Shown: piece after piece, positions 1 through 64,000 of the stretch
Layout of the letters: each line of letters opens with the position of its first letter
Numbering within the stretch: position 1 is the first letter of the stretch
IMG/VR virus record: IMGVR_UViG_3300010354_000079
Location: 1 to 64,000 of that record
Source: a virus
Length of the DNA stretch: 64,000 nucleotides
Strand: one strand, 5' to 3'
Notes under the pieces: generated by a model
Seen by the model: only the letters and a program-made list of their open reading frames with translations
Told to the model about the DNA's origin: nothing
Databases searched by the model: none
Program-made: the position numbers and the translations under genes

Positions 1-211
1 ACCAAGTGCAGCGGACTACGGTGCTTTCTGGTGCCGCAACAATAACACAATTATTATATCGTTCAATTACTGTACCCATTGGAAGTGTTTTTCCAATGGG
101 TGCTGTTTTAATATTGAAAGATTCAGTTGCTTCAAGTTGCTCTTGAAGCTTCCGAAGTTGAGATTGAGTGACCTCAATTTCTTTTTGCAGTTGTTGTTCG
201 GGGTCAATCAT
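1..211 (-). CDS. hypothetical protein, partial (continues beyond window start)
   Basis: minus-strand ORF with ATG at 209-211 (MIDPEQQLQKEIEVTQSQLRKLQEQLEA..., coiled-coil-like); no stop before the window edge; not in ORF track because partial. Confidence 0.3.
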   Translation of the reverse strand, partial: MIDPEQQLQKEIEVTQSQLRKLQEQLEATESFNIKTAPIGKTLPMGTVIERYNNCVIVAAPESTVVRCTW

Positions 212-422
212 TCATCTACTCCAATAAGGTTTGCGCGGTTGTAATTTGGGGCAATAAAGAACGCGAACGTATTTGGTCTGGTCTGGAAGAACAAAGCGAA
301 CCAACTCGCATTCTCTGTAGGTTCCTGCAACTTTTGGGGATTGTGTGTTTTCTTTTACTGGACTCCAAAAGATTCCAGATACTATTACTATAGCCAGGAG
401 TCCGCTAATAAGTGTTAGGGGT

Positions 423-629
423 TCATTGTTCTTTAAATTTCCCTAAGGCGTCGATCACATTTTGGATACAGTCTTTGGGAATGTAAATAGACGTTGTTTT
501 GCCAGTCATTGCTTCTAACCCCTCAGTGCAACAGACTTCCACAGTTCCATATTCATCAGTGCCGAACGTAAAGGCCCAATCATCATCTTCGTGACGGATT
601 TCTATTTGTGTGGAGATTTTGTAAGTCAT
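423..629 (-). CDS. hypothetical small protein (68 aa)
   Basis: ORF track; same strand as neighbours. Confidence 0.4.
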   Translation of the reverse strand: MTYKISTQIEIRHEDDDWAFTFGTDEYGTVEVCCTEGLEAMTGKTTSIYIPKDCIQNVIDALGKFKEQ

Positions 630-950
630 TTTCTCTAAGGAATTTGATTCGAGTTCTTCATCAACGGTAGGGAGTTCTCCATGGAAGAAAATTGCATCTT
701 CAGCATAACCCCCCTAAACAAACTGTCCAGGAGAAACTTCTTCGGTTATTCCGTAGGTGGTGGCGGAAGGGTGCTAGGAATTACTAAAAAGCCGGGTTCA
801 TCGGTCTCGATATAGCCAATCCGGAATGAATCGCGCCACGGAGGGCGTCGCGGGCCAGGAGCCAGCGGCCGAAGGCGATGGCAAGCGGCTTGATGAGTGC
901 CTCGATAACCACCAGGGCGGCGAAGGCGTCGGTGGCCACGTGGAGGTCAT

Positions 951-1157
951 TTATCGATCTAACTTCTTGACAAGTTTCTTTAGGGCTTTGAATTGCCCCC
1001 AAGTCAGCCCAAAGCCTTGCTCTGCACAGCTAACATCAAACCCCTCGCCATTGTTCCACAAAACCACTTCTATGAAGTCGTCGTCTTTGGCAAGACAATC
1101 GAATTCTTTGAGTGCGGAAAATGCAGCGTCAAGCTTGTAGCGGGTTATCTCAGGCAT
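951..1157 (-). CDS. hypothetical protein (68 aa, start trimmed to MPEITRY)
   Basis: internal ATG at 1155-1157 overlaps stop of upstream gene (ATGcCTGA coupling); ORF track entry 951..1205 is over-extended. Confidence 0.45.
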   Translation of the reverse strand: MPEITRYKLDAAFSALKEFDCLAKDDDFIEVVLWNNGEGFDVSCAEQGFGLTWGQFKALKKLVKKLDR

Positions 1158-1395
1158 CGGAATGGCCCTCCAGTTCGGCGGCGATGGCAAGGATTTCTGA
1201 GGCAAGGCAGTAAGGAACGCTTTGCGCCATTGTTACACCAAAGGTTGTCATAACTTTATTCTTTTGTGTATGTTCAACAGCGGCCCGCAGGGCAGCGGCG
1301 ATTGCGTCTCCGCAATCTTCAAACACACCAACACGCTCCATTACCTCGTTGTAGGCAGACCAAACTGCTTCAGATTGGGGAGAGAGGCGATTCAT
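1150..1395 (-). CDS. hypothetical protein (81 aa)
   Basis: ORF track; ATGA overlap with next gene. Confidence 0.45.
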   Translation of the reverse strand: MNRLSPQSEAVWSAYNEVMERVGVFEDCGDAIAAALRAAVEHTQKNKVMTTFGVTMAQSVPYCLASEILAIAAELEGHSDA

Positions 1396-1583
1396 TCGTT
1401 TTCTCCATAGGTAAGGAAGTTGAAAAGTTTCTCAATACGGTTAACCTCGTGATCAAACTCCTCAGCGACTTCAAAAGGCTCTAGGTTTTGTTCAAAAGAA
1501 AAGTCGGTGAGTTCCTGACACGTTACCTCCCTAAGGCGATTAACGATGAAGGCTCTTAAGGCTTTTCTGGTTTTACGATCCAC
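1392..1583 (-). CDS. hypothetical protein (63 aa)
   Basis: ORF track; 4-nt overlap with downstream gene. Confidence 0.4.
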   Translation of the reverse strand: MDRKTRKALRAFIVNRLREVTCQELTDFSFEQNLEPFEVAEEFDHEVNRIEKLFNFLTYGENE

Positions 1584-1615
1584 GGATGTTCTCTAGTTCA
1601 TTGGCAAGGGAAAGA

Positions 1616-1849
1616 CTATCGGGGCAGGAGGGCTAGGGTGGCGACGGGAAGCACCAAGCCCGCGAACCCCAACCCTACCCACCACCATGCGCTTTCGGGC
1701 AGGCCGGGGCGAGCCTGGAGCAGGCCATCGGCGAAGCAGTGATTGATGGCGACCACGGTCAGGGCGAAGTAGAGCGCGACAAAGGCCATGCGGGCAAGCA
1801 TGACCAGGGCGACCATGCGAGCCAGAGCCTCCAAGGGACTAGGAACCAT
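1616..1849 (-). CDS. small hydrophobic membrane protein (78 aa); paralog of 55923..56153
   Basis: internal ATG 1847-1849 one nt after stop of 1851..2309; product MVPSPLEALARMVALVMLARMAFVALYFALTVVAINHCFADGLLQARPGLPESAWWW... aligns with MESLALIVSFIVLGRMAFVSLCVALAIVAIHHHFVDGVLQTRGLPTDPVWW...; ORF track 1616..2074 is over-extended. Confidence 0.5.
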   Translation of the reverse strand: MVPSPLEALARMVALVMLARMAFVALYFALTVVAINHCFADGLLQARPGLPESAWWWVGLGFAGLVLPVATLALLPR

Positions 1850-1850
1850 C

Positions 1851-2309
1851 TCAGTCAGGTTGCCGGGGGAAGGGTTGCGGGGTGGGGCGGCCGAAGCGGG
1901 TAATGGCTCGTTGCAGCAAGTCAAGAAGTTCGTCGTCCTCCGGACTCCTCCACATGGTTGGTGCAATGACAGTGCCCCAGGCTCTGTCTTGACGGAGCCA
2001 ATCCAAGACGTCTTCCTTCGTCGCCTTCGGCTCGATGGTGGGGCGGCCCCAGCGGGCGAGGGCTTCCTGAACAAGTTGAAGAAGTTGAAGACTTCCGCTC
2101 AGGTCACTGAGGCCCAGCTTATCGGCCAGTTGCATGATCTGGCGCCGCGTGGGCTCAGCCCCCAACGCCTCCGGCTGGGCCAGGGCGGCTTTCATTCGTT
2201 CGACAATAGGTCCCGCGTTCTCAGCAAAGTCTTCCGGGTTTGTAGTGCGACTCCAGCAAAAAGTCAGCTCAGCGCACAGAGCGCGGTAGTCGGTGGGGGT
2301 TCTTTCCAT
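1851..2309 (-). CDS. hypothetical protein (152 aa)
   Basis: ATG 6 nt after TATAGT of cassette E1 (gcgcTATAGTtacattATG). Confidence 0.55.
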   Translation of the reverse strand: MERTPTDYRALCAELTFCWSRTTNPEDFAENAGPIVERMKAALAQPEALGAEPTRRQIMQLADKLGLSDLSGSLQLLQLVQEALARWGRPTIEPKATKEDVLDWLRQDRAWGTVIAPTMWRSPEDDELLDLLQRAITRFGRPTPQPFPRQPD

Positions 2310-2390
2310 AATGTAACTATAGCGCTTTCAGCCCCCAGGGTAAAGGGGGGGGGGGTAAACCGCCCTTTAAGGGACGGTTAACCGCCTTGG
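2310..2390 (-). promoter_or_regulatory. cassette E1 (type B: two GGTWAACCGCC repeats + TTTACC -35 + TATAGT -10); contains 11-G tract
   Basis: minus strand: GGCGGTTAACC-N9-GGGCGGTTTACC(C)n-TTTACC-N17-TATAGT-N6-ATG. Confidence 0.55.
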
Positions 2391-3148
2391 GGCAGGTTAA
2401 AGTCCAGAGAGCAGAAGAGGATTTGCCGCCACCGTGAAATGAGCATCTCCGCGTAATCTCTTCGGGAAGGTGGATTGGATTGTGGATCTCGATTTTCATA
2501 GAGGCCGAGGGACCACCCATCATTGATCTCCACTAGCGAATACCCCCGTAAGTCTGACCTCCAACCGATGTCCACAGAGTAAGCACTCGGCCCAACCATT
2601 TCGTGCAAAAGTTTAGAAACTTCTCGAACCAAGAAATGGTCCGGTTCTGGATTATTAAAGTCCGTATCGTCATAGCGAGACCACCCAAGAACTTGAGGAC
2701 CGTTAACAAAGTCGTGTACGTAAAAGCGAAACTCGGACTCAAACCGCACAGGCTCACTGATCCAAACCAAAGTGTTTTCGGCAACAGAATCCGTTGAAGC
2801 CAAATCCTTTTTGATCGCTCCCGTAAATCGTTTGGTGCGCACAGGTTTCACAAACTCTTCATCCCCCGCTTCGGAAAGCATTCCACGCCGAATCTCGCGG
2901 GCCATGTAAGGCTCAAGGAAATCGTAGTGGAGTCCCTCTTCCGGAAGATTAATACCAATATGTTTGGCGTACTCCCGTGTGAACTCTACCGAGCCTACGG
3001 GAACATGCGAGAGCTTAAAGCATTTCGCATCGATTTCCGCAATTTCATCGAATGTTCTCGACACACAGGGATAGGGGGAGCAAACGCAAGCGAACTTTTC
3101 CGTATGCATAATGTCTCCTCTCTGAAGCAGAAAATGGAGTTCTTTCAC
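2378..3148 (-). CDS. ATP-grasp fold enzyme (putative)
   Basis: motifs FVKPVRTKRFTG (Lys in VKP), VWISEP, YSVDIGW...LVEINDGWSLG resemble ATP-grasp K / E-x-N signatures. Confidence 0.45.
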   Translation of the reverse strand: MKELHFLLQRGDIMHTEKFACVCSPYPCVSRTFDEIAEIDAKCFKLSHVPVGSVEFTREYAKHIGINLPEEGLHYDFLEPYMAREIRRGMLSEAGDEEFVKPVRTKRFTGAIKKDLASTDSVAENTLVWISEPVRFESEFRFYVHDFVNGPQVLGWSRYDDTDFNNPEPDHFLVREVSKLLHEMVGPSAYSVDIGWRSDLRGYSLVEINDGWSLGLYENRDPQSNPPSRRDYAEMLISRWRQILFCSLDFNLPQGG

Positions 3149-3149
3149 G

Positions 3150-3746
3150 TCACTCTGAGAGATTATGTTGAAGCATGTTACAGAAAATTACCCCTTGTTC
3201 AAGAGCATCTTGTTCAGCAATGTGGGAGTGCTTGACTTTTGCCGGAAACCAGTGTCTTGGGTAGTTTCTCTTTACCGACTCTCGATAACCCTTCTTTAGA
3301 AGGGCCATTGCATAGGTCTTTCCATCGAGAGCTGAAAAGCTGAATGGAGATTTACCCGTGAATCGAATGAGATACCAGTAAACAAAAAGGAAGTCAAATC
3401 CTGCAGGAAACCCTACGAAAACCGGATTTGCTTTCTTAGTCATTCCCTGGGGAGTGTACCGTGTCAAGACTTTTTCAGCCCACTCTGAAAACTGCTCCAT
3501 AGCTGCAGCTGGGTCAACTGGGTTTCTTCGGCACTGTTCGTAAGCGTCCCGATTCTCTTTTTGAGACCACCATTCCGAGGTTTTAGGATCGGGAGAGGAT
3601 TCGGGAAGAGGTTCTAAATTGACTGAAAAAGTTTCGAGAAGTGCCCCGTTTGATAGAAAGGCGGCACTTCCGAGAGAAAGCATACTGTTGGGACCGGGAA
3701 TGGGACCGTCGGTTTCAACATCCGTGCTAAAGTAGATTTCAGTCAT
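3150..3746 (-). CDS. DEDD-family 3'-5' exonuclease
   Basis: N-terminal [25 protein letters not shown] resembles the DnaQ/oligoribonuclease Exo I motif. Confidence 0.5.
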
Positions 3747-3827
3747 AGTCAGAAAAAGCTCCTAAGATAAACAGGGTTAGACCAAACAAAAGGAAAAACG
3801 CAGCGATCGTAAGCATAGGAAGACGGA

Positions 3828-4457
3828 TTAAACAATGAGAGAGTTAGGAATAAATTTCTGACTCCTCCAGTGCTTACCCGTCTGAACATGTCCCTCTCGA
3901 ACAAACTTCGCAACAGAGGTTCCGAAGTCGTCATAGTGGAAAGACTGGGCGTATCGAACTACATACCCTTCGACTTTTGTTGTGTCCAGGGAATTTGCGA
4001 TTTCCCGAATCTTCTTCTCGTTCCACTCTCCATTGTATAGGACAGGGACAGAGCAGATTCCCAGCATCGAGAAAAAGTCCTGGGTATCTTCCCAGGAAAG
4101 TGCACAGTTCCTTTCATCCCAAACGCTAAACCCGTAAAAATACGACTTCAGGTCTGAGTAGGAAATACTGTGACGAGCCCACAGATTCTCTCCGCAAATA
4201 CGCCAACCGACTGGAATCTCGTGACGAATCTGAGCCCAGAACTGTTTCACCCAGGCCCGGTCCTCTCCGCCTTTGCTATCGAGGCTGCGAGCATGGATGT
4301 GGTCGCTATACAAGGTTGTATTCTCTCCGTCCATTTTCTCGGTTACAACAACCGTGCGACCCACAAAACTTTGAACGCTCGAAAGGACTTTGTCGTCACT
4401 CGTGACTGCCTCCGACCAGGGCAGGTGGAAGGTTCGAGGGTATTTTACGTGAGCCAT
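3828..4457 (-). CDS. ATP-dependent RNA ligase (PF09414-like, small)
   Basis: KYPRTFHLPWS and EKMDGEN (KxDG nucleotidyltransferase motif I); start trimmed to MAHVKY because cassette E2 lies inside the ORF-track N-extension. Confidence 0.6.
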   Translation of the reverse strand: MAHVKYPRTFHLPWSEAVTSDDKVLSSVQSFVGRTVVVTEKMDGENTTLYSDHIHARSLDSKGGEDRAWVKQFWAQIRHEIPVGWRICGENLWARHSISYSDLKSYFYGFSVWDERNCALSWEDTQDFFSMLGICSVPVLYNGEWNEKKIREIANSLDTTKVEGYVVRYAQSFHYDDFGTSVAKFVREGHVQTGKHWRSQKFIPNSLIV

Positions 4458-4479
4458 CTCTCGAGCACCTGAACGTAAC

Positions 4480-4526
4480 CTACTATAGGGCCATCCCCGA
4501 AACGCGTAAAGGGCGGGTTCCCGCCC
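4480..4526 (-). promoter_or_regulatory. cassette E2 (type A palindrome GGGCGGGAACCCGCCC + TTTACG + TATAGT)
   Basis: TATAGT 24 nt upstream of RNA ligase ATG. Confidence 0.5.
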
Positions 4527-4608
4527 TCTCCAGGATCGCTCCAGGGGAGCCATCTGTTTTGGTAACCCATTGGGCCACCCCACCCGAGAGCCCGCCTTTC
4601 CGGACTCC

Positions 4609-6105
4609 CTAGGCCTGGCTGGGGAGGACCTCGAGAAACTCCCAACCGGCTCCCGGTGGGTCCCTAAACAGCTTTACCTCTTTCGTCGTAACGTTTCGAT
4701 ACGGGGAAGAAAGCTTCCAGTTTGAGTTGCTACAGTGCTCTAACCCTTTCCCTCTCTTGAACTCTCTCCACTCTGTTGAGACCCACATTTCCGGCCACAC
4801 ACCGCGCCATTCTTTGTGCCTCTTTCCCTTTTCCGGTAAATTCTCAATCGAGTACCGCATAAACTCCCGTCTACAATCTTCGCACTCAAGCTTTTCCAGA
4901 TATATCATGTTTTCTCGAGAGTAAAACACGAGCGAGATGCGTTCCGCATCCTCTGACATCTTAACCATTTCTGTGTTTCCATGAAGAAGAGTTTGAGTAT
5001 CGCCAGCGATGAAATCCCCATCCCGTAAATCAAAGGCGAGCCTTAACTCGGGAAAGACAAGGTAGTGTCCTTCGTAGTTACCTCTTGTCAAAGCTGTGAG
5101 AACGGCAAGAGCGCCTTTCAGGTTATTCTTGTCAACGTGGTAAGCAGTCCGAAAGTTAAAATTTAGGGTAATGCTTGTGAACGCAGTTCCGAACAAGTTG
5201 TAAGCGGGTTCCGAAACACGGGAAATAACGTCGCGAACGGATTGCCAGGTGAGTGGAAAAGTCTGACGAAAGCCTTCGCAAGCAGCAAAGTATATAGGCT
5301 GGTAAAGGGAGAAGCTATCGTAAAATTTCACGGTCGTCCCACTGAGTCGCCCGTAAGGAAATCTGCACCCTCGGTCTATGGCACCAAGAACATTGCTATA
5401 GCAATGGTTAAAGTTTAGCTGGATACTAATGAAGTTATCCATCGCGTCTTTCGTGGTTTGAACTTTGTTTTCCGATGGCAACCACTCGTTCTCAAGCCAG
5501 GGGTCAAACCATCCCCACAGAATCTTTCGCTTTCGAGAGATAAGATCTTTGCGATCTTCTTCCTGGAGGTCTTTCCTTTTAAGTTCTCGATCTACCTCTT
5601 TCAAAGTTTCTTTCACCTTAGGAAAAGCCTTCACAACTTGTTTCAGCTTTACCGTTTTGGTCGTGAGCTCGTCGGAACTATTTAGAACGTCTCTTGCTTG
5701 TTCCAGGGTTGTGAGTAACCCGGCACAAGACTGAGCAAAGAACGCAACCTGCCCCTTTGTCAGGCGAGCTTCAGGTCTTGTAGTAAACTCTGTTCCTGCG
5801 ACGACACCTCTCTGGGTTCCGTACACTTCACGAGAGGCTTTACGAAAGAACTCCCAAACGTCGGGTTGTTTCTCTCGTCCGTCTTTGAGTAAGGGAAACA
5901 AGGACTTTCGAAATGCCAGAACTTTTTTACCATCGACGAAAACGTCGCAATCCTCGCGAATGACCTCGTCGTAGTCTGACTCAGTGGGAAACTTGCCAAC
6001 ATATTCACTTTTAGAGCACAGTGCGAGTTCTTCTCGTGTTATCTTTCGTGGGTTGGTTCTTGAGCGCAAGTCTCTATCAATTTCTTCCCTAGTCTCTCTG
6101 TTCAT
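4609..6105 (-). CDS. TET/JBP-family 2OG-Fe(II) dioxygenase (nucleic-acid base hydroxylase)
   Basis: AYHVDKNN (HxD), LLHGNTE (distal His) and ERISLVFYSR; RISLVFY matches the 2OG-binding Arg segment I recall from human TET2 (HPTRISLVFYQHK). Confidence 0.6.
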   Translation of the reverse strand: MNRETREEIDRDLRSRTNPRKITREELALCSKSEYVGKFPTESDYDEVIREDCDVFVDGKKVLAFRKSLFPLLKDGREKQPDVWEFFRKASREVYGTQRGVVAGTEFTTRPEARLTKGQVAFFAQSCAGLLTTLEQARDVLNSSDELTTKTVKLKQVVKAFPKVKETLKEVDRELKRKDLQEEDRKDLISRKRKILWGWFDPWLENEWLPSENKVQTTKDAMDNFISIQLNFNHCYSNVLGAIDRGCRFPYGRLSGTTVKFYDSFSLYQPIYFAACEGFRQTFPLTWQSVRDVISRVSEPAYNLFGTAFTSITLNFNFRTAYHVDKNNLKGALAVLTALTRGNYEGHYLVFPELRLAFDLRDGDFIAGDTQTLLHGNTEMVKMSEDAERISLVFYSRENMIYLEKLECEDCRREFMRYSIENLPEKGKRHKEWRGVWPEMWVSTEWREFKRGKGLEHCSNSNWKLSSPYRNVTTKEVKLFRDPPGAGWEFLEVLPSQA

Positions 6106-6213
6106 ACAAGACTCTACAAACGAACGTATTATACAATTCCTGAAGAAAGTAAATCTAAATCTACAAAAAAAAAAGAGGCCGGATAAGCCCCTTTCCTACA
6201 GAATCTTCGAAAA

Positions 6214-6519
6214 CTATCGAACTCGCTTCACATGGTCCCAATGGGGGCTCTTCACAACGGAAGGTTTCACTTCAGGAGTCCGCTGAGCCGCTTTTCGAGC
6301 CCTAAGCATTTCCCACAAGGCTTGTTTCAGTTTCGGATCATCCGTTTTTTCGTACGCTTCCTGAAGCCGGGCAAATGCCTCGTCTCGGCGAGGAATGATA
6401 AGCCCATCCTTTTTTAGGGTAGTTGGAGAAATGTCAAGGGACTCACCTGCTTTCACTTTTGGACGACCAAAGTTTCCAGTGTGAACACCTTTTGTTCGAA
6501 GGCCATGATCATTAGCCAT
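6214..6519 (-). CDS. hypothetical protein (101 aa, basic)
   Basis: ORF track. Confidence 0.4.
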   Translation of the reverse strand: MANDHGLRTKGVHTGNFGRPKVKAGESLDISPTTLKKDGLIIPRRDEAFARLQEAYEKTDDPKLKQALWEMLRARKAAQRTPEVKPSVVKSPHWDHVKRVR

Positions 6520-6522
6520 TTT

Positions 6523-7116
6523 TCACTGCCGGTAGATGAACTTTTTGTCAAAGGCGGCTTTGGCAACCGTCTTCATCTTGAGCGCGATATCCAGATCCGG
6601 AACCAGGGTGATCGGATTATCCAGAAGCTGAGGGAGAATTGAAGGTGCTTTCTCCGTAACTTCTTGATCTTGAAAATGAACCCGGTATTCGGTGCCAATC
6701 TCTTCACAGATGGCGTTGATCGCCATGGCTTTTTCGATAAAGTTGGCGCCGTGGCCCTGAACTCCGTCATCAAGACCCTTGGTGTGAAGGTACTTGTGAA
6801 CCATCTCGTGAAGCAAAACGCTTCGGGTCGCGATCGGGTCGACCGCGATCTTTCGAGAAAGACGAATGGTCTTATCTTTGTAAGAGTAGACGCCGTAAGT
6901 CCTCTTACCAAGCCTTCCATCCCACTTCAGAGTTCCGTAAGAAGTTCGTACCTCACCGTTTTCGTCGGTAAAGGTGTGGGAAGGGAGGATAGGGAGTTCG
7001 CCGTTGAAAAAACGAGCGTTAAACTCTGCATACAGATCACCAAGGTCATACATCACCGTGGAATCCGGGCAGAAAGCTGTGAAAAAGGAATTCGAGAGTT
7101 GAGTTTTGAATTCCAC
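6523..7116 (-). CDS. SprT-like zinc metallopeptidase
   Basis: LLHEMVHKYLH (HExxH) and N-terminal FNARFFNGELP typical of the SprT family; GTG start. Confidence 0.55.
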   Translation of the reverse strand: MEFKTQLSNSFFTAFCPDSTVMYDLGDLYAEFNARFFNGELPILPSHTFTDENGEVRTSYGTLKWDGRLGKRTYGVYSYKDKTIRLSRKIAVDPIATRSVLLHEMVHKYLHTKGLDDGVQGHGANFIEKAMAINAICEEIGTEYRVHFQDQEVTEKAPSILPQLLDNPITLVPDLDIALKMKTVAKAAFDKKFIYRQ

Positions 7117-7151
7117 TTTTTCTAGGGGGGAAGCGGAGGTCGGTCACACCT

Positions 7152-7199
7152 TTACTATAGGTGTTACAGCGGAGTTCTGTAAAGGGCGGGTTCCCGCCC
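7152..7199 (-). promoter_or_regulatory. cassette E3 (type A)
   Basis: GGGCGGGAACCCGCCCTTTAC...TATAGT upstream of SprT-like gene. Confidence 0.5.
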
Positions 7200-7210
7200 T
7201 TCCCAAGAGG

Positions 7211-7393
7211 TCAGCCGAATTCGAAATAGACTTCCTCTACTCGATTCCAGCGAGTGATCGAAGGGCCAGAGTAGACGGTCACAGGCTCACGGAGAACTTC
7301 CGACAGTTCAAGAGCGGTGTCTCGAGCAACGTCCACCTGAGTGAAAGGACCCTCAGCGAAGGAGCATTCAGACGCGGTCCAGTAGAGAGACAT
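7211..7393 (-). CDS. hypothetical protein (60 aa)
   Basis: ATG 24 nt downstream of TATAGT of cassette E4; stop abuts cassette E3. Confidence 0.4.
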   Translation of the reverse strand: MSLYWTASECSFAEGPFTQVDVARDTALELSEVLREPVTVYSGPSITRWNRVEEVYFEFG

Positions 7394-7404
7394 GGCACCC
7401 GTTT

Positions 7405-7474
7405 CGAAGACCCCCTTACTATAGGGCTTATCGGAACGAAAACAAAGGGGGTAAACCGCCCTTTAAAAGTAGGG
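7405..7474 (-). promoter_or_regulatory. cassette E4 (type B)
   Basis: GGGCGGTTAACCC-N-GGGCGGTTTACCCCCTTTG...TATAGT. Confidence 0.5.
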
Positions 7475-8104
7475 TTAACCGCCCTGCTGGAGGGCGTTAA
7501 AGTTTTTCAGAATCTTTTGACACTCTTCTGCTATTTGTTCTTCCCTTTGGCAACCGTCCACTGAAACTCGATAAGAGGGTGCAGTTCGTTCGTACCCGTC
7601 GTATACCCTCTCAAGGAAAAACTTTCCTTCTGCCTCAAAACGGTCATAACTTTGAGATCTACTACGAGTTCTATGAATTGACTCGTCAACTGGAATGTCA
7701 AAAAAGAGCTCCAGGTCCGGGTCGGGAAAACTGAAGGAAGAGAGAAGGTCCCTTACCCGTTCGACTCCAATACCTCGAGCGTAGCCTTGGTAGGCTAAAG
7801 TGCTTGAGATATAACGGTCGCAAAGGACCCAGTATCCCTCACTTAGGAGAGGCTCAATATATTTAGATACGTGCTGTACGCGATCAGCCAAAAGGAGAAG
7901 AAGTTCTGCCTCAGGGTGCAAGGACTCTCTTGTACTCTTCAGAATGTCCCTCACAGTGGGGATAAACCCTGGCTCTCTTGTGCGAATAACTTGGGAGTTT
8001 TTAGAAACCAGCCCGCTCTCTGGGAGCCATTCTTTCAAGCGTTTCAGCTGCGTGCTCTTTCCACTTCCGTCTAAACCTTCGAAAGTGATAAACTTTCCTC
8101 TCAT
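7475..8104 (-). CDS. tmk: thymidylate kinase
   Basis: FITFEGLDGSGKSTQ P-loop and DRY..S lid region; ~209 aa. Confidence 0.85.
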   Translation of the reverse strand: MRGKFITFEGLDGSGKSTQLKRLKEWLPESGLVSKNSQVIRTREPGFIPTVRDILKSTRESLHPEAELLLLLADRVQHVSKYIEPLLSEGYWVLCDRYISSTLAYQGYARGIGVERVRDLLSSFSFPDPDLELFFDIPVDESIHRTRSRSQSYDRFEAEGKFFLERVYDGYERTAPSYRVSVDGCQREEQIAEECQKILKNFNALQQGG

Positions 8105-8223
8105 GGCGGCCTTCTCAGAATGACCGAATACAGTTCAGTATTCTGAAACACCTCTGAAGTTCGAGTTGAATACTTTGAGAATAATCAAAGAGTCCAGCCT
8201 CGTCGGCTCGGGAAATGTCCCTT

Positions 8224-8514
8224 TCAAGCGACATGGTCCGAATTTCTACCAGGTCCCGAATGAGAGACCAATCGGAGAGGCTCAGAAAGTTTTGCATCGT
8301 CGGTAGTTTCAGGTGGTTTAAGGGTAGTCTTTCCTTGAAGTTGTTCAACCATGAAAGATGCTACTCTTTCTTGGTGTTCTGGGCAAACATTTGGAAGGTG
8401 GTAACTCATTTCGGAGAGGATTGCCATTACCTCTTTTCTCTCCTCCCTTTCTCTTTCTTTAGGGGAATCCTCGTCGGGGAAAGGAACCATAATTGTAATG
8501 GGTTTCAGTTTCAT
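8224..8514 (-). CDS. hypothetical protein (96 aa)
   Basis: ATGA overlap with the HAD gene stop; the overlapping ORF 8115..8348 is less likely. Confidence 0.35.
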   Translation of the reverse strand: MKLKPITIMVPFPDEDSPKEREREERKEVMAILSEMSYHLPNVCPEHQERVASFMVEQLQGKTTLKPPETTDDAKLSEPLRLVSHSGPGRNSDHVA

Positions 8515-8900
8515 ACTCTAACACAGTAAATTCCAAAGCTTTGAACCAGCTGGCAATTTTCGGGTTTGTCGTCAAACCACATTAAGGGTTTTCCGTAGTC
8601 AGAACAAATGGTGTTTATATGGTCCAACTTCACTAGCCAATCTGGACGACCATCGTCATTCGGCCGCATATATACTTTCAACGGGTGGATACCCTTTTCT
8701 GCCAACCAAGAAACGGTGTCTTCTCGTAAGTATTCTGGACGAGCAGTGGAGATAATCAACGGGATCCCTGACTTACGAAAGCCGAGGGCCAGATTCACAA
8801 GTTCACGATTTTCTGTTAAGTTGGTAACAAAGTCGTCAACGTACTTCTGAGAAGTTAAGGTGAGGTCTACGTCAAAAACGATCGAAGGAATGGTTCTCAT
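8511..8900 (-). CDS. HAD-superfamily phosphatase (polynucleotide 3'-phosphatase-like or nucleotidase)
   Basis: FDVDLTLT (DxDxT motif I), IISTARPE (motif II), WFDDKPEN (motif IV). Confidence 0.5.
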   Translation of the reverse strand: MRTIPSIVFDVDLTLTSQKYVDDFVTNLTENRELVNLALGFRKSGIPLIISTARPEYLREDTVSWLAEKGIHPLKVYMRPNDDGRPDWLVKLDHINTICSDYGKPLMWFDDKPENCQLVQSFGIYCVRV

Positions 8901-8948
8901 TTTTTAAAGTGTGGGAATAGACCCTTGATACAGAGACCTATTATCGAA

Positions 8949-9131
8949 TCATGACTGGGGCCTTTGAGCCATAACCAACTGTGCTTGGTAGAGTTTCTGC
9001 TCTTTTTCGATGATCTTTCTAACCAAAGAGAGGGGGCTCAGCTTTAGGGCACTGTTACTGTTTGCTTGAGAATTCATGGTATTTTTGCAAAGGATATTTA
9101 TCGCGTTCCTTTGTCGCCTACTTCCGGTCAC
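8949..9131 (-). CDS. hypothetical protein (60 aa)
   Basis: ORF track; ATGA overlap. Confidence 0.3.
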   Translation of the reverse strand: MTGSRRQRNAINILCKNTMNSQANSNSALKLSPLSLVRKIIEKEQKLYQAQLVMAQRPQS

Positions 9132-9373
9132 TTTTCGTAACCTGAACGATTGTTGTGGAGTTTGTTGAGGAGGAGGAAACCTCCGTACTTAGAGAACACC
9201 TCCACAGGTGCCCACTCGCTCCAATACTTTGAGGAAAGAAACCAAAGATCTCCCCTCTTATACACTCTCCCTACATATTCCCCGCTGCGAGAGCAATGGT
9301 AAACAACGAGATTTGGAAAGTTTTGAGAAATTCGAAGTGGGGAGAGGTACGGCACAGGAATCGAGTGGTTCAT
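9128..9373 (-). CDS. hypothetical protein (81 aa)
   Basis: ORF track; ATG overlaps TAA of upstream small gene (TAATG). Confidence 0.4.
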   Translation of the reverse strand: MNHSIPVPYLSPLRISQNFPNLVVYHCSRSGEYVGRVYKRGDLWFLSSKYWSEWAPVEVFSKYGGFLLLNKLHNNRSGYEK

Positions 9374-9540
9374 TATACCCGTTTTTTAAGAAAGTAAACC
9401 CTATTGAGACTTTTTGTGCGAGAGACGAGGCAATCTCTGCGAGCTTTCGCTTGCTGGATAGCTCTCGGTTTGGATTTTCCTTTTTGCTTACGACCCTTCT
9501 CTCGAGGGCCGAGTTTGCAGCGAGTCGAGTCGTTTTCCAT
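9373..9540 (-). CDS. small highly basic protein (55 aa, MENDSTRCKLGPREKGRKQKGKSKPRAIQQAKARRDCLVSRTKSLNRVYFLKKRV)
   Basis: ATG 6 nt after TATGAT of cassette E5; stop overlaps next start by 1 nt; below the 60-aa ORF-track cutoff; replaces spurious 9258..9551. Confidence 0.45.
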   Translation of the reverse strand: MENDSTRCKLGPREKGRKQKGKSKPRAIQQAKARRDCLVSRTKSLNRVYFLKKRV

Positions 9541-9544
9541 GCAC

Positions 9545-9591
9545 CTATCATACCTGGTTACAGCAGGTGGGTAAAGGGCGGGTTACCGCCC
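9545..9591 (-). promoter_or_regulatory. cassette E5 (type A; -10 TATGAT, ATG +6)
   Basis: GGGCGGTAACCCGCCCTTTACccacctgctgtaaccaggTATGATaggtgcATG. Confidence 0.55.
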
Positions 9592-9597
9592 TAGGCT

Positions 9598-9864
9598 TTA
9601 GGGGCACGGACCAGAGAGAAACACACCGGATAGGTTGAGAGAGAAGCCAAGGGCAATCACTAGAACTACGTCCCACTGTTTTTGACGAATAAAGAATGGA
9701 AAGTTCAAAAGACTTCCGAAGAGAAGAATGATTAACCCTAGCTGGCGATTTCCGAACAGAACAAGGTACTGACCAGGAAACATACAAAAGTTTCCCAACA
9801 CACGAGCGTTGCTACTCAGAGTAGACATGTGTCTGAAGAATGACACCAACCTGTTTAAGTTCAT
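9598..9864 (-). CDS. hydrophobic membrane protein
   Basis: ORF track (TTG-ATG start); hydrophobic segments; stop overlaps cassette E5. Confidence 0.4.
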   Translation of the reverse strand: MNLNRLVSFFRHMSTLSSNARVLGNFCMFPGQYLVLFGNRQLGLIILLFGSLLNFPFFIRQKQWDVVLVIALGFSLNLSGVFLSGPCP

Positions 9865-9911
9865 CAAGATGTTTTTTGCCCCAGGGAATGTGGCACCAAA
9901 TTACCTTCTTG

Positions 9912-10829
9912 TCATTGGTTAGCAGTTGCACTGCTACTTTTTTCATGGTCGGATCGAGAGAGAGCCTGTAGAATTTTACCTAGCCTCTTCGGCTTCAGGA
10001 AGGACTTAAACTCGAGACCTTCAAACAAAGCAGTCACAACCTCGGTCTCAGGGTTCGAGGAAGCAAACCACGACAGATCAGGGATGTCGTTCTCGAGTGT
10101 CACTAGACGGTAATTACCCGTGAATGTTTCAGAGTGGTTCGAGACTTTGGAATGAAAAAGGATCCGGTCGTAAAGGGTCATCAGAGGGTCAAAAGTTTTA
10201 GCCTTCGACTCGTTTACAATCTTGGCTGCCGTCTTTGGCCCTATCCCAGGAATACCTTTCACATTGTCAGAAGCGTCTCCTGCCAAAGACTTGATAAAGC
10301 GGATCTCGTCCGGTTCCACTCCGTAATCCTCTCGCACCATGTTTTGGTCAAACAGGACCATTTTCTTAGCGGAGTTAAAGAGTAGAACCTTGACTCGGGG
10401 CGTGACCAACTGTAAGAGGTCTCGATCACATGTGAGTATGTGAACTTCCGTAAATGCCCGAGAATTTCTGGAAATATGCGCGATAATGTCGTCGGCTTCG
10501 AAACCCTCTTTACCAACCGGAGTGAACCCGAGAGCCGGAAGAACGTCCTCAACAAGAAGGCTCATGTCCGCAATATGCTCCATGCTCAGCTTGTTTCGGT
10601 TCGCCTTATACTCTGAGCCTTCCCTTTTACGGAAATTTCCCCCTTTATCGCAGCAAGGGACAATGCAGTCATATTTATACTTATCTGTCACAGAGAAAAG
10701 TGCATTGCAGAAACCATAGGTTCCTGTCACAGGTACTCCAAAACTCGTTGTCATTTCTCCCATAGCTCGTGTGAGGGCGGAGCGAGAGCGGTGAAAAAGA
10801 GCGGAAGTATCGACTAGGAGGAGTTTCAT
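9912..10829 (-). CDS. 5'-3' exonuclease / flap endonuclease (RNase H/FEN family)
   Basis: LLVDTSALFHR (PIN-like), GFEADDIIA, TCDRDLLQLV, SDNVKGIPGIGPKTAAKIV (H3TH). Confidence 0.8.
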   Translation of the reverse strand: MKLLLVDTSALFHRSRSALTRAMGEMTTSFGVPVTGTYGFCNALFSVTDKYKYDCIVPCCDKGGNFRKREGSEYKANRNKLSMEHIADMSLLVEDVLPALGFTPVGKEGFEADDIIAHISRNSRAFTEVHILTCDRDLLQLVTPRVKVLLFNSAKKMVLFDQNMVREDYGVEPDEIRFIKSLAGDASDNVKGIPGIGPKTAAKIVNESKAKTFDPLMTLYDRILFHSKVSNHSETFTGNYRLVTLENDIPDLSWFASSNPETEVVTALFEGLEFKSFLKPKRLGKILQALSRSDHEKSSSATANQ

Positions 10830-11545
10830 GGTTTGTGAAAAAATTGCTTAAAGGTGTTCTGAGTGACGTTGTAGGCTGTTAGGCAGCCGTCCCTTTTACT
10901 GTAAGCTCCGGTATCAATGTTGACCCTATCTTCTTTAACAACTGGCTGCCTCTTCACTCCTCCGTCTTCAAAAAGGGTTGGAGTATGACCATGAACAACT
11001 TTTTTCAAGTTCGGGCTCCACTTATGGAACTCTGGCCCATGCTTCAGGAACGGCTCTCGCATCCATAGAAAAGATTCGGCACGATTTTCATCAATGGTCT
11101 TTTGAGGATCGTGTCCCGGGAAGATCCCCCCGTGAACGAATAGAACATCCCCAATCGTCATATAGATTGGGAGTTCCCGAATCCACTCGGTATGGAGACG
11201 CTTTATTTCCTCCATTTGATCGAAGTTTGCCCCGTTTTGAAGCCACTCCCCCATTCCCCAGTTAGGAGCCGTGACGTAGTCCAAGAACATCCTTTCATGG
11301 TTTCCCATGAGCGCATAAAATGCCTGAAGCCCCCAACCCTCGGAGTCTTCGAGGAGGTTACGAGTTTTCTCTAGGACGTTAAGGTCTTCTCCTCCTCGAT
11401 CTATCATATCCCCCAAAAGAACGACTGTGCAACCAGTGTCCTTCACCCACGCAAGAAACTTATCGTAAAGGGTTGCGGTTGCGTGAATATCCCCGAGGGC
11501 AATCACGTCCCCAGGGATTATGTCGTCATTAAATTTCACAGTCAT
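10826..11545 (-). CDS. calcineurin-like metallophosphatase (lambda PPase/ApaH-like)
   Basis: GDIHA, GDMIDRG, GNHE, VHGHT motifs. Confidence 0.7.
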   Translation of the reverse strand: MTVKFNDDIIPGDVIALGDIHATATLYDKFLAWVKDTGCTVVLLGDMIDRGGEDLNVLEKTRNLLEDSEGWGLQAFYALMGNHERMFLDYVTAPNWGMGEWLQNGANFDQMEEIKRLHTEWIRELPIYMTIGDVLFVHGGIFPGHDPQKTIDENRAESFLWMREPFLKHGPEFHKWSPNLKKVVHGHTPTLFEDGGVKRQPVVKEDRVNIDTGAYSKRDGCLTAYNVTQNTFKQFFHKP

Positions 11546-11548
11546 GTC

Positions 11549-12022
11549 TTAGTGCACAAAGCGAACTTTGGAAAAACCCTCGTTGTAGATGTTCTTTATG
11601 GACGCCTCAAGGCTGGCGTGCATCTTTTCAATCACGTATTCGGGAACAAACCGAGGACGGGATGCGTTCTGATTAAGGCAGACCTTCAAAGGCTTGTAAA
11701 CGACGACTGCCACAACTTCGTCGTAACCATAAGAAAGAAGCATCTGAAGAGCGTCCTTACGGTAACGAGACTTGTAGTGAGTGTTATCCAGAATGATCGT
11801 CTTACCGACGTTGTCCTCCAGGATCTCGATCATACGATCGTGAATTTCGGAGTAGTTGCCCTGGATGTTTGGGTCGCCGTACAGCTCCTCGCGAATCGTG
11901 TCGCCGTTGATGATCACGGATCCCGGGATTTCCTTGTGGAGCTGGTTTGCCCAGGTGGACTTTCCGGAACCAGGGGCACCGACCATCATGTAGGCTTTCA
12001 TTGGAGAGGTTTTCTCGTTCAT
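11549..12022 (-). CDS. P-loop kinase, polynucleotide-kinase-like (possible 5'-OH kinase or hmU-DNA kinase)
   Basis: MMVGAPGSGKSTWA Walker A; start trimmed to MNEKTS, 6 nt after TATAAT of cassette E6. Confidence 0.55.
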   Translation of the reverse strand: MNEKTSPMKAYMMVGAPGSGKSTWANQLHKEIPGSVIINGDTIREELYGDPNIQGNYSEIHDRMIEILEDNVGKTIILDNTHYKSRYRKDALQMLLSYGYDEVVAVVVYKPLKVCLNQNASRPRFVPEYVIEKMHASLEASIKNIYNEGFSKVRFVH

Positions 12023-12026
12023 ACCC

Positions 12027-12094
12027 TTATTATAGCGCCAGCGCCTCCCTGAACAGGGCGGCAAACCGGCCACCCAAAGGGTGGGTTACCGCCC
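12027..12094 (-). promoter_or_regulatory. cassette E6 (type B variant; -10 TATAAT, ATG +6)
   Basis: GGGCGGTAACCCACCC...GGCCGGTTTGCCGCCC...TATAATaagggtATG. Confidence 0.5.
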
Positions 12095-12310
12095 TCAGCT
12101 GTTGCAGAAGAAGTGGTATTCCTCCAACCATTCTTGCAGAGGGTCGTCATTTATGACTTCCCCACTGTTTTCGACGTAGTCGCGAACCACCCACGCTTTC
12201 TCAGAGAACTCTCTCTCACTCCATGGGGGTTGTTGATCACCAATGGATAGACCTGATTTTCCGCGAGTTAAACGGAAAAGTTTTTTCTGAATGCGTAGAG
12301 GGTCTTTCAT
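12095..12310 (-). CDS. hypothetical protein (71 aa)
   Basis: ORF track; stop abuts cassette E6. Confidence 0.4.
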   Translation of the reverse strand: MKDPLRIQKKLFRLTRGKSGLSIGDQQPPWSEREFSEKAWVVRDYVENSGEVINDDPLQEWLEEYHFFCNS

Positions 12311-12316
12311 TTGGGG

Positions 12317-12586
12317 TTAGCCTTTATCCGGAACAGGAAAAAATTCTTCGGGAGTCGTGTACTTCTCGATCAAGTCGGTGTACCCCGCGTTTAGGACCGA
12401 TTGGAGAAGGTCTTGATCCTCTAAGTTTTCCAGAAAGTCTTTCAAATGAAGGGAATATACACGTAGTAGTTCACTAACGGGAGTGTTGTTAATGACTCTG
12501 GAAACTACTTCGTTCTCAAACTCTTTGCGATTTTCCATAGACATGTTCTTAGTTTCAGTTTGGTTCTTAGTTGTTGGGATCAGCAT
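12317..12586 (-). CDS. hypothetical protein (89 aa)
   Basis: ORF track. Confidence 0.4.
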   Translation of the reverse strand: MLIPTTKNQTETKNMSMENRKEFENEVVSRVINNTPVSELLRVYSLHLKDFLENLEDQDLLQSVLNAGYTDLIEKYTTPEEFFPVPDKG

Positions 12587-12604
12587 CTGGGAAGTTACCT
12601 GCTA

Positions 12605-13516
12605 TTACTTCGATTTCTTTCCTTTCTCGCATTTGTTAAACTTAAATCTAGGAAAGAACTTCTTACGTAAGCGATACTTACATTTTCTTCTCAGCAGAAG
12701 AGAGAGAATGTCCCAGCACCAGCGTCTTTTCGTATTCTTTCTGATTACTAAAACTTTTTCTCCTTCGAGGCCAAACTTGGGTGTGGTTCGTCCTTTCCAG
12801 TTCAAGCCGATTCCGGGCTTACTTTCTAGGTGAATGACCGGAACTTCCGGCAAAAGCTCTCTTTTGTCCCTCGGCCACTTTTTAGCGTGAAGGACATCGG
12901 TTCGATCCGCGAAACCGTGTTGATCTGGGTATTCGTAGACCCCTGACCCCTTTGGGTTCCATAGCTGAAAATAACCGATCGGTTCATACCCGCCATGGTA
13001 GTTTTTGTACTCAGCCAACCGCACCCCTACCGGGAAACTATCTAAGTGAATAAATATCCAGGAATCTTGTAACGGAGGAGTAGTGTCCAGAAAGTTCAAC
13101 CACTCTCTGTACCCAGGGCACATTAACCTATCTGCCCCATAGAGTTTTTGCGGGTCTAACGGAAGATTTTCAAGGATGTCTCGAGTTAAAGGGGGCAGGT
13201 ATATATCTGAGTCTAGGTGAAGAACCCACCCATCGAGACTCAATCTTTTCAAACCTTCGTTGATACCTTTTCCTTTGTTAAAGGCATCTCCCCCTTCGTA
13301 GAAAACGTCTGTCTGAACACATTCTACGTTATAAAAATCGCAGCACTTTTTGGTTTCTGCGTCTTTCGTGTCAGTCACTACGACTAACTTGTTGAACTGG
13401 TTTCTTACGCTTGGTAAAGTGTGCCTTAGGAAGTCTGAGTAGTTCACGCACACGATAACGGCTTCAAGCTTCATCTTCAAGGTGAGGGGTCGTTTAACTA
13501 AGTTTACCCTCATCAC
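12605..13516 (-). CDS. GT-A fold glycosyltransferase (putative)
   Basis: N-terminal AVIVCVNYSDFL...LVVVTDTKD and HLDSDIY (DxD-like) resemble family-2-type GTs; basic C-tail. Confidence 0.4.
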   Translation of the reverse strand: MMRVNLVKRPLTLKMKLEAVIVCVNYSDFLRHTLPSVRNQFNKLVVVTDTKDAETKKCCDFYNVECVQTDVFYEGGDAFNKGKGINEGLKRLSLDGWVLHLDSDIYLPPLTRDILENLPLDPQKLYGADRLMCPGYREWLNFLDTTPPLQDSWIFIHLDSFPVGVRLAEYKNYHGGYEPIGYFQLWNPKGSGVYEYPDQHGFADRTDVLHAKKWPRDKRELLPEVPVIHLESKPGIGLNWKGRTTPKFGLEGEKVLVIRKNTKRRWCWDILSLLLRRKCKYRLRKKFFPRFKFNKCEKGKKSK

Positions 13517-13520
13517 TTGT

Positions 13521-13682
13521 TTAGCTTTTTAGACGAAGCCAGCTTCGAAGAGTCGCAAATTGACGAATCTTCTCTCGAACTTCTGCTGAATCTTCCAGCT
13601 CACAAGAATCCTGAAGTTGTTGAAGATAGTTGTCAATGGCTTCAAGGGCCATGTCGTGATCTTGTCGCGAGAGCAGGCTCAT
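13521..13682 (-). CDS. hypothetical small protein (53 aa)
   Basis: ATG overlaps stop of 13679..14974 (ATGA); not in ORF track (<60 aa). Confidence 0.35.
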   Translation of the reverse strand: MSLLSRQDHDMALEAIDNYLQQLQDSCELEDSAEVREKIRQFATLRSWLRLKS

Positions 13683-14974
13683 TGGTAGCCCCTCGGGGTA
13701 TTAAACTTTCTCACTCGAACCTCGTTCAATCCCGCCATCGGCCTCTCTTGGCTTGGAAGTCCTGAAGTGAAGACGTCTGTGATCTGCCAAAGAAAGTGCT
13801 CATCCATCTCCTTCAAAGATTGAGAAACGGGTCGAATCGAAACTCCCTGATTCTTATCAACTTCCTTTAAAAGGTCTGACACAAATTCTTCAAGTGAAGT
13901 GTCGGTTCCGGTTTTAGGGAGCCCTACAATCAAGCTGCGGGAATCTCCTTTTCGCTCTAGAAGTTCTTCCAAGAGGGATTTGGAGCCTCTCTTCAAGTCT
14001 TCAACAGAAACTTTAACTTCAGGCTCGATTCGGGTGGAATAAACTCCTCTGTTGCTAGCTTTTCTTCGGACAAGATCTACGGACCCTCTCACCCCTTTGC
14101 GGAAACTTCGGAAAAGAATCTCTGACTCTGTGAATAGGCTCTTGAAGGGGTTGTAGCCAAGGGACTTACAGAAGTATAAATCGGAAAAAGAGTCCGAGGG
14201 GCTCAAAGTTTGAATTTCCCAAGTCACTTGGGCGAGAATGTTCTTAACCTCGTGAAAGCCTATCGAAGAGAAACCATTTGAAATGGTAAAATCCCATGAG
14301 GCCATCCAGCTTAGAAAGCCGGGGGAGTAGGATCCATCTTCTTTTTGAAGACCGTTATAGGCCCTCAAGTGGCTGTGTTCTCCACTGGCCAGTTCTTGAA
14401 TCGAACTCGGTTTGGTCTCTTTTCCGAAAGCGTCCTTGTAGTAGTAAAGGTCCGCGGTGATTACATCGATTGCTTCCACCTTTTCCCGAAGTTTGTCTTC
14501 GAGAACCTTTCGTTCCTTGGGAAATCGGCCGTAGTTTGTGTAGTCTCGAAGCAAGATAAGCCTGGACTTAAGTTCCTGGGGAGTTAAAGAGTCAACCCAC
14601 CTCCAGAACTGAAGGACTTTTCTCCAGTTGGCACCGAGAACGAGCCAGGGTTCTTTGAGCACTATTCCCGGATTTTCACTTGAAAAGTCATTGAATCTTC
14701 GAAGAAGGATGGCGTGAATGGTACTTGTCCCGAGTGTCTTCGCTGCGAAAGTGTCTAGAGACTCAGGGTAAGCATCCCCCGTTTCAAAAACCCTTCCGGA
14801 GAAGAGCCCTGAAGAAAAAGCCTTAAAGTCGAATTTCCCCATACTCAAAGCGTCCATTACTACGACACTCTGAGCACAGGGATTGCAGTCTCGGTCAAGA
14901 GCGGCGCCCTTTGAAGGTCTTTTCTCAACCGATTCCCACTTTTGGTATAGCTTATTGATTAGCTTTTTGTTCAT
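13679..14974 (-). CDS. hypothetical protein (431 aa)
   Basis: ORF track; contains GLPKTGT P-loop-like segment; no confident family. Confidence 0.45.
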   Translation of the reverse strand: MNKKLINKLYQKWESVEKRPSKGAALDRDCNPCAQSVVVMDALSMGKFDFKAFSSGLFSGRVFETGDAYPESLDTFAAKTLGTSTIHAILLRRFNDFSSENPGIVLKEPWLVLGANWRKVLQFWRWVDSLTPQELKSRLILLRDYTNYGRFPKERKVLEDKLREKVEAIDVITADLYYYKDAFGKETKPSSIQELASGEHSHLRAYNGLQKEDGSYSPGFLSWMASWDFTISNGFSSIGFHEVKNILAQVTWEIQTLSPSDSFSDLYFCKSLGYNPFKSLFTESEILFRSFRKGVRGSVDLVRRKASNRGVYSTRIEPEVKVSVEDLKRGSKSLLEELLERKGDSRSLIVGLPKTGTDTSLEEFVSDLLKEVDKNQGVSIRPVSQSLKEMDEHFLWQITDVFTSGLPSQERPMAGLNEVRVRKFNTPRGYQ

Positions 14975-14992
14975 ACCTTCTTAATTAGTTTA

Positions 14993-15082
14993 TAGGCGCC
15001 TAGGGAATCGAACCCTAACTAGCCGGTAATCTGCCGGAGCGGTCCTTATAGGGGACCCTGTGCTACCTTACACCAGACGCCC
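14993..15082 (-). tRNA. atypical type-II tRNA-like gene (anticodon loop CCUAUAA)
   Basis: 7-bp acceptor stem GGGCGUC/GGCGCCU (2 G-U), D-arm GUGU-AAGGUA-GCAC, anticodon stem GGUCC/GGACC, long variable hairpin CCGG-CAGAUUA-CCGG, T-arm UAGGG-UUCGAUU-CCCUA; two nt between D and anticodon stems and C at position 33 are non-canonical. Confidence 0.45.
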
Positions 15083-15108
15083 AAATCAAAGGGCCAAAAG
15101 GCCCTCAA

Positions 15109-15261
15109 ATATCAACCTTGAATCAAGTCCCAGTCCCTTTTGCAATCTTCGAGAACAGTTAGAATTTCGCTGGCTGTTTCTGCCAGGTCAAGACGGAGGA
15201 AGGCACTCTTACGGAATTCCAGGTGTTCCGCAATTTTCAAGGTTTGCTTTTGAAAAGTCAT
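15109..15261 (-). CDS. hypothetical small protein (50 aa)
   Basis: minus-strand ORF MTFQKQTLKIAEHLEFRKSAFLRLDLAETASEILTVLEDCKRDWDLIQG; antisense to plus-strand track ORF 15060..15302. Confidence 0.25.
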
Positions 15262-15328
15262 TTCGGGTAGTAGTTGGTTTGGTAGTGTTGACCCAGACGT
15301 AGTATAGCCGGGTCTCGTCGTGGTAAAC

Positions 15329-15616
15329 CTAGTTACGCATCGACGTAATAAGGCGAGCGGTCCCTGGAGATCGGTTCTCCATCATTTTTCCTACTTTAGC
15401 TAGCTCATCTTGTTTTAGAACCATTTGGTTAAAGTCTTCGGCGGATCTCCAAAAGTTTGTGATAGTGACTTGACCATTTGCCGTATAGGTTGTGTCCTTC
15501 TTTAGAAATCCCGGCTGCCGTTGAAGCCAGGGATTCCAAACTTCGCTATCCGCTTTCAAATAGTCCTTCGAGAACTCAGGTGGCTGGACCTGAAAAATCA
15601 GTCGTTGAATCAGCAT
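15329..15616 (-). CDS. hypothetical protein (95 aa)
   Basis: ORF track. Confidence 0.35.
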   Translation of the reverse strand: MLIQRLIFQVQPPEFSKDYLKADSEVWNPWLQRQPGFLKKDTTYTANGQVTITNFWRSAEDFNQMVLKQDELAKVGKMMENRSPGTARLITSMRN

Positions 15617-15950
15617 CGGTTTCTCGTTTCCAGATTCCCCACTTTCCGATAGGGCACTCCATGTTTGCTGCGGCAGTCTTCAAGGGCATGAAACATTGGC
15701 AAATGTCGCACTTTTGAGAGTCAGAGATAAACCTATCGCAATTTCTGCAGATTTCTAATCTTTCCGCAGCAGTTTTACGAGGGGCCACTGTAGGATCCGC
15801 CAAAAAACGTGCGGCGGAATCTTTGAGAGAGGCAGCGAAACTTCTTCTACAGCATTCTGTGGGTTGTTCTTGTGTCATATCTGAACCTCCTGGTAGTTTT
15901 ACCCTTCTGAACAAGTCTTCAGTCGTCTCGTTCTTTCGCAAAGACATCAA
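15576..15950 (-). CDS. Cys-rich (zinc-binding?) hypothetical protein
   Basis: CRNCDRF...CDICQC...MECPIGKWG cysteine clusters; real start may be internal MTQEQ. Confidence 0.4.
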   Translation of the reverse strand: MMSLRKNETTEDLFRRVKLPGGSDMTQEQPTECCRRSFAASLKDSAARFLADPTVAPRKTAAERLEICRNCDRFISDSQKCDICQCFMPLKTAAANMECPIGKWGIWKRETDADSTTDFSGPAT

Positions 15951-16125
15951 TGAAGGTGGACAGGTCTATACCTACCAAGTCAGCGAGGTCGGTCATCTCA
16001 GAGTCCGACAGAGTGTCTTCTGGAACAAAAGTTTTGTGAATCAAACGGCAAGTGGAAGCAGGAATCACAGTCCCTGAAGAGTCGATTACCAGCATTTCTT
16101 GAAGGATTTCTTGGGCAGTATTCAT
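15919..16125 (-). CDS. hypothetical protein (68 aa)
   Basis: ORF track. Confidence 0.35.
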   Translation of the reverse strand: MNTAQEILQEMLVIDSSGTVIPASTCRLIHKTFVPEDTLSDSEMTDLADLVGIDLSTFIDVFAKERDD

Positions 16126-16229
16126 GTCTGTGTATGGAAATGGGAGGGGGGACGAAACAACGCCAGCCTCTCTGAGCGATCCGCAAGGGAGCTTGGCGGC
16201 CGAGGCTCAGGGGCCTGGGTCGGGTCGGG

Positions 16230-16640
16230 TCAGCGGTCCTTCTGGGGCTCGCCAAGGACAGGCTGAAGGCCAGGGATACCCAGCTGCCCGTTACCGGATT
16301 CGATACGTGCCAGGCGTATACGGTCCATACGTTTAGGCGTGAGCAAAGTGAGAAACACTTCTGGATGGACCTTAACAGGGACCCCTGTACTTCCAGGGGC
16401 TGGCATTACCAGTCTGACGTAGGGGTTCTTTATTCGAAAGGGAAGATATTCGTCGAGCGGCTCAGGGCGACTTCGAGCCACTATACCTAACGATGTCGCG
16501 TCGTAAAAGTCGGGCTCGACTTGTTCTTCGGCCCACTTTTCTGCAGTGTCTTCGTCCGGCGCCCATACCAAGACTTCCTCCTCAGCAACCCATTCCTCAG
16601 AGAGAGTAACTCGAAATAGGTTTAGGTCTTCGGCGTCCAT
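16230..16640 (-). CDS. hypothetical acidic protein (136 aa)
   Basis: ORF track. Confidence 0.4.
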   Translation of the reverse strand: MDAEDLNLFRVTLSEEWVAEEEVLVWAPDEDTAEKWAEEQVEPDFYDATSLGIVARSRPEPLDEYLPFRIKNPYVRLVMPAPGSTGVPVKVHPEVFLTLLTPKRMDRIRLARIESGNGQLGIPGLQPVLGEPQKDR

Positions 16641-16655
16641 TCTAATTCTCTCTGC

Positions 16656-17327
16656 TTACGAAGGAGGCGTGGCACAGTTTTGCAGAGGCCCAATAAACTT
16701 CTCAAAGATTGGGACAAAGACAGGGTTCGTCACCATTCCTTTCAGCTCTCCGGTTGCGTGGTGAATGCAGCTCAACCCGACATAGCCTGTACTGTTTTGG
16801 GAAGGGGTCATCGAGGTATTAACCGACTGGGGGAGAATACTTGGAGCCTTTTCACGAAGACGATTCACCTTGTTGGAAACATTGGCAGATACTTTCCCTA
16901 CCAATAGGATATCGATATGGTTGAACTCCCTTTCAATATTCTCCCAATCTTCTTCTTGAAGATTATCCAACCTTTTCCAAAAGTCGAGTACGGTCTCATA
17001 GTTTGGGCCGAGGTACTTTTCCGGATTGGTTAGAACGTCGGACGGGGCTCCCTCCGTGGTGTCATTAATTACTCTGAGCAAAACCGAGTGGGATACCGAT
17101 ATGCCGAGAAGCTCTGCGACTTCCTTATCGGCATCGATCTGCTCCATTTGAAGAAGGTCTTCCTCGGAAAGTCCTGCCGCGATATGTAGGACTTGCCCCT
17201 GGGCGCACATGCAAGTTGTTGGCGGCTGGCCTTCTGCAGGGGGCTCACTCGAAATCAGATGCCCCTTGAAAGGGATGTTTCGCGGGTCTTTCCAGAAGGA
17301 AAGAATTTTCTCTGTGGCTGTGTTCAT
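16656..17327 (-). CDS. hypothetical protein (223 aa)
   Basis: ORF track. Confidence 0.45.
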   Translation of the reverse strand: MNTATEKILSFWKDPRNIPFKGHLISSEPPAEGQPPTTCMCAQGQVLHIAAGLSEEDLLQMEQIDADKEVAELLGISVSHSVLLRVINDTTEGAPSDVLTNPEKYLGPNYETVLDFWKRLDNLQEEDWENIEREFNHIDILLVGKVSANVSNKVNRLREKAPSILPQSVNTSMTPSQNSTGYVGLSCIHHATGELKGMVTNPVFVPIFEKFIGPLQNCATPPS

Positions 17328-17337
17328 TTAAATAGAG

Positions 17338-17754
17338 TCAGGAGTTACGGGAAATTACTTCTTGGAGAAAAGTCAGGGCATCTTCGGAGTCGTCGTAGAA
17401 GTGACTGTAAGCCTCCAAACCCAACAAGACTCGGCCAACGCCTGCTGGATAATAGTCGAATGTAAGAGGGCCAGCCATTACTTGGGCGAAACCGGCGATG
17501 CAGTGAACGGTTCCACAATTATGGTAAGTGACGTATGGTACACTAACCGAATGCCACTTTTCCATGTTCAAGTTATGCCGATCCCTTTCTACAATCCAAA
17601 GGGCAACATGGAGAAGATTCTCCTCCTGTTGCTGCGGGCTGAGGTCAGGATTCAACCAGTCGCTAGGAATGTGGGGTAACCTGGGCAACCCCGGAGTCAT
17701 GTCCTGTGAGGCCAGTTCGAGCTTCTGTCGAGTCTGTTGGGTCAGAGTGGTCAT
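17338..17754 (-). CDS. hypothetical protein (139 aa, start trimmed to MTTLTQQ)
   Basis: ATG 2 nt after TATTTA of hairpin-promoter element E7; ORF-track N-extension overlaps E7. Confidence 0.45.
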   Translation of the reverse strand: MTTLTQQTRQKLELASQDMTPGLPRLPHIPSDWLNPDLSPQQQEENLLHVALWIVERDRHNLNMEKWHSVSVPYVTYHNCGTVHCIAGFAQVMAGPLTFDYYPAGVGRVLLGLEAYSHFYDDSEDALTFLQEVISRNS

Positions 17755-17815
17755 TTTAAATAGCGTTGTTTCGATATGGACTATCAAAGGGTGGCGATTA
17801 AGCCACCCCCAGGAT
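17755..17815 (-). promoter_or_regulatory. hairpin + promoter-like element E7
   Basis: GGGTGGC-TTAAT-CGCCACCC hairpin then TTTGAT...TATTTAaaATG. Confidence 0.4.
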
Positions 17816-18643
17816 TCAGACCGCAGCCATTTCGAGAGCCACTTGCATTGCGCGAGTGTTGATTCCCCGACCGGAACCAAAGTTGGCGTAGTTGATACGA
17901 CCAGCCTCGGTCTTCTTGCTCCGATTAGAGCTGAAATCCGTTACGGCATTGAAGGCGTCGTAGAAGGTCCGCCCTTCGTTGCCGGCACCGTTGTAGAACA
18001 GATCGTTGAGCACTTCGATGTTTCGCATCTTCTCAGCGTCCTTTCGGTACGTCGTCTCAAGGAACGAGCGAAACTGCGAGGAAGTGCACGTGGATTTTGC
18101 GATGGTCTCCACACTCTCGGAGTACTTTTTCATCGCCGTATTCACAAAGTCGACCACCGCCGAGCTTTCCAGAATACGCTCGTTCACACCTTCCGAGTGG
18201 CGAAACTTTTCACCGATGTCGCTGTAAGCCATTGCGAATGTGTTACCGCAGATGACGCGAGTTGCGGTAGGACCGATTGCCACGGAAGCGTTTCCAACGT
18301 GTCCGTTGAGCAGAGTGATCATCGCACGATAATCCTCACCAACAACACGGAATTCCTCGTTCAGCGATGCTTGGATGAAAACGCGAGCACCATTCTGAAG
18401 GTACCCTTGATTGGCAATTGAAAGAACACCTTCAGAGACCATCGGTGAGATCAGGTTGTGAAGGCTTTCGTTCTGAACCGTCTCGTAATTGGCCGAAACG
18501 TAACCGAGGCGAGCGTCGGTGTCATCACGGTGCACGGCGACGAGTTTGGGGTCCGGAACCCATTCCCCTTTGAAGTTCATGCTGGCAACAGCTCGATTGC
18601 TGACGGTCCAGTTGAGGTCGTTGGTGATTGCGAAAGCAGGCAT
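17816..18643 (-). CDS. hypothetical protein (276 aa; phage/plasmid-type)
   Basis: start trimmed to MPAFAITNDL because cassette E8 lies inside the ORF-track N-extension. Confidence 0.5.
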   Translation of the reverse strand: MPAFAITNDLNWTVSNRAVASMNFKGEWVPDPKLVAVHRDDTDARLGYVSANYETVQNESLHNLISPMVSEGVLSIANQGYLQNGARVFIQASLNEEFRVVGEDYRAMITLLNGHVGNASVAIGPTATRVICGNTFAMAYSDIGEKFRHSEGVNERILESSAVVDFVNTAMKKYSESVETIAKSTCTSSQFRSFLETTYRKDAEKMRNIEVLNDLFYNGAGNEGRTFYDAFNAVTDFSSNRSKKTEAGRINYANFGSGRGINTRAMQVALEMAAV

Positions 18644-18667
18644 CGGTTTCTTGAGCTTGTTACCTAA

Positions 18668-18735
18668 GTAGTTTAGCGGGAATCGAGGCGAAGGCAAAGG
18701 GGGTAAACCGCCCTCCTGAGGGGCGGCTTTCACCC
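18668..18735 (-). promoter_or_regulatory. cassette E8 (type B; -35 TTTGCC, -10 TAAACT)
   Basis: GGGTGAAAGCCGCCCC-N-GGGCGGTTTACCCCCTTTGCC-N17-TAAACT. Confidence 0.45.
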
Positions 18736-18933
18736 TTGGGCAGCTAGGCAGCTATCGTACACTTCGAGAAGGTGGGCCATTGCATCCTCTGCTTCCTCCA
18801 GTGTGGAGAAGACAGGGGAAATGTTTTCACAAGAGTACGAAAATTCGCCGAGTTTTACGGTTTCCTGCAGAAACCAATTCCCGGAGACCGGATCAAAGCG
18901 AATGGAGACCTGGATTGTGGGATTGACTTTCAT
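18730..18933 (-). CDS. hypothetical protein (67 aa)
   Basis: ATG immediately after TATACTtatagt of element E9. Confidence 0.4.
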   Translation of the reverse strand: MKVNPTIQVSIRFDPVSGNWFLQETVKLGEFSYSCENISPVFSTLEEAEDAMAHLLEVYDSCLAAQG

Positions 18934-19002
18934 ACTATAAGTATAGCCCCATCCCCCGAAAAAGTATAGGACGGGAAACCGTACCCGAGGTACGGGAAAC
19001 CC
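18934..19002 (-). promoter_or_regulatory. cassette E9 (variant repeats GGGTTTCCCGTACC / GTACGGTTTCCCGTCC; TATACT)
   Basis: TATACTtatagtATG. Confidence 0.45.
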
Positions 19003-19005
19003 TAC

Positions 19006-19314
19006 TCAGCCAGCTTGCTCTCTCTTTTTTCTGGCTCGCTCTCGAAGTTCACGCGCGAGTCTTTGAATTGACCTATTATGTTTTCTTCCGCCTGCCATTA
19101 AGCGAGCGGCGTGTTGTTCGTCTTCTGAAGCTTCAGTCTTAAGCTTTGTAGGGTTCACCGGAATGTTCGGGGGAAGGCATTTTCCTGCCGTTCCGAAGCT
19201 GGACCCATCTGGGCGAACGCAGCGTGTGAAATCGTAGTTTTCAGCTTCGCTGAAGTTTTCGGACGCCAAGTGATGGAAAATTTGTAGGCTCTCTTCTGAG
19301 AAAGATCCTTGCAT
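19006..19314 (-). CDS. N-module family protein (short, basic C-terminus)
   Basis: MQGSFSEESLQIF...YDFTRCVRPDGSSFGTAGKC shared with five other loci. Confidence 0.5.
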   Translation of the reverse strand: MQGSFSEESLQIFHHLASENFSEAENYDFTRCVRPDGSSFGTAGKCLPPNIPVNPTKLKTEASEDEQHAARLMAGGRKHNRSIQRLARELRERARKKREQAG

Positions 19315-19352
19315 TTTAAGAGGGTGATCTATTAGATTTTACCCTTTCGCAA

Positions 19353-19544
19353 TCACTCTCGAGCCCACCACTGGGTGCATCTTTGAGAGCACTTTAGCTC
19401 TGAGACGGGATAATCCATACCTTTTCGGAAAGCATTCTTTTGAACTTCCGGCGGGTCGTCCCCGGATATCAACGATCTGGTCTCGGCTTTCGCTGAGCTT
19501 AAAAAGAGAAAAGCTGTAACAAGAATAACGAAGAAAGTCCTCAT
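19353..19544 (-). CDS. small secreted protein (signal peptide)
   Basis: MRTFFVILVTAFLFLSSAKA signal-like N-terminus. Confidence 0.4.
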   Translation of the reverse strand: MRTFFVILVTAFLFLSSAKAETRSLISGDDPPEVQKNAFRKGMDYPVSELKCSQRCTQWWARE

Positions 19545-20110
19545 GACAAACCGAGATTGCGTAAAAAGCTTAGAATCCTTTGAAAAAGATTCTGTGGTTT
19601 CTTCCAGAGGGTTAAGGATTCGAGTTCGTCGACGGAGGCTTCGTCAGCCCAAAGCTGGAAAGATACTGTGTCTAGTGCTAAGATTTCTTCAATCTTGCTT
19701 ATAGGGGGAGTGGGAGCTATTAGAACTGGTTTGGTGGAGGCTAATCGTCCAAAGTCTTTCTTGTTTTCGCCAGCTGAGGAGTGAACTTGCTTCACCTTCC
19801 GAATTGCGTCGAGGCGAATACCATAGTGAGAGATTTTGTTTTCTCGCCTCATTCGGTCTTCTTCTGAGAGCCCCCTCTCGTCAAACTCGGCCCACTCCTT
19901 CCGTATAAAGCTAATAAACTCCACCTCCTCGTCGGTCCAGATTTCACTCTCCCCACTGTAGAAAACAAGAGTAGTGGATTCGGTCCGTGGGTCGTAAAAA
20001 GAGGATTTAACTTTTTTCTTGGCTAGATCCTGAGTTTGTTCGTTGAACCCTCCAGGAACGTTCACAATCCGAGGCACCGGAGATCCTGGAACATCTGTGA
20101 AGTAGTCCAT
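19541..20110 (-). CDS. hypothetical protein (189 aa)
   Basis: ORF track; ATGA overlap. Confidence 0.45.
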   Translation of the reverse strand: MDYFTDVPGSPVPRIVNVPGGFNEQTQDLAKKKVKSSFYDPRTESTTLVFYSGESEIWTDEEVEFISFIRKEWAEFDERGLSEEDRMRRENKISHYGIRLDAIRKVKQVHSSAGENKKDFGRLASTKPVLIAPTPPISKIEEILALDTVSFQLWADEASVDELESLTLWKKPQNLFQRILSFLRNLGLS

Positions 20111-20159
20111 TCTGCAGTCTAGGGCACTGACCTAAGCTTAGGGTTAAGCTGATATGAAC

Positions 20160-20272
20160 GGAACCGGCAGGACTCGAACCTGCAACCTCTCCTTTAACCT
20201 AGGGATTTGTACTGCTGATGTATCTTTGACAAGATAGCTTTATAGCGCTCTATCCAGTTGAGCTACGGTTCC
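20160..20272 (-). ncRNA. elongated tRNA-like gene f (~113 nt)
   Basis: acceptor GGAACCG/CGGUUCC, D-arm GCUC-AACUGGAUA-GAGC, T-arm GCAGG-UUCGAGU-CCUGC, with ~45-nt insert containing hairpin UAUCUU-GUCA-AAGAUA and CAGCAG. Confidence 0.5.
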
Positions 20273-20303
20273 AATTGTGATCTGATCTTTCGCTAAGCGA
20301 AAA

Positions 20304-20430
20304 GTCGAAGGGGCAAGATTCGAACTTGCGTATGGCGGTCCCTTTAGCGTATAGTTAATTGCTGAATCATCACTTAACTCGATGATCTTTTTTGCATTAC
20401 CGCTGCCTAACCACTTGGCTACCCTTCGTC
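20304..20430 (-). ncRNA. elongated tRNA-like gene e (~127 nt); anticodon-stem GCGGU/ACCGC brackets a 59-nt segment beginning AAUGCAA
   Basis: acceptor CGAAGGG/CCCUUCG, D-arm GCC-AAGUGGUUA-GGC, T-arm GCAAG-UUCGAAU-CUUGC; insert contains hairpin GAUCAUC...GAUGAUU and CAGCAA. Confidence 0.5.
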
Positions 20431-20435
20431 GGTTT

Positions 20436-20527
20436 TCAAGATGAGTTTTATGCTGGACTTGAACCAGCTAGCACCGGGTGTTTAACACCCGTGCATTATC
20501 CGTTTGTTGGCGGCTGCCTCATCTTTT
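20436..20527 (-). ncRNA. stem-closed structured RNA module d
   Basis: terminal stem AAGAUGAG/CUCAUCUU enclosing CAGCC, hairpin GCACGGGUG-UUAAA-CACCCGGUGC and T-arm-like GCUGG-UUCAAGU-CCAGC. Confidence 0.4.
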
Positions 20528-20546
20528 TCTTTGTTTTGCAAAGAAC

Positions 20547-20663
20547 GCCAAAATCAGGAATCGAACCTGAGCTACCTCCTGAACATGGATTATTGGAGAT
20601 TGCTGTCCGGACCTTATACAAGGTCACCGATTTTTAAGCGTGCTACCACTACACTATTTTGGC
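20547..20663 (-). ncRNA. elongated tRNA-like gene c (~117 nt)
   Basis: perfect acceptor GCCAAAA/UUUUGGC, U8A9, D-arm GUGU-AGUGGUA-GCAC, T-arm UCAGG-UUCGAUU-CCUGA; insert has hairpin GACCUU-GUAU-AAGGUC then GGUCCGGACAGCAA. Confidence 0.5.
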
Positions 20664-20681
20664 TTTAACTTGAGTTAAACA

Positions 20682-20766
20682 AGATGAGTTTGTTATTTTT
20701 GCAAGCGCAAAAGGTTGGAATCGAACCAACAGTATCCAGTTTAGGATGTTGCTGCCTCATCTTTGA
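20682..20766 (-). ncRNA. stem-closed structured RNA module b
   Basis: terminal stem CAAAGAUGAG/CUCAUCUUG enclosing CAGCAA, AUCC-UAAACU-GGAU hairpin and T-arm-like GUUGG-UUCGAUU-CCAAC. Confidence 0.4.
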
Positions 20767-20789
20767 TGAAATTTCCGTCTAACGGAAAT

Positions 20790-20904
20790 TGGGGAAGAAG
20801 GAATCGAACCTCCATCACGTCCGCATGAATGGAATTTGTGTAATTGCTGTCTGTATCTTACCAAGATAACTGAATTACGTGTGCTACCATTGCACCATTC
20901 CCCG
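20790..20904 (-). ncRNA. elongated tRNA-like gene a (~115 nt; C1-A72 mismatch)
   Basis: acceptor CGGGGAA/UUCCCC(A), U8G9, D-arm GUGC-AAUGGUA-GCAC, T-arm GGAGG-UUCGAUU-CCUUC; insert has hairpin UAUCUU-GGUA-AGAUA then CAGACAGCAA. Confidence 0.45.
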
Positions 20905-20932
20905 TTGTTTCCAGATTTGGCTCTGGAGATGA

Positions 20933-21028
20933 AACTAGATGGGAGGCAGACAGAACTGCCTTCTCTCGCACGCGGGAGTTTGGACCACCAAAAAGGAATC
21001 AAACCTAAACTTGCTGTCCCATCTTATC
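20933..21028 (-). ncRNA. stem-closed structured RNA module g
   Basis: terminal stem AGAUGGGA/UCCCAUCU enclosing CAGCAA and T-arm-like GGCAG-UUCUGUC-UGCC. Confidence 0.35.
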
Positions 21029-21039
21029 ATGGTTTAGCT

Positions 21040-21088
21040 AGATGATTTTGTTTTCTACACCAGAAAATAAGAATTGCTGAATCATCTA
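21040..21088 (-). ncRNA. small stem-closed RNA module h
   Basis: stem UAGAUGAUU/AAUCAUCUA enclosing CAGCAAUUC and hairpin UUUUC-UGGUGUA-GAAAA. Confidence 0.3.
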
Positions 21089-21131
21089 AGGTAATGATAG
21101 TGGGGCCTCTAAAGAGTAAACCCCACTACAA

Positions 21132-22595
21132 TCAGTTTGAGAAGACGGAGCCGATGGCGTCGTAACGCTCGGTGTAAACTGTATCCTTCATAGTATCGAT
21201 CGGTGTAACAACCTTGCCGGTGAGCAGAGACTTCAGGGTAGAAGGGCTGCAACCGGAGACTAGGCAGGTTCCCGTGTCGTGCATCTTCATCGGAACGTTC
21301 TCGTAGGAATTCACATTCCAGAACACAAGCTCAGGCATCGAGTATCCCGCTTGGGCGTACTTGATACGGATAGCTTCGAAGTTCGTAACGGAAGCTCCAG
21401 AGCAGCACCGGTCAAACTGCATGTCAGAGACAATAATCAGCTTGCGAGGCATGTCACTCTCGGGAACACTGTTCTTGACCGCTGTGTTCAGCACAAGGTT
21501 GAATACCGCTTGCAAGTCCGTATTCATCTGCCAAGCGGCCTGCGACAGATTCCGAATGCGAGAAGCAATCGTAGCTCCGGTCACGGTCTGCAACTCAGGG
21601 CAAGACGAGAAGGTCAGAAACTTATCCTTCCAGATTCCTGTGTTTCTCTCAGAGATGTACATCGCCAGAGAGATGGAAACTGCCATCGGCGTTCCCCTCA
21701 TGGAACCTGAAACGTCCGCAACAACCAGTCCATTAAACTCTTGACCATCCATGTAGTTCGGCAGAGCCTCCCACATCAGGTTGAGAGTTTGATCGTTGGT
21801 CTCACGTCCAGTTAAATACTTGTCTACGATTTCATAGGGGTACAACGTTCCTGCGTTAATCTTGGCCTCGCCCTTCTCAACCGAGTTGAGGTAGGCTTGG
21901 TAGCGATCTCCGTCACGTTTGGCGAAAGCCTTACGGTACATGAAGCCAGCCCGTGAAGGAAGCTTGCTGTAATCAATTCTTTCCCACTCACGAGCGCACA
22001 TCGCTTGTTCAACGATGCGAATCCTCGTTCGCAGGGCAGCCAGAGCTTTACGGTACTCCCTCGCATTCCAACCCATGGTTGCGGCAATCTTTCGGCCAAG
22101 CCTCCTGGAGTTCTTGCTGGAAGCGTTCACTGAGGGTAGCCACTTGGCTACCAGAGAAACAGGGTTTTCAACTTCGGTGTTCAAGTCAGCCGTAAGCTGA
22201 GCCTTGATCATGTTCAGAGCCGTGTCCCAAACAAGGGTGTTCTCCAGGGAGAGAAGGTCGTCCCAGCGACCGTATTCGGGAATGAGGGAAACCAGCTTGG
22301 CTCCGATGGTAGCATCGCTGCGGACCAGTTCTTGGAACAATTCTCGGAAGATCTTACGCTCTCCTTGACCACCACGAATGTCACGAGCCCAAAAGAGAAT
22401 GCGCGTTGCCGTTTCGGGATCTTCGGCAAACGCTAAGCTGAACAGCTTCATGGCTTGGGCAACGTCATTGCGGCAAGCGGCAATTTTTCCAAACAAGTCC
22501 AGGCACCGAGAACCGGTGGACTTGTAAGCTTTTGCCCCATTGACAGTTGTGGTAGTATTCAATTCGTTTTCGAGTGCGTTCAAAAAAGTTGTCAT
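21132..22595 (-). CDS. Ro60-like RNA-binding protein (TROVE/DUF2828-like module + vWA with MIDAS)
   Basis: C-terminal GLVVADVSGSMRG (DxSxS MIDAS, cf. my recollection of Ro60 DVSASM); N-module PEYGRWDDLLSLEN resembles Ro60 GWSHKDLLRLSH; start trimmed to MTTFLNALENEL. Confidence 0.55.
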   Translation of the reverse strand: MTTFLNALENELNTTTTVNGAKAYKSTGSRCLDLFGKIAACRNDVAQAMKLFSLAFAEDPETATRILFWARDIRGGQGERKIFRELFQELVRSDATIGAKLVSLIPEYGRWDDLLSLENTLVWDTALNMIKAQLTADLNTEVENPVSLVAKWLPSVNASSKNSRRLGRKIAATMGWNAREYRKALAALRTRIRIVEQAMCAREWERIDYSKLPSRAGFMYRKAFAKRDGDRYQAYLNSVEKGEAKINAGTLYPYEIVDKYLTGRETNDQTLNLMWEALPNYMDGQEFNGLVVADVSGSMRGTPMAVSISLAMYISERNTGIWKDKFLTFSSCPELQTVTGATIASRIRNLSQAAWQMNTDLQAVFNLVLNTAVKNSVPESDMPRKLIIVSDMQFDRCCSGASVTNFEAIRIKYAQAGYSMPELVFWNVNSYENVPMKMHDTGTCLVSGCSPSTLKSLLTGKVVTPIDTMKDTVYTERYDAIGSVFSN

Positions 22596-22762
22596 TTTCT
22601 TTCGTCCAAGTTGATTGTTCTTTTTCAAATACAAGGCTGGATCAACTTTGTATAACGGTAGTTTTGTCGGTACAGTGACGTTTGTATTTGGAGTACAATG
22701 TTCTACTGAACCACCGTTCAAAGACAGCATAGTGCGGCTACCCTGGCAGTAAACTCTGCCTC

Positions 22763-23236
22763 TTACCAAGAGGCCTGGTATACAAAGCCCCAGTTCCAGT
22801 TATCTTTGAAATCCTCGTGCGCAAGAATCTTCTCGAGTTTCGCCGAAGTGTATTCGAGTTGGTAGTAATAGTATTCGTCGTAGTCTGTGGAGCCAAAGAA
22901 AAAGCCGGATTTGGTAGGTAGAATGGCTTCTGGCCCCTCGCCAGGTTTATTTTGGGTTTCAAGCGCTAACCTACAGCGAGTCAGGAGATTCTCCAGATCT
23001 TCTCGAGAAACGTGGATATCCTCGCAGTTGTCCTCACCGTCGCCTAAACTGACAAAGTAATTGTGAATCTGATTGGCTTTGCGCCAGTAAACGATTTCCA
23101 CTCGCGTACGAGCAGTTGGGGCGTTATGATGGATAAGACCCGTAAGGCCGAGGCTTTCAGTGATTTTTTCGAACTCCTCTCTATTATCTGAAAGAGATAG
23201 AAATTTTTCTGCAAAAAGGTAAGAGTCAAGTCCCAT
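22763..23236 (-). CDS. hypothetical protein (157 aa)
   Basis: ORF track. Confidence 0.4.
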   Translation of the reverse strand: MGLDSYLFAEKFLSLSDNREEFEKITESLGLTGLIHHNAPTARTRVEIVYWRKANQIHNYFVSLGDGEDNCEDIHVSREDLENLLTRCRLALETQNKPGEGPEAILPTKSGFFFGSTDYDEYYYYQLEYTSAKLEKILAHEDFKDNWNWGFVYQASW

Positions 23237-23259
23237 GTTTGTTTTAGTTTATTGTGTGA

Positions 23260-23460
23260 TTAGCGGAGGTTTTCCACCCCTGCAATTTCTTCCTGAAGAC
23301 GTTCGACAGCTTGTCGGGCCATACCTTCCCAGAATGACGGGTCGAGGGTCAGATTAATTCCCTTTTCTAGCCAATCTTTAAATTGAGCGTTGTGAATAGC
23401 ATCTCGCCCGACTTTCGTGAAGCGGCCACGGGACTCGTTCCAAATTTGTTCAAAGCTCAT
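23260..23460 (-). CDS. hypothetical protein (66 aa)
   Basis: ORF track. Confidence 0.35.
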   Translation of the reverse strand: MSFEQIWNESRGRFTKVGRDAIHNAQFKDWLEKGINLTLDPSFWEGMARQAVERLQEEIAGVENLR

Positions 23461-23499
23461 AGTTGGTTTGTTGTTCAGTACTCTTTTAAATTGAGCGAG

Positions 23500-23925
23500 T
23501 TAATACGTTCCTGGCGACGGTTTTTCAGTTGTATAGCAGTCGCCCTTCTTGAAGAACAAGAGAGGAATCTGACTCTCTTCATACCGTTTGTACCCGATAA
23601 AGTCTCCATCCCAACAATCGACGTGCGGGGAAATCCATTCGAAAAACGCTTCAATCTCTCCTCCGTAGTTCTTAATGTCCCCTTTACCTAGTAGGGACCA
23701 CTGTTTTGAAATTCTATCCCATTCCAAATACTTGCAATGGGTTCTTGGAGTATAGTAGCTGCAGTTACTAAAGAGCATGAACCACCTGTCCGGGTAGCCT
23801 TTCAGAGCTTCTTCCTCAGCCTCAGGATCGAGTTTTCCACACATTGCCTTAAGAACGTGAATCACCTCCTCAGGTGTTTCCCGTTTCAGGTCTACATTCA
23901 CGTAAATCTCAGTGTACATTCCCAT
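23500..23925 (-). CDS. hypothetical protein (141 aa)
   Basis: ORF track. Confidence 0.4.
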   Translation of the reverse strand: MGMYTEIYVNVDLKRETPEEVIHVLKAMCGKLDPEAEEEALKGYPDRWFMLFSNCSYYTPRTHCKYLEWDRISKQWSLLGKGDIKNYGGEIEAFFEWISPHVDCWDGDFIGYKRYEESQIPLLFFKKGDCYTTEKPSPGTY

Positions 23926-23984
23926 TTTATCATCCTCAAGTGGTTAAGTGGCGCACCACTTGCGTAATGCGCCCGACCCTTAAA

Positions 23985-24839
23985 TCACTTATCCGTCAAA
24001 CCTCCGGGGAGAAAGTCCATCTTGGCACCATTGATGATAACCATCTTTTGAATGGAACCATTCGCAAAGGCAGCTTTGAGAATCTCATTTCGCTGATACT
24101 CAAGCGATTGACTCGTTACAGTAGAAGCAAGAGCTTTATTCTCTTCTGCTTTCAATTGTGCGGTTTCGGTTTTCACTTGTTGCTCTTTGAGAGCGGATTG
24201 TGCGGCAACCACACGATTGACCGAAGCAACAAGGTCGTCTGGGAGGTCGGCCTTTCCGACGATAATGGAGTCTACAGTAATTTTACCTTCGAGTCCATTT
24301 TTCTTGAGGGCTTCACCAAGATTGCTCTTGATCGTGTCCTGAATTTGCTCAAGGCTGCTATTCACAGAAAGAGCGGGAAACTCGTCTACAGACTGATTCA
24401 CTGCGGACGTAATCAGTCGGGAGATATAGCTAGCCATCAACTGAACCTGACCGTTTTCACCGATTCCGTGATTGGTCATGTCGTAGCTGGTGTAGAACTC
24501 GTAGATAGAGTTCGGGTTGATGCTGTATGTGACGGTAACATCCATCTCTTTCATGATGGTGTTATCCTTCGTTTTCGGTCGCAGATCGTTAGCGGTCACG
24601 GTGATCTTACGAGTGTTGAACACCTTGATCGACCCAAAACCGTCGTACTTGATACCGGGAGTCAGAACTTCGTTCTTAACTTGCCCGTCGAAACCGACGT
24701 AGAGACCGTTCTCACCAGTGCTAATGGTTGTAAACTGGCCTGCAGTGAGAGTGATACCGAGGACGATTGCCCCAACGCCAACGGCGACTTTTGTGAGTGA
24801 CATGTTTTTGTTTGTTTTGACTGAAGGTTTAGCTTTCAT
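23985..24839 (-). CDS. SPFH/band-7 (prohibitin/HflC-like) membrane protein
   Basis: N-terminal TM (VAVGVGAIVLGITL) followed by SPFH-like domain and coiled-coil tail. Confidence 0.55.
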   Translation of the reverse strand: MKAKPSVKTNKNMSLTKVAVGVGAIVLGITLTAGQFTTISTGENGLYVGFDGQVKNEVLTPGIKYDGFGSIKVFNTRKITVTANDLRPKTKDNTIMKEMDVTVTYSINPNSIYEFYTSYDMTNHGIGENGQVQLMASYISRLITSAVNQSVDEFPALSVNSSLEQIQDTIKSNLGEALKKNGLEGKITVDSIIVGKADLPDDLVASVNRVVAAQSALKEQQVKTETAQLKAEENKALASTVTSQSLEYQRNEILKAAFANGSIQKMVIINGAKMDFLPGGLTDK

Positions 24840-24848
24840 AATCGTTTC

Positions 24849-25013
24849 GGCTTAGTTTCGGGAGAGGGATGCCATAAGAAAAAGCGTACCGAGCAACAAA
24901 AGAAGGAAAGCCGGAATTAGCTTTAAAAAGAACATCACAGGAAGACCTCTCAAAAGAAGGACTACCAAAACCAGAGCGACCCCGAAGAGTCCTTCGACAA
25001 TTCTTCCCACCAT
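24849..25013 (-). CDS. small membrane protein (54 aa), possible NfeD-like partner of the SPFH protein
   Basis: MVGRIVEGLFGVALVLVVLLLRGLPVMFFLKLIPAFLLLLLGTLFLMASLSRN; TGATG overlap with upstream stop; replaces track ORF 24829..25065 (other frame). Confidence 0.4.
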
Positions 25014-25339
25014 CAGGCCGCCTTCCACTCAATGTTTTCCCGGATTTCGACGCTTTCGAAACCATCGTACTCGGTCACTCGAAAGAGTGACCCTTCGGGA
25101 ATCCACTTCACGCAAAGCTGGTCCGCTGCCCCCGTGTAAGCGTCAGGGTAGACCGATTCTACGTATTGAGGAATTCTTTCGTTCTCATTATGCAAGACCA
25201 TCTCAACGAGAGTAGGGTCAAATAGCATAAAGTGTTCCATTTCATCGCCCGAAATTCCGTTCCAGGTACTCCACCCTGCGCCCCATCCAGGGGCATATAC
25301 GACAGCGACTTTTTCGTCTCGAATTACCTTGTTTTTCAT
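25013..25339 (-). CDS. hypothetical protein (108 aa)
   Basis: ORF track. Confidence 0.4.
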   Translation of the reverse strand: MKNKVIRDEKVAVVYAPGWGAGWSTWNGISGDEMEHFMLFDPTLVEMVLHNENERIPQYVESVYPDAYTGAADQLCVKWIPEGSLFRVTEYDGFESVEIRENIEWKAA

Positions 25340-25539
25340 TAGGCTGTCAGAAGAATGAACATTTCTTTTTGATCGTAAGACTGGGAAAGATGAAGACCCT
25401 CTTTTCGGAGAATTTCGAGGGCTTGAAGGTCACCACGAGCCATTAGTTTCTCGCACTGGTTGGCGATGTCCCAGAGCCGAATTCCAACGGCTTCTTCAAG
25501 GGAGAAGCCTGTCACTCGCTGATACTCATCTTCATTCAT
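25339..25539 (-). CDS. hypothetical protein (66 aa)
   Basis: ORF track. Confidence 0.3.
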   Translation of the reverse strand: MNEDEYQRVTGFSLEEAVGIRLWDIANQCEKLMARGDLQALEILRKEGLHLSQSYDQKEMFILLTA

Positions 25540-26266
25540 GTCTAATCTTCACAAGTGACTTTTCTTCAACATCCCAGAGGCACAGGTGTGCTTCTTCCGG
25601 GTTAGAGTCTTCAAGGCATGAACCGCCCATACCACCGTCCAGGACGAGGCTCTTCTCGCTGACGTGGACGTGATGGTAGTGACCGGCAACGCGAACCCAG
25701 TCTCGGTCGGATTCTTCTTCCCACCAAAATACACGAGTCTCGTCTTGCGGCCAAACCGATCCCGGTCGGCGAGGGCCAAAGAGCATATAGTCGGCAGCTT
25801 TCCGAGTAACTTGCTCTACGTAGTAAACACCTTCGTAAGGGGGGACGAGAAGCCAACGAGGAAACATTGCGTGAGCGCAACGGTATTCGGTTTCCCTGGA
25901 ATCCTGAAAAACAACGCCATAGGGGAACGAGTTGAGCCACTCGCCGACTTCTTCTAAGGGAATTCCAGCCTCCTTAAAGTCGGAAAGAGTCTTGTTAATG
26001 GAGGTATCCAGGTGGACATTGTTTCCGCGAATGTACCTCTCGAGCTTGTTTTGGTGATTGCTACGTAGAATTACTGCTCCCCTTTCTGTAGCTGCGCGGG
26101 CTTCGCGGTAAACTTCTGCGCTGTAGCTTTCCTCGACTCGGGAGTCGAAGAGGTCGCCAAGGAGGAGTGGAACTTTGCCATTTTCCTCACAGTAGGTCAG
26201 AGCCTGCAGGAGGGGCTCGATTTGAGAGTGTATGTCGCCGATGATGGCGAAGTTCGGTCCGTTCAT
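25532..26266 (-). CDS. calcineurin-like metallophosphoesterase (paralog of 33488..34213)
   Basis: GDIHS, GDLFDS, SNHQ motifs; downstream of cassette E10. Confidence 0.6.
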   Translation of the reverse strand: MNGPNFAIIGDIHSQIEPLLQALTYCEENGKVPLLLGDLFDSRVEESYSAEVYREARAATERGAVILRSNHQNKLERYIRGNNVHLDTSINKTLSDFKEAGIPLEEVGEWLNSFPYGVVFQDSRETEYRCAHAMFPRWLLVPPYEGVYYVEQVTRKAADYMLFGPRRPGSVWPQDETRVFWWEEESDRDWVRVAGHYHHVHVSEKSLVLDGGMGGSCLEDSNPEEAHLCLWDVEEKSLVKIRHE

Positions 26267-26270
26267 AAAC

Positions 26271-26316
26271 CTACTATAGCCGCCTGGGCCAAGGAAGTAA
26301 AGGGCGGGTTACCGCC
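26271..26316 (-). promoter_or_regulatory. cassette E10 (type A)
   Basis: GGGCGGTAACCCGCCCTTTAC...TATAGT upstream of phosphoesterase gene. Confidence 0.5.
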
Positions 26317-26317
26317 C

Positions 26318-26632
26318 TCACCCACGGCGTCTCCGTTGGCGCTTCTGGGGAGGTTTTGCCGGCTCGGCGGGGAAGGCCTGCGACTCAGGCTGGAAGGACC
26401 TTGGTGGCTCGTCCAGGACGCTCAGGGACCATCGCAGAGCGGGCAGCAAGAGAGCCCTCAGCGTTTCCAGCAACTGGGTTACAACAGCGGCTGTTAGAAC
26501 CAAAAAGACAGCGGTTGTTGACACCAGATTCACTGTCTGGTCGGCGAGACCTTTTGCGTTAAAGTTTTTCACGTTGGTTTGATCAAGAGTTAATGTTCTG
26601 TTCCACCTCTCGGTTTTTGGTGCGCAGGGCAA
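26318..26632 (-). CDS. hypothetical protein (104 aa)
   Basis: ORF track. Confidence 0.35.
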   Translation of the reverse strand: MPCAPKTERWNRTLTLDQTNVKNFNAKGLADQTVNLVSTTAVFLVLTAAVVTQLLETLRALLLPALRWSLSVLDEPPRSFQPESQAFPAEPAKPPQKRQRRRRG

Positions 26633-26736
26633 GCTGAGCAGCCATTCGAAGCGTACTCTGCTCTCCTTTCAGCGGGAGACCTTCTCCCCGAAGGGTGTTG
26701 ATTCTAGAGGCTGAACATTTTGCTACGTTAAGCCAT

Positions 26737-27123
26737 TCAATTGCTTTCATTCTTCTCCTTAACTTTTGCAAACTTTTTGCTCAACCTTTCAAATTCTTTG
26801 CGGTCCCTCTCCTCTTGACGGAGCTTTTGTTTTTTAGCATATTCCTTATCCCGTTGTCTCTGTTCCTTCCACTTGGTAACCCTGGCGTTAAACTCTTCGT
26901 CTGTCTCGTCTTCGTACTTTGAAGCCCTCCAAACGATTTCATCTAAATAACCCTCGTACCCTCTTACTACAGCCTCGAAGTAAAGGCTTTCGTACCCCTC
27001 CTCTTTCGCTTGTTGCAGAGGAATTAGCAAGTCGTCAATCGGTATAGAAGAACAATCGCTCAGCAAGTGTCCTAGATCTTTTGTTTTGTGCAACTTCTTG
27101 AGTTTTTCCGTGGGTTTTTTCAT
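26737..27123 (-). CDS. hypothetical protein, charged/coiled-coil C-terminus
   Basis: ORF track. Confidence 0.4.
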   Translation of the reverse strand: MKKPTEKLKKLHKTKDLGHLLSDCSSIPIDDLLIPLQQAKEEGYESLYFEAVVRGYEGYLDEIVWRASKYEDETDEEFNARVTKWKEQRQRDKEYAKKQKLRQEERDRKEFERLSKKFAKVKEKNESN

Positions 27124-27173
27124 ACTTTGAGTTTAGCGTCTGAAACTTGAAAGATGGATGTACGAAGTTGTCC

Positions 27174-27539
27174 CTAAGGTTTGTCACCAAAAAGGTCTTT
27201 AAACCTTGAGTTAATAACTTTCCTGAGAGCCTCAGGGTCTACTCGAATTTTTCGCAGGTGATCCCATGCGTGATCATCGTCAAGGAGGGCCTTAACAACC
27301 TCTCTCTCTTTTTCAACCATCAGCTTCCACCTAGAGTCGGCAGTCTTGGAGAGAGACTCTGCGATATCTTTGTTGTGTTTATCTGTTTCAGGGTCTGCCC
27401 CAACTGAAGGAAATCTTACTTCCCCGTCTGCTCTCTCCCACAAGTCCCATGTTTTAAGGTAAGTTGCCACCTTGTCTAGGTTGATTTCACTATCTGGAGC
27501 TAAATTGTCGTTTGTCATTTTCCAGTTTTCAGCAACCAT
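27174..27539 (-). CDS. hypothetical protein (121 aa)
   Basis: ORF track. Confidence 0.4.
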   Translation of the reverse strand: MVAENWKMTNDNLAPDSEINLDKVATYLKTWDLWERADGEVRFPSVGADPETDKHNKDIAESLSKTADSRWKLMVEKEREVVKALLDDDHAWDHLRKIRVDPEALRKVINSRFKDLFGDKP

Positions 27540-28600
27540 TGATTACTAATTGCCTTGAAGGTGAAGTCAGAGTCGCAAGACTTGAAGACTACTCCTTCGC
27601 GCTTCACCTCAGGGTTAAGGGAAGGACCATCTGCGAAAGATAGCAGGCTTTCCACATTGGCAAAGGACTGCCTTAGGCCATAGCAATGCTCAAGGATGGG
27701 AACGTGAGTTACGTCCGCCCCAAGAGGAACCAGTTCATTCTCAAGCAGGTCGAAACGGGGACTCGGCTTCAGGTGGGATTGAGCGTCGATGTCGAAAACA
27801 TCAAACAGAAAGAACCTTTGACCCTTGACCCTTTCCTGGTTTCCCTGGATTCCTTCGCCAATCAACTCACCCTGAAGGGCAATGTTGCGACCCGTTTTTT
27901 CGTAGAAGGTAATCAGAGCGTCAAGAATGCCTTGATCCCGCGCAGCTTTCCAAAAGCTGTTGGTATCGGATTCCTTCAGGTCAAGATTGCGGCTGCAAAC
28001 GCCTACAACCCCATCCTTCACATAGATCGTGCAAGAGGAACCATCCAGCTTGATGGTAATCTCATAGCCTTCATCCACGTGATCCTGGAAGATTTCCTTT
28101 GCCAGATTTTGGCAACGTTCCTGATCCGTCTTCGGAATCCAGCTTGGGAAGTTTCCGCGAACTTGACCTGCCAGACATGCGGGGATCGGGGCCTCCCACT
28201 TTTGGACTCCAAGAAATTCAGTCAGGTCGTCGCCTTCCTGAAGACCCCTCTCAAAAGCGGTAACATGGTAGCTGAAGTCCAGGTTAAGCTTGAGGGAGAT
28301 AGGCAACAGCAAGCCCTGGCTAACTTGGCCGCGAAGCTTGACGGTCTTGAGGCGTTCGCCCTTCACCCCGTTGTACTCGCGCGGCTCCTTGCCCTTACTC
28401 AAAAACGGAGCGAGCTCGTGGGGGACCCAGCTATCAATTTCAAGGTAGAGTGCCAGGTTGCCCACGGTAAATTCACCCTTCTTCACAACCACGGGCCAGC
28501 CACCTCCAACAATAGCGCATTCAATGGCATCAGCGTCCGGAATGGGGCGAATTTCGGTGATTTGCTTGATGGAAGCAAGTTTTCGAGTTGTTTCAGTCAT
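27515..28600 (-). CDS. ATP-dependent RNA ligase (PF09414-like, large form)
   Basis: ITIKLDGSS (KxDG motif I) with downstream nucleotidyltransferase-like motifs; 361 aa. Confidence 0.55.
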   Translation of the reverse strand: MTETTRKLASIKQITEIRPIPDADAIECAIVGGGWPVVVKKGEFTVGNLALYLEIDSWVPHELAPFLSKGKEPREYNGVKGERLKTVKLRGQVSQGLLLPISLKLNLDFSYHVTAFERGLQEGDDLTEFLGVQKWEAPIPACLAGQVRGNFPSWIPKTDQERCQNLAKEIFQDHVDEGYEITIKLDGSSCTIYVKDGVVGVCSRNLDLKESDTNSFWKAARDQGILDALITFYEKTGRNIALQGELIGEGIQGNQERVKGQRFFLFDVFDIDAQSHLKPSPRFDLLENELVPLGADVTHVPILEHCYGLRQSFANVESLLSFADGPSLNPEVKREGVVFKSCDSDFTFKAISNQWLLKTGK

Positions 28601-28644
28601 TTCCCTTATGTGGAGATTTACGGGTCAGATTAACGAGGAAATTA

Positions 28645-28986
28645 TTACGAATCAGTCCACTGGGTCACAGCCTTCGGTTTAACAACCCATTTAGTCGGAT
28701 TACATTCTGAAGAGGCTGCAAAGTCGATATCCAGGGTTTGATTATCCCGGTCAATCCGAGGGACACCAAACTGGATCTCAGTTTCCCCATAGAAAGGGGA
28801 GTAATCATCGCGGACCCATCGCCAAAATTCAGCAAGGTCAATTTTAATGGTTCCTTCAGTGTTGAATGACATTTTGTTGTTTGCTTCAGGGTCAGGAGTA
28901 CCACTTGGGTGAGACTTCGTTATACAAGTCGACCACATCCTGGAAGCCGAGGGCAACGAGCAAATTGCAAAGGGACTCATCGGCAT
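28645..28986 (-). CDS. hypothetical protein (113 aa)
   Basis: ORF track. Confidence 0.35.
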   Translation of the reverse strand: MPMSPFAICSLPSASRMWSTCITKSHPSGTPDPEANNKMSFNTEGTIKIDLAEFWRWVRDDYSPFYGETEIQFGVPRIDRDNQTLDIDFAASSECNPTKWVVKPKAVTQWTDS

Positions 28987-29125
28987 TCATGTGACCGCAC
29001 TCTTCTCCTTTGTTTTGAGCCAGGTCCAGTTTGGTTTCATCCAGGAGGTCCTTTATCCTGGGATCGCTTTCTGCCAGTGTTCGGATCGGAGTCACAGTTG
29101 CAGCCAAGGTGTCAGGTGAGTTCAT
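28892..29125 (-). CDS. hypothetical protein (77 aa)
   Basis: ATG 6 nt after TATAGT of cassette E11. Confidence 0.4.
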   Translation of the reverse strand: MNSPDTLAATVTPIRTLAESDPRIKDLLDETKLDLAQNKGEECGHMNADESLCNLLVALGFQDVVDLYNEVSPKWYS

Positions 29126-29197
29126 AATATAACTATAGCGCTTTCACCATCGAAAGCAAAGGGGGTAAACCGGCCTCGAAGGTGAGGTTAACCGTCC
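29126..29197 (-). promoter_or_regulatory. cassette E11 (type B; TATAGT, ATG +6)
   Basis: GGACGGTTAACC...GGCCGGTTTACCCCCTTTGC...TATAGTtatattATG. Confidence 0.55.
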
Positions 29198-29203
29198 AGC
29201 AAA

Positions 29204-29389
29204 TCAGGTTTTGAAGGTCTTCATCTTACCGCATCTTGAGCATCTTAACACGTACATTGTGCCTTCGGTTTTACTACTTTCCCCTTCACTTTTCCCAACA
29301 CCCGTCCATACACTCACATAGGGATTTTGTTGAGAAACCTCCCATTTATGGAAGCAACCTTCCTTCAGAAATTCAATCAGACGTTCCAT
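29204..29389 (-). CDS. small Cys/His protein (zinc-ribbon-like)
   Basis: C..H...CSRCGK pattern. Confidence 0.35.
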   Translation of the reverse strand: MERLIEFLKEGCFHKWEVSQQNPYVSVWTGVGKSEGESSKTEGTMYVLRCSRCGKMKTFKT

Positions 29390-29488
29390 TTTCGTTCTCT
29401 TTTAAATTAGCTTTTGTCTCAGCAGCTCTCCAGATGGAGAGATTCACAGCCAATGTAGCTGCCACCAGGAGAAAAGAGAGTAGAATTG

Positions 29489-30070
29489 TCATTTTCGTAA
29501 GATAGTTAAAGTTTGTTCCGGACTCTCCAAAAAGTCCCGAAAGAAAAGTTCGATCTCGGGGTCCCCAAGGTTAAGAACAGGGATTCTGAAAGCCCTTGCC
29601 ATCCGAATTGCTTGGGATGTGCCGCCAACATCCTTTCCACCTCTTGTCCAGCAGATTACAACGTGAGTTCGGGTCTTGCAGTCCCTTCCGCTAATCTGCA
29701 TCGCGTTTCTTGCCATCAGCTTGCGTCCCGCGTTAGAGAGCGCGTTTGGCGCCGGGTGAAACGAATCGACGCTGGCTTTCGCTATGGACCACCCTGGGCA
29801 CTGTAGGTAGTCAAAGTAGGACTTCCCATCGTGCCAACGCCCATTGAACCCGTCCCACGGTAAGTAAATCTCCTTCTTCGTCGAAAACTTCTCAAAAGCA
29901 GAGTCAGCACCGTCAGCACCTCCGGAACGTAGCGTGAACCCCAATTTGTCCATTTTACGAGAGATCTGGTGAATCAAATCGACAACGGTTTCTGGAACTG
30001 ATCTGCTTCCAATACCTGTGTAGATTTTCATCGATTTGACGCTTTGCTCTTCCATTTCAGATTTCCCCAC
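29489..30070 (-). CDS. SLOG/DprA-like Rossmann-fold protein
   Basis: YTGIGSR...LRSGGADGADSAFE resembles the DprA/LOG-type glycine-rich nucleotide-binding motif. Confidence 0.35.
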   Translation of the reverse strand: MGKSEMEEQSVKSMKIYTGIGSRSVPETVVDLIHQISRKMDKLGFTLRSGGADGADSAFEKFSTKKEIYLPWDGFNGRWHDGKSYFDYLQCPGWSIAKASVDSFHPAPNALSNAGRKLMARNAMQISGRDCKTRTHVVICWTRGGKDVGGTSQAIRMARAFRIPVLNLGDPEIELFFRDFLESPEQTLTILRK

Positions 30071-30698
30071 GACGAAACAAATCCCTTAGGTCTTCGACCC
30101 ACCCTGTGTCGTTCGGGTTGCCCAAGTCGATGTCGCTTTCAATGTACCCATTTTCTCCGTCCGGGTCAATACTGTGAAACCACCCAACCTTGTGGTTAGC
30201 ATCAATGTCCAGCGAGGGAGAAAACCGTGGAAGAATCCACTCTAGAACCAAGCCGCCTTCGGACTCAGGGAAGATATAAGGGTGGGGGATTCCAGACATA
30301 AGTCCTTCGCTCAATTCAAAGTACCACTCTTCGAACCAATCCATCAACTCTTTCGAAGGAGCGATTCCGTCTCCGTCGAACCACCCGTCTTGAAGAGCCC
30401 GTATCTCAAAGATACGTTTTCGAAAACTTTCATCACTGTGCATTTTGTTTAGTCTTTTTAGGAGGTCTTTTAGTCTTTCCGGGGTGTCAGCCGAGTTCTC
30501 AATCAGAACTTTAACGATACCTGACAGGGATTCGCAGGATGAAAGAGATCTAGCTACACTATCTTCGTAAACTCCAACTAGACCTTTTACAAGCTCGGTT
30601 TCTCTCTCGAGCTTCCTTTTCTCAAAGTATTCGTCAACCGTTGCCATAAAAGCCTTGAACTCTTCTACCTCCGCGGGAGTTTGCCCATAGTATAACAT
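30057..30698 (-). CDS. hypothetical protein (start trimmed to MLYYGQ)
   Basis: ORF track 30057..30863, trimmed to avoid overlap with 30704..31051. Confidence 0.4.
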   Translation of the reverse strand: MLYYGQTPAEVEEFKAFMATVDEYFEKRKLERETELVKGLVGVYEDSVARSLSSCESLSGIVKVLIENSADTPERLKDLLKRLNKMHSDESFRKRIFEIRALQDGWFDGDGIAPSKELMDWFEEWYFELSEGLMSGIPHPYIFPESEGGLVLEWILPRFSPSLDIDANHKVGWFHSIDPDGENGYIESDIDLGNPNDTGWVEDLRDLFRRGEI

Positions 30699-30703
30699 GG
30701 AAC

Positions 30704-31051
30704 CTAAACTTTTACTTCGGAGGCGTCGAGGATGCCGATCAGTGTGTCGGCGAGGCGTTTGCGTTCGATCGTCGTGCATTTCTGTGAGAAAACTTCGAAT
30801 ATTCGACGAATTTCCGCAGCCTGCACGGAGAAGCACTCTCCTTGCGACTCTTCGAGAAACCACCGAACTCGGTCTTCGACTTCTTTGGCCGTTCCCCCCA
30901 TTTCCTCGTACATTCCTCCGCGTTCAATCCACCGAAAGTATTCACGTAGGGAGGACTCTGCCTCTGCCTTGTATGGAGAACCCGGATAGTTTCCTACAAA
31001 CTTCGACAGAGATGCGGCGAGGTTCTCGGCGTGAGTTTCAAGTCTTTTCAT
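30704..31051 (-). CDS. hypothetical protein (start trimmed to MKRLETH)
   Basis: 1-nt overlap with stop of 31051..31281. Confidence 0.4.
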   Translation of the reverse strand: MKRLETHAENLAASLSKFVGNYPGSPYKAEAESSLREYFRWIERGGMYEEMGGTAKEVEDRVRWFLEESQGECFSVQAAEIRRIFEVFSQKCTTIERKRLADTLIGILDASEVKV

Positions 31052-31281
31052 TAGCGAATGGGAAAGTCTTTGAAAAGAAAAATTACGGCGATGATAACCA
31101 GGATAATTATCAGGATTAGAACGGGAATCCACAAAGGGGACAGGACCCACACCCATGGCCAGGTGATGTGACCTGTGAGTTTCAACCCTATGAAGAGAAC
31201 AGTTAGCAACCCAGGAAATCCGATCCCTGATGAAGAGGGTGATGACATGGTTGTTGAATTGCGTCGGGAACGGTAAGACAT
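31051..31281 (-). CDS. small membrane protein
   Basis: two hydrophobic helices (LLTVLFIGL..., LILIIILVIIAVIFLF). Confidence 0.4.
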   Translation of the reverse strand: MSYRSRRNSTTMSSPSSSGIGFPGLLTVLFIGLKLTGHITWPWVWVLSPLWIPVLILIIILVIIAVIFLFKDFPIR

Positions 31282-31321
31282 TTTCGATGAGAAAGTTAAG
31301 GGTCTGACTTTGTGTTATTAT

Positions 31322-31594
31322 TTACCCCGTACCGGGGCTTTTGAGAACTGCTCTCCATTTCTTAGTCTTTAGGATACCCGTTATGTCTAACCTTGAGTAA
31401 CCAGAGGAGTGAAGATAAACTCTGTGGTGCTCCCCTTCATTAACACAATGTAGAGTGGACTCACCGGTCTTGAGCCAGTGAACAGTGTCTTTCCACCATA
31501 CGACGACTCTTAGGGGTCTCTTTCCGAGGTACCCCTCAGTCCAGCTTACCCTAAACAACGATTTGCTAATCTTTTTAAGATCTCTTCTCACCAT
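31322..31594 (-). CDS. hypothetical protein (90 aa)
   Basis: ORF track. Confidence 0.35.
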   Translation of the reverse strand: MVRRDLKKISKSLFRVSWTEGYLGKRPLRVVVWWKDTVHWLKTGESTLHCVNEGEHHRVYLHSSGYSRLDITGILKTKKWRAVLKSPGTG

Positions 31595-31613
31595 TTCTCG
31601 TGCTCTGAGGGCT

Positions 31614-31862
31614 CTATTTAGTTTGTTTTGACAAGACAGAGTTCACTTCAGAAATAAATGCGTCCTTACACTTTTGAGCGTCAGAGATCCTATTGAAGTC
31701 CTGTCTAAGGGTTTGGCCGTTAATCAAAGTGACTTCTACATAGGTGAGGGCCGAATCTGAGATCATTTCTTTCCGAGTCAACCAAGAAGAGGTTACGCGG
31801 CGGTGTGCTACCGAAGCCACTGAGTTTGCGGAGACTGCGTTCCCCCCAAATTTAACTAGCAT
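31614..31862 (-). CDS. hypothetical protein (82 aa)
   Basis: ORF track. Confidence 0.35.
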   Translation of the reverse strand: MLVKFGGNAVSANSVASVAHRRVTSSWLTRKEMISDSALTYVEVTLINGQTLRQDFNRISDAQKCKDAFISEVNSVLSKQTK

Positions 31863-31868
31863 TACTTT

Positions 31869-32240
31869 TCACTCTGCACTTTTAAAGAAAGCCTTGAGAA
31901 CCTCTTGCTCTTCAGTGGTAAACTTTTCTAGAGCGTTCTTTCGAACCTCCTCAAGTCGTCTTTCATTACGTTTTCTGTGACTGAGCCACCACTCAAAGGG
32001 TTCTTTAGGAAGCTTCCAAACGTAAGTCTGCTTGCAAACTTCTTCAACGAAAGTGGTGACCCGTTCCAGCTCTTTAAATGCCTGACATGCGATTTCCATC
32101 AGCCTGCTAGGGAGTTCTTCGTCGGTAGCTTCAACGCCGTAAAGGTTGAGATTGTTCTTCCTTTGCTGAGGGTGGGACACTTGGAATCTATGCTCCCTTG
32201 GCTCGGGTAGGTCATAAGGGAAAGGATCGCGGCAAGGCAT
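31869..32240 (-). CDS. hypothetical protein (123 aa)
   Basis: ORF track. Confidence 0.35.
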   Translation of the reverse strand: MPCRDPFPYDLPEPREHRFQVSHPQQRKNNLNLYGVEATDEELPSRLMEIACQAFKELERVTTFVEEVCKQTYVWKLPKEPFEWWLSHRKRNERRLEEVRKNALEKFTTEEQEVLKAFFKSAE

Positions 32241-32249
32241 TGTTTTCTC

Positions 32250-32567
32250 TTAGTTGGTTTGGCTTTCGATTATTTGACTCACCGCATCTTGGGCGAGTCT
32301 TCGGCAGTTGCTACGGTGATAGAGATGAGTTACGGCCCAATGCGGATAGCCGTATGCCCCACCAGTATAGCTGTTGTCCCCTGTTTGGTAATCCCAAATG
32401 AAGCATCCGTCTTCATCCACCTCAGCCCCAATTGTTACTAACATGCCGGGGAGAGTTTCCTCTTCGTGAGCCCGGCAGTCGCTCTGGATTTTCCCTTTCA
32501 GGGACTTCAAAAGAGTTTCGACCTCCAGTTGAAAGATCTTGGTATATCGTTTTTTCACTTGGTTCAC
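32250..32567 (-). CDS. hypothetical protein (105 aa, GTG start)
   Basis: GTGA overlap with upstream small gene. Confidence 0.35.
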   Translation of the reverse strand: MNQVKKRYTKIFQLEVETLLKSLKGKIQSDCRAHEEETLPGMLVTIGAEVDEDGCFIWDYQTGDNSYTGGAYGYPHWAVTHLYHRSNCRRLAQDAVSQIIESQTN

Positions 32568-32734
32568 CAGCCTCCGTTCATTCGGTCGTGAATCGCTTCC
32601 TGGTATTCCTCCCAGGTTGGGTAGCGATCCTTAGCCCAGGCGGGCACCTCCTTGAGCAGGGTCTGTGGGGAGGGGCCAGGCAGGTTTCGAGCCTTTTCCC
32701 GATAGTAGGCGTGGTAGGGGGAGTCGTTTTTCAT
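32564..32734 (-). CDS. hypothetical small protein (56 aa)
   Basis: ATG 6 nt after TATAAT of cassette E12; below ORF-track cutoff; antisense to spurious plus ORF 32432..32893. Confidence 0.4.
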   Translation of the reverse strand: MKNDSPYHAYYREKARNLPGPSPQTLLKEVPAWAKDRYPTWEEYQEAIHDRMNGGW

Positions 32735-32740
32735 ACCTTT

Positions 32741-32807
32741 ATTATAGGTCCTTTTCCCTCGGGAGCAAAGGGGGGTAAACCGGTCTCGCAGGTAGGGTTA
32801 ACCGCCC
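32741..32807 (-). promoter_or_regulatory. cassette E12 (type B; TATAAT, ATG +6)
   Basis: GGGCGGTTAACCC...CCGGTTTACCCCCCTTTGCT-N17-TATAATaaaggtATG. Confidence 0.55.
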
Positions 32808-32829
32808 ATTGCCTGAAAGGCGTAGCTAG

Positions 32830-33456
32830 TCACTTGGTCTCTTCATTGCGCAGAATGCGAGCGAGTTTCACCAGATACTCGTCGCTCCCGTAAATCTCTC
32901 TCAGCTTACCAAAGTCCCCTTTATCGATAAGTCCTCGCATCATCGTCGAACTTTCGGAACCTTCGGGTCTCGGAATCAACTGCCCACCGATGCCAAGCTT
33001 TTTGGTCAATCCTTCGAGGTGGTTCTTGCGATCTTCACCAAGGGCGAGAAGAACGTTTTTGGCTCCTTGTTCATCAACAACTTTCTTCAGGGCTTCATAC
33101 GTGTTAGAGGCGTGGATGAATCTCACTCGGGAGACATCCACACCTTGCTGTTTCAGCACGCGACGAAACATCAAATTTCGAAGGTTCCAGTCGACATTGG
33201 TCTTCGCCCCGCTCATGATTACGTTAACCACCTGGGATTTTTCCAGTAGATTCTGAATCACACGAGCGTGTCCAGGAGTCGGGATATTGTACTTCCCCCA
33301 GGTCACCCCGACTTTGAACGGCTTCTCTTTCGCCCCAGTCTCAGTCCCTTTTCGGCACTTTCCTTTCGTACCATAGTATGTTCCGTCAGAGCGGACACAG
33401 CGAGTGAAGTCGAAAACCAGATCTGTCACTTCTTTGCGAATAAATCCGGAATACAT
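32830..33456 (-). CDS. NMNAT-like nucleotidyltransferase fused to the N-module
   Basis: GKYNIPTPGHARVIQ ((H/T)xGH motif) and ESSTMMRGLI (ISSTxxR-like) after N-terminal FDFTRCVRSDGTYYGTKGKCRKGTE. Confidence 0.5.
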   Translation of the reverse strand: MYSGFIRKEVTDLVFDFTRCVRSDGTYYGTKGKCRKGTETGAKEKPFKVGVTWGKYNIPTPGHARVIQNLLEKSQVVNVIMSGAKTNVDWNLRNLMFRRVLKQQGVDVSRVRFIHASNTYEALKKVVDEQGAKNVLLALGEDRKNHLEGLTKKLGIGGQLIPRPEGSESSTMMRGLIDKGDFGKLREIYGSDEYLVKLARILRNEETK

Positions 33457-33487
33457 TACGAAAGCACCATCTAACGGATTTTACCCG

Positions 33488-34213
33488 CTAGTCAAACACT
33501 TCAAAGGGGACAACCTCCCTCTGCTCAACATCGTAAAGTAAAAGTTGGGGTAACCGTTTGTCAAACCAAGACCGGGTCTTCCCTCCACATCCGGCGTCGA
33601 GAACGAGGCTGCGGCCATCGTTAACAACCTTGTGGTAATGGCCCGCTACCAAAATCCAGTCTCGAGGTTCCTTTCTGCGCCACCAGAAACGCTTCCAGTC
33701 AGGTAAAGAGTAGTCCGCCCCCCACAAAAGTTTTCGAGCTTCTTCCGGAGTGGGGTCAAAGTACTTCCAGGTCCCTTCGTAGTCCGGAACCCGTATAGAA
33801 GCCGGAATTTCCGCGTGGGCCACTCGGTATTCTACTCCTCTGGAGTCGCGAAAGGCTACTATGTACGGAAAGGTTTCTAGCCAGCTAGCCACTTCTTGAA
33901 TGCAGATACCGGCCCTTCTAAATTCCTCTACAGTGCGGGCGAGGTCCTTCTTCAAAGGGATCTCTTTCTTGTTCGCCAAACACTCAAGCAGGTGCTGGTG
34001 ATTCGAACGGAGAACGATGGACCCTAGCTCCTTTTGTGAGCTACGGACCGCCATGTAAACAGCTGGCGCGTCCGAAATATTGCATTGGGAATCAAAGAGG
34101 TCTCCGAGAAACAAAGGAGACAGCCCTTTCTCCTTACAGTACAAAAGAGCCTTCTCCAAAGGTCTCGGTTGGGAATGAACGTCCCCGATAATTGCGTATC
34201 TACTTTGCGTCAC
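33488..34213 (-). CDS. calcineurin-like metallophosphoesterase (paralog of 25532..26266)
   Basis: GDVHS, GDLFDS, SNHQ motifs. Confidence 0.6.
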   Translation of the reverse strand: MTQSRYAIIGDVHSQPRPLEKALLYCKEKGLSPLFLGDLFDSQCNISDAPAVYMAVRSSQKELGSIVLRSNHQHLLECLANKKEIPLKKDLARTVEEFRRAGICIQEVASWLETFPYIVAFRDSRGVEYRVAHAEIPASIRVPDYEGTWKYFDPTPEEARKLLWGADYSLPDWKRFWWRRKEPRDWILVAGHYHKVVNDGRSLVLDAGCGGKTRSWFDKRLPQLLLYDVEQREVVPFEVFD

Positions 34214-34431
34214 TTCGGGAGTTTACCACAAACTTTGTCCAGGGTTGTTGGGTCAATTTCTTTGCTTGACGCAAAAGATCTGCAGCTCAGAATTTCGGTC
34301 TTAATTCGGACGTGCTTATCAACAACTGCCATTAAAGGGACAGATAGAAGAAAGGCCACCCCTCCAGTTATCACAATTAAAAAAGCGAGATCGGCAGGGT
34401 CAACTTCTTTATCGAAAAACGGGAATTTCAT
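34210..34431 (-). CDS. small membrane protein
   Basis: hydrophobic core LAFLIVITGGVAFLLSVPLMAVV. Confidence 0.4.
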   Translation of the reverse strand: MKFPFFDKEVDPADLAFLIVITGGVAFLLSVPLMAVVDKHVRIKTEILSCRSFASSKEIDPTTLDKVCGKLPK

Positions 34432-34779
34432 TTACAGCCTCTGCTCTAGTAGACGTTTGATTGTGTCACCGTGGCAACGCTTGGGTGCGCAACAGCACAC
34501 CAACTCCAGCGTTTCGCAGTCCGGTTCCTTTGCGATAGCCAGCAACGTATTGAATTGCTTCAGTTGAGAACCTTCCTCCAGGATCTTAGCTCCCAGCCAC
34601 TCTTCGTAAGCGTCACAGACTCGGTTCCTCTCGCTCTGACTCGCATCTTTCATCACAAAAGGGTTTCCCAAAGGAGTCCCCCTCATAATTGTGACGCGGC
34701 GAACTCCTTCTGGAGGTTGCGTTGGTCGGTTGCCAAGATGGTACTTGTTAACGACTCGGATATCAGACATCTTCTTCAA
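34432..34779 (-). CDS. hypothetical protein, DUF4326-like (C..CxCxP..CHGD)
   Basis: VVNKYH...RGTPLGNPF...CCCAPKRCHGD pattern. Confidence 0.3.
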   Translation of the reverse strand: MKKMSDIRVVNKYHLGNRPTQPPEGVRRVTIMRGTPLGNPFVMKDASQSERNRVCDAYEEWLGAKILEEGSQLKQFNTLLAIAKEPDCETLELVCCCAPKRCHGDTIKRLLEQRL

Positions 34780-34984
34780 GATAAAGGGGATCGAGTCCGA
34801 TCGATACTTCCACAGTATTCATTGGACTTTCCGGGCTAGTGTTAATGTTCCATAGAGCCCCCTTCACCATGTACATCTTACCGTTAAGGGACAAAGCGCT
34901 CCCTAGCTGAGGGATGGCTGGCAATCTAACGGGAACCTTCGTGAGAACGACATCCCACTTGTCGACGAATTTGACTGAGATCAT
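34763..34984 (-). CDS. hypothetical protein (73 aa)
   Basis: ORF track. Confidence 0.3.
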   Translation of the reverse strand: MISVKFVDKWDVVLTKVPVRLPAIPQLGSALSLNGKMYMVKGALWNINTSPESPMNTVEVSIGLDPLYLEEDV

Positions 34985-35340
34985 TTTGTTATGCGCTTTT
35001 GAGATTTAGTTGAACTTCGGGGGAGGTGCCCACGGCGAGCCAGTTCTTCTCTCATCGGTTTTAACCGTTTTTCAGCTTCGTTGAGCTGTCTGCGAATGTC
35101 GACACAGCCAGAACAATCGCAGCTCCAAACCCAGTCCTCCAAGTAGAAGTGGGTTCTTTTTCTCTCTGAGCGATACGCAGATAGCAAACGAGGGGTTGGT
35201 AAAGAGAGGATCGTTTCGAGTGAGTTACGGTTGGGGTCCATTTGTTGAGTGGCAGTATTTCGTCGGCAGTTTGAACAGTTAGACGAGGAGGTCAGTCGTT
35301 TTCGTTTAGGGTGTGAAGTTCTCCAAGATTTAGCGGGCAA
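34981..35340 (-). CDS. hypothetical protein (paralog of 35330..35635; LPTPRLL motif)
   Basis: ILSLPTPRLLSAY vs LLKLPTPRLLKVF in the neighbouring gene. Confidence 0.35.
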   Translation of the reverse strand: MPAKSWRTSHPKRKRLTSSSNCSNCRRNTATQQMDPNRNSLETILSLPTPRLLSAYRSERKRTHFYLEDWVWSCDCSGCVDIRRQLNEAEKRLKPMREELARRGHLPRSSTKSQKRITK

Positions 35341-35635
35341 CGTGTTCCCTCTTATCGAGTTCTGCTTTAAGTTTCTCCTTTAGATTCACTAAATCCCTAA
35401 TCTGCAAAGCCTTGTACAATGGGTTAGACTTAGGGCGACCGTGTTCATCTCTGACCCACCTTGAAATGTCAGCATTTTCAGGAAGGCAGTTAAGCTCCTC
35501 TTCTCGAAGTTTGTAATTGTCCCAGTCCCACTCATTTACCACGCTCAACTGGCCCCGCACTTTTTGAAACACCTTAAGCAACCTAGGTGTAGGTAGTTTC
35601 AGTAGGTAGTTCAGATTGTTGTTGTTTGGGTTCAT
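35330..35635 (-). CDS. hypothetical protein (paralog of 34981..35340)
   Basis: shared LPTPRLL segment. Confidence 0.35.
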   Translation of the reverse strand: MNPNNNNLNYLLKLPTPRLLKVFQKVRGQLSVVNEWDWDNYKLREEELNCLPENADISRWVRDEHGRPKSNPLYKALQIRDLVNLKEKLKAELDKREHVAR

Positions 35636-35674
35636 AGTTTCGTTGGGTGCATGGGAAATAAAAGAGGGAAGCCC

Positions 35675-36772
35675 TCAGGCAATCCCCAGGAGGGCATCCA
35701 GCTTCTTCGGAGACAAGCCTTCCAGCCATTCACCAAAGGTGCCAACCTTGCCAGCGCGAAGCGTGAAGCAAGCGTTTGACAACCCCTTGGACTCAGCCAG
35801 AACAGCCTGAGCGAACTCCTTTTGGTTCAGATGGTTGTGGGCTTCCATCATCGAATCCACAGCAGCTTCCATCATATCAATGGAACGCAGGTGGACATCA
35901 AACCGCTCACGGTACTCAGGGAAGTGAAGCAGAAACTCTTCCAGGTCGTCGTTGAGAAACAACTCGGAGAAGTCCGGATCGCCATTACCGCGAACGCGGT
36001 GGAGCTGGCAATATACATCACTCTTGACCTTTGCGCGTCCGCGACCGTCCGACAGAATGAAACCTTCGTGATCAGCGCCACGACCATTCACGGCAGATTC
36101 GACAGCGGCGAGGTCGCCGAAATCGTAAGACCGAGCCAGGTTGAAGTCCGGTGCGAAAAACTCCAGATTCAGCTCTTCGAAGTCGATCTTCCGATCGCGA
36201 ACCGCCAACAGCGGCAGCTGGGGCTCTTCGTACTCCACGACGATTCGGTTGTCCTTGTGGCACAGTTCAAAGACGTAGCACAAGTTTGGATCCAGAACGT
36301 TACGTGAGTAACCAACTTCGTCGAAGACAGCCCAGAACAGATCCGCGAAAGAGCGACCGGTGGTACCTACTTCCGAAGCCCCAGCGACGGAGCCGGAAGT
36401 AGAGACAATCCAATCATTCTTGTAGTGGAATAACTTGATCAAGGACCCGTCGTACTTCTCGTAGACCTTGGTACGCGACCAATCCAACTCGTGGCAGTAA
36501 CCCTCGCCAACGTTGAAAAAACGATCGAACGCATACGCAACCAAGCGGTAGTACGGCGAGTGGTCACCATCGTTATCTACACGCTCGACAACGGCACCAC
36601 GGCAAGCCCGAACCAAGGGGTCGGCCTTGTCAGTCATGACGGATCCGTACTTCAGATTAAACAGATTCGGGTAGCGCTCGTCGCGAGCCACGCGAATGTC
36701 GCGCTCAGCTAAAGCACCAAAGTCATACCGGTCGTTCAACCAGTCGATCAGGTAGTGGCGGAGGTTTTCCAT
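35675..36772 (-). CDS. RNA ligase 2 (Rnl2)-family ATP-dependent RNA ligase
   Basis: VYEKYDGSLIKLF (KxDGS motif I); start trimmed to MENLRHY, 6 nt after TATAGT-like element of cassette E13. Confidence 0.65.
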   Translation of the reverse strand: MENLRHYLIDWLNDRYDFGALAERDIRVARDERYPNLFNLKYGSVMTDKADPLVRACRGAVVERVDNDGDHSPYYRLVAYAFDRFFNVGEGYCHELDWSRTKVYEKYDGSLIKLFHYKNDWIVSTSGSVAGASEVGTTGRSFADLFWAVFDEVGYSRNVLDPNLCYVFELCHKDNRIVVEYEEPQLPLLAVRDRKIDFEELNLEFFAPDFNLARSYDFGDLAAVESAVNGRGADHEGFILSDGRGRAKVKSDVYCQLHRVRGNGDPDFSELFLNDDLEEFLLHFPEYRERFDVHLRSIDMMEAAVDSMMEAHNHLNQKEFAQAVLAESKGLSNACFTLRAGKVGTFGEWLEGLSPKKLDALLGIA

Positions 36773-36846
36773 ATATATAACTATAGCGCTTTCGCGAGCG
36801 GAAGCAAAGGGGGGTAAACCGGCTTTCAAGGTACGGTTAACCGCCC
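36773..36846 (-). promoter_or_regulatory. cassette E13 (type B; TATAGT, ATG +6-7)
   Basis: GGGCGGTTAACCG...CCGGTTTACCCCCCTTTGC...TATAGTtatatatATG. Confidence 0.55.
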
Positions 36847-36863
36847 TCGCCTTCCGGGTCTGC

Positions 36864-37037
36864 TCACCTTGTGAGTAGATGGTATGTGATCATTTGGTCG
36901 AACACATGGTCTACCAATTGCTTAACTGTGGTATCAACGTTTGTGGAACTCAAGCTGTCAAGTTTGAATGAGAGAACTTGAATGGCATCAATGAGTTGTT
37001 GAACTTGTTGTGGGTCGAGAGTTGTATGTGGGTCCAT
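36864..37037 (-). CDS. hypothetical small protein (57 aa)
   Basis: minus ORF MDPHTTLDPQQVQQLIDAIQ...; not in ORF track. Confidence 0.3.
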   Translation of the reverse strand: MDPHTTLDPQQVQQLIDAIQVLSFKLDSLSSTNVDTTVKQLVDHVFDQMITYHLLTR

Positions 37038-37105
37038 TCTCTTTTCGTATCAAGACTGCGAGATTTCTTTCCTTCGGTCAGGAAACCTGTCCCCAGTTTC
37101 TGTCA

Positions 37106-37468
37106 TCACTTGTCGCGGGCTCGTCTTCGAGCGTTATGGAAAGCTGGATCAAGACGGTTCAAAACTTTTCCAAGGAGAGAAGCTTCACGACGCGCAATCT
37201 GCTCTGCAATCGGCCAGCTTACATTTGCGAGTGTGATGCCATTCTTCCCTTCCACTGGCAGACTCAAGGTGTTCCTGTAGCCTTTTTCGTTCAGGACTAT
37301 GTCGAAACTAAAAGGTAAACCAGACCCCCTGATAAAATCCTCACACACGATCTGCTCGGTGAGGACAGCAAGCTGACGACCAGTTTTGGAATCGGTGAAG
37401 AGAGTGCGACGGGTGGTTGTGTCACCGATTCGGTGAAACGATACGTCGCGGTAGGAAACTTTTCTCAT
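37106..37468 (-). CDS. hypothetical protein (120 aa)
   Basis: ORF track. Confidence 0.4.
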   Translation of the reverse strand: MRKVSYRDVSFHRIGDTTTRRTLFTDSKTGRQLAVLTEQIVCEDFIRGSGLPFSFDIVLNEKGYRNTLSLPVEGKNGITLANVSWPIAEQIARREASLLGKVLNRLDPAFHNARRRARDK

Positions 37469-37474
37469 TTTCGC

Positions 37475-37642
37475 TCAGCGGAGAAGACTCAGAGGGCGAG
37501 CTAGCTCGCTATGGAAGAAGTCCAGTCCGAGCAGCCCATCAAGCCACCCACCATAGGCGTAACGAATGTTTCCCTGCTCGGCGAGGCCAAGAAGGGAGTA
37601 AGCGTAGCTGTATAGAGCGTAAACGTAATCGGGGGTGATCAT
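37475..37642 (-). CDS. hypothetical small protein (55 aa, start MITPDY)
   Basis: ATG 22 nt after TATATT of cassette E14 with AAGAAAGGA SD-like sequence. Confidence 0.4.
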   Translation of the reverse strand: MITPDYVYALYSYAYSLLGLAEQGNIRYAYGGWLDGLLGLDFFHSELARPLSLLR

Positions 37643-37662
37643 GGGTCCTTTCTTGTATGTAT

Positions 37663-37732
37663 ACAATATAGCGCCCTTCACCCGACGAGTAAAGGGGGGT
37701 AAACCGCCCTCGAGGGGGGTGGGTAACCGGCC
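37663..37732 (-). promoter_or_regulatory. cassette E14 (type B; TATATT)
   Basis: GGCCGGTTACCCACC...GGGCGGTTTACCCCCCTTTACT...TATATT + 22-nt leader with SD. Confidence 0.5.
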
Positions 37733-37896
37733 ACAAAAAGCTTCGGTAATCCACGGAAAACTTACGCTGCCAGACTACTCCAGGCAGTAATTTAAATAAA
37801 TCACAGGAAACTAAAAAAGTCGCTTTTTCACCGGGCTGAAGCCAAACGGGGTTACTAGCGGGCTCCCTGACTAGGGAAGAAGTTAGAAGCTTGGCG

Positions 37897-38285
37897 TTAA
37901 TTCTTTATTGCCTCCCGAATAGACTTTTTAGGAACGAGATATGTATTTCCAACTCTCTCTTCGGGTTTTCCGACTTTTGCCCTAATTCGACCCGCAACTA
38001 GAATCAAGTTGTTCTGTGTTCCGTCAAACCCTAATCTCTCCATTTCTCGGCGTATCGACACATCGCTTCGAAACTTAGAGTTGACCAAAAGTTGGGCCAA
38101 AGCCTTTTCTTCTTTAGTGAATTTGACAGTGGGCTTCTTTTCTTTCTCTTCTCTTTTTCCCTTAGACTCAACCTTTTATTCTACCCCTTTCTTGCACTTC
38201 CCTCTAGAACCATAAACTGTTCCGTCCTGGCGAACGCAGCGAGCGAAATCGTAGTGAAAATCTTTCAACAGACCGTGAAAAACTT
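37897..38285 (-). pseudogene. N-module fragment in frame with downstream 67-aa ORF across a single TAA (pseudogene or readthrough candidate)
   Basis: ...DFHYDFARCVRQDGTVYGSRGKCKKGVE-TAA-KVESKGKREEKEKKPTVKF...(TTG)AQLLVNSKFRS... all one frame; no ATG for the module-bearing part. Confidence 0.35.
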
Positions 38286-38344
38286 CGAGAGACTTATCTG
38301 AAAAGTTCCGAGCATTTTGATGCTTTTGCTATACGAGTTTACCC

Positions 38345-38548
38345 TTAGGGAAAACTTCTGCGAATCGGGAAGAAGAGAAATGACTCAAGATCATTTGCTC
38401 TCTCGCAAAGATCGAGAGCTTCACTCTCAAGCAGAAACGCCAGATCCCTGTTCCCTTTCTTACGGTGTTTTTCGTATTGATCGGTTAGGTCTGTGAGTCG
38501 CCGGTCAATAAGTTCGTCGAGGTCGTTCATTTTGTTTTCAAGAGCCAA
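38345..38548 (-). CDS. hypothetical protein (67 aa)
   Basis: ORF track. Confidence 0.3.
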   Translation of the reverse strand: MALENKMNDLDELIDRRLTDLTDQYEKHRKKGNRDLAFLLESEALDLCERANDLESFLFFPIRRSFP

Positions 38549-38831
38549 ATTGGTGGTCTATTAATCCAGCCTTTCGCGTGGTTCTCACTGTATTTTCTAG
38601 AGGAGTCTATCGGCAAGGAGTAGTGGTGGGTCATGCAGGACTTTGAGGGCCATACTTTTCGCGCCCATCTTGCTGCTTCTTCCTGCGTGCGACCCCTGCA
38701 GAGAATTATATCCTTTGAGTCGCCAAACGACCAAAGTAGAAACATCCCGTAACTATCCATGAAAACCCTCAACATATCTTAGTAACAATAGTTACCTAAA
38801 GCATACCCGCCGAAGGTTCTCAGAGAGAGAG

Positions 38832-39323
38832 TCACTCTCGAAGAACAAGAGTCACACGGGCCCAACCTTCGACATCTTTCGAAAAAGTTTCGAGCATCGG
38901 AAGAATACGTTCCGGGTCTCCTCCTGCGAGACCGCACCCTATTTTCGGAAAGCCAACTCGAACAACTTCTTGAAGCTGTTCGCTTTGATAAAAAAGAAAT
39001 TGAGAGAGACGATTTAGAAGGGTGTCGAAGAAGTCGTATTCAAAAACATCCTCTTTATTGCTCCATCGATACTGGGTGTATGCGTTCACAACAGTAAAAG
39101 TGGAGCCATCCACCCGTTCAACTTCTGCAGTCGAGAATCTTGAAAGTTTCTTTCGGTCACCATAGGGGGTTCTTAAGTCTGCTAACTTCACTTCGGGGTA
39201 ACGAAAGGCGATTTCTTTCGCTATTCCGTTTCGCATTGCGTGAAAACAGTTGCAGCCATGAACAATGGTATCAAAGTCTCCCTGTTCAGCGAGGTCGATC
39301 AGGTTTCCGAAAATTTGTTTCAT
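38832..39323 (-). CDS. macro domain protein (ADP-ribose binding/processing)
   Basis: GDFDTIVHGCNCFHAMRNGIAKEI resembles the macro-domain Gly-rich ADP-ribose pocket. Confidence 0.45.
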   Translation of the reverse strand: MKQIFGNLIDLAEQGDFDTIVHGCNCFHAMRNGIAKEIAFRYPEVKLADLRTPYGDRKKLSRFSTAEVERVDGSTFTVVNAYTQYRWSNKEDVFEYDFFDTLLNRLSQFLFYQSEQLQEVVRVGFPKIGCGLAGGDPERILPMLETFSKDVEGWARVTLVLRE

Positions 39324-39556
39324 CGAACGTAGAAGTTCAGAGGTTGAAGGTAAGGTTCTTTTTCACTTGTATGGGACGATCTTTTGTTATTCATTGCCAA
39401 CCACTCAGAGTTGAGAAGAAACCAGAAGTTTCCCCAATAGCCCCCTTGGTATGAGAGACCATCCCCCAGATCTGCCTTGTTGAACCACGAAATTGTACCA
39501 TTTGAAAGGAGAACCCAGTATCTCCAAGCTCGCAGAAGTCGAAAAGTTAATCTCAT
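39320..39556 (-). CDS. hypothetical protein (78 aa)
   Basis: ORF track; ATGA overlap. Confidence 0.3.
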   Translation of the reverse strand: MRLTFRLLRAWRYWVLLSNGTISWFNKADLGDGLSYQGGYWGNFWFLLNSEWLAMNNKRSSHTSEKEPYLQPLNFYVR

Positions 39557-39565
39557 AGTGACGGT

Positions 39566-39919
39566 TCAAATGGCTCGCTCGAAGGCGAGTTTAGCGAAGC
39601 GCATCGGGTCATTCTTGTAGTCTACAAGGAGCCTCCCAATTTGATCAAGCTCTTTATCCGTGGAGGTAGCAGATTCCTCTTCTCTTCCCCTCTCCAGTTC
39701 TTCAGCTCTAGCCACCATTTTGAAACCATCGATTATATCCTTGTCAGAACAAAAGAGACTTTCAAGGACATCTTTCTGGTTTAGTTCCAGAAAAGTATCG
39801 ACTGTCCCCGGAGAAAGCGCTGAGGGGACACTTTGAAGGAAGCCGTAAGAACACAGACGCTCTGTAGCGCCAACGATCCAGATTAGCTGTAGAGTCAAAG
39901 TTCTTTCAACGTCTTGCAT
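39566..39919 (-). CDS. hypothetical protein (117 aa)
   Basis: ORF track. Confidence 0.3.
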   Translation of the reverse strand: MQDVERTLTLQLIWIVGATERLCSYGFLQSVPSALSPGTVDTFLELNQKDVLESLFCSDKDIIDGFKMVARAEELERGREEESATSTDKELDQIGRLLVDYKNDPMRFAKLAFERAI

Positions 39920-40094
39920 CTGTCGGTTTCGTTAAAGGGTTTACAATTGTTGGAAAACAATAAGAAGGGATTTGGTCCCTTCCGGTTCTTTGCTCTCGAA
40001 GAGTTTGGCACCACTTTTGTTCCAGGGTAGGCTGTGGCTTGACCTGGATATGCTCGATGGTAAACTTGAGTAGATGGAAAAGTTCAAACATGGT

Positions 40095-40685
40095 TTAGCA
40101 ATAGAGGTAGTTCTTCCACTCTTCTACTTCTGACGTGCTGATTGAAACAGCAATCTTGTTGTAAGGAGCTTTCGGTTTGGAGGACAGTACGGTACCGCGA
40201 GAGTTGATTCGGCTCTCGAGCATTCCAATTTGAAAACTATTCCAGGAGAAGGGCAAGCAAGAAACGTTGGTCGTCTCTTTGTTGAAGACGCGCTTCAGGT
40301 CTTTTGCCCACTCTTCAGGTGTGCGATTGTCCTTACAGTTGTTACACTCAAGGCAGCTCGTGACCAGATTTTGCCATGTGTCCTCTCCACCTCGAGACTT
40401 GGGAATCACGTGGTCGATCGTCAGTTTGGGACCCTTGTATTCGCAGTACTGACAAACGTGCTCATCCCTTTTCAGGATTAGAGCTCGAGTCGGTCTCGTT
40501 ACCGCGCCTGGCCTCACTGGAACCTTTACGTACTTCTTCAGACGAATGGTTCGGCTGGATTCTACGTGGGCCTTTCCCTTCAGAACGAGAATCCGAGCCC
40601 TTTTCCACGTTGTGTGGTTGAGAGGTTCGTACGTGGCATTTAGGACTAGGATGGTCTTTTGGAATGCGATTTTCTTGTAGTCCAT
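40095..40685 (-). CDS. HNH endonuclease
   Basis: HVCQYCEY...LTIDHVIPKSRGGEDTWQNLVTSCLECNNCK. Confidence 0.7.
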   Translation of the reverse strand: MDYKKIAFQKTILVLNATYEPLNHTTWKRARILVLKGKAHVESSRTIRLKKYVKVPVRPGAVTRPTRALILKRDEHVCQYCEYKGPKLTIDHVIPKSRGGEDTWQNLVTSCLECNNCKDNRTPEEWAKDLKRVFNKETTNVSCLPFSWNSFQIGMLESRINSRGTVLSSKPKAPYNKIAVSISTSEVEEWKNYLYC

Positions 40686-40806
40686 TTTGTCTCCATAGAC
40701 CCCTTCTATCGCACAGAAGGTAGTTTTCTGTAAATAAGTCTTACCCTAGTCACTCTTATGAGCAACTATTATGCCCAAAATAGGAATCGTGACGAGGAGA
40801 AAGCAC

Positions 40807-40829
40807 AGAACCCCAAAACTAATGGGGTT
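40807..40829 (-). terminator. intrinsic terminator-like hairpin downstream of nadV
   Basis: minus-strand GAACCCC-AUUAGUUUU-GGGGUUC followed by UGUGCUUUCUCC. Confidence 0.45.
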
Positions 40830-40855
40830 CTCGAGGATAGTTGAAACCAGCTTTG

Positions 40856-42349
40856 TCACTGAAGAATTCGCTTGCGAATCAATGAGACGGTATCGGAGTA
40901 GTGATAAAGAACCACACTATTCATGAAAATAGTACGCAGTTGCCCTCGGCTCTCTTCATTCCTGGTCTGCCGTTCGTAAAGAACAAAGTCTGAACCTTCC
41001 TTCTCAACTCGCAGAAGCCCTTGTGCCGACTTCTTGGTTCCCCGGTCAGTGATAGGGTCCTTCATGACCTCAACCGGTTTCCCGTTGATTTGAGCCCAAG
41101 TTGTCTTGAAAGCGATTCCAAATGTGTCCCGTGTATGGTACTGGTAGGTGTAGGAACCGACTCCGAAGACGACGTTTCCGCTCGCCCAACCATGTCGAGC
41201 CATATTCTCGAGAATCGACAAAGCCCTTGAGAGAGTTATCGAGTCTCCGTAGATCAAGCCAACTCTAGGATTAAGGCAACGGAAACCTTTCTCGTTAATC
41301 GTTCCACCAAACAAATCCCACAGAAGCTGAAGGGACCCTTTGTGGGCAGGGCTCCCAGGCTCAGCCTCAGGGTCTCCGCAGAGGATCTTCTCAGGGTCAC
41401 CGCTATCGGGCCGGAAGACCACCTTGGCGAGGCCCAGGGCGTCCGGCTGGCGATCCAGAATGGCCCCCTTGAGCTGGGCCGCAATGTTGGTCAGGACGTT
41501 CCAGTAATCCCAAGTGTCGCTCACGATACTTACGATTCCGCTAGGGTAAGTCTCGGAAATCAGGCGCCGATAGGTCTCAATTTCCGTGTCTTTTCCGCCT
41601 GTGCACATCACACTGTGTTCAGTGGCTGGAACGCCTCCTGCAATGAATTCTCCTTCAGTGTCGTAGTAGTCGTCAAGGAAGTCGATCGCGGGAATGTTGT
41701 CAGTCCCCTTGAAGCAGAACAAGTGCCCGATTCCGTGGGCAGCCGAGTCATAAACGCCTCCCACACCTCGAAGCGAGAAGTCATGTGCCTGAAAGTCTAC
41801 GAAAGACTTATCAGTTCCCGTAAGTTCTGCGAACTTATCCAACAAGCGTCGGAACTCGTAAGCGATAGTCGCATTGTTAACAACCTTCCAGATCTCCGCA
41901 GAAAGAGCACTCTCGACGTAGTTTGTCACCCAGTAGAAATCTGGATGCGTGTTTTCCAGAGTGAGGAAAGGTACTCGAAGATTTACTCGACTTCCTTCAG
42001 GAAGAGCCTTTAGCCGAATTGGAAGGTAACCAAGGTCGTGAAGAGCGCCAAGATGCTCAAGTCCGACTGCCCCTTCTCCGAGGGCTGTATCCATTCTCCT
42101 CTTGTACTTTGCGAGAACTCTTTCTTTCGGTTTCCGAAAGAACGTCTCGTTCCAGAGATCTCGGAGATACCAAGTTGCTGTCCCAAGAACTCCTGCAACC
42201 ACGATTTTGTGGTCAAAGTCGGGAAGCATTTTAGCAAGGCGGTCAGAACGAGCTGTCGCATTGGTGTAAATGTACTCCGTTCCTTCGGGGTACTGGCGAT
42301 AGTGACCCGTTTTGTAAAAGTCGGTAGTGTCGGGGGCGAAAAGTTTCAT
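40856..42349 (-). CDS. nadV: nicotinamide phosphoribosyltransferase
   Basis: full-length (~497 aa) similarity pattern to NAMPT (YKTGHYRQYP..., GxGSYTYQY...). Confidence 0.8.
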   Translation of the reverse strand: MKLFAPDTTDFYKTGHYRQYPEGTEYIYTNATARSDRLAKMLPDFDHKIVVAGVLGTATWYLRDLWNETFFRKPKERVLAKYKRRMDTALGEGAVGLEHLGALHDLGYLPIRLKALPEGSRVNLRVPFLTLENTHPDFYWVTNYVESALSAEIWKVVNNATIAYEFRRLLDKFAELTGTDKSFVDFQAHDFSLRGVGGVYDSAAHGIGHLFCFKGTDNIPAIDFLDDYYDTEGEFIAGGVPATEHSVMCTGGKDTEIETYRRLISETYPSGIVSIVSDTWDYWNVLTNIAAQLKGAILDRQPDALGLAKVVFRPDSGDPEKILCGDPEAEPGSPAHKGSLQLLWDLFGGTINEKGFRCLNPRVGLIYGDSITLSRALSILENMARHGWASGNVVFGVGSYTYQYHTRDTFGIAFKTTWAQINGKPVEVMKDPITDRGTKKSAQGLLRVEKEGSDFVLYERQTRNEESRGQLRTIFMNSVVLYHYSDTVSLIRKRILQ

Positions 42350-42352
42350 TGT

Positions 42353-43270
42353 CTAAGCGGCACTGCGAAGGTAGGAAACGTTCTGAGGAATGGCGTCGTA
42401 GAATGAATTGTTGGGAAGAAGATTTGCAACGTAGAAGGTGTCGATCAGATTGTCGAAAACCTCAAAACTCTTTGAGAAAATCCCGTGAGTGACATAAAGG
42501 TCGATTCGAGAAGGATTGTGTTTACGAAGAACTTTTGCCAGCTCAACAAAGGTTCTACCACCATCGCAGATATCATCCACAATCAAAAGGGGCTTTCCTG
42601 CGTAGGATACTTCAGTGGGAACATCGGTTCTCAGGATTTGCCCATTCTCAGGGTTTCTGACTTTGGTCGCATAAACCACTGAGCTGAGACCGAGTTCTTT
42701 CTGAGCCAAGGTAGCACGCTCAACGGCACCTTTGTCAGGGGCAATCACGATTGTGTCGGAGGGAAACCTCGCTCCCCCTCGGCAAAAGTCTCGAAGAAGG
42801 GAGTCTGGCTTGACGTTGAACAACGTGCAACCTTCCTCTCGGAAAAGACTGGAAGCGACTGGGCTATGCGCATCCCAAGTTATGACTTTATCGCTTACAC
42901 TGAGGTATGGCGCCAAAGCCTTCACAAAGACAGACAGGGAGAAAGCTTCCCCTTCGACACAAGCTCGGTCTTGCCTACTATACGGGAGATACGGGAGTAT
43001 AAGCTCTATTTCACACGTAATGGGTAGGCGACAGAGGGCGTCAAGGGTGAGCAGAAGTTCGACAAATGATCCGCTATCATGAATGTCTGCGTTGACAATC
43101 ACTTTCTCGAGCTTGGGGATAGTGTTCAATCGGACTTGAGTCTCCCCCGCACTAAAATGAAAAGAGGAATTTTTAAGGATTCCGATTCCGTCAGGGGTAA
43201 TTCCCATGATTTCAATCGGCTTCCTCTTTCGAAGGCTGATCATTTCGTCGCTCTTAATCAAGACTTTCAC
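42353..43270 (-). CDS. prs: ribose-phosphate pyrophosphokinase (PRPP synthetase)
   Basis: LLIVDDICDGGRT PRPP-binding motif; FSAGETQVRL N-domain; directly downstream of nadV; GTG start. Confidence 0.75.
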   Translation of the reverse strand: MKVLIKSDEMISLRKRKPIEIMGITPDGIGILKNSSFHFSAGETQVRLNTIPKLEKVIVNADIHDSGSFVELLLTLDALCRLPITCEIELILPYLPYSRQDRACVEGEAFSLSVFVKALAPYLSVSDKVITWDAHSPVASSLFREEGCTLFNVKPDSLLRDFCRGGARFPSDTIVIAPDKGAVERATLAQKELGLSSVVYATKVRNPENGQILRTDVPTEVSYAGKPLLIVDDICDGGRTFVELAKVLRKHNPSRIDLYVTHGIFSKSFEVFDNLIDTFYVANLLPNNSFYDAIPQNVSYLRSAA

Positions 43271-43299
43271 TTTTCTGCACTCAGCTTAGGTCGTTTTTC

Positions 43300-43350
43300 G
43301 GTGTTCGGATAGCGGGCAAACCGTCCTCCTTGGGGCGGGTTCCCGTCAAC
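43300..43350 (-). promoter_or_regulatory. cassette-like element E15 between small membrane gene and prs
   Basis: GACGGGAACCCGCCCC-AAGGAG-GACGGTTTGCCCGC. Confidence 0.4.
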
Positions 43351-43567
43351 TGTCTTTCTCTTCAGGGGCCGGTGTGACTTTTGCCCCCGCTTTACGAAGA
43401 AAGTTCACAACAAGACCGCGAAGGGGTTCCTTCACCTCTGGAAACTGCGTAACCAGGTAAGCAAGAATGCACAGAAGGGATATTAGAAAACTGGGTGAGA
43501 GGGCGGCGACAATGAAGAGGGAGGAAATCTTGATTTGATTTGTAATTGAGCTTTTGTCTTCGTTCAT
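43346..43567 (-). CDS. small membrane protein
   Basis: hydrophobic SSLFIVAALSPSFLISLLCILAYLV. Confidence 0.4.
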   Translation of the reverse strand: MNEDKSSITNQIKISSLFIVAALSPSFLISLLCILAYLVTQFPEVKEPLRGLVVNFLRKAGAKVTPAPEEKDS

Positions 43568-43629
43568 CGATTGTAATATGGATACAGAAAAGGAGGGTTC
43601 CCCCTCCTCCTTCAGTCAAGTTGAAAGGG

Positions 43630-44478
43630 TCAGAACTTAAAGCCGAGACCGATATTTCCGACCGGACTGTAACCGGTTCCGGAAACACCGTTACTTTGAG
43701 TTGGGAACTTCAGGTCAGCGAAACCTACTAGGGAAGGGGTGAGGGAACGTTCTACACCTGCGACAAACAGAAACTGGGAACCTTGGCCAATGCTGGTCTG
43801 AAAGTTTGCCAATCCGTTGTTAGTGAGTGCCCACTGTCCACCTGCACCAAGGTACAAGTTGGTGCTGCTGACGTAAGCGTCACCGATTTTACGCCCAGCA
43901 AGGGAAACGTCAACCGTCCCGAGAACGCCACCGGCAGAGCCGATTTGGCTATCCGGGCCAGCCGAAAAGTTCACATAGGGGCGAACGGAGACGTTGGCTC
44001 CGAAGGCTTTACCCAAGGGAAGGCGACTTTGAACTGTTGCACCGGCAACAGTGCGATTTGCATCGTAGCCACCACCGTTCACTCCTTGGCGGTTGAGAGT
44101 AACTCCAACGCCGAGGTAGGAACCGACCCCTACAGCGCGAGTTGCAGCTGCGTTTTCCAGACGAGTGATTCGAGCGCTTTCAGTTGCGAGCGCAATGCGA
44201 ACTCGGTCAGCAAGAACTCGATCTTCATTGCTCAAAGTGTTGTAAACTTCGTCAAGGCACGCACTCATAAGCGCAATCGACTCGTAGCGAGTCGCTGAGT
44301 TCTTTCCGCGCAGAGTTCCGTCCGAGTATCCGGCAACGCAACCATATCGTTGAACGAGGTTTTGCAACGCTGGGTAAGCCCAATCGGTCGGAGAAACGTC
44401 AGGGAACTGTGCTCCAGCAAAACCTGGGCTTGCGACAGAGGCTGCGATTGCAGCGACAGCAAGATTACGAATTTTCAT
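43630..44478 (-). CDS. SLH-domain outer-membrane porin-like protein
   Basis: signal peptide, then FPDVSPTDWAYPALQNL...GYSDGTLRG (SLH motif) and Gly/aromatic-rich beta-barrel ending in F. Confidence 0.55.
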   Translation of the reverse strand: MKIRNLAVAAIAASVASPGFAGAQFPDVSPTDWAYPALQNLVQRYGCVAGYSDGTLRGKNSATRYESIALMSACLDEVYNTLSNEDRVLADRVRIALATESARITRLENAAATRAVGVGSYLGVGVTLNRQGVNGGGYDANRTVAGATVQSRLPLGKAFGANVSVRPYVNFSAGPDSQIGSAGGVLGTVDVSLAGRKIGDAYVSSTNLYLGAGGQWALTNNGLANFQTSIGQGSQFLFVAGVERSLTPSLVGFADLKFPTQSNGVSGTGYSPVGNIGLGFKF

Positions 44479-44720
44479 GTATTTTTTCGTGAGAGTGAGT
44501 AAGCAAAGAACAACTGCTTACAAGGTAAGCATACAGGTTTCAGAGGGGAGTAAAGTGGGGCCTCTTAAGAAAGCGGCCTCAATCGTCGTTACCGATCTGA
44601 AAAATTTCAATCCACGCCAATGTAGAAAGAGTGATGATCACACAATCAACGAAAAGCGTTTTGAAGTCAGGAATGATTTCCATTGAAAGAAAAGGGTGAG
44701 ATTTCTCTCACCCGGTAGCC

Positions 44721-45200
44721 TCAAAGGCGGGACACACACACGTTAGCAAGACCGCTTTCGGTAACACCCAGTTGACTGGCGGCTCCGTGGCCGAGGTCAA
44801 TTATTCTACCACCGACATATGGCCCACGGTCGTTGATTCGGACGTCGGCTACACGGCCATTGTCCTTGTTTCGAACTCGAACCCATGTCCCCATGGGAAG
44901 TGTGGGATGCGCTGCGGTCATAGTTCCACGGCGATAGACCTCTCCGTTTGCAGTCAGGTTTCCGTAGAATCCTGGACCGTACCAACTGGCTTGCCCGCAT
45001 TGTGCAGCATTTGCTGGAGTTGCAAGAGGCAAACAAAGAGCGGAAGCAAGGGCCAGTTTGGATAAAATTCGCATTGAAAAAGAAGAACTCAACATTCGTG
45101 TTTGTTGCTTTTGGCAACCACGACTCTCAGCCTGTCTTTCCAGGCATGAAACCATGATAGCTGGTTCGAGAGAGTCTGTAAAGGACGGGAAACCGGCCAT
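44721..45200 (-). CDS. RlpA-like DPBB lipoprotein
   Basis: ASWYGPGFYGNLTANGEVY...AAHPTLPMGTWVRVRN...VRINDRGPY; likely start at internal MRILSKLALASALCLPLA signal peptide. Confidence 0.55.
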   Translation of the reverse strand: MAGFPSFTDSLEPAIMVSCLERQAESRGCQKQQTRMLSSSFSMRILSKLALASALCLPLATPANAAQCGQASWYGPGFYGNLTANGEVYRRGTMTAAHPTLPMGTWVRVRNKDNGRVADVRINDRGPYVGGRIIDLGHGAASQLGVTESGLANVCVSRL

Positions 45201-45874
45201 CAGACCCCCTCACCGAGAAGTTCAGCTAGATTTCGCTCATAGAAGCGGACAAGATCGGAAAACCTTTTCACAGGTTGTCCGTAGTAACTATTTCCAGAAA
45301 GAGTTGGAAAAGATGCCCACTCTGGAGCAAGACGTGCGGCAAGTTCCGGCGTCATTCGCCCGGAATCTGCTAAGGTGAGAGCACCTCTTTTCTCGATCAA
45401 GTAGAGAGCGGCCTGGTCTTGGTTTGCCGGCTCAAAACTTTTGAGGTTTAACTTTGAAGCAGCCTCCCTCCAGGTCCCCGGCATGAACTGGTAAGCTCCA
45501 GCGGCGGCGCTTGCGTAACCACCGGAGTACTGGACACGGTCGGGATGCTCCTCGAGAGAAGAAATTGTTCGTCCACCAAATAGAATTCTGTAGCCAGTTT
45601 CCTGTCCATCGGACCAGGTACCTTCGGCGTAACGAATGGTGTTTAGAAGGGCTCTGCGCTCAGGTGTGAGATTGTAAGTGGGAGCCGGAAAGAATTTTTC
45701 AGAATCGCAGCCTGTGCAAATGGGGCTCGAATCCAAATTGAAGTCTGGAGCAAAATCTCTGATTGCGACTTGTTGAGTAATCGAAGGTTGAAGCGATTTC
45801 TCAGGAAGGGCAATCAAGGGATTCACGGCAGTTCCAACAAGGGAAACGGCCACAAGTGTAGTGAGGTTAAGCAT
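45200..45874 (-). CDS. GH104-type muramidase / lytic transglycosylase (secreted)
   Basis: signal peptide; RALLNTIRYAEGT...YRILFGG...SSLEEHP...SAAAGAYQFMPGTW. Confidence 0.55.
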   Translation of the reverse strand: MLNLTTLVAVSLVGTAVNPLIALPEKSLQPSITQQVAIRDFAPDFNLDSSPICTGCDSEKFFPAPTYNLTPERRALLNTIRYAEGTWSDGQETGYRILFGGRTISSLEEHPDRVQYSGGYASAAAGAYQFMPGTWREAASKLNLKSFEPANQDQAALYLIEKRGALTLADSGRMTPELAARLAPEWASFPTLSGNSYYGQPVKRFSDLVRFYERNLAELLGEGV

Positions 45875-46113
45875 TCATAAGAACAGAAATCAGCATCCGT
45901 ATAGGGAACGGTCACTCGCCTGTTTCAGGGCGCATTTCCCCACGGCACAAGAGATTTAGGAGCACAATATCAGGCTCTGAGTCCCGCTCCACCGTTTTGG
46001 CAGAGAGCCTCCTCATAAAAGGCGACTCTGAAAGTCCCAGGACAAAACCAGTATAGCGCGGACCCTATTAAGTAAACCACATGCTTTACCAACCCCTGTA
46101 AAGGGACCTGCGG

Positions 46114-46308
46114 TCATCTCTCTTTTTTATCCGGTACCACAAAATGCACAGGAGGGTATGTGCGACAGTATTCTCGAAATTCTTCTTTCAACCGCTCCCA
46201 CTCCACTGAGTTTGCCTCTCTATCCATTTGAAGTGCGGCGGTTGGTATATTCCATCGGGCAGAAAATAACATGGAAAAGGCTTTCTGCTCTTTTGATTCT
46301 TCTTCCAT
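46114..46308 (-). CDS. hypothetical protein (64 aa)
   Basis: ORF track. Confidence 0.3.
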   Translation of the reverse strand: MEEESKEQKAFSMLFSARWNIPTAALQMDREANSVEWERLKEEFREYCRTYPPVHFVVPDKKER

Positions 46309-46332
46309 GTTCCTTCTCTGTCTTTAGCTAGC

Positions 46333-46689
46333 TTACCCTCGGCCCCACCGTATTAATCTTGAGAGTGTGCCTTGTTTCGAGGTTCTCCATAAGGGAAACT
46401 CGGAGAGTAGATAGCGATTTTCCTCTCGTAGAAGGCAAGCGATTGCGCTCGGGTCGTACCCAGGGTAATCGGGGTCATGAAACTCCACCACAGTGATTCC
46501 GTGGGACTCTAGGACTGCGGAAATCTGCAGAAGTTCCCATCTATCCTTAGCAGTCAGCCATACAAAAGGAGGATGTTCTTCTGAAAGAGAACTCGGGTAG
46601 ATTCGGGACAGCTCAAGCTGGGCGTGCGCTGCTTGAATAGCTTGTTGATGGATGGGGAGATCCCGTCGGGAAATTGCGTAGAAGTGCAT
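46333..46689 (-). CDS. hypothetical protein (118 aa)
   Basis: ORF track. Confidence 0.35.
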   Translation of the reverse strand: MHFYAISRRDLPIHQQAIQAAHAQLELSRIYPSSLSEEHPPFVWLTAKDRWELLQISAVLESHGITVVEFHDPDYPGYDPSAIACLLREENRYLLSEFPLWRTSKQGTLSRLIRWGRG

Positions 46690-46955
46690 TTGGGTGGTTT
46701 TACTGGTGGTGGCAATTTGCGTATCGCTCGAAAAGTCGCTGCTCAGATTTCATCGAGTTTTCCAGAAATTTTCGATAACTTTTGATCACACTCGTCAGTG
46801 CAGAAATTTCACCGTCTTGTACTGGTTTAGCCCTCGCATAAAGGTTTCCATGTCTGGAGCTTCTTCGGCGTCGGAGCGAAACTGCTCTCGAGACTCAGGA
46901 GCGATTTGTTGTATCATGGCCGCGAGGGTGCGGCATGTTTCCGGATTGTTCAGGT

Positions 46956-48332
46956 TCATTGTAAGTCTTTTGGTAGTTCAGGGTCTTCTGCAACTATGAT
47001 AGCGCCACGGTTGAGAACGACCCAGTAATCTTGCCCGATTTGGGGTATTCTGTAAGCGTGAATACCAAGTGCGGCGGCGGCGGCTCCAGCGTCGATAAAA
47101 ACACGTCCGGTTGTTCTTTCCGCTTTCCCGATGATTTCTCTTTCCCACTGTGGAAAGGTCTTACCGTCTTCGTCAGTCTGTGCCAAGTTTGCGTCGGAAC
47201 GAAAGGCGAATGCCGTTACTCGAGATGCCGCACCTCCTTCTCCTCCGGAGTAAGAGATTGCAGTCTCTTGTGCCCACCTATCATGTTTTGTGTTTCCTTT
47301 TATGGTGGAGGAAGCAGCATAACTTCCGTCCCCGTAAATCCCCTGCCCCGGGAAATGGGCCTCGCCGTTCGGCCCGCCACCTTTGAACTGAAGAGAGTAT
47401 TCCTCAGTTGTGACCCCACGATAGGCAATGATCGGCCTTCCGTCGGGGTTTCTGGCTATGTCGCTTCTTGCTTCTAAATCGGACCTTTTCGCAACAACCT
47501 CTGGTTTTGCATTAAACCCCTGTTTTGCGTAGATCGTTGCGAGACGCGGAGGACTCACTGAGGACAAGTCGCCCTTTTCTGCGTATTGTATATCTAGCTC
47601 AAGCGAAAAAATTCGTCTCTTAATGTACCTAGCGTCAGAGGGGAGAGCCTCACTCAATTCCTTTTTCTGTGCCTCCAGCTCTTCTTTCAACTCCCTTAAA
47701 ACAAGTGCCTTTGTTACTTTAGGGAGCGGCTTGAGACTACCTGGAGTTTGAGTGTATTTCGGGGACTGTTTTAAGAGCTCACTTTCTCCTTGCTTAGAAC
47801 TTGCGGGAACTTTCGACTGCGTCTCGGTCTCAACCTGAGCTTTTTTGGAGTCCAGGTGAGCCTTCATTCTCAATGCTCTTAGAGCTATGAGAGTGTTTAC
47901 TGTGAGCGGTGTCCTAAATCCAGGATTGCTCTTTATAAGTCTGGCCAGTGTCTGGATATTTTTTTCTATGTCCTCGGGCTTAGTGTTCTCGTGTGCTTTC
48001 AGCTCTTTTAAGATCTTAACCCTGCGCTCAGACTTGCTTTCTTTTTTGGGCTCGGGTGCCCCTTCCATGCGACTTGCAGCTGCGGCCATGCGAGCTCTTG
48101 TTTCAGCCTGCCTTGCCTTCTTTTCTGCAGGCGTCAGCTTAACCTTTTTGGAACGGGACTTAGGTGGCGATGCAACCTTGGCTTCTTCGGTACCCTTTCG
48201 ACACTTCCCTGATGTACCGTACACTGTTCCATTGGGCCTCACGCACCGTGTGAAGTCAAAGGAATCTTCCGAGTATCGGTAAATGAGATCAGAGCACAAG
48301 TCTAAAGCTTCTTCGGAAATTCTTCCTTGCAT
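46956..48332 (-). CDS. N-module protein with C-terminal R-S-ExE mono-ADP-ribosyltransferase-like domain
   Basis: N-term SFDFTRCVRPNGTVYGTSGKCRKGTE; C-term IIAYRGV (Arg), SYAASST (STS-like), FPQWEREII (Q/ExE). Confidence 0.45.
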   Translation of the reverse strand: MQGRISEEALDLCSDLIYRYSEDSFDFTRCVRPNGTVYGTSGKCRKGTEEAKVASPPKSRSKKVKLTPAEKKARQAETRARMAAAASRMEGAPEPKKESKSERRVKILKELKAHENTKPEDIEKNIQTLARLIKSNPGFRTPLTVNTLIALRALRMKAHLDSKKAQVETETQSKVPASSKQGESELLKQSPKYTQTPGSLKPLPKVTKALVLRELKEELEAQKKELSEALPSDARYIKRRIFSLELDIQYAEKGDLSSVSPPRLATIYAKQGFNAKPEVVAKRSDLEARSDIARNPDGRPIIAYRGVTTEEYSLQFKGGGPNGEAHFPGQGIYGDGSYAASSTIKGNTKHDRWAQETAISYSGGEGGAASRVTAFAFRSDANLAQTDEDGKTFPQWEREIIGKAERTTGRVFIDAGAAAAALGIHAYRIPQIGQDYWVVLNRGAIIVAEDPELPKDLQ

Positions 48333-48334
48333 CT

Positions 48335-49909
48335 TCAGTCCACTACAGGGGTTTTTCTGAGTCTCTTTATCTCGTCTTGTAAGGATTCGTATCTTTCCTT
48401 CAAAGCCTTGAATCTTAAAACGAGCTCTCGGGCCTGCCTATCTTGTTTTACCCCTTCTGCTCCTAATCTCTCTTTCGCAGACAAGAAGCGCTCTTGTACC
48501 ACTTTCATATCCCCTTTGATATCGTCAAGGTCTTCCTCAAGATTTTTGATTCGACGAGCTTTTCCCTTGGTAGTTAAGCCTCCTTGGGCAATCGCACGAG
48601 CATTCCCTCCTTTCTTTTCCTCGCCTAGCAGCTGCCGAGCTTTAGCTTTTGCGGCGGCGAGAGTCGGAATACGCTGAATCTGATGCCTCTTTCCATCGGG
48701 AGTCCTTAGATCCAGGTCGTAGGAGGCTTGCCCTTTTATTCCTCCTCCCCCTTTTAATGCTCCGGGAGCGGATATTCTACCAACTCGTTCCCCTTTATGG
48801 TCGATGGCGAACAGTCCCGTCTCGAGACGAGTAATTTCAACCTCGACACCTTTGCGGCACTTTCCTGCAGTGCCGTAGGCGGATCCATCCGGTCTGACAC
48901 AACGTGTGAAGTCATAGTACTCTGATTTCCCTTCAAAAAAGTCGGATCTATCTGGGACTTTCGCCTTACCCGAAAGGAAATCCTCACCGGTCAAGATTTG
49001 GAGCCAAACTTTCACTTCTTCGATTTCAGAAGAGTTTTCCGAGAAATACAGGGAAGTGGGATCTTTTTCTTGGTTCAAGAATGTTTCCCTATCCCTCGTG
49101 GGTACCATAGCCCCATCCTTCTTTTGCGAATACATGTTCTCGTCCCTCTCGTCCCTCTTGCTGAACCCAACTCGCATGTACGCTCTTTGTCTCTCCTCCC
49201 CTTTTCCGTCTGCTTCCCATGCCGAAGTTTTAACTATAGTTCCTTCAGGTAGAGATCGAATTAAGGAGTCCCAGCATTTCTTAGCCATAAAGGCAATTTC
49301 GATTTGCTCTCGTCTATCTTTCACCTCCCCCGCCGAAAATCTTCCATTGACTGTAAAGTTGAATCCATCATTGGGAGAGTATGTTATAGTGAGATTGTTT
49401 CCTCCTTTTGACTTTGACAACATAACAACACCAGAGGTGCCGGTAACTCTCAGCTCAACACCCTTTGGCACACTTTTTTCTAAACGGGAAAGGAACTTTC
49501 GGTTATTTTCGGCTTGCTTAAGAGCAATTTTTGCAGAGGCTAAATTGTTCTTTAACGTTTCTTTCTTTTTGTTTTTGGTCTCCAGGGGTAGGTCTTCACT
49601 GTCTAGATCTTTCAGCTTGCCCGGAAGACTTTCCTTCAGTGTTTCATAATCTTCTCTAGCTGATTCCACATCAAACGCAGAGTATTTGATCTGGTTTTGA
49701 TCTATGTTAACTAACCCCCTACCGCTTAATTTTTTAGGTTTATACGCCTCCTCCCCTCCCCGTTCCGGTTTAGCTTGCTCAGTTCCTTTCCTGCACTTTC
49801 CTCGACTCCCGTAAGCCGAGCCGTCCGGTCGAACGCATCTTGCAAAGTCATGAACCAAATCTCTCAAGAACTTGGGATTTTGTCGAGTAGGTCTTGCCAA
49901 AGCCAGCAT
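48335..49909 (-). CDS. N-module family protein carrying two copies of the module
   Basis: HDFARCVRPDGSAYGSRGKCRKGTE near N-terminus and YYDFTRCVRPDGSAYGTAGKCRKGVE at ~aa 330; coiled-coil C-terminus. Confidence 0.5.
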   Translation of the reverse strand: MLALARPTRQNPKFLRDLVHDFARCVRPDGSAYGSRGKCRKGTEQAKPERGGEEAYKPKKLSGRGLVNIDQNQIKYSAFDVESAREDYETLKESLPGKLKDLDSEDLPLETKNKKKETLKNNLASAKIALKQAENNRKFLSRLEKSVPKGVELRVTGTSGVVMLSKSKGGNNLTITYSPNDGFNFTVNGRFSAGEVKDRREQIEIAFMAKKCWDSLIRSLPEGTIVKTSAWEADGKGEERQRAYMRVGFSKRDERDENMYSQKKDGAMVPTRDRETFLNQEKDPTSLYFSENSSEIEEVKVWLQILTGEDFLSGKAKVPDRSDFFEGKSEYYDFTRCVRPDGSAYGTAGKCRKGVEVEITRLETGLFAIDHKGERVGRISAPGALKGGGGIKGQASYDLDLRTPDGKRHQIQRIPTLAAAKAKARQLLGEEKKGGNARAIAQGGLTTKGKARRIKNLEEDLDDIKGDMKVVQERFLSAKERLGAEGVKQDRQARELVLRFKALKERYESLQDEIKRLRKTPVVD

Positions 49910-49941
49910 TCAAATCTCTGAAAGTAGTTTACCCCTTAAAC

Positions 49942-50208
49942 TCAGTCGTAGCAAATCCAAAAGTCCCCTACTTGACCTTCTTCCTCGTAGGACTTAGTCT
50001 CAGCTAAGGTCTTGAAAGTCAAGTCCAACTCCTGAGGAGAGTAGTAAACGTTTCCGTCCCAGTGCCTGAACGGTAACCTTTCGCTCCACCACTGTGATTC
50101 AAAATGCAAAGATGTTGAAAATCTTTTGACCTTCCAAGAGCCGCCCTGAACCGAAGTGGCCGTATATCTTTTGTCATCGGGACCCTGAAGTAGCAGCACT
50201 CTGGTCAT
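49942..50208 (-). CDS. hypothetical protein (88 aa)
   Basis: ORF track. Confidence 0.35.
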   Translation of the reverse strand: MTRVLLLQGPDDKRYTATSVQGGSWKVKRFSTSLHFESQWWSERLPFRHWDGNVYYSPQELDLTFKTLAETKSYEEEGQVGDFWICYD

Positions 50209-50453
50209 TTCTCCTCCCTGGCCAGTGTGAATTTGTCCAGCAATCGGACTTTAGCTTCCTTCAGGTCTGAATAGGTGATCACCCCTCCGAAACCTCCGGC
50301 TCTCTCATTAGCTTCTTTCAGGAGGCCCCCCAGAACAGAGTCTGAGAAGCGAAAAGCATAACGAGCTGTCTTTTCGTTCTCGTAGCAACCAGACATCCAA
50401 ACTTGGTGGCTGCTAAGGGAGTATGTACCGTCTTCGTGCTTATAGAGCGCCAT
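50205..50453 (-). CDS. hypothetical protein (82 aa)
   Basis: ORF track; ATGA overlap. Confidence 0.35.
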   Translation of the reverse strand: MALYKHEDGTYSLSSHQVWMSGCYENEKTARYAFRFSDSVLGGLLKEANERAGGFGGVITYSDLKEAKVRLLDKFTLAREEK

Positions 50454-50467
50454 TCAGGTTCTCCGGT

Positions 50468-50767
50468 TCAGGGTAGATCGTCCTGAACAATAACAGTGGT
50501 GGTCCGAAGCCTACGCTTCTCTTCCCTACACTTGATCCACTCCACCAGAATTCTTACATTATCCGCCATCCGAAGAGAATCTTTTTCATGAGCGAGGTTT
50601 ATAATCATGTTTTCCAAGGCTCGGTTGGTCTCTTCCTGAATAAGTTCACTAAACTCCCTGGATAGCCTCTCGTGAACAGTTCTACTGATCTCTTCTTTGA
50701 CTTGAGCAACGATGGCTTTTTCTGCGACGTCAAGGACGGAAAAAGCGGATTCGAAGTTGATTGACAT
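50468..50767 (-). CDS. hypothetical protein (99 aa)
   Basis: ORF track. Confidence 0.35.
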   Translation of the reverse strand: MSINFESAFSVLDVAEKAIVAQVKEEISRTVHERLSREFSELIQEETNRALENMIINLAHEKDSLRMADNVRILVEWIKCREEKRRLRTTTVIVQDDLP

Positions 50768-50779
50768 TTGTTTTCTACT

Positions 50780-51175
50780 TTAAGCGGAGGATAAGGGGGA
50801 GAAGATTTCCTGTTTCGCAAGCTCGGGGTCAACATTCGGAACAAACCCTTCAGCGCACATTCGAAGGTAAGCGACTCCCCAAGGTACCCCGTCTTTCTTA
50901 GAGAGAAGAGAAGCGTAAAGAATGTATCCAGGGACGAGCAAAGATGCGAACCTTTGACACCACTCGTCACCAGCATATTGCTTCTGCCTTTCCATTGCTA
51001 AGCCCTCTGTAAACTCCCTGTAATCGGAATCGCTCTCGATTACAACATTGTTCAAATCAGGGGAGACTACTCCGTACTTGCTAATCAAGGCTTTTAAATC
51101 TTGTATGCTTGTGCAAGAATCAAGTTCCTTCTTGTAATCAGAGTCCAAATCTGAATCGTACGTGACCCGCAACAT
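50780..51175 (-). CDS. hypothetical protein (131 aa)
   Basis: ORF track; start right after GC hairpin + TTTCAA. Confidence 0.35.
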   Translation of the reverse strand: MLRVTYDSDLDSDYKKELDSCTSIQDLKALISKYGVVSPDLNNVVIESDSDYREFTEGLAMERQKQYAGDEWCQRFASLLVPGYILYASLLSKKDGVPWGVAYLRMCAEGFVPNVDPELAKQEIFSPLSSA

Positions 51176-51195
51176 TTTGTTTTTGAGTGGTTGAA

Positions 51196-51216
51196 AGGGG
51201 GGCCGAAGCCCCCCGA
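51196..51216 (-). terminator. GC hairpin + U tract at the 3' end of the tmRNA coding piece
   Basis: CGGGGGGCUUCGGCCCCCC-UUUC. Confidence 0.45.
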
Positions 51217-51445
51217 GTGAGTCAGAGTGCGTTGCTCAAACGGCAACCGCAGTCCTCTCAAATTTGACGATTTTGTTAGCGTCTATTTTGTGCTTATGCA
51301 AGCGGCTTTCACTTAGGTGACAATTTCGCCCCGTCGAAACCTTTGCAGCCCCGTGAGAGCCCCGAAGGGCGGAGGCAAAAGTGGAACTGAACGGACTCGA
51401 ACCGTTGTCCGAAGCGGCGTCCTCCCAAGCTACACCTAGTTTAGA
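51205..51445 (-). ncRNA. ssrA: two-piece (circularly permuted) tmRNA gene
   Basis: acceptor piece ...CUUCGGACAACGGUUCGAGUCCGUU-CAGUUCC-A (T-arm + 3' acceptor strand) lies upstream of coding piece GGGGCUGCAAAGGUUUCGACGGGG... (5' acceptor strand pairs with CAGUUCC via 2 G-U); resume context AAAAUAGAC-GCU AAC AAA AUC GUC AAA UUU GAG AGG ACU GCG GUU GCC GUU UGA gives tag ANKIVKFERTAVAV; ends with GC hairpin GGGGGGCUUCGGCCCCCC-UUUC. Confidence 0.6.
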
Positions 51446-51467
51446 GTCTTACGGTAGGACTGTAAAA

Positions 51468-51674
51468 TCAGATTGTTTCGAAACTAAGACCACTTGATTC
51501 TGTGGACCAGACACTGACTCTAAGCTTCACGCCTGAAGGAAATTCAAGAAGAACATTTTCTGAAAAGCCGCAAACATCTTTGTAGGAGTAAGAGATAATG
51601 TCTCCGGACTCTACCAGCTTGTCCAGGTCTTCATCAGAGAGGTTTTCCACGTTGTTTGTGAGAGAAGGTGTCAT
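51468..51674 (-). CDS. hypothetical protein (68 aa)
   Basis: ORF track. Confidence 0.3.
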   Translation of the reverse strand: MTPSLTNNVENLSDEDLDKLVESGDIISYSYKDVCGFSENVLLEFPSGVKLRVSVWSTESSGLSFETI

Positions 51675-51688
51675 GACTAAGGGTTGGT

Positions 51689-51937
51689 TCAGGCAACGAG
51701 TGCAGGACGACGAAAGGCAACCCAGCCCCTATCACGAAAGTACTCAAACTCCGCTACCAAAGTGTATGAGCGGTCCAGATTCTGCTCTTCCAGGGCAGCC
51801 CTTTCCAAGAAGATAAAGTCCCCGGATTTCAAAAGATCGAGGGCGTGGGAAACGATGTAGAGGAAAGGCTCAGGGGAGTCGAAACCAACGATCTTGGTTA
51901 CCACGTTGCCTGAGACGGAGAGCCTGTAGTGTTTCAT
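51689..51937 (-). CDS. hypothetical protein (82 aa)
   Basis: ATG 6 nt after TATGAT of cassette E16. Confidence 0.4.
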   Translation of the reverse strand: MKHYRLSVSGNVVTKIVGFDSPEPFLYIVSHALDLLKSGDFIFLERAALEEQNLDRSYTLVAEFEYFRDRGWVAFRRPALVA

Positions 51938-51941
51938 GCCT

Positions 51942-51988
51942 TAATCATAGCCGCTCGCACCACGAGCGTAAAGGGCGGGAAACCGCCC
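51942..51988 (-). promoter_or_regulatory. cassette E16 (type A; TATGAT, ATG +6)
   Basis: GGGCGGTTTCCCGCCCTTTACG-N17-TATGATtaaggcATG. Confidence 0.55.
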
Positions 51989-52267
51989 TCAGAGTCCAAG
52001 GTTTTCGAGTTCCTCTTGGGAGAGCCTTTTGTTTTCAGCCCTCCTTCGCTTCGGGTGAAGAACCTTATCACTATGGCAAACTTTACATCTTGGGTTGCCG
52101 CAGTCTAAGGGGTCACTGGACATTGCCCTACCGAAGCAATACATCTCAATATAGGAGGGACTAAAGTCGAGACTCCCTAAAAGTTTTTTCCAGTTTTTGT
52201 GGAGTCTTTCGGTGTGGTGCCTTCGAATTGCTGCTTTTGCCATATCAGGAAAACTGTCCGGAGTCAA
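51989..52267 (-). CDS. hypothetical Cys-containing protein (92 aa)
   Basis: ORF track. Confidence 0.35.
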   Translation of the reverse strand: MTPDSFPDMAKAAIRRHHTERLHKNWKKLLGSLDFSPSYIEMYCFGRAMSSDPLDCGNPRCKVCHSDKVLHPKRRRAENKRLSQEELENLGL

Positions 52268-53144
52268 CCCACTCAGCTTTAATTAAAGACCACCAGTCGG
52301 AAGTTAGCCCAGAGAGAACGTACTGGTAAGGGAGCCAACCGTAACCACTTTGCCCCCAAGAGGTCCCCCAAGAGTTTCGAATCAGTAATGCCCCGGTAGT
52401 CTGGGTTCCCCCGATGATTGAGTTGGTAATCTTTTTGTTATCGTCGTATCCCATCACAGAAACTGCGTGACCGCCAAGACTAGACTCGTTTCTGGTTGGA
52501 AAAGGGAGGTGTCCCCCATTTGATCCAGCCTGCAAATATGAACTAAAAACTGTAAACCCGAACATTACAGGGAGGCCCTTTGAGAGGTTGGTCTTGATTT
52601 GGGTCAGAAGGACACTGTTGGAAATCCCCGGAGTATCAAGGCGATAGTATGATAGGGTTTGAAAATTTTGAGCAAAAGAGTATAGAAAAGCCGATGGCTC
52701 TTCGTCAAAAAGAGTAATGTCATAGGGGTAGTAGGACTCTGGGGGAACACCAAACAAAGTCAAAGCACCCATTACGCTTCTCAGGTACGCTCCAGTATCC
52801 CCGGTAACCTGCATTAGGTTTCGTGTCGTCTTGTATAGGAATAAACGAGAGCCATCGATGTGTTTTCCGAAAGCCTTTCGCTCAAAGTACTCAAGAATTC
52901 CGATTGCTGCGTGAGCGGTGCAAGAGCCGATTTCCCCTTGGTCTTCTATCGGAGAGCAAAACTGACGCAAGTCTGTTGTTGCCGGTAGGGTAACTCTGGA
53001 TGCTGCCCCTATAGGAGAAACAGCTCCCAATTTCAAAAGCATTGAGTTTATCGATGGTTTCTTAGCCGAAGCTGCTTCAGTGGATACTCCGTAATCACGA
53101 AAGTCGGGGAGATCCCTAACCCACCCGAAACATCTTTTTGTCAT
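52245..53144 (-). CDS. papain-family (C1) cysteine peptidase
   Basis: QGEIGSCTAHA (Q...CxAxx), GGHAVSVMGYDD (His), NSWGTSWGQSGYGW (Asn-Ser-Trp). Confidence 0.65.
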   Translation of the reverse strand: MTKRCFGWVRDLPDFRDYGVSTEAASAKKPSINSMLLKLGAVSPIGAASRVTLPATTDLRQFCSPIEDQGEIGSCTAHAAIGILEYFERKAFGKHIDGSRLFLYKTTRNLMQVTGDTGAYLRSVMGALTLFGVPPESYYPYDITLFDEEPSAFLYSFAQNFQTLSYYRLDTPGISNSVLLTQIKTNLSKGLPVMFGFTVFSSYLQAGSNGGHLPFPTRNESSLGGHAVSVMGYDDNKKITNSIIGGTQTTGALLIRNSWGTSWGQSGYGWLPYQYVLSGLTSDWWSLIKAEWVDSGQFS

Positions 53145-53472
53145 GATAGTGAAACTTCTATAACGGTTTTACCCGCTACCAACTCAGTTAACTACGGCTG
53201 GTAGTGTTCCGGATAAGGCTCAACTTCTCGAGCGTATACCCAAACTTCCGACAGAGTCGAGGAAATGCAAGTTTGGCACTCTAAAGAAGGAAACCAGTAT
53301 CCGGGGGAAGCGTAGCAGACCCACTGATCAACCTCCTTCTCGAGATAGGAGATTCCTGGAAGAGCGAGAATCCTTTCCGCGAGTTTCGGCATAGTTACTT
53401 CTTTACCTGACTATTGCTCTCGTCAGAGGGTTCAAATACTATACCCCAGGAATTTTGGTTTTGTGTTTGGCC

Positions 53473-53940
53473 TTAGGTGAAAGAGGGTTCAAGCAGAAGT
53501 CGAAGCATTTCTTGAATCGTCGCGTAGACCTGGTCGTCTTTCGAGAACGAGAACTTTTCCATTGCTTTTCCGTCAATCCACTCTCGAATTCCCGTTCCGA
53601 ATTCCGTAGAGCGAGCGTACCAGTCACACACCATTTCGGCTACGTATACCTTGGGCATGTCATGGATACTCCCCCAGTACTCGGGGTGGTGGGGATTGAC
53701 GGTCTGATGATGCTTCACTACTTCTGGTAGGAGAGGGTCAGAGTAGAAAAGGTGGTCAAACTCAATCCCCTTGAACTTTGAGTTATCATGAATCTGCCCA
53801 TTGGCAATCAAATTGCGACCCAACTCAATGTCTCCTCGCTTCATTAGTTTGAGACCGAGTTTGTAACAACTTCTTTGAACGTTTTGAATGTGATTGAAGA
53901 CAAGTTCAATCTTGTCTATAGCTTCGGACTCAAGACTCAT
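53473..53940 (-). CDS. hypothetical His-rich protein (start MSLESE)
   Basis: ATG 32 nt after TATAAT of cassette E17. Confidence 0.4.
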   Translation of the reverse strand: MSLESEAIDKIELVFNHIQNVQRSCYKLGLKLMKRGDIELGRNLIANGQIHDNSKFKGIEFDHLFYSDPLLPEVVKHHQTVNPHHPEYWGSIHDMPKVYVAEMVCDWYARSTEFGTGIREWIDGKAMEKFSFSKDDQVYATIQEMLRLLLEPSFT

Positions 53941-53970
53941 GACTGGACCCAAGAGGCGGGACTCAACCCT

Positions 53971-54039
53971 TTATTATACCTCTTTTCTCGGCAAGGGTGG
54001 GTCGGTAAACCGGCTTCTCCTTGGGCGGGTTCCCGCCCT
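53971..54039 (-). promoter_or_regulatory. cassette E17 (type A + GGTTTACC repeat; TATAAT)
   Basis: GGGCGGGAACCCGCCC...CCGGTTTACCGACCCACCCTTGCC...TATAAT. Confidence 0.5.
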
Positions 54040-54041
54040 TC

Positions 54042-54368
54042 TCAGCTCCGTTCCAGCAGCTTGCTTTCCAGTTCAACGTCTACGATCTCGTACCAGTCAC
54101 ATTTCCTTCCGTTTATACTGGTAATTTCACGAGTTTCCTTCACTTGTCCTCTTCGAGGACCCGATTTAAATAGTTCCTCCACGGTTTCAGTATGTATCTG
54201 AGATTTTGCTTCCTGTTGGGTTTCGAAAAAGCCCACCCAATCACCCGTACCTGCTGAGGGGTAGTAAGCATCTCCTGCGATCAATAAATAAGGTTTTTCC
54301 ATTTTCAGGCGGTTAATCATAAAAGTCTCGGGGTTCTTCATAAGGCGCTGAGCACCCTGTGAACGCAT
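54042..54368 (-). CDS. hypothetical protein
   Basis: ORF track; stop overlaps cassette E17. Confidence 0.35.
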   Translation of the reverse strand: MRSQGAQRLMKNPETFMINRLKMEKPYLLIAGDAYYPSAGTGDWVGFFETQQEAKSQIHTETVEELFKSGPRRGQVKETREITSINGRKCDWYEIVDVELESKLLERS

Positions 54369-54656
54369 ATTGTTTGTTGTTCATGCGATACCAGTCATGG
54401 TTGAGAGCGTATCAGAAATTCATCCCCCAGCCGTCGTAGTACACTAGCCCTTCGGTGTGTCCAGACAAACACCATTTTATGGTTGAATCAGGCACAGTCA
54501 TCCAGATCTTCCACAAGTTCAAGATTATGAGGGTTATTCTCATGAGTAGTACTTTTCGATGTAGTCGGGGTCAAAGTCCCTAAGTTCTTCGTAGCTCTAT
54601 TTCGGAGACTTCTCCGCCGAGATTGGCCAGAGCTCCCTCAGGGAGAGCGTAATGGA

Positions 54657-55256
54657 CTAGGCGGAGCCGAGAACGAAACGGACAAAGCGCTTAACAACGA
54701 TGTTTTCACCAACGGTTGCAGCAAAGTTTTTCACATAGGTCTCGACTGAGATTGTCCCGTCTTTGAGGTAAGGGTAGTCCATAAGGCACAACTCTTGAAG
54801 ACGCTTTGCGACGCGACCTTCAACAATCTTGTTTCGAATCTCCGGAGGCTTCCTTTCGAGGTCGCCCCTTCCCATTTCGATGCGAGTTTCGGAAAGAAGA
54901 ATCTCTTCCGGAATTTCTGAAGCGGACACAAACTGGATCAGCGGATAAGCAGCGACTTGCATCGCCAGGTTGTGAACAAGGTCTTGAAACGGTTTTGATT
55001 TTGCTACGAAATCCGTTTCACAGTTGACTTCGATCAAAACGCCCAGCTTTCCGCCAGTGTGGATGTAGCTTGCTACAACCCCCTCAAGCGTCTTTCGACC
55101 TACCTTACCATCCGCAATTGAAATTCCTTTTTGCCGGAGCCATGTGATTGCCCCTGCCTCATCCCCCTCAGAGTGAATAAGAGCTTCTTTGCAGAGCATC
55201 ATTCCTGCCCCGGTCTTCTCTCGCAGAGCCTTGATTTGTGAAAGCGAAATGGTCAT
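54657..55256 (-). CDS. tsf: translation elongation factor Ts (short form)
   Basis: IKALREKTGAGMMLCKEAL...LRQKG...GVLIEVNCETDFVAKS. Confidence 0.8.
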   Translation of the reverse strand: MTISLSQIKALREKTGAGMMLCKEALIHSEGDEAGAITWLRQKGISIADGKVGRKTLEGVVASYIHTGGKLGVLIEVNCETDFVAKSKPFQDLVHNLAMQVAAYPLIQFVSASEIPEEILLSETRIEMGRGDLERKPPEIRNKIVEGRVAKRLQELCLMDYPYLKDGTISVETYVKNFAATVGENIVVKRFVRFVLGSA

Positions 55257-55276
55257 TGTTTGTTGGTTTTGAAGAG

Positions 55277-55597
55277 TTATGCTGGTTCGTAGGAAACTAC
55301 GGTAACTTCTCGCATGGGAAAGAATTTGTACTCATGTTCAACGTCTGAAAAACCCATGGTCTCAGAATAGACTCGAGAGACTTGCGTGATCCCGAGAAGG
55401 CCACCGCAGACGCTGATTACTTCGGTTGAAGTCTCATACCAGCGCCTTTTGTCTGGGTTCAAGTCCGAAGCTAAAGTCTCGTAACCGTCCGAAAAGTACT
55501 CATCCTGGATGTCATCGGGAATGTCGTCTATCCAGGTACTGGATTGTTTTAACTTTAATTCTTGTAACCTTTCTAGGAGATTCTGAAACTTGTCCAC
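55277..55597 (-). CDS. hypothetical acidic protein (106 aa)
   Basis: ORF track. Confidence 0.35.
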   Translation of the reverse strand: MDKFQNLLERLQELKLKQSSTWIDDIPDDIQDEYFSDGYETLASDLNPDKRRWYETSTEVISVCGGLLGITQVSRVYSETMGFSDVEHEYKFFPMREVTVVSYEPA

Positions 55598-55922
55598 TCG
55601 CTTGTTTTCTGCGGCTGCAACAGGATTATAGCACCCTGGCCCGAAAGGAAACCCAGGCTAGCAGCTGGCCAAGATCACAAGTCCGGACAGAGAGAAAGAG
55701 CGGCGGCCTGGGCTTCAAGAATGTCGTATCTCCAGTCTTGTCCGTAAAACTCAAAAGTTTCCGCCTTCCCTATGTAAATAGAAGAAAGCGTGGCTTTTCG
55801 AACGGCTTCGTATTCCCCTTCTCCTGCTCTTCTTAGGGAGCAGTAAGTCTCAGCGTAGACACTGGAGGATATCATTAAGGCCACTAAGGGAATCATAACC
55901 TTTTCACTGAGCACATGGAAAG

Positions 55923-56153
55923 TTACCGAGGAAGGATTCGAAGGACTGACAGGGCTAACAGAATAACTATTACAAAAACGAATCCTATCCACCAAACAGG
56001 ATCCGTAGGAAGACCGCGAGTTTGAAGAACTCCGTCTACAAAGTGATGGTGGATTGCGACGATAGCTAGAGCCACACAAAGTGACACAAAAGCCATACGA
56101 CCGAGAACAATGAACGACACTATGAGAGCTAAGGATTCCATAAAATTACTCAA
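55923..56153 (-). CDS. small membrane protein (paralog of 1616..1849)
   Basis: see 1616..1849. Confidence 0.45.
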   Translation of the reverse strand: MSNFMESLALIVSFIVLGRMAFVSLCVALAIVAIHHHFVDGVLQTRGLPTDPVWWIGFVFVIVILLALSVLRILPR

Positions 56154-58089
56154 AGATTACCCAAGCGGGTGTGTTAGAAGGGGAAAAGTGCAGGGGCCCA
56201 AGTCTAACTCCTCGAAAGACTGCCACCCTTTCAGGAACTCCGCTTTTCCAAGATAAGAAAGTAGTGTTACCAAAAACAGTAGTCTGATAGTTTCCGGGGA
56301 CGAGACGAACCTTGTCTTGAGCGGGATTGAAGTCGGTTATCATTGCGTAATCTGATATACCCGACGTTCTATTGGAGCCATCGTTATAGAAAACGTACGG
56401 GACACCATTTCTCCTCTGACCAAGACGAAATACGTCGTTCCCTGAACCACCCGTAAGGGTGTCAATCTTTCCTTTTCCGAGGGTTAATAGACTTGTTCCC
56501 GTTGCGGGAATCCCTGCAATGTAATCGACTCCACTTGTCCCAGTAATAGAGTCGTTCGAGCTGGTCCCCCATATCACGGATATACCGGGACCGGGATAAT
56601 TGTCCCCGAGTTGGGAAAGCATCGCGGTTATGTTTAGTCTCCCCCTGGAAGAGACTTTTCCGACAAGTGAAGTCGTAGGGGATGAAGTAGATAGGGCCAC
56701 TTGGGAAACCTCTCTTTTTCCAGCGGCAGGGAATGAAGACTTCGCCAAAGCAAGAGCGCCCATCACATGGGGTGTCGCCATCGAAGTTCCACTTAGGCTG
56801 GTGTAGGTATTTCCGGGTGCCGTAGACTGGATTCCCCCTCCGGGAGCTCCAATCTTAACAACAGGGGAGCCAAAGTTGGAGAACCAAGACAGATTCCCGT
56901 TCGGGTCAATCGAGGCCACAGGGAGAACAGCTTCCCAACCCGCGGAGCTCAGGGTGGAATAACTCGCAGGGTAGAACGGAATTGAGACTATATTTGTCGA
57001 GGAATTTCCAGCGGCTGCGACAAAATGGATATTCTTAAGAGCAGCGTTATTGATCGCAGTCTCAAGCATCGAGAGGGCTCCCCCTCCTCCCCAGGAGTTA
57101 TTTGTTCCAAGGTAAGTGGCGGGGGAAGTGGGGGAAAACTCTTTATCGTTCAGGAAAGCAACACCTGTGAAGTAGTCGACAGCGAGTGCCCCATCCGAAC
57201 TCCATCCAGACCCCTCAAAGCTCAGAAATTTTAACGGAACTATCAAAACGTTCCAATTCACCCCTGCTACTCCCACCCCATTACCACCGATTCCACCGAT
57301 CGTCCCGGCAACGTGAGTCCCGTGGTAGTGATCATCCATGGGGTCGTTGTCCCCATTCACCCAGTCCCAACCGATTAGGTCATCGACGTATCCGTTTCCG
57401 TCATTGTCAAGCCCGTCCTCCCATCGAGAATCTGAAAGCAGATCGGCAGCATCAATCCTCCCATTTTCATTGAAGTCCGTGACGTACGTGGAGTTCGCGG
57501 GCTGGTTCAAGTCACGAAAAGTGATAAGACCGTCAGCGTCAGTGTCTGCGAGAGAAGAATAAAAACTCAGTGTCTTGATCTCCCCAGGGTTCAGCCAAAT
57601 GTTTAAGTACAGGTCGGGGTGTGTGTGATCCACTCCTGTGTCGATAACCCCTACAACAACTTTTGTACTCCCAACGTAGCCTTGGGACCAGGCCCGCTCC
57701 GCTTGCGATCCATAAACATTTGTTGTGTTTGGTGGCCCAGAGTTTGGAGAGTCGTTTGAGTACATACCCCAGAGATTTCCCTGGGTGTAAATGGTATCAT
57801 TACTAACTTCCTCTATGGAAACTCTTGAGTCTTGCTCTACATTGAGAATGTTCGGATCTCGCTTCAGGGTCTCGATCGTCTTGTTTAGGTCCGTTCCCGT
57901 TGGCAAAACAAAACGTCGAAAGGTAGAGTTTCCGATACGAAAATCGTTCTTTCCAAGTTTCAAAGGGGAAGAACGAGAAGGGGGTTTTGTTGTGATGATT
58001 ATACGCTTCTCTTCAACAGCCCCAGCCGTTGTCCCAAAAAGAAATACGGACGCGAGAAAAGCTAAGGAGAGGCTGGAAAAACGAGTCAC
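56146..58089 (-). CDS. subtilisin-like (S8) serine peptidase with C-terminal RTX-like Ca-binding repeats; secreted
   Basis: signal peptide; VGVIDTGVDHTHPDL (Asp), HGTHVAGTIGG (His), GTSMATPHVMG (Ser); GGSGNDVF repeats. Confidence 0.75.
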   Translation of the reverse strand: MTRFSSLSLAFLASVFLFGTTAGAVEEKRIIITTKPPSRSSPLKLGKNDFRIGNSTFRRFVLPTGTDLNKTIETLKRDPNILNVEQDSRVSIEEVSNDTIYTQGNLWGMYSNDSPNSGPPNTTNVYGSQAERAWSQGYVGSTKVVVGVIDTGVDHTHPDLYLNIWLNPGEIKTLSFYSSLADTDADGLITFRDLNQPANSTYVTDFNENGRIDAADLLSDSRWEDGLDNDGNGYVDDLIGWDWVNGDNDPMDDHYHGTHVAGTIGGIGGNGVGVAGVNWNVLIVPLKFLSFEGSGWSSDGALAVDYFTGVAFLNDKEFSPTSPATYLGTNNSWGGGGALSMLETAINNAALKNIHFVAAAGNSSTNIVSIPFYPASYSTLSSAGWEAVLPVASIDPNGNLSWFSNFGSPVVKIGAPGGGIQSTAPGNTYTSLSGTSMATPHVMGALALAKSSFPAAGKREVSQVALSTSSPTTSLVGKVSSRGRLNITAMLSQLGDNYPGPGISVIWGTSSNDSITGTSGVDYIAGIPATGTSLLTLGKGKIDTLTGGSGNDVFRLGQRRNGVPYVFYNDGSNRTSGISDYAMITDFNPAQDKVRLVPGNYQTTVFGNTTFLSWKSGVPERVAVFRGVRLGPLHFSPSNTPAWVIFE

Positions 58090-58127
58090 AAAACTAAAGG
58101 TAGCTACGAGACTTTACCCGTTTCGCT

Positions 58128-59219
58128 TTAGGTCATAAAGCCGATTGTTTTTGAGTCTTTTTTCTGAGTGTACGATTGCTTGTTAAACAGCTCAGCTAGA
58201 GAGATACTCTGCTCAGGAAGATCAAGCTGGAATCCGCGCTTCTCAGCCACCACTTCAGCCTGCTTTCGTGAGAGAGGCTTAAAGTCCAGAACGTCGAAGC
58301 AGCGGCCTGGTCGAACCAGAGCTTCATCAATTTTATCAAGGCTCAGATTCGTGGTGAGAATAATCTTCTTTTCTGGCTTTGACACGATTCCGTCCCCAAG
58401 ACTAAGAAACTTGTTAACTACAGTGTTTCCCTCGTCGCGCCTTGTAAGAAACGCGTCCGCATCTTCAAGAATAAAGTAGTCGGAAGTCCCCTGAAGGAAA
58501 CTTACGAAAAAAGAGTCCTCCTTGATCAAATCGGAGTCAAAGGTCATTAGGGCTTTCACGTCTAAGTGAAGAAGCATTCCTCGAATGAACGAAGATTTTC
58601 CCGTTCCGTGAGGGCCACGTAGAAGAAGGAGAGAGGAAGAAGAGTTGTGAAAACGCTCGTAATATTCGTGAAGAGTTTCCCCGTTTAGGAAGGGGTACAT
58701 CTCCGTGAAAGGGCGATTCTCTGGTCGGATCTCTACTGATTGGCCTCGCGCCGTCGCTGTACTCTTGTTATAGAAGTAGAGTTCGAGAGTCTTCTTCGAA
58801 AAGTCATTCTTTTTGATTTTGAAAAACTTGCTTATAACTTCCTCAAGTTTATCAAATAAAGTTTCGTCTCCATAAAGAGTAACAACGCTGCGTGTTATTG
58901 AAAGACTTAAAAAGAGGCGATCGCAATACAGTTGTAGATACCTTCCAAAACAATGTGCTAAAGACTCACAAAGAGTGAGTTTTTGAATTTCTTCCCGCAG
59001 GGTGTCTAAAACTCGATTCAGGTCTATTGTGTAATCATTCTCGAAGTACAGAATACGGCTGTGAATGGCCTCTTTCCTGGAGTCAAAATCGGCAACCAAA
59101 CAGTTGAGGTAATGAACGGAAAAAGTTCTATCGTCGTCTGTCCTGGTGGCTTCTACATAAGTTATTAAAGAACCAAAAGGGCCTACTGGATGTGAGTCTT
59201 GAGTCATCAGTCGTGGCAA
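58128..59219 (-). CDS. AAA+ ATPase (BCS1-like)
   Basis: LLLRGPHGTGKSSF Walker A, ILEDADAF Walker B, RPGR sensor. Confidence 0.65.
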   Translation of the reverse strand: MPRLMTQDSHPVGPFGSLITYVEATRTDDDRTFSVHYLNCLVADFDSRKEAIHSRILYFENDYTIDLNRVLDTLREEIQKLTLCESLAHCFGRYLQLYCDRLFLSLSITRSVVTLYGDETLFDKLEEVISKFFKIKKNDFSKKTLELYFYNKSTATARGQSVEIRPENRPFTEMYPFLNGETLHEYYERFHNSSSSLLLLRGPHGTGKSSFIRGMLLHLDVKALMTFDSDLIKEDSFFVSFLQGTSDYFILEDADAFLTRRDEGNTVVNKFLSLGDGIVSKPEKKIILTTNLSLDKIDEALVRPGRCFDVLDFKPLSRKQAEVVAEKRGFQLDLPEQSISLAELFNKQSYTQKKDSKTIGFMT

Positions 59220-59707
59220 CCTCCAAAATCGTCCACATTGAAACCTTCCCGAGTGGCAATGACTTTGGAGTCTTCGCTGAACATACTCTTAAGCACAGGC
59301 TCGAGAACAAGGGAATGAACTAATCTTGTAAGCGCATTCGTCCATTCTTCACTCACTCCCTCTGGTGCGGGTGACCCCCATTTCCCTCCGAAGTAACAAT
59401 CAGACCAGACTTCCTCATTCTCCCCTTCATACTCACAATGTCGAAAGTCTTCCAGGTCAGGCCCTTTGGCGTTTGTGAACGACATTTCCTGAACAGAAAA
59501 CTCGCAAGGGTCTCCGTCGTTGAAGTAAGGTGCGTACTGAGTCCAGATAACTGCCTCGACTCCAGGATTCTTCTCCCAGAACTTTGCAAAGAACGCCAGA
59601 AACTCCGCTTCCGCGTTTTTCTGAAGCTCGTCATACGCCTGCCTCAGACGTTCGAGCGCGAAAAGTTCGTTGTCTATTTGGTTTGCGAGTTCTTTTTGGT
59701 CAGTCAT
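59207..59707 (-). CDS. hypothetical protein, tandem paralog A (start MTDQKE)
   Basis: QYAPYFNDGDPCEFSVQE...ATREGFNVDDFGGCHD shared with the neighbouring gene. Confidence 0.45.
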   Translation of the reverse strand: MTDQKELANQIDNELFALERLRQAYDELQKNAEAEFLAFFAKFWEKNPGVEAVIWTQYAPYFNDGDPCEFSVQEMSFTNAKGPDLEDFRHCEYEGENEEVWSDCYFGGKWGSPAPEGVSEEWTNALTRLVHSLVLEPVLKSMFSEDSKVIATREGFNVDDFGGCHD

Positions 59708-60218
59708 GGTCGCAAGTCTGGATTGAGAAGCCCTCTCGAGTAGCAACAACAGTGCAATCTTCCCCAAAAAGACTTTTCAAAAGGTTCTCTGTGGGTGGGG
59801 AGGTGATAAAGTTCTCAAGAGCTTTCAAGTTATCCGGGTCAACATACTTTTTGGTTTCAGGGTCATCATAAAGTTCCCACCATGTCCCTTCAATTTCCCC
59901 TCCCTTCCCTTCAGGGTCTCGAACTAGGCCTAGAACCTCGATCTCCCTGTCAGTTAGACGACTGAGAATCGCTTTACGCTCAGAGTCTTTAGGTGTCTCA
60001 GAGGTGATTGTGAAATTTGGCTCATATACGCTAAACGTGCAGGCATCCCCATCGTTAAAGTATGGAGCGTACTGATCCCATTTAACTTCTTTCACTCGGG
60101 GATTCGCTTCCCAGAAGAGCTCAAAAAGGCCTTTGAACCTGGCTCGCATCTCCGTTTGAAACCTGGCTTGTTCGTTTTGAAAGTCCTCAACGAAATTGCT
60201 GAACTGTGTAGTTTCCAT
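59700..60218 (-). CDS. hypothetical protein, tandem paralog B
   Basis: QYAPYFNDGDACTFSVYE...ATREGFSIQTCDHD. Confidence 0.45.
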   Translation of the reverse strand: METTQFSNFVEDFQNEQARFQTEMRARFKGLFELFWEANPRVKEVKWDQYAPYFNDGDACTFSVYEPNFTITSETPKDSERKAILSRLTDREIEVLGLVRDPEGKGGEIEGTWWELYDDPETKKYVDPDNLKALENFITSPPTENLLKSLFGEDCTVVATREGFSIQTCDHD

Positions 60219-60222
60219 TTTG

Positions 60223-60585
60223 TCAATCTGAAAGTGGAATGAATCGAGTTGTTTTTTCGGAACCTCTTTTGGTACCGGACATCCAGGGTTGAGGAGTCAT
60301 GTTGTCGAGATAGCGCTCGACAGTGGGAATGAATCCGAGATCCTGAATAATGTGGTCCTCAGCTACATCTCGCGGGGAGTAAGTGATTCCGGACGAGTTT
60401 TCCCGAGTGCGACCGAAAACGCGCTCGACCAAAAAGCAGCCGAATGAGTTGTGGAGAATTGCACGATGGCGAAAGTCAGGAAAAGCCGACTTGGGACTGT
60501 CAATAAAATCGTCGATGTCGGCATAATCCTCTGGACTCCCGCCGTACTTTTTGGCATGCATGCGGCCATGCAAGAATGGTTTCAT
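60223..60585 (-). CDS. hypothetical protein (120 aa)
   Basis: ORF track. Confidence 0.35.
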   Translation of the reverse strand: MKPFLHGRMHAKKYGGSPEDYADIDDFIDSPKSAFPDFRHRAILHNSFGCFLVERVFGRTRENSSGITYSPRDVAEDHIIQDLGFIPTVERYLDNMTPQPWMSGTKRGSEKTTRFIPLSD

Positions 60586-60784
60586 CGTGGTTTCCGGTGG
60601 GTCAATTCTGGTAAAGAACCTCTGCTTGAACCTGCTTGTAGAGACTTCTACGATTCCGATCAGTCTCTTTCACTTCCGGGAGACTTTCGGGAAGCTCACT
60701 CAACAGGCGGACTTGAAGGTCCTTGGACTTGATCTCGGGAATGCGACTCATTTGGTAGTTCTTCCGAAAAGTTAATGGATCTTC

Positions 60785-61036
60785 TTAAAACTGGAGGGCG
60801 TACTTTCCGATCGCCTTCGTTGAAACGCTTGCGGTAAATGCTAGAGGGAAGTACACTTGGCCGTTTTGAAAGTGGAGACGGAAGTATTCCTTGATCAAAG
60901 TTCTTTCAAAGCCATCTTCCGAAAGGTTCTCGATCTTTCGAAGAAGACTCTGGAAGGTAGAGGAACTTCGGAGAAGTTCGCACTCTCGCTCTAAGCGTTC
61001 AGCGCGATTGTGAAGATCGCCTTTAGATCGTCGCAT
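60785..61036 (-). CDS. hypothetical protein (83 aa)
   Basis: ORF track. Confidence 0.35.
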   Translation of the reverse strand: MRRSKGDLHNRAERLERECELLRSSSTFQSLLRKIENLSEDGFERTLIKEYFRLHFQNGQVYFPLAFTASVSTKAIGKYALQF

Positions 61037-61053
61037 CTTAATTAAGGGAAAAC

Positions 61054-61126
61054 GCCTTGGGCAGGACTAGAACCTGCGACCCTCGCTTTAGGAAAGCGAT
61101 GCTCTATCCTGCTGAGCTACCAAGGC
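61054..61126 (-). tRNA. tRNA-Arg (anticodon CCU)
   Basis: acceptor GCCUUGG/CCAAGGC, D-arm GCUC-AGCAGGAUA-GAGC, anticodon arm UCGCU-UUCCUAA-AGCGA, T-arm GCAGG-UUCUAGU-CCUGC; 73 nt. Confidence 0.75.
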
Positions 61127-61173
61127 TTCAGAAGTTTTGTTCGAGGCTAGTTTACACAGTTTGAAAAATAGAT

Positions 61174-61866
61174 TCACTCACCCCTGCCTCTGGAGAGCTT
61201 TATTAATCTTTCTAGATCTCCTTGGTACTTAGTAATGGTATCCCACATTCTTAAGTTATTTCTATCTTGTGCTTGCTCAAGCAAATCCCCAGTGAATAAC
61301 CTTGCCAAGACATTCCTTCCCCTCTGTCTTTGTTGTAACTGGTCCTTAGCATCTTCTATCGCGACTCTAAATGTCTCTATCGCTTTGTCTCTTTCGTCCT
61401 TAGAAGAGTCTTTCTTCCGTTCAACGATACTCCGGGCTTTATCGAAAGACTCCTTCATTTTTCGTTCGGACTTAGCGGGGGCTGAAGCAACCACATTTCT
61501 AACTTTGGATCTCTTGGGGGCTCTTATTCGCATTTCGGATATAGCATTTTTGAGCCTTCCATACCTTTCGATCTCTTTGTCGGTGGGAGTGTATTCTGGA
61601 TTATTAATACTCTTCTCCATAATCCTTAATGCGTTTTCAGCCTTCTCCAAGGGAGTGTACCCCCTTCCAAGGGGGTTCTTTAAGTCGTGTAAAGGAACTT
61701 CTGTACCTTTCCTACAATTTCCGGAAGTTCCGTAAAATGTACCATTCGGCCTCACGCAGCGTGTGAAGTCATAAGAACCCTTTGTTTCGTTAAAATTTGA
61801 CTGCATGATTTCTGATGCCAGTTGGTTAAACTTTATAAGGGACTCTTCGGAGAATGAACCAGTCAT
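61174..61866 (-). CDS. N-module family protein (230 aa, coiled-coil C-terminus)
   Basis: MTGSFSEESLIKF...YDFTRCVRPNGTFYGTSGNCRKGTE. Confidence 0.5.
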   Translation of the reverse strand: MTGSFSEESLIKFNQLASEIMQSNFNETKGSYDFTRCVRPNGTFYGTSGNCRKGTEVPLHDLKNPLGRGYTPLEKAENALRIMEKSINNPEYTPTDKEIERYGRLKNAISEMRIRAPKRSKVRNVVASAPAKSERKMKESFDKARSIVERKKDSSKDERDKAIETFRVAIEDAKDQLQQRQRGRNVLARLFTGDLLEQAQDRNNLRMWDTITKYQGDLERLIKLSRGRGE

Positions 61867-62130
61867 AACATTGAGTTAGTTACCTAATAGTTTACCCTAT
61901 ATAGTCCTCAGGGTCGTCATTCGTTGGCCATCTCAAGCCATCCGAAGTTCAGCTCGTGCCAGAAGATTGATAGTAAGTCGGAAGGAGAGTTTTCTTAGAC
62001 TTAATAGAAATTTCTAATTCGGTCATCGACGAGACCGAAAATCACCCAGGCCCAAAAAACAGTGGGGCTGTGAATAGCTTGCAGAGGCTTCTTCATTTTT
62101 CGCTTTCTGGCAGGGTTTCTGTAGACGCAG

Positions 62131-62520
62131 TCATAGGAGGGGCTCTATCTCGTCGAGCCTATCGAGCTCTTTTCGAAGATTTTCCGGAATTTCGATATTA
62201 TCGAGAGACTCTCGAAGACTCATCAGCCGAAGAAGCTTATCTCGAAATACATCCTCAAGAGACAATTCAGACACTTCGGGCTGAGCATTCCCAAAGGTGA
62301 GAGTATTGAGAAACCACTCTCGGGATATATTTCGAAAGTTTTCCTGAGAAGGATTCGCGTTGTTGGAAGAACACCATTTCAGATAGTCTTTGGGGGAGAA
62401 GACCACCGTATGTGTAACTTTAACAGGGTTTAGGTCGGTCATTAAAGGGTTCAAGAGATTTAAACTAGCGGGGTCACTGCAGGTTAACGGGGTGAAACCC
62501 ATGTTTGCTCCGGCTTTCAT
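62131..62520 (-). CDS. hypothetical protein (129 aa)
   Basis: ORF track. Confidence 0.35.
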   Translation of the reverse strand: MKAGANMGFTPLTCSDPASLNLLNPLMTDLNPVKVTHTVVFSPKDYLKWCSSNNANPSQENFRNISREWFLNTLTFGNAQPEVSELSLEDVFRDKLLRLMSLRESLDNIEIPENLRKELDRLDEIEPLL

Positions 62521-62630
62521 AGCCCCCAGGACACCAGGACGAGGGAAAAGATCCGACTAGGGTGACGATCGAAATGCTGGCTAGCGTAAGGGAAAAGTTG
62601 GTCATTTTGATGTAGTTTTAACCTGACCCT

Positions 62631-62858
62631 TCAAAATTCCTTTATTGAGCCCTTGGAGGGTTCTTCTCTTCGGGAACAAAGACTCGGGAGCTCTACACAA
62701 GTTTTGTACGTGTTCCAGATCGCCTTTCTCACCTCCGCATCCCTCCGAATGTCGGAAAAGTGAGATGAGATAATTGCCCCTGTTGTACCCGCCACCAAAA
62801 GACCAAGAAGGTAAGTGGGATAGGAAACATCGGGGAGTTTCAGGGTTGGTTTGGTCAT
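62631..62858 (-). CDS. hypothetical small membrane protein
   Basis: ORF track; hydrophobic stretch. Confidence 0.35.
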   Translation of the reverse strand: MTKPTLKLPDVSYPTYLLGLLVAGTTGAIISSHFSDIRRDAEVRKAIWNTYKTCVELPSLCSRREEPSKGSIKEF

Positions 62859-62871
62859 TCTCAGGTGGGTT

Positions 62872-63177
62872 TCAGTAAACGTAGACGCTTTTACGTTCCC
62901 TCTCGCGAAGGTAGCTGGAATACCAAGTGTGAGCGCTCCCCGAACTTACTTCGCTCACCATGTTTCGGAGAATCCACTCCCGTTTCGAGGGCTCCGAGGA
63001 ATTTCGAAACTGAACGTAACAGAAGCCAGCCCAATAATCCAGAAAGGTGGAATCCTCACTAGGAAAAAGGGATTGAAGTAAGGACCCAAGCTCGGTTCTT
63101 GCCTCGTATCCCGCCCTCACTCTTAAAACGGCTTTTTGGACAAGGCTCTCTTGGTTTTGAGACAGACAGGTTTCCAT
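62872..63177 (-). CDS. hypothetical protein (101 aa)
   Basis: ATG 6 nt after CATAAT of cassette E18. Confidence 0.4.
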   Translation of the reverse strand: METCLSQNQESLVQKAVLRVRAGYEARTELGSLLQSLFPSEDSTFLDYWAGFCYVQFRNSSEPSKREWILRNMVSEVSSGSAHTWYSSYLRERERKSVYVY

Positions 63178-63181
63178 ATCC

Positions 63182-63228
63182 CTATTATGGGGCTAAGGGG
63201 CGTAAAAGTAAAGGGCGGATAACCGCTC
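63182..63228 (-). promoter_or_regulatory. cassette E18 (type A variant; CATAAT, ATG +6)
   Basis: GAGCGGTTATCCGCCCTTTACT-N17-CATAATagggatATG. Confidence 0.5.
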
Positions 63229-63473
63229 TATCCAAACTCGCAAATGTTTGGAGGCGCTCCCTCCTTGTGGAGGCGAATTAGTTCAGCTTCTAGCTCTGGA
63301 GTCCAGCGAGACTGTGAGCGAAGATACCAAACGTCGGTCGCACAGCCTTTTGAGCAATCCAGCTCTTTCGCCAAGTCATCAAAGTATGAATTCATACTTT
63401 CGTAATACTCATTATAAGTTTTATCCTCCTCTGGGTCAGGAACACGAGTCTGGGACAGGGAAGATAGACCCAT
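63228..63473 (-). CDS. hypothetical protein (81 aa)
   Basis: ORF track. Confidence 0.35.
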   Translation of the reverse strand: MGLSSLSQTRVPDPEEDKTYNEYYESMNSYFDDLAKELDCSKGCATDVWYLRSQSRWTPELEAELIRLHKEGAPPNICEFG

Positions 63474-63498
63474 AGTCTTTGTTTCAGAAAGATGAAAA

Positions 63499-63588
63499 CG
63501 GAAAGTCAGGGATTCGAACCCTGGGGGCCGCTTACGCGACCCAACGGTTTAGCAAACCGTCGCCTTAAACCACTCGGCCAACTTTCCA
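63499..63588 (-). tRNA. tRNA-Ser (anticodon GCU), type II
   Basis: acceptor GGAAAGU/ACUUUCC, anticodon arm ACGGU-UUGCUAA-ACCGU, long variable arm, T-arm CAGGG-UUCGAAU-CCCUG. Confidence 0.7.
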
Positions 63589-63595
63589 AGTTAAA

Positions 63596-63678
63596 CGGAA
63601 GGCACAGGGATCGAACCCGTGAGGCTTTTACACCCGACTGTTTTCAAGACAGCTCCCTCGACCAACCGGACGCCTTCC
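63596..63678 (-). tRNA. tRNA-Ser (anticodon UGA), type II
   Basis: acceptor GGAAGGC/GCCUUCC, anticodon arm GCUGU-CUUGAAA-ACAGU, 16-nt variable arm, T-arm ACGGG-UUCGAUC-CCUGU. Confidence 0.65.
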
Positions 63679-63712
63679 AATCGTTCGATGAAAGTTTACC
63701 CCCCGAAAGGGG

Positions 63713-63904
63713 TTAATTCACCTCCACTTCTTTCATCACGTACGAATCGTATTTCAACACATCACCGTCATCATCCACGTATTCACCCTTAACTAACGAC
63801 TCTCCGTACTTAATTCCGTCTTCATAGTTGAAGAACACTTTACCCGAGAATTCCACGTAATCTCCTTCGTAATCCATCGATCCCACAACCATCCACACTT
63901 TCAT
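63713..63904 (-). CDS. hypothetical protein (63 aa)
   Basis: AAGGAAGG SD 4 nt upstream; preceded by 6-codon leaderless mini-ORF from cassette E19. Confidence 0.45.
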   Translation of the reverse strand: MKVWMVVGSMDYEGDYVEFSGKVFFNYEDGIKYGESLVKGEYVDDDGDVLKYDSYVMKEVEVN

Positions 63905-63921
63905 TTTCCTTCCTTTTCCAT

Positions 63922-63995
63922 GCTATAACTATAGCGCTTTTCGCGACTGAGGTAAAGGGGGTAAACCGCCCCTGGAGGTAGGGTTAACCGCCCCT
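63922..63995 (-). promoter_or_regulatory. cassette E19 (type B; TATAGT, leaderless mini-ORF)
   Basis: GGGGCGGTTAACCC...GGGGCGGTTTACCCCCTTTACC...TATAGTtatagcATG. Confidence 0.55.
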
Positions 63996-64000
63996 TGCTA

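Follow-up and report, generated by a model that had tools for sequence, protein, structure and literature searches.

A cassette made of a GC-rich hairpin and a putative promoter recurs 19 times in the 64-kb stretch of viral DNA analyzed here (the window), only on the minus strand and every time at a gene boundary. The hairpin comes first, followed by TTTNNN, 17 nt of spacer and a TAnnnT hexamer; an ATG often lies exactly 6 nt further on. The source phage is an uncultured cyanophage distantly related to Synechococcus phage S-CBWM1. We consider it likely that stem-loop/early-promoter cassettes split the ORFan-rich early region of this S-CBWM1-related phage into one- to few-gene units. Judged from the sequence, about 19 small transcription units would make up the early region, each set off by a cassette that resembles the promoter-early stem-loop (PeSL) kind already known, with the absence of a ribosome-binding site as the departure. 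The original prediction was correct about the repeated cassette itself, and its interpretation as a whole is partly supported.

Placement of the cassette

The palindrome GGGCGGGAACCCGCCC, searched for with up to three mismatches tolerated and with shuffles as background, had 18 matches in the window, against 0.40 expected and a shuffle maximum of four. A regular expression for the whole element ([C-run][T(T/A)T(A/G)(C/T)N][16-18 nt][(T/C)ATNNT]) matched the minus strand of the window at 15 distinct sites and the plus strand at none. Four degenerate or composite copies (12078, 18698, 43333 and 54022) were added through a PWM scan and inspection, which gave the total of 19. As anticipated for several upstream genes, the stop codon of the preceding gene adjoins the element at 51991, 26320 and 12097 (TGA-GGGCGG) and at 63230 (TAG), or lies inside it, at 7477 and 2380, where GGTTAACC contains the TAA. 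We thus confirmed that the cassette is reiterated, co-oriented and intergenic; neither copies inside real ORFs nor random orientation was seen among the 19 copies in the window.

The many near-identical copies, their presence at indel boundaries and the existence of degenerate members would also suit a selfish or neutral dispersed repeat (MITE/REP-like) that has no regulatory role and carries its -10/ATG geometry along by inheritance. We regard this as highly improbable, given that 0 of the 19 window copies are inverted, that they always lie between a stop codon and a start, that the ATG 6 nt past the hexamer opens long ORFs with proper N-terminal domains, and that positions 2 and 6 of the -10 hexamer are invariant while the others vary. 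Bacterial genomes also lack the repeat: in 185,579 bacterial species genomes the motif occurred at chance level, with zero cyanobacterial matches.

Start codons and promoter elements

An ATG lies exactly 6 nt past the hexamer (+6) in 11 of the 19 window copies (binomial P = 9e-16 at 1/64), and nine of these 11 open real ORFs of 55-244 codons. All coordinates below are on the minus strand. The type A members of this group are 9538..9593 (TAGGGCGGTAACCCGCCC; -35 TTTACC 9575, -10 TATGAT 9552-9547; leaderless ATG 9540, 55-aa ORF), 26264..26319 (TGA adjoining the hairpin; -35 TTTACT 26301, -10 TATAGT 26278-26273; leaderless ATG 26266, 244-aa metallophosphatase ORF), 51935..51990 (TGA adjoining the hairpin; -35 TTTACG 51972, -10 TATGAT 51949-51944; leaderless ATG 51937, 82-aa ORF) and 63175..63230 (TAGAGCGGTTATCCGCCC; -35 TTTACT 63212, -10 CATAAT 63189-63184; leaderless ATG 63177, 101-aa ORF). 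The type B members are 2307..2388 (11-C run in a long hairpin, with the preceding gene's TAA inside GGTTAACC; -35 TTTACC 2344-2339, -10 TATAGT 2321-2316; leaderless ATG 2309, 152-aa ORF), 18931..19008 (GTACGG/CCGTAC flavour; -35 TATACT 18968, -10 TATACT 18945-18940; leaderless ATG 18933, 67-aa ORF), 29123..29200 (-35 TTTGCT 29160, -10 TATAGT 29137-29132; leaderless ATG 29125, 77-aa ORF) and 32732..32810 (-35 TTTGCT 32769, -10 TATAAT 32746-32741; leaderless ATG 32734, 56-aa ORF). The composite cassette 12020..12096, with the hairpin GGGCGGTAACCCACCC and then GGCCGGTTTGCCGCCC, has a weak -35 (TGTTCA), the -10 TATAAT at 12034-12029 and the leaderless ATG 12022 of a 157-aa P-loop kinase ORF. The predicted N-termini fit these starts: the GDIH motif occupies residues 10-13 of the protein from ATG 26266, and the P-loop (AAA_33) domain begins at residue 12 of that from ATG 12022.

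The claim of a +6 start codon in at least nine cases therefore holds for 11 of the 19 copies as geometry, but ATG 63921 and ATG 45147 open only 6 codons. The former belongs to the type B cassette 63902..63996 (-35 TTTACC 63956, -10 TATAGT 63933-63928); its short frame (MEKEGK*) ends in a TGA that overlaps the real start, ATG 63904, and the homologue of this cassette in the related contig L008 is truly leaderless. The latter belongs to 45072..45199, which has a degenerate hairpin (GGCCGGTTTCCCGTCC; -35 TTTACA 45182, -10 TATCAT 45159-45154) and serves an RlpA-like gene starting, with a signal peptide, at ATG 45074. At the type B cassette 36770..36849 (-35 TTTGCT 36808, -10 TATAGT 36785-36780), ATG 36772 of a 365-aa T4 Rnl1-like RNA ligase ORF lies 7 nt past the hexamer.

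Seven copies (4510, 7183, 7446, 18698, 37693, 43333 and 54022) have no productive +6 start, and their leaders are 6-31 nt. Type A cassette 4455..4528 (GAGGGCGGGAACCCGCCC; -35 TTTACG 4510, -10 TATAGT 4487-4482) has no start at +6, and its RNA-ligase-like gene begins at ATG 4457 (MAHVKYPRTFHL) after a leader of ~18 nt that includes AGGTG. In type A cassette 7114..7201 (18-nt spacer; -10 TATAGT 7159-7154), the +6 GTG opens only 33 codons and the start of the 197-aa gene is GTG 7116 or a codon downstream of it. Type B cassette 7391..7486 (-35 TTTGTT 7446, -10 TATAGT 7423-7418) has a short leader, with ATG 7393 at 24 nt, and 18641..18731, with a single middle hairpin (CCGCCC-CTCAGGA-GGGCGG; -35 TTTGCC 18698, -10 TAAACT 18675-18670), has ATG 18643 at 26 nt past the hexamer; the alignment of homologues of this 275-aa protein begins at that Met. 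Type B cassette 37640..37734 (-35 TTTACT 37693, -10 TATATT 37670-37665) shows ATA at +6; its closest ATG is 37642 (55 aa), and the following gene runs from 37468. The composite, S-CBWM1-like cassette 43268..43348 consists of GACGGGAACCCGCCC, GACGGTTTGCCCGC, TATCCG, 17 nt and TAAGCT (43288-43283), then a 12-nt gap and GTG 43270 of a PRPP synthetase gene. The other composite, 53950..54038, combines GGGCGGGAACCCGCCC, CCGGTTTACCGACCC and TATAAT (53978-53973) with a leader of ~14 nt before TTG 53952.

Among 83 distinct cassettes, collected from about 20 related IMG/VR contigs as well as the window, 63 (about 76%) have the +6 ATG (P ~1e-95) and one has a 7-nt gap, the other offsets being mostly 20-28 nt. 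The start codon is ATG in 63 of 63 and opens an ORF of 38-363 codons in 61 of them. The predicted design, in which a hairpin and a -35/-10 pair at 17-nt spacing are followed by ATG where +1 is expected, is thus borne out in about half of the window copies and in about 76% of the 83. The 6-nt gap between the -10 hexamer and ATG would place +1 on the A of AUG; such copies have no leader and no room for a Shine-Dalgarno sequence, and the resulting mRNA, free of a 5' UTR, would depend on leaderless translation. It counts against this reading that only a minority of picocyanobacterial mRNAs are leaderless: 6-8% of primary transcription start sites (TSSs) in Prochlorococcus lie within 10 nt of a start, and 19 leaderless transcripts are known from S. 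elongatus UTEX 2973.

The arrangement TTTNNN-N17-TAnnnT was found in 81 distinct copies. The -10 variants (TATAGT, TATACT, CATAAT, TATGCT and TATGAT) keep A2 and T6 invariant, a degeneracy that looks sigma-70-type, and conservation of the "-35" is limited to TTT, with TTTCGA in 14 copies. The best-conserved block is CCCCCTTT plus the hairpin arms, neither of which a plain sigma-70 promoter needs; the spacer (G-CCAAAA-GCGC) is also conserved beyond sigma-70 requirements. In the proposed mechanism, the TTT of the hairpin would double as the start of a weak -35-like hexamer, with TAnnnT 17 nt on and a conserved G at -14, and host RNA polymerase with its primary sigma factor would read the cassettes early in infection. 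We infer reading by the host enzyme because of the sequence and because one S-CBWM1 cassette lies just upstream of the phage sigma gene gp142.

With gp142 and gp152, S-CBWM1 has two sigma factors of its own, and the weakness of the -35 against the strongly conserved upstream block could mean that a phage sigma factor or a modified RNA polymerase reads these promoters, with the hairpin and CCCCCTTT as part of the recognition element. We judge this improbable. The -10 hexamer has classic group-1 sigma degeneracy, and the -35 is T-rich at 17-nt spacing; a cassette upstream of the sigma gene itself fits an order of events in which the host enzyme acts on the cassettes first. A better candidate for phage-sigma promoters is a separate motif, GGGTAAA, which marks other S-CBWM1 genes, including portal, capsid and sheath, at ~30 nt before ATG (43 copies on the plus strand vs 6 on the minus strand).

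The hairpin and its possible roles

The cassette hairpins have RNAfold minimum free energies of -14 to -30 kcal/mol, mostly with z of -2 to -4, and end at the TTT of the -35. What had been described as two direct repeats in type B can pair, since GGTTAACC is self-complementary; the "repeats" are opposite sides of a single long, imperfect hairpin (-18 to -30 kcal/mol). A double change from GG/CC to TA/TA in the related phage L001 preserves pairing; in the most frequent type-B variant (GG/TA/GG, 13 of 40), neither candidate stem is free of mismatches, and RNAalifold found no covariation. The stem sequence GGGCGG/CCGCCC persists between phages that share only 35-60% protein identity, a degree of conservation beyond the need of a generic terminator.

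The hairpin is followed by only a short T-tract, TTT(A/G/C)N. Some copies have a TTTACTTT-like tail and others have TTTCGAAA, where an intrinsic terminator is expected to be U-rich at five or more of eight positions. A generic terminator scan of the window called no cassette site; canonical terminators with long T-runs lie elsewhere in it, at 6197, 35676, 40831, 44713 and 56006. The sequence is thus ambiguous as to the putative terminator role. In the proposed mechanism, the GC-rich hairpin (ending CCCCC/CCGCCC, then TTT) would form in read-through RNA of the upstream unit and might attenuate or terminate transcription, or stabilise the 3' end.

The palindrome or repeats (CGG-N4-CCG, GGTTWMCC) might alternatively bind a dedicated phage or host DNA-binding protein, at a site centred near -43 and a second near -65, that switches the early regulon on or off, for example in early shut-off; on this view the capacity to form a hairpin would simply follow from dyad symmetry. 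The cross-phage conservation is compatible with such an operator, since the arms are nearly invariant in the window, in the roughly 20 IMG/VR contigs and in S-CBWM1 despite the protein divergence. CGG/CCG is fixed while the loop varies, the type-B CGG cores are constantly 22 bp apart (about two helical turns), and mixed-flavour arms with weaker pairing are common; the extra conservation of the spacer and a T-tract poorly suited to termination point the same way. We nevertheless consider an operator unlikely. Nothing points specifically to the protein binding that the original prediction had proposed for the GGTTWMCC half-sites, and no candidate regulator was identified. The single long hairpin accounts for the direct repeats, the compensatory TA/TA variants alter the putative recognition sequence yet keep pairing, and type A has one site against two in type B with the downstream promoter unchanged. 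Concerted evolution via recombination between copies can explain conservation within a genome without protein binding, and the PeSL stems of RB49 are likewise G-run/C-run.

Related phages and comparison with known systems

The family A polymerase of the lineage is of the Pol-gamma type and 57% identical to the counterpart in S-CBWM1 (Aokuangvirus, MG450654), and the source phage carries a permuted tmRNA of the cyanobacterial type. In the cultured S-CBWM1, 14 homologous cassettes of the form (CCTGGGGAG)GGGCGGTAAACCGCCC, TTTACA, 17 nt and then the -10 occur, nearly all reading in the direction of the genes; this lineage has the GGGTAAA motif as well. The S-CBWM1 cassettes differ from the present ones in that the -10 is TAAGCT or TAAAGT, that 13 of 14 have a 12-55 nt leader, often beginning with the small inverted repeat GACTACAGTCAG, and that ATG at +6 occurs in one copy only, which precedes a tRNA. 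Twelve of the 14 lie at 2.6-40 kb, the early, tRNA-rich region of the 139-kb genome, and other genes have GGGTAAA. To call the leaderless units genome-wide was therefore an overstatement, and the window alone is an insufficient basis for judging their extent.

The setting is ORFan-rich and plastic, with 19 copies per 64 kb between stop and start codons in the window and eight copies in 5 kb in contig L001. In one trio of contigs that we compared (L015, L020 and L026), indels are whole cassette-plus-ORF units with cassettes at both bounds; relative to L015, L020 has additional units of 387 bp and 915 bp, each placed precisely after a TGA and before the following cassette. Because ~70-90 bp are conserved between copies, cassettes might act as recombination linkers, through which cassette-plus-ORF modules would be gained, lost and swapped between related phages; for this mechanism we argue by analogy with PeSLs.

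PeSLs are cassettes of the T4-like phages RB49/phi1, T4/PST and KVP40/nt-1, for which promoter, terminator and mini-circle activities were measured (Arbiol et al. 2010, PMC2839356; Comeau et al. 2014, PMC4122927), whereas the promoter and terminator roles of the present cassettes are predictions. Both join a stem-loop to a sigma-70-like early promoter whose boxes are 17 nt apart, both occur as many conserved intergenic copies in ORFan-rich plastic regions, and in both cassettes bound indels or replacements between close relatives. The T4/PST stem-loop immediately precedes the promoter (-35 TTTACW, -10 TAYWAT), and RB49 stems pair a G-run with a C-run. The main departure is that PeSLs have a Shine-Dalgarno sequence followed by the start codon at their 3' end, whereas most copies here are leaderless; in addition, the present hairpin adjoins the -35 and shares its TTT, and the phage is not T4-like but Aokuangvirus-related, as its polymerase indicates. 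The cassette was absent from the regions searched in two T4-like cyanophages, B3 (41 kb) and S-CREM2 (40 kb).

Leaderless expression has phage precedents: lambda cI is expressed in this way from PRM, and Sevostyanova et al. in 2007 reportedly found the middle and late transcripts of Thermus phage phiYS40 to be leaderless. In Deinococcus-Thermus, the -10 motif of leaderless genes adjoins the ORF (PMC12340547). These systems share TAnnnT a fixed few nt before the start, a TSS at AUG and a -35 at 17 nt that enhances activity. The present host phylum is cyanobacteria, however, and here the leaderless design comes with a repeated hairpin cassette and concerns early genes, not middle or late ones. 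Lambdoid morons, in which a gene brings along its own promoter and terminator and conserved flanking linkers are absent (PMC2839356), are similarly autonomous single-gene transcription modules placed between resident genes, whereas the junctions here are marked by the conserved cassette itself.

Cassette copies and start codons

The window has a GC content of ~48% and bears almost all genes of its 64 kb on the minus strand. The palindrome GGGCGGGAACCCGCCC (≤3 mismatches) occurs in it 18 times against 0.4 expected, and repeat finding recovered families that cover the hairpin, the -35-like element, the spacer, the -10 hexamer and the first codons. A strict regular expression for this cassette (GC-rich hairpin, TTTNNN, 17-nt spacer and TAnnnT hexamer) matched 15 distinct minus-strand sites and none on the plus strand. 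A position weight matrix scan with inspection added copies 12078, 18698, 43333 and 54022 (minus-strand coordinates), so that both the 19 copies and the single direction of the original prediction were reproduced. Every copy lies between a stop codon and the following gene, in agreement with the predicted intergenic placement. The TGA directly adjoins GGGCGG in three copies; in two copies of the long-hairpin form (type B), the TAA within GGTTAACC serves as the stop of the upstream gene, which bears out the claim that genes terminate inside the element. Mechanical ORF calls read through several cassettes.

An ATG lies exactly 6 nt past the hexamer in 11 of the 19 copies (p ~9e-16), where at least nine had been anticipated. 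Nine of them (2309, 9540, 12022, 18933, 26266, 29125, 32734, 51937 and 63177; minus strand) open real ORFs of 55–244 codons. One more copy (36808, minus strand) has its ATG at 7 nt, opening a 365-aa RNA ligase, and seven minus-strand copies that have no productive start at 6 nt carry leaders of 6–31 nt. Two of the starts gain support from domain placement, since the GDIH motif of the metallophosphatase forms residues 10–13 of the ORF from ATG 26266 and a P-loop domain begins at residue 12 of that from ATG 12022. The remaining two ATGs, 63921 and 45147 (minus strand), open only six codons. Homologues place the real starts behind them at ATG 63904, with a 17-nt purine-rich leader, and at ATG 45074, the first codon of a signal peptide; on the related contig L008, the homologue of the 63904 gene is leaderless. 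The mini-ORFs read MEKEGK-stop (63921-63901), whose TGA overlaps the real start (AATGA), and MPGKTG-stop (45147-45127), and at both sites the frame of the long ORF differs by one nucleotide from that of the +1 ATG. A frameshift mutation or an assembly indel could account for this offset, as could true coupling via the upstream mini-ORF.

The same geometry prevails in related viruses. Scanning IMG/VR for GGCGGTTTACCCCCTTTRC yielded 31 loci distributed over about 20 viral contigs, the longest 277 kb, which together with the window gave 83 distinct cassettes. The ATG follows the hexamer by exactly 6 nt in 63 of the 83 (p ~1e-95) and by 7 nt in one, and in the rest it lies mostly at 20–28 nt, so that two main classes can be distinguished; 61 of the 63 ATGs at 6 nt open 38–363 codons. 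The -10 hexamer of sigma-70 promoters occupies positions -12 to -7, and a 6-nt gap thus makes the A of the ATG the predicted +1. The information profile peaks at the hairpin arms and CCCCCTTT; conservation of the "-35" is limited to TTT, the -10 retains A2 and T6, a G at -14 is conserved and second codons are A-rich.

Two local variations were also observed. In the 2344 cassette, an 11-nt C homopolymer (2345-2355, minus strand) separates the proximal hairpin arm from the -35, where other copies have 5–6 C, which suggests slippage that moves the hairpin away from the promoter. The small leaderless ORFs 9540-9373 (55 aa, MENDS...) and 32734-32564 (56 aa, MKNDS...), both on the minus strand, are flanked by similar cassette sequence (repeat family D7) and are probably paralogues duplicated along with the cassette.

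The upstream hairpin

RNAfold predicted type A to be a GC hairpin of 6–8 bp with a tetraloop. Type B, originally described as two direct repeats, folded instead into a single long imperfect hairpin (~18 bp, -18 to -30 kcal/mol, z mostly -2 to -4) whose 3' side extends into CCCCCTTT; the apparent repeats arise because GGTTAACC is self-complementary. The arms come in two flavours, GGGCGG/CCGCCC and GTACGG/CCGTAC. Matched pairs are over-represented, and the related contig L001 has a fully compensated TA/TA/TA form; nonetheless, the mixed form is the commonest, and the tally is suggestive but not decisive as evidence of pairing. RNAalifold on 40 type-B copies returned no covariation and a consensus that was weak (-2.3 kcal/mol) because registers differ among the variants.

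The hairpin is followed by no more than TTT(A/G/C)N, and for this reason a generic promoter/terminator scan called none of the cassettes as terminators. The same scan found 10 cassettes promoter-like, with no overall enrichment relative to shuffled sequences, and no Rfam family reached its gathering threshold at the cassettes. Canonical terminator-like hairpins with long T-runs stand at gene ends on the minus strand (6197-6169, 35676-35664, 40831-40807, 44713-44694 and 56006-55978) and differ in sequence from those of the cassettes. Judging from sequence and predicted folding, the cassette hairpin itself is real and efficient termination is putative. The poor T-tract and the deep sequence conservation of the dyad would also suit the main rival reading, namely that the invariant dyad is an operator; this reading has no positive evidence of its own, and we consider it unlikely. 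We favour with fair confidence an early terminator/attenuator-promoter cassette that resembles the promoter-early stem-loop cassettes (PeSLs) of T4-like phages and places AUG at +1 in most copies.

Lineage, host and a second upstream motif

The recognisable genes of the window look like the early or auxiliary region of a phage. They encode a Tet/JBP dioxygenase (4609-6105, minus strand), two to three RNA ligases, a P-loop kinase, the metallophosphatase, NAPRTase, PRPP synthetase, a DUF2828/TROVE protein, a subtilase, an RlpA-like protein, tRNAs and a permuted (two-piece) tmRNA (51198-51462, minus strand; Rfam cyano_tmRNA 76 bits against a gathering score of 70, tmRNA_permuted 82 bits), for which ARAGORN predicted the tag peptide ANKIVKFERTAVAV. 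Four tRNA-like genes of 114–125 nt (20159-20272, 20546-20663, 20789-20904 and about 20304-20428, minus strand) were read by the intron mode of ARAGORN as tRNA-Leu, Leu, Trp and Val with anticodon-loop insertions of 24–52 nt, and tRNA-Ile(tat) at 14992-15083 (minus strand) is unusually long at 92 nt; these may be intron-bearing or else atypical phage tRNAs. Relatives also encode Tet/JBP-type dioxygenases (L007, 8849-11680; L023, 4439-5803) and, in one case, an amino-acid:DNA transferase (ADDT), which suggests hypermodified DNA bases in the clade.

Megablast of a 3-kb window segment found no match in INPHARED, indicating that there is no close cultured relative. The Pol-gamma-type polymerase of a related contig had its tblastn matches almost without exception in cyanophages, the best being the cultured Synechococcus phage S-CBWM1 (57% identity), and 16 window ORFs match S-CBWM1 genes at 35–60% identity, all located at 2.7–31 kb of that genome. 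The SLH-OprB outer-membrane porin is typical of cyanobacteria; the related contig L016 encodes one (2825-4321), an unusual cargo for a phage.

S-CBWM1 carries 14 homologous cassettes of the form (CCTGGGGAG)GGGCGGTAAACCGCCC-TTTACA-N17-TAAGCT/TAAAGT, 12 of them at 2.6–40 kb of its 139-kb genome and one just upstream of the phage sigma gene gp142. Leaders of 12–55 nt were found on 13 of the 14, and window copy 43333 also falls into this leadered TAAGCT class. This makes the cassette old in the lineage and the leaderless layout a derived feature of the clade of the window. In 185,579 bacterial species genomes, GGCGGTTTACCCCCTTTRC had four scattered matches (Streptomyces, Alcaligenes and a gut MAG) against a chance estimate of ~9, so the cassette is not a host repeat. 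Blastn of the consensus against cultured phages gave only 18-nt matches at chance level, and the cassette was absent from the regions examined in the T4-like cyanophages S-CREM2 (40 kb) and B3 (41 kb). A blastn match in S-CREM2 was rejected as an ordinary terminator.

A second motif, GGGTAAA(A/C)(T/C), lies 26–31 nt before start codons; minus-strand examples in the window are 61897, 58119, 53174, 49934, 46338, 40746, 38344, 33486, 31327, 19344 and 63701. Across S-CBWM1, GGGTAAA has 43 copies on the coding strand versus six on the opposite strand, and the genes that it precedes include those for portal, capsid and sheath. Of its 21 minus-strand occurrences in the window, about 11 are intergenic. 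GGGTAAA is probably the middle/late promoter of the lineage, read by phage sigma factors (S-CBWM1 gp142 and gp152), and is a likelier target of these factors than the cassette. Since this class precedes structural genes, the cassette belongs to the early region, and the leaderless units cannot be called genome-wide as originally proposed.

At least six otherwise different proteins, one an NMNAT-like enzyme, share the N-terminal peptide DF(T/A)RCVRPDG(S/T)xYG(T/S)xGKCRKGTE. Their window ORFs start at 61866, 49909 (two copies), 48332, 33456 and 19314, with a remnant at 38252-38186, and the five intact ORFs follow the GGGTAAA motif. The peptide, which had no Pfam match, might target proteins to the capsid, act as a signal for injection or form a small Cys knuckle; coding repeat family D1, considered as homing endonucleases, proved to be this shared motif.

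Modular exchange, implications and known systems

Comparison of three related contigs (L015, L020 and L026) revealed an extra 387-bp unit in L020, made up of cassette, short leaderless ORF and TGA, and placed exactly between the TGA of the upstream gene and the next cassette. A second unit, a 915-bp gene plus cassette, lies at another junction, where the gene after the shared cassette is replaced past its first five codons. Such cassette-bounded indels are the hallmark of PeSLs.

Translation initiation in cyanobacteria is poorly understood and largely Shine-Dalgarno-independent. Leaderless mRNAs are a minority in picocyanobacteria, and their predicted use for most early units of a phage clade is therefore noteworthy. 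A literature search for leaderless genes in cyanophages turned up nothing beyond citations of GeneMarkS-2, and one for leaderless transcripts together with bacteriophage early promoters found nothing. It is conceivable, but quite improbable, that a clade-wide early regulon turned 5'-AUG leaderless, possibly for host takeover, with the dyad as the site of a switch-off factor. Early messages would then bypass the normal S1- or SD-dependent initiation of the host, phage factors would perhaps make ribosomes or initiation factors favour leaderless mRNA, and the GC-rich dyad beside the -35 would bind a factor coordinating the switch-off of the whole set.

If transcripts start at the A of the AUG, each genome of these phages encodes dozens of leaderless mRNAs, a natural collection within a cyanobacterial setting, and S-CBWM1, with the same cassette leadered in nearly all copies, provides a built-in evolutionary comparison. 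With no need for a ribosome-binding site, terminator, promoter and start codon within ~50–90 bp would be about as compact as a portable expression unit can get, and of practical value as a candidate part for synthetic biology in cyanobacteria. The layout also matters for annotating such phages, in that standard gene finders mis-start cassette ORFs.

Known leaderless cases include phiYS40 and lambda cI. The cassettes also resemble the leaderless -10-adjacent genes of Deinococcus-Thermus (PMC12340547). PeSLs are composite terminator/promoter motifs in hyperplastic regions of T4-like phages, with measured promoter and terminator activities, and bring about the shuffling of modules; in T4/PST the promoter has the consensus TTTACW-N17-TAYWAT with a stem-loop just upstream, and the stem-loops of RB49/phi1 are G-run/C-run (PMC2839356, PMC4122927). 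In contrast to the present cassettes, PeSLs end in a Shine-Dalgarno sequence followed by the start codon. The cassettes are thus a variant of PeSLs and known leaderless genes rather than a new kind, and they add a second myovirus lineage, unrelated to the T4-like phages, to those with PeSL-type "mobile regulatory cassettes".

Follow-up and report, generated by a model that had tools for sequence, protein, structure and literature searches.

Three unrelated RNA ligases and predicted RNA-end-healing enzymes in a probable jumbo phage

Background

Two jumbo phages, XacN1 and BcepSauron, are known to carry three RNA ligases (PMC7824862, Iyer et al. 2021). In jumbo phages, multi-ligase kits are accompanied by kinases, ROT/TROVE proteins and phosphatases of the HAD or calcineurin type, and ATP-dependent RNA ligases as a rule occur there together with kinases and phosphoesterases (PMC7824862). 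Both next to RNA repair genes and in phages, Ro60 has been described along with tRNA-like Y RNAs (PMC4201824).

We analyzed a stretch of 64,000 nucleotides (the window) from the IMG/VR virus record IMGVR_UViG_3300010354_000079. The window is best explained as a section of the hyperplastic early region in the genome of an uncultured jumbo phage. This genome is probably about 200-280 kb in size, and the phage probably infects a picocyanobacterium of fresh or estuarine water. The window also encodes an EF-Ts homolog, a tmRNA and tRNAs, as well as NAMPT and PRPP synthetase.

Eight genes described in an earlier note on this DNA, all on the minus strand, are present in the ORF translations of the window at the coordinates and with the motifs reported there. 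Strong scores in a Pfam profile search place them in the proposed enzyme superfamilies, and all belong to families whose characterized members act on nucleic-acid ends; no gene proved to encode a DNA ligase, capping enzyme or protein kinase. Judged by sequence, the kit comprises one RNA-end kinase, three mutually unrelated RNA ligases and four phosphatases for end cleaning, and it is kept in relatives. What we observed directly is the family membership of the genes, their catalytic motifs, their order and its conservation in relatives, and the promoter motifs. Searches within the window found no RtcB, Hen1, Tpt1/KptA, 2H, RlaP or CCA-adding enzyme.

The functional syntax of the kit is the same as in the previously described jumbo phages (PMC7824862). 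Because multi-ligase kits are documented there, we regard this one as a further case of a known type that adds to the giant-phage kits already on record. The toolkit had been called unusually complete, which overstates the case given the comparable kits of XacN1 and BcepSauron.

Three RNA ligases

The lig1 gene (3828..4457) encodes a protein of 209 amino acids that corresponds to a stand-alone ligase nucleotidyltransferase domain (PF09414, 116 bits, E 2.4e-33; motifs EKMDGEN and KYPRTFHLPWS), with neither an OB domain nor an Rnl2-type C-terminal domain. It also matches phrog_34045 and phrog_24030. Sequence and family-profile searches found no relative with a solved structure. The best Foldseek PDB matches of the lig1 AF2 model (pLDDT 89.9) are all RNA ligases, and the motif residues K41, R57, E90, E163, G164 and K184 are invariant among 42 homologs. 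The start at 4457 is backed by a 100%-identical database protein of 209 amino acids from a JGI metagenome (P0001). DNA-hypermodification genes surround lig1, both here and in one relative.

The lig2 gene (27515..28600; motif IKLDGSS) matches PF21189, PF09414 and TIGR02306, the last with 210 bits against an equivalog cutoff of 151. Its product is ~50% identical to the Naegleria RNA ligase (NgrRnl) and matches the NgrRnl structure 5COT with an E-value of 4.7e-92. The alignment to NgrRnl shows conservation of K170, R149, E227, E312 and the lysine of motif V. We therefore predict that lig2 is a nick-sealing RNA ligase of the Rnl5 (DraRnl / NgrRnl) type with an N-terminal OB domain.

The third ligase gene, lig3 (35675..36772; motif EKYDGSL), was previously described as Rnl2-like. 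Instead, its matches to PF09511 (66.8 bits, E 3.2e-18) and to the T4 Rnl1 structure 2C5U (E 3.4e-8) indicate an RNA ligase of the Rnl1 (T4 RnlA) type. The Rnl1-type C-terminal region is included, and the protein spans positions 38-350 of the 377-position profile phrog_562. Conserved residues in the alignment to T4 Rnl1 are R54, F77, K99, D101, G102, E159, E227, G228, K240 and K242. Homologs align from residue 3 given the start at 36772, which has a -10 box 7 nt upstream, and a terminator-like hairpin lies at the end of the gene (35664-35676).

Pairwise comparison of the three ligases gave no significant similarity; they represent deeply different lineages rather than recent duplicates. All three are found together on two related contigs, IMGVR_UViG_3300044645_002359 (201 kb) and 3300042464_000635.

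A kinase and phosphatase cluster

The kinase gene (11549..12022; PF13671, E 1.9e-20) carries the P-loop GAPGSGKST. Among proteins of solved structure, it is closest to the Clostridium thermocellum Pnkp kinase domain (CthPnkp; 4GP7, E 5e-13); next among the PDB matches come PSTK, Capnocytophaga Pnkp1 and T4 Pnk. It also matches phrog_505 and positions 12-153 of TIGR04075. The catalytic residues are conserved in an alignment to the CthPnkp kinase, and by its sequence the protein is a P-loop polynucleotide 5′-kinase of the bacterial Pnkp type. A relative's kinase aligns from residue 8 given the start at 12022. Here, as for lig1 and lig3, the shorter start proposed in the earlier note is right.

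MPE1 (10826..11545) begins 3 nt past the kinase stop codon. It matches PF00149 above the cutoff (53.9 bits) and phrog_246, and all five metal-binding motifs are present in its translation. Its PDB matches are 2ZBM, 1G5B and 2QJC, and it is most closely related to lambda phosphatase, ApaH-like enzymes and one protein-tyrosine phosphatase. We classify it as a metallophosphoesterase of the lambda-phosphatase / ApaH type whose role is ambiguous. The MPE1 stop overlaps by 4 nt the start of a FEN-type 5′-3′ exonuclease gene (9912..10829, minus strand; PF02739 and PF01367), a kind of enzyme that acts in DNA replication and repair.

Downstream lies the HAD gene (8511..8900; motif DVDLT), which matches PF25109 (HAD_PNKP) with 35.9 bits against a cutoff of 27.6 and positions 163-290 of the 295-position profile phrog_505, annotated as polynucleotide kinase. 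Its nucleophile motif, like the metal-binding motifs of the metallophosphoesterases, is intact, and its sequence marks it as a stand-alone phosphatase of the PNKP 3′-phosphatase type. The kinase and MPE1 are adjacent in 19 related IMG/VR loci. FEN accompanies them in 18 of these, and HAD, located 1.3-3.4 kb downstream, likewise in 18.

Two Pnkp-phosphatase-like enzymes

MPE2 (25532..26266) and MPE3 (33488..34213) are paralogs with 43% identity, and both match PF00149 above the cutoff. MPE2 additionally matches phrog_8238 (positions 174-302), TIGR04075 (positions 180-305) and PrpE. Searched against all PDB sequences, the family profile of the two proteins matches only the phosphatase domain of CthPnkp (4J6O, E 2e-7), and no Ap4A hydrolase or ADP-ribase. 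Both are thus predicted to be Pnkp-phosphatase-like metallophosphoesterases. Of the three metallophosphoesterases that the earlier note placed in the toolkit, MPE1, with its mixed relatives, is the ambiguous one.

MPE3 is flanked by genes for a HIGH-motif nucleotidyltransferase-like protein (32830..33456) and a DUF4326 protein (34432..34779), in an order kept in two relatives (L005 and L101). A gene for a Macro-like domain protein (38832..39323, minus strand) matches phrog_335 (E 7.5e-41) and, weakly, Pfam Macro (E 0.029); in relatives it is found directly upstream of MPE2.

Promoters and gene order

The kit had been proposed to be a single module. Its genes instead occupy at least five promoter-headed units over 33 kb with no single operon, and alternate with genes for DNA modification and NAD salvage and with genes of no assigned function. 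Tet/JBP, thymidylate kinase and DprA-like genes are among these unrelated neighbors. The promoter cassette motif occurs 7 times versus 0.49 expected and is conserved in relatives. Cassettes stand directly before lig1, the kinase, MPE2 and lig3, and before the unit that holds lig2.

In the lig1 cassette (4482..4510, minus strand), a hairpin precedes the -35 box TTTACG, which is followed by the -10 box CTATAGT; the leader is ~24 nt long. In the kinase cassette (12023..12057, minus strand), the -10 box, GCTATAAT, is 6 nt before the ATG, a layout kept in relatives, and the kinase transcript is predicted to be leaderless. The MPE2 cassette (26273-26301) is also leaderless, with MPE2 as the first gene after it, and lig3 has its own cassette (36779-36808).

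Related viral contigs of 190–277 kb share two sub-clusters with the window: kinase–MPE1–FEN–HAD, and a second one that runs ligase–Macro–MPE2–SPFH–Ro-like–long tRNA-like RNA. The longer arrangement lig2-Macro-MPE2-SPFH-orf141-orf157-Ro-like-tRNA-like-DUF932 is found, whole or in part, in six relatives.

Proposed function

We consider it fairly probable that these genes form a kit with several pathways for healing and sealing RNA ends, which would counter host RNase defenses. Substrates, reaction order, ribonucleoprotein assembly and the counter-defense role are those we infer from characterized homologs, i.e., T4 Pnkp/Rnl1 versus PrrC, CthPnkp, NgrRnl and Rsr-YrlA-RtcB. Host RNases, for example anticodon nucleases, RNases of toxin-antitoxin systems, and HEPN or CRISPR-associated enzymes, would cut tRNAs and other RNAs to leave 2′,3′-cyclic-phosphate (or 3′-phosphate) and 5′-OH ends. 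The Pnkp-type kinase would phosphorylate the 5′ end. Opening and dephosphorylation of the 3′ end would fall either to the PNKP-type HAD phosphatase, as in the T4 route, or to binuclear metallophosphoesterases, the candidates being MPE2 and MPE3, as relatives of the Clostridium Pnkp phosphatase, and the lambda-phosphatase-like, kinase-coupled MPE1. One of the three non-homologous ATP-dependent ligases would then seal the 3′-OH and 5′-PO4, with a different preferred substrate for each: lig3 would act on breaks in tRNA loops, and lig2 on nicks in duplex RNA with RNA as the 3′-OH strand.

Some observations count against repair. The kit is dispersed among unrelated genes, and lig1 lies amid DNA-hypermodification genes. 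The proteins closest to MPE1 are protein phosphatases and Ap4A hydrolases. RtcB and the other enzymes named above as missing from the window would be expected to strengthen the case, and the Ro60 fold match described below comes from a mediocre model. Since the kinase and MPE1 are coupled to FEN, their cluster could process DNA ends. A role of MPE2 and MPE3 in NAD, ADP-ribose or dinucleotide metabolism is possible because Macro, HIGH-type nucleotidyltransferase and DUF4326 genes neighbor them, and because the window also encodes NAMPT and PRPP synthetase.

An alternative is a mixed set of enzymes that belong to these superfamilies yet serve different processes, and in which only the Rnl1-type and Rnl5-type ligases would act on RNA. 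The kinase, MPE1, FEN and HAD genes would then make up a cluster for replication and DNA-end processing, with 5′-kinase, 3′-phosphatase and flap endonuclease activities directed at nicked or damaged phage DNA. MPE2 and MPE3 would hydrolyze nucleotide pyrophosphates, e.g., Ap4A, ADP-ribose or NAD-derived immune signals, and Macro, NAMPT, PRPP synthetase and the NMNAT-like nucleotidyltransferase would work with them. The translational coupling of FEN to MPE1, which is syntenic in relatives, fits this idea, and T4 Pnkp is active on DNA ends too. So do the matches of MPE1 to ApaH (E 6e-8), PrpE and protein phosphatases, that of MPE2 to PrpE, the position of Macro in relatives, and the occurrence there of a paralog of the MPE3-adjoining nucleotidyltransferase upstream of the kinase. 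However, the closest relatives of the kinase (CthPnkp, PSTK, KTI12 and T4 Pnk) all act on RNA or tRNA, the MPE2/MPE3 profile finds a Pnkp phosphatase domain rather than Ap4A hydrolases or ADP-ribases, and MPE2 heads a unit running into the SPFH and Ro-like genes and the tRNA-like RNAs. Moreover, kinases and phosphoesterases regularly co-occur with RNA ligases in jumbo phages (PMC7824862). We therefore think a mixed set unlikely, if worth serious consideration.

It is also conceivable, but improbable, that the enzymes mainly modify or mature RNA instead of repairing damage, by circularizing or joining small RNAs of phage or host, by removing Np4-type 5′ caps (the ApaH-like MPE1) or by remodeling the tRNA pool with the phage tRNAs and tmRNA. 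The resemblance of MPE1 to ApaH agrees with this, and the tmRNA, tRNAs and EF-Ts homolog point to broad intervention in translation. By contrast, every characterized homolog of the core enzymes (T4 Rnl1/Pnkp, CthPnkp) functions in the repair of breaks.

Ro-like protein and long tRNA-like RNAs

RNA repair may also involve the genes that follow MPE2, with no further promoter cassette between it and the SPFH gene, the Ro-like gene and three tRNA-like RNAs. The SPFH / Band-7 gene (23985..24839, minus strand; PF01145, E 5.7e-19) lies between MPE2 and the Ro-like gene, and its product is 82-91% identical and syntenic in relatives. The Ro60-like protein (21132..22769, minus strand) matches PF11443 and PF25043 (DUF2828 plus DUF7788) and phrog_850, annotated as RNA-binding protein (E 8e-156). 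Its helical-repeat domain precedes a vWA domain, in which the MIDAS motif reads DVSGSM. The sole Foldseek PDB match of its model at E <= 1e-3 is human Ro60 (9NEN, 5.9e-4), with a second Ro60 entry, 9NF8, at 1.2e-3; both alignments are full length. The model behind this fold match is of moderate quality (pLDDT 66.6), and the TM is 0.35.

The three tRNA-like RNAs (20159-20272, 20546-20663 and 20789-20904, i.e., 20159..20904, minus strand) are elongated, at 114-118 nt. They score 42-46 bits with the Rfam tRNA model, with inserts of 53-58 nt; in place of the anticodon loop, each has a conserved, structured insert. Its invariant positions (CAGCA.T) and its hairpin, which shows compensatory base changes, are kept across relatives as far as Synechococcus phage B3, and the insert thus behaves like a functional RNA domain, not an intron.

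Among relatives, the tRNA-like elements follow the Ro-like gene only where that gene is present, a strict co-occurrence like that of Y RNAs with Ro60 (PMC4201824). The earlier note linked this array to the kit, and the link is genuine: its linkage with lig2-Macro-MPE2-SPFH is conserved in relatives. The Ro60-like vWA protein, the SPFH protein and the three RNAs probably form a ribonucleoprotein scaffold or a platform for substrate selection.

The earlier idea of splicing, in which these enzymes would cut out the insert and join the two halves to give functional tRNAs, fits the position of the large insert, precisely at the anticodon loop in three genes, and the ligases and end-healing enzymes encoded nearby, but this is very improbable given the conservation of the insert, the lack of a recognizable anticodon stem-loop once it is removed, the lack of a splicing endonuclease or a sufficiently large group I intron, and the strict tie to the Ro-like gene. 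In Synechococcus phage B3, that phage's own copy of the element is annotated as a pseudo-tRNA.

RNA ligases

The window contains a real and rather rich example of an RNA repair kit. Its concept is not new, given the jumbo-phage kits of Iyer et al. 2021. The earlier note on this DNA had listed three RNA ligases, a PNK-like kinase, a HAD phosphatase and three phosphoesterases. All eight ORFs lie where it had placed them, carry the motifs that it quoted and match family models. The observation is therefore confirmed, and the interpretation in part.

One ligase gene, lig2 (27515..28600, minus strand), encodes a PF21189 OB domain (residues 8-101) followed by a PF09414 nucleotidyltransferase domain (residues 179-350). 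It scores 210 bits against TIGR02306, whose equivalog cutoff is 151, and it aligns over its full length with the Naegleria gruberi RNA ligase (NgrRnl) at roughly 50% identity (E 4.7e-92). All mutationally defined residues of NgrRnl are kept, with identical residues at positions K170, D172, R149, E227, E312, K326 and K121. Given the two domains, the equivalog score and the similarity to NgrRnl, lig2 is an Rnl5 (DraRnl/NgrRnl) enzyme.

The lig3 gene (35675..36772, minus strand) had been called Rnl2-like, but PF09511 and an alignment to T4 Rnl1 place it as Rnl1-type. It scores 66.8 bits against PF09511 (gathering score 28.3; profile positions 2-227 of 227) and covers phrog_562 nearly full length. 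In the alignment to T4 Rnl1 (2C5U, E 3.4e-8), motifs I, III, IV and V are kept, as are R54 and F77, and the sequences ACRG, FFN, KYDGSL, FEL, EGF and KVKSD occur at matching positions. An arginine replaces K75 of T4 Rnl1, and K119 is not conserved. The protein does not reach the equivalog level of T4 RnlA (TIGR02308, 41.7 bits versus a cutoff of 242). By these comparisons, lig3 is a distant member of the Rnl1 family and not an ortholog-level match to T4 RnlA.

The remaining ligase gene, lig1 (3828..4457, minus strand), matches PF09414 with 116 bits and has motifs I, Ia, III, IIIa, IV and V. Residues K41, R57, E90, F107/F110, E163-G164 and K184 are invariant in its family. A confident AF2 model (pLDDT 89.9) matches the nucleotidyltransferase domain in members of all RNA ligase families (NgrRnl, MthRnl, PpaRnl, Trl1, T4 Rnl2 and T4 Rnl1), which confirms the RNA ligase fold at the level of a predicted structure. 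The protein stops at residue 209, without the Rnl2-type C-terminal domain, which is needed for step 2 of nick sealing. Since it ends right after motif V, lig1 is a minimal enzyme with the nucleotidyltransferase domain only.

We found no NCBIfam match for lig1, and searches of the PDB with the single sequence and with the family profile gave only chance matches to fatty-acid-binding proteins, and hence no solved relative. The gene is best described as belonging to a separate clade that has only the nucleotidyltransferase domain and some of whose members are fused to HNH. The family comprises 2,096 representative clusters. Its members are either about 209 aa long or carry an N-terminal HNH fusion, as many homologs do. 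Homologs in sequenced phages are almost confined to jumbo and huge phages. We know of no characterised member of this 209-aa family.

Comparison with hhalign revealed no significant relation of lig1 to lig2 or lig3, and we reject a recent duplication of the ligases on this ground. Given that the three have no significant pairwise similarity, they are independent acquisitions. The possibility that these genes encode DNA ligases or capping enzymes can be dismissed, as the sole DNA-ligase match is sub-threshold (E 0.0075).

Kinase and phosphatases

Among solved structures, the kinase (11549..12022) is closest to the corresponding domain of Clostridium thermocellum Pnkp (CthPnkp; 4GP7, E 5e-13), followed by PSTK, Capnocytophaga Pnkp1 and T4 Pnk. 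Its alignment with 4GP7 brings together the P-loop, the Asp general base, the Arg residues and the lid Arg. We rejected a protein kinase as the identity of this P-loop protein.

The HAD phosphatase (8511..8900) scores above the cutoff of PF25109, the PNKP phosphatase domain. It also aligns with phrog_505, a profile annotated as ‘polynucleotide kinase’, over the C-terminal half of that profile. The motifs DVDLT, STAR and FDDKP are present. The PDB yielded no meaningful match for this protein, and its assignment as PNKP-type comes from Pfam and PHROGs only. The kinase and the HAD phosphatase are not fused; they are separate genes with the metallophosphoesterase gene MPE1, a FEN gene (9912..10829) and small ORFs between them.

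All three metallophosphoesterases, MPE1 (10826..11545), MPE2 (25532..26266) and MPE3 (33488..34213), pass PF00149. MPE2 and MPE3 are paralogs (43% identical) in a small family of 245 proteins whose matches among sequenced phages are limited to seven cyanophage records. The only solved match of the family profile is the phosphoesterase domain of CthPnkp (4J6O, E 2e-7), and positions 180-305 of the Pnkp model TIGR04075 are matched. The metal-binding residues D, H, D, N, H, H and H are present, with SNH instead of GNH. MPE1 is of another kind. It carries the full set of canonical motifs of the PPP type and is related to lambda phosphatase, to a Shewanella tyrosine phosphatase and to ApaH-like enzymes. 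According to one study (PMC2190708), 2′,3′-cyclic phosphodiesterase chemistry is common to lambda phosphatase and CthPnkp.

A tri-domain Pnkp polypeptide does not occur in the window, where the best TIGR04075 score is 56.7 bits (cutoff 750) and the domains lie on separate genes. No Hen1-like methyltransferase was found among the scanned ORFs of the window, which is part of a genome.

Ro-like protein and associated RNAs

The Ro-like protein (21132..22769) belongs to DUF2828 and DUF7788 in Pfam, and not to TROVE. Its MIDAS motif, DVSGSM, is invariant. A search of PDB sequences gave no match, and a literature search for DUF2828 gave nothing functional. The two best fold matches of a moderate-quality model (pLDDT 66.6) are to human Ro60 over the full length (9NEN, E 5.9e-4; 9NF8, E 1.2e-3), with a TM score of 0.35.

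Three tRNA-like RNAs of 114-118 nt (within 20159..20904) are located 228-1,000 nt downstream of the Ro-like gene on the same strand, an arrangement that is kept in relatives and in Synechococcus phage B3. Relatives that have neither the Ro-like gene nor the SPFH gene (23985..24839 in the window) also have no long tRNA-like RNAs. The RNAs retain the acceptor, D and T arms, and have an insert of 53-58 nt in place of the anticodon loop. This insert forms a hairpin with compensatory changes and contains an invariant CAGCA.T, features that are conserved as far as phage B3. The RNAs score below the threshold of the YrlA covariance model (20.8 bits versus a gathering score of 69), with a partial match only.

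It had been suggested that these elongated genes might be spliced. Ro60 and the Y RNA YrlA form a parallel system to the Ro-like protein and its RNAs (PMC4201824), and this parallel disfavours splicing. The insert is conserved and structured, and the RNAs co-occur with the Ro-like gene much as Y RNAs do with Ro60; we therefore rejected introns as an explanation.

The annotated ‘tRNA-Pseudo-GCA’ of phage B3 (110 nt; 221705..221814 of the record, 26705..26814 of our locus L013) is a homolog of the tRNA-like RNAs in the window. It immediately follows the DUF2828 gene of that phage (gp345), and is probably a functional ncRNA and not a pseudogene. The genes lig1, lig2, kinase and HAD were not found within 150 kb of the 245 kb B3 genome.

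Between tRNA-like elements 1 and 2, at around 20312..20330 (minus strand), we observed an extra T-arm-like hairpin (CGCAAGUUCGAAUCUUGCC), which lies in the sub-threshold YrlA match. The array may contain further partial or permuted tRNA-like modules. Elsewhere in the window, ARAGORN assigns to tRNA-Ile an atypical tRNA-like gene of 89-92 nt (14992..15083, minus strand) that has a UAU anticodon and a long variable arm. This gene is below the Rfam tRNA threshold, and its best Rfam match is tRNA-Sec (23 bits versus a gathering score of 47). The gene of a DUF932 protein (17816..18733, minus strand) is conserved in every relative that we examined (loci L005-L011), where it follows the tRNA-like array, or MPE2, at a distance of a few kb.

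Gene linkage and promoter cassettes

We found a recurrent cassette that is confined to the minus strand of the window. In it, a GC-rich hairpin is followed by a -35-like TTTAC, TTTGC or TTGCC, a stretch of 17-19 nt and then (GC)TATAGT or TATAAT. The sequence GCTATARTW occurs 7 times, with 0.49 occurrences expected. The -35 elements start at approximately 63956, 36808, 32769, 29160, 26301, 12057, 7445, 7183, 4510, 2344 and 415. A generic scan for sigma-70 promoters and terminators showed no enrichment over shuffles; the specific cassette motif alone is enriched. In most copies an ATG is found exactly 6 nt past the -10 element, and from this spacing we infer that the mRNAs would be leaderless.

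Half of the eight kit genes (kinase, MPE2, lig3 and lig1) are directly preceded by a cassette, with a 24-nt leader in the case of lig1. The unit of a fifth kit gene also has one, before a 77-aa ORF located about 290 nt upstream of lig2. The MPE1 gene starts 3 nt past the kinase stop codon, and FEN overlaps MPE1 by 4 nt. There is no cassette between MPE2 and the genes that follow it, namely SPFH, two conserved unknowns, the Ro-like DUF2828/vWA gene and the three tRNA-like RNAs. Cassettes are kept upstream of MPE2 and of the kinase gene in IMG/VR relatives.

The kit components are dispersed yet persistently linked in evolution, as judged by synteny in these relatives. Relatives of the kinase were retrieved from IMG/VR by a scan with a two-sequence alignment. 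The kinase gene and MPE1 are adjacent in 19 related loci, 18 of which have FEN and 18 of which have HAD. The order (DprA or NTase)-lig2-Macro-MPE2-SPFH-orf141-orf157-Ro-like-tRNA-like-DUF932 occurs in whole or in part in six loci, and one 201 kb contig has lig3, DUF4326, MPE3, NTase, lig2, Macro, MPE2, SPFH and the Ro-like gene within 15 kb. All three ligases, MPE2 and the neighbours of lig2 are carried by the same contigs.

Comparison with known systems

Jumbo phages have several ATP-dependent RNA ligases per genome, which are probably non-redundant (Iyer et al. 2021, Viruses 13:63, PMC7824862). For example, XacN1 has three Rnl2-family ligases, and BcepSauron combines RtcB, Rnl1 and Rnl2. In the same survey (PMC7824862), the occurrence of polynucleotide kinases and phosphoesterases follows that of the ATP-dependent ligases, the usual phosphatases are of the HAD type and calcineurin-like ones are rare, and in some jumbo phages a ROT/TROVE protein and its tRNA-like partner are present as well. 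The window resembles these kits in its multiple ligases, matching kinase, HAD and calcineurin-like phosphatases, Ro-like protein with tRNA-like RNAs, and nearby Macro and NAD salvage genes. We also found homologs of lig1 in XacN1 and of lig2 in BcepSauron. The syntax of such repair systems goes back to Burroughs and Aravind (2016, NAR 44:8525), cited here through Iyer et al. 2021.

The exceptional completeness claimed in the earlier note does not hold up. In addition to the comparable kits in jumbo phages (PMC7824862), a Pfam search of the 64 kb window (all ORFs of at least 150 aa and most of at least 100 aa) found no RtcB, Hen1, KptA/Tpt1, 2H/LigT, RlaP or CCA-adding enzyme. The window differs from the published kits by combining an Rnl1, an Rnl5-type and a nucleotidyltransferase-only ligase, and by having three metallophosphoesterases with a stand-alone PNKP-type HAD protein and a kinase that is unfused to a phosphatase. 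Its lineage is also different, being a cyanophage-like, uncultured clade for which the phage database has no DNA-level match.

In phage T4, Pnkp and Rnl1 counter the anticodon nuclease PrrC. The window shares with T4 an Rnl1-family ligase with the catalytic residues and a C-terminal region, a PNKP-type HAD 3′-phosphatase and a P-loop 5′-kinase. Unlike in T4, the kinase and HAD genes are separate and 2.6 kb apart, and the kinase matches bacterial Pnkp (E 5e-13) more closely than it does T4 Pnk (E 5e-5).

The C. thermocellum Pnkp-Hen1 system provides the best solved relatives of both the kinase (4GP7) and the MPE2/MPE3 profile (4J6O). However, the Pnkp domains are unfused in the window, where neither an Rnl4-type ligase domain nor Hen1 was found, and in MPE2 and MPE3 the motif GNH(D/E) is replaced by SNH and GDxxDR by GDxxDS. 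Of the Rnl5 ligases of N. gruberi and Deinococcus radiodurans, lig2 resembles the former over its full length; lig2 differs in being encoded by a phage.

Finally, the Rsr (Ro60)-YrlA systems, which occur beside rtcBA, and the Ro60/YrlA of mycobacteriophages have in common with the window a candidate ring protein with vWA/MIDAS, tRNA-like ncRNAs within 1 kb on the same strand and an RNA repair neighbourhood. By contrast, the protein in the window is DUF2828/DUF7788 and not Pfam TROVE, its RNAs have an unpermuted tRNA topology and carry their insert at the anticodon loop, ATP-dependent ligases take the place of RtcB as partners, and the cluster includes an SPFH protein.

Proposed function

The best-supported function of the kit is the healing and subsequent sealing of RNA ends. 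The kinase would phosphorylate 5′ ends, and 3′ ends would be healed through both HAD-type and MPE-type routes. The three ligases would then perform the sealing, each with a different substrate geometry, and an RNP of the Ro-like protein, SPFH and the tRNA-like RNAs could serve as a scaffold. The families to which the genes belong, their motifs and their linkage are direct observations, while the likely substrates and a role in counter-defence are suggested by analogy to T4 Pnkp/Rnl1, CthPnkp, NgrRnl and the kits surveyed in jumbo phages.

The main alternative, which is less probable, is that part of the kit has other substrates, namely DNA ends or nucleotides of the NAD, ADP-ribose or Ap4A type. 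In favour of DNA ends, FEN is coupled to MPE1, and lig1 is surrounded by the DNA-modification genes Tet/JBP, R2K and SprT, both in the window and in one relative. Consistent with nucleotide substrates, genes for Macro, a HIGH-motif (TPGH) nucleotidyltransferase and DUF4326 neighbour MPE2 and MPE3, and NAMPT and PRPP synthetase are encoded within the window. The Macro-like protein corresponds to phrog_335, and the nucleotidyltransferase may be an NMNAT. In relatives, the gene immediately upstream of MPE2 is Macro, and the one immediately upstream of the kinase gene encodes a paralog of this nucleotidyltransferase.

A bolder proposal, which we regard as unlikely, is that the MPE2-headed unit encodes an RNP machine for RNA repair in the phage and, separately, that the lig1 clade might be a biochemically distinct class of minimal RNA ligase. 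The machine would consist of the Pnkp-like phosphoesterase, SPFH, the two conserved unknowns, the Ro60-like vWA protein and the three tRNA-like RNAs. In relatives, the Rnl5 ligase and Macro precede this unit. The tRNA-like RNAs, with their conserved insert at the anticodon site, could tether the healing and sealing enzymes to a Ro-like ring. Alternatively, they could be decoys or sensors for host anticodon nucleases. A minimal ligase of the lig1 type would need a partner for substrate binding.

If RNA end-healing and sealing is indeed the function, an uncultured jumbo-phage clade, probably infecting picocyanobacteria, would have at least three ways of sealing RNA and two chemically distinct ways of healing 3′ ends. 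Such multiplicity implies a strong and varied RNase-based defence in its hosts. The value of the window is as a well-resolved, conserved example. Its most interesting threads are the minimal ligase clade, the cyanophage-restricted Pnkp-like phosphoesterases and the MPE2-SPFH-Ro-like-tRNA-like unit. Candidates for biochemistry are the split Pnkp, with kinase and MPE on separate genes, the phosphoesterase clade with its 245 proteins and the 209-aa ligase family. The conserved cluster of Ro-like, SPFH and tRNA-like genes could serve to examine the link between Ro-type RNPs and RNA repair.

Genes for DNA base hypermodification are found on the minus strand at 2378..7116 and 12605..13516. They comprise an R2K ATP-grasp (2378..3148), a weakly matched Rv2179c-like 3′-5′ exonuclease (3150..3746), a Tet/JBP dioxygenase (4609..6105), a SprT-like protein (6523..7116) and a GT2 glycosyltransferase (12605..13516). 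This set is syntenic in one related locus (L002), where there are two Tet/JBP copies as well as TAGT and NTP_transf_3.

Genes of NAD and ADP-ribose metabolism are located on the minus strand at 40856..43270 (NAMPT and PRPP synthetase), 32830..33456 (the HIGH-motif nucleotidyltransferase), 38832..39323 (the Macro-like protein) and 34432..34779 (DUF4326). A free-standing HNH endonuclease (40095..40685, minus strand) adjoins the NAMPT gene, and an HNH homolog is directly upstream of lig3 in another locus (L096).

Source phage and its relatives

Nearly all genes of the window are on the minus strand, and its GC content is approximately 48-50%. A megablast search with 18 kb of the window against 50,697 phage records gave no DNA-level match, indicating that there is no close sequenced relative among them. 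Exact look-ups of the window's proteins in a contig index returned no record. The lig1 protein has a 100% identical counterpart of 209 aa (P0001) on a JGI metagenome contig of 65.5 kb, and a 90.6 kb contig carries other proteins of the window.

By protein similarity, the nearest cultured relatives are Synechococcus phages. The lig2 protein is 63.6% identical to that of S-CREM1, the Ro-like protein and SPFH are 61.7% and 67% identical to those of B3 and B23, and MPE2 is 44% identical to that of S-CBWM1. The contigs of IMG/VR relatives that share these genes are 190-277 kb long. The window also encodes a permuted (two-piece) tmRNA of the cyanobacterial type (51145..51471, minus strand; tag peptide ANKIVKFERTAVAV). 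Together with an SLH protein, the Synechococcus phage relatives, this tmRNA and the size of the related contigs lead us to infer that the source is an uncultured jumbo phage of picocyanobacteria.

An elongation factor Ts homolog is encoded at 54657..55256 (minus strand). Proteins that look secreted or directed to the cell envelope are encoded at 43630..45200, 52245..53144 and 56146..58089, also on the minus strand. The envelope-type set includes the SLH-domain protein, an RlpA-like DPBB lytic transglycosylase, a papain-family C1 peptidase and a 647-aa subtilase with an RTX-like repeat.
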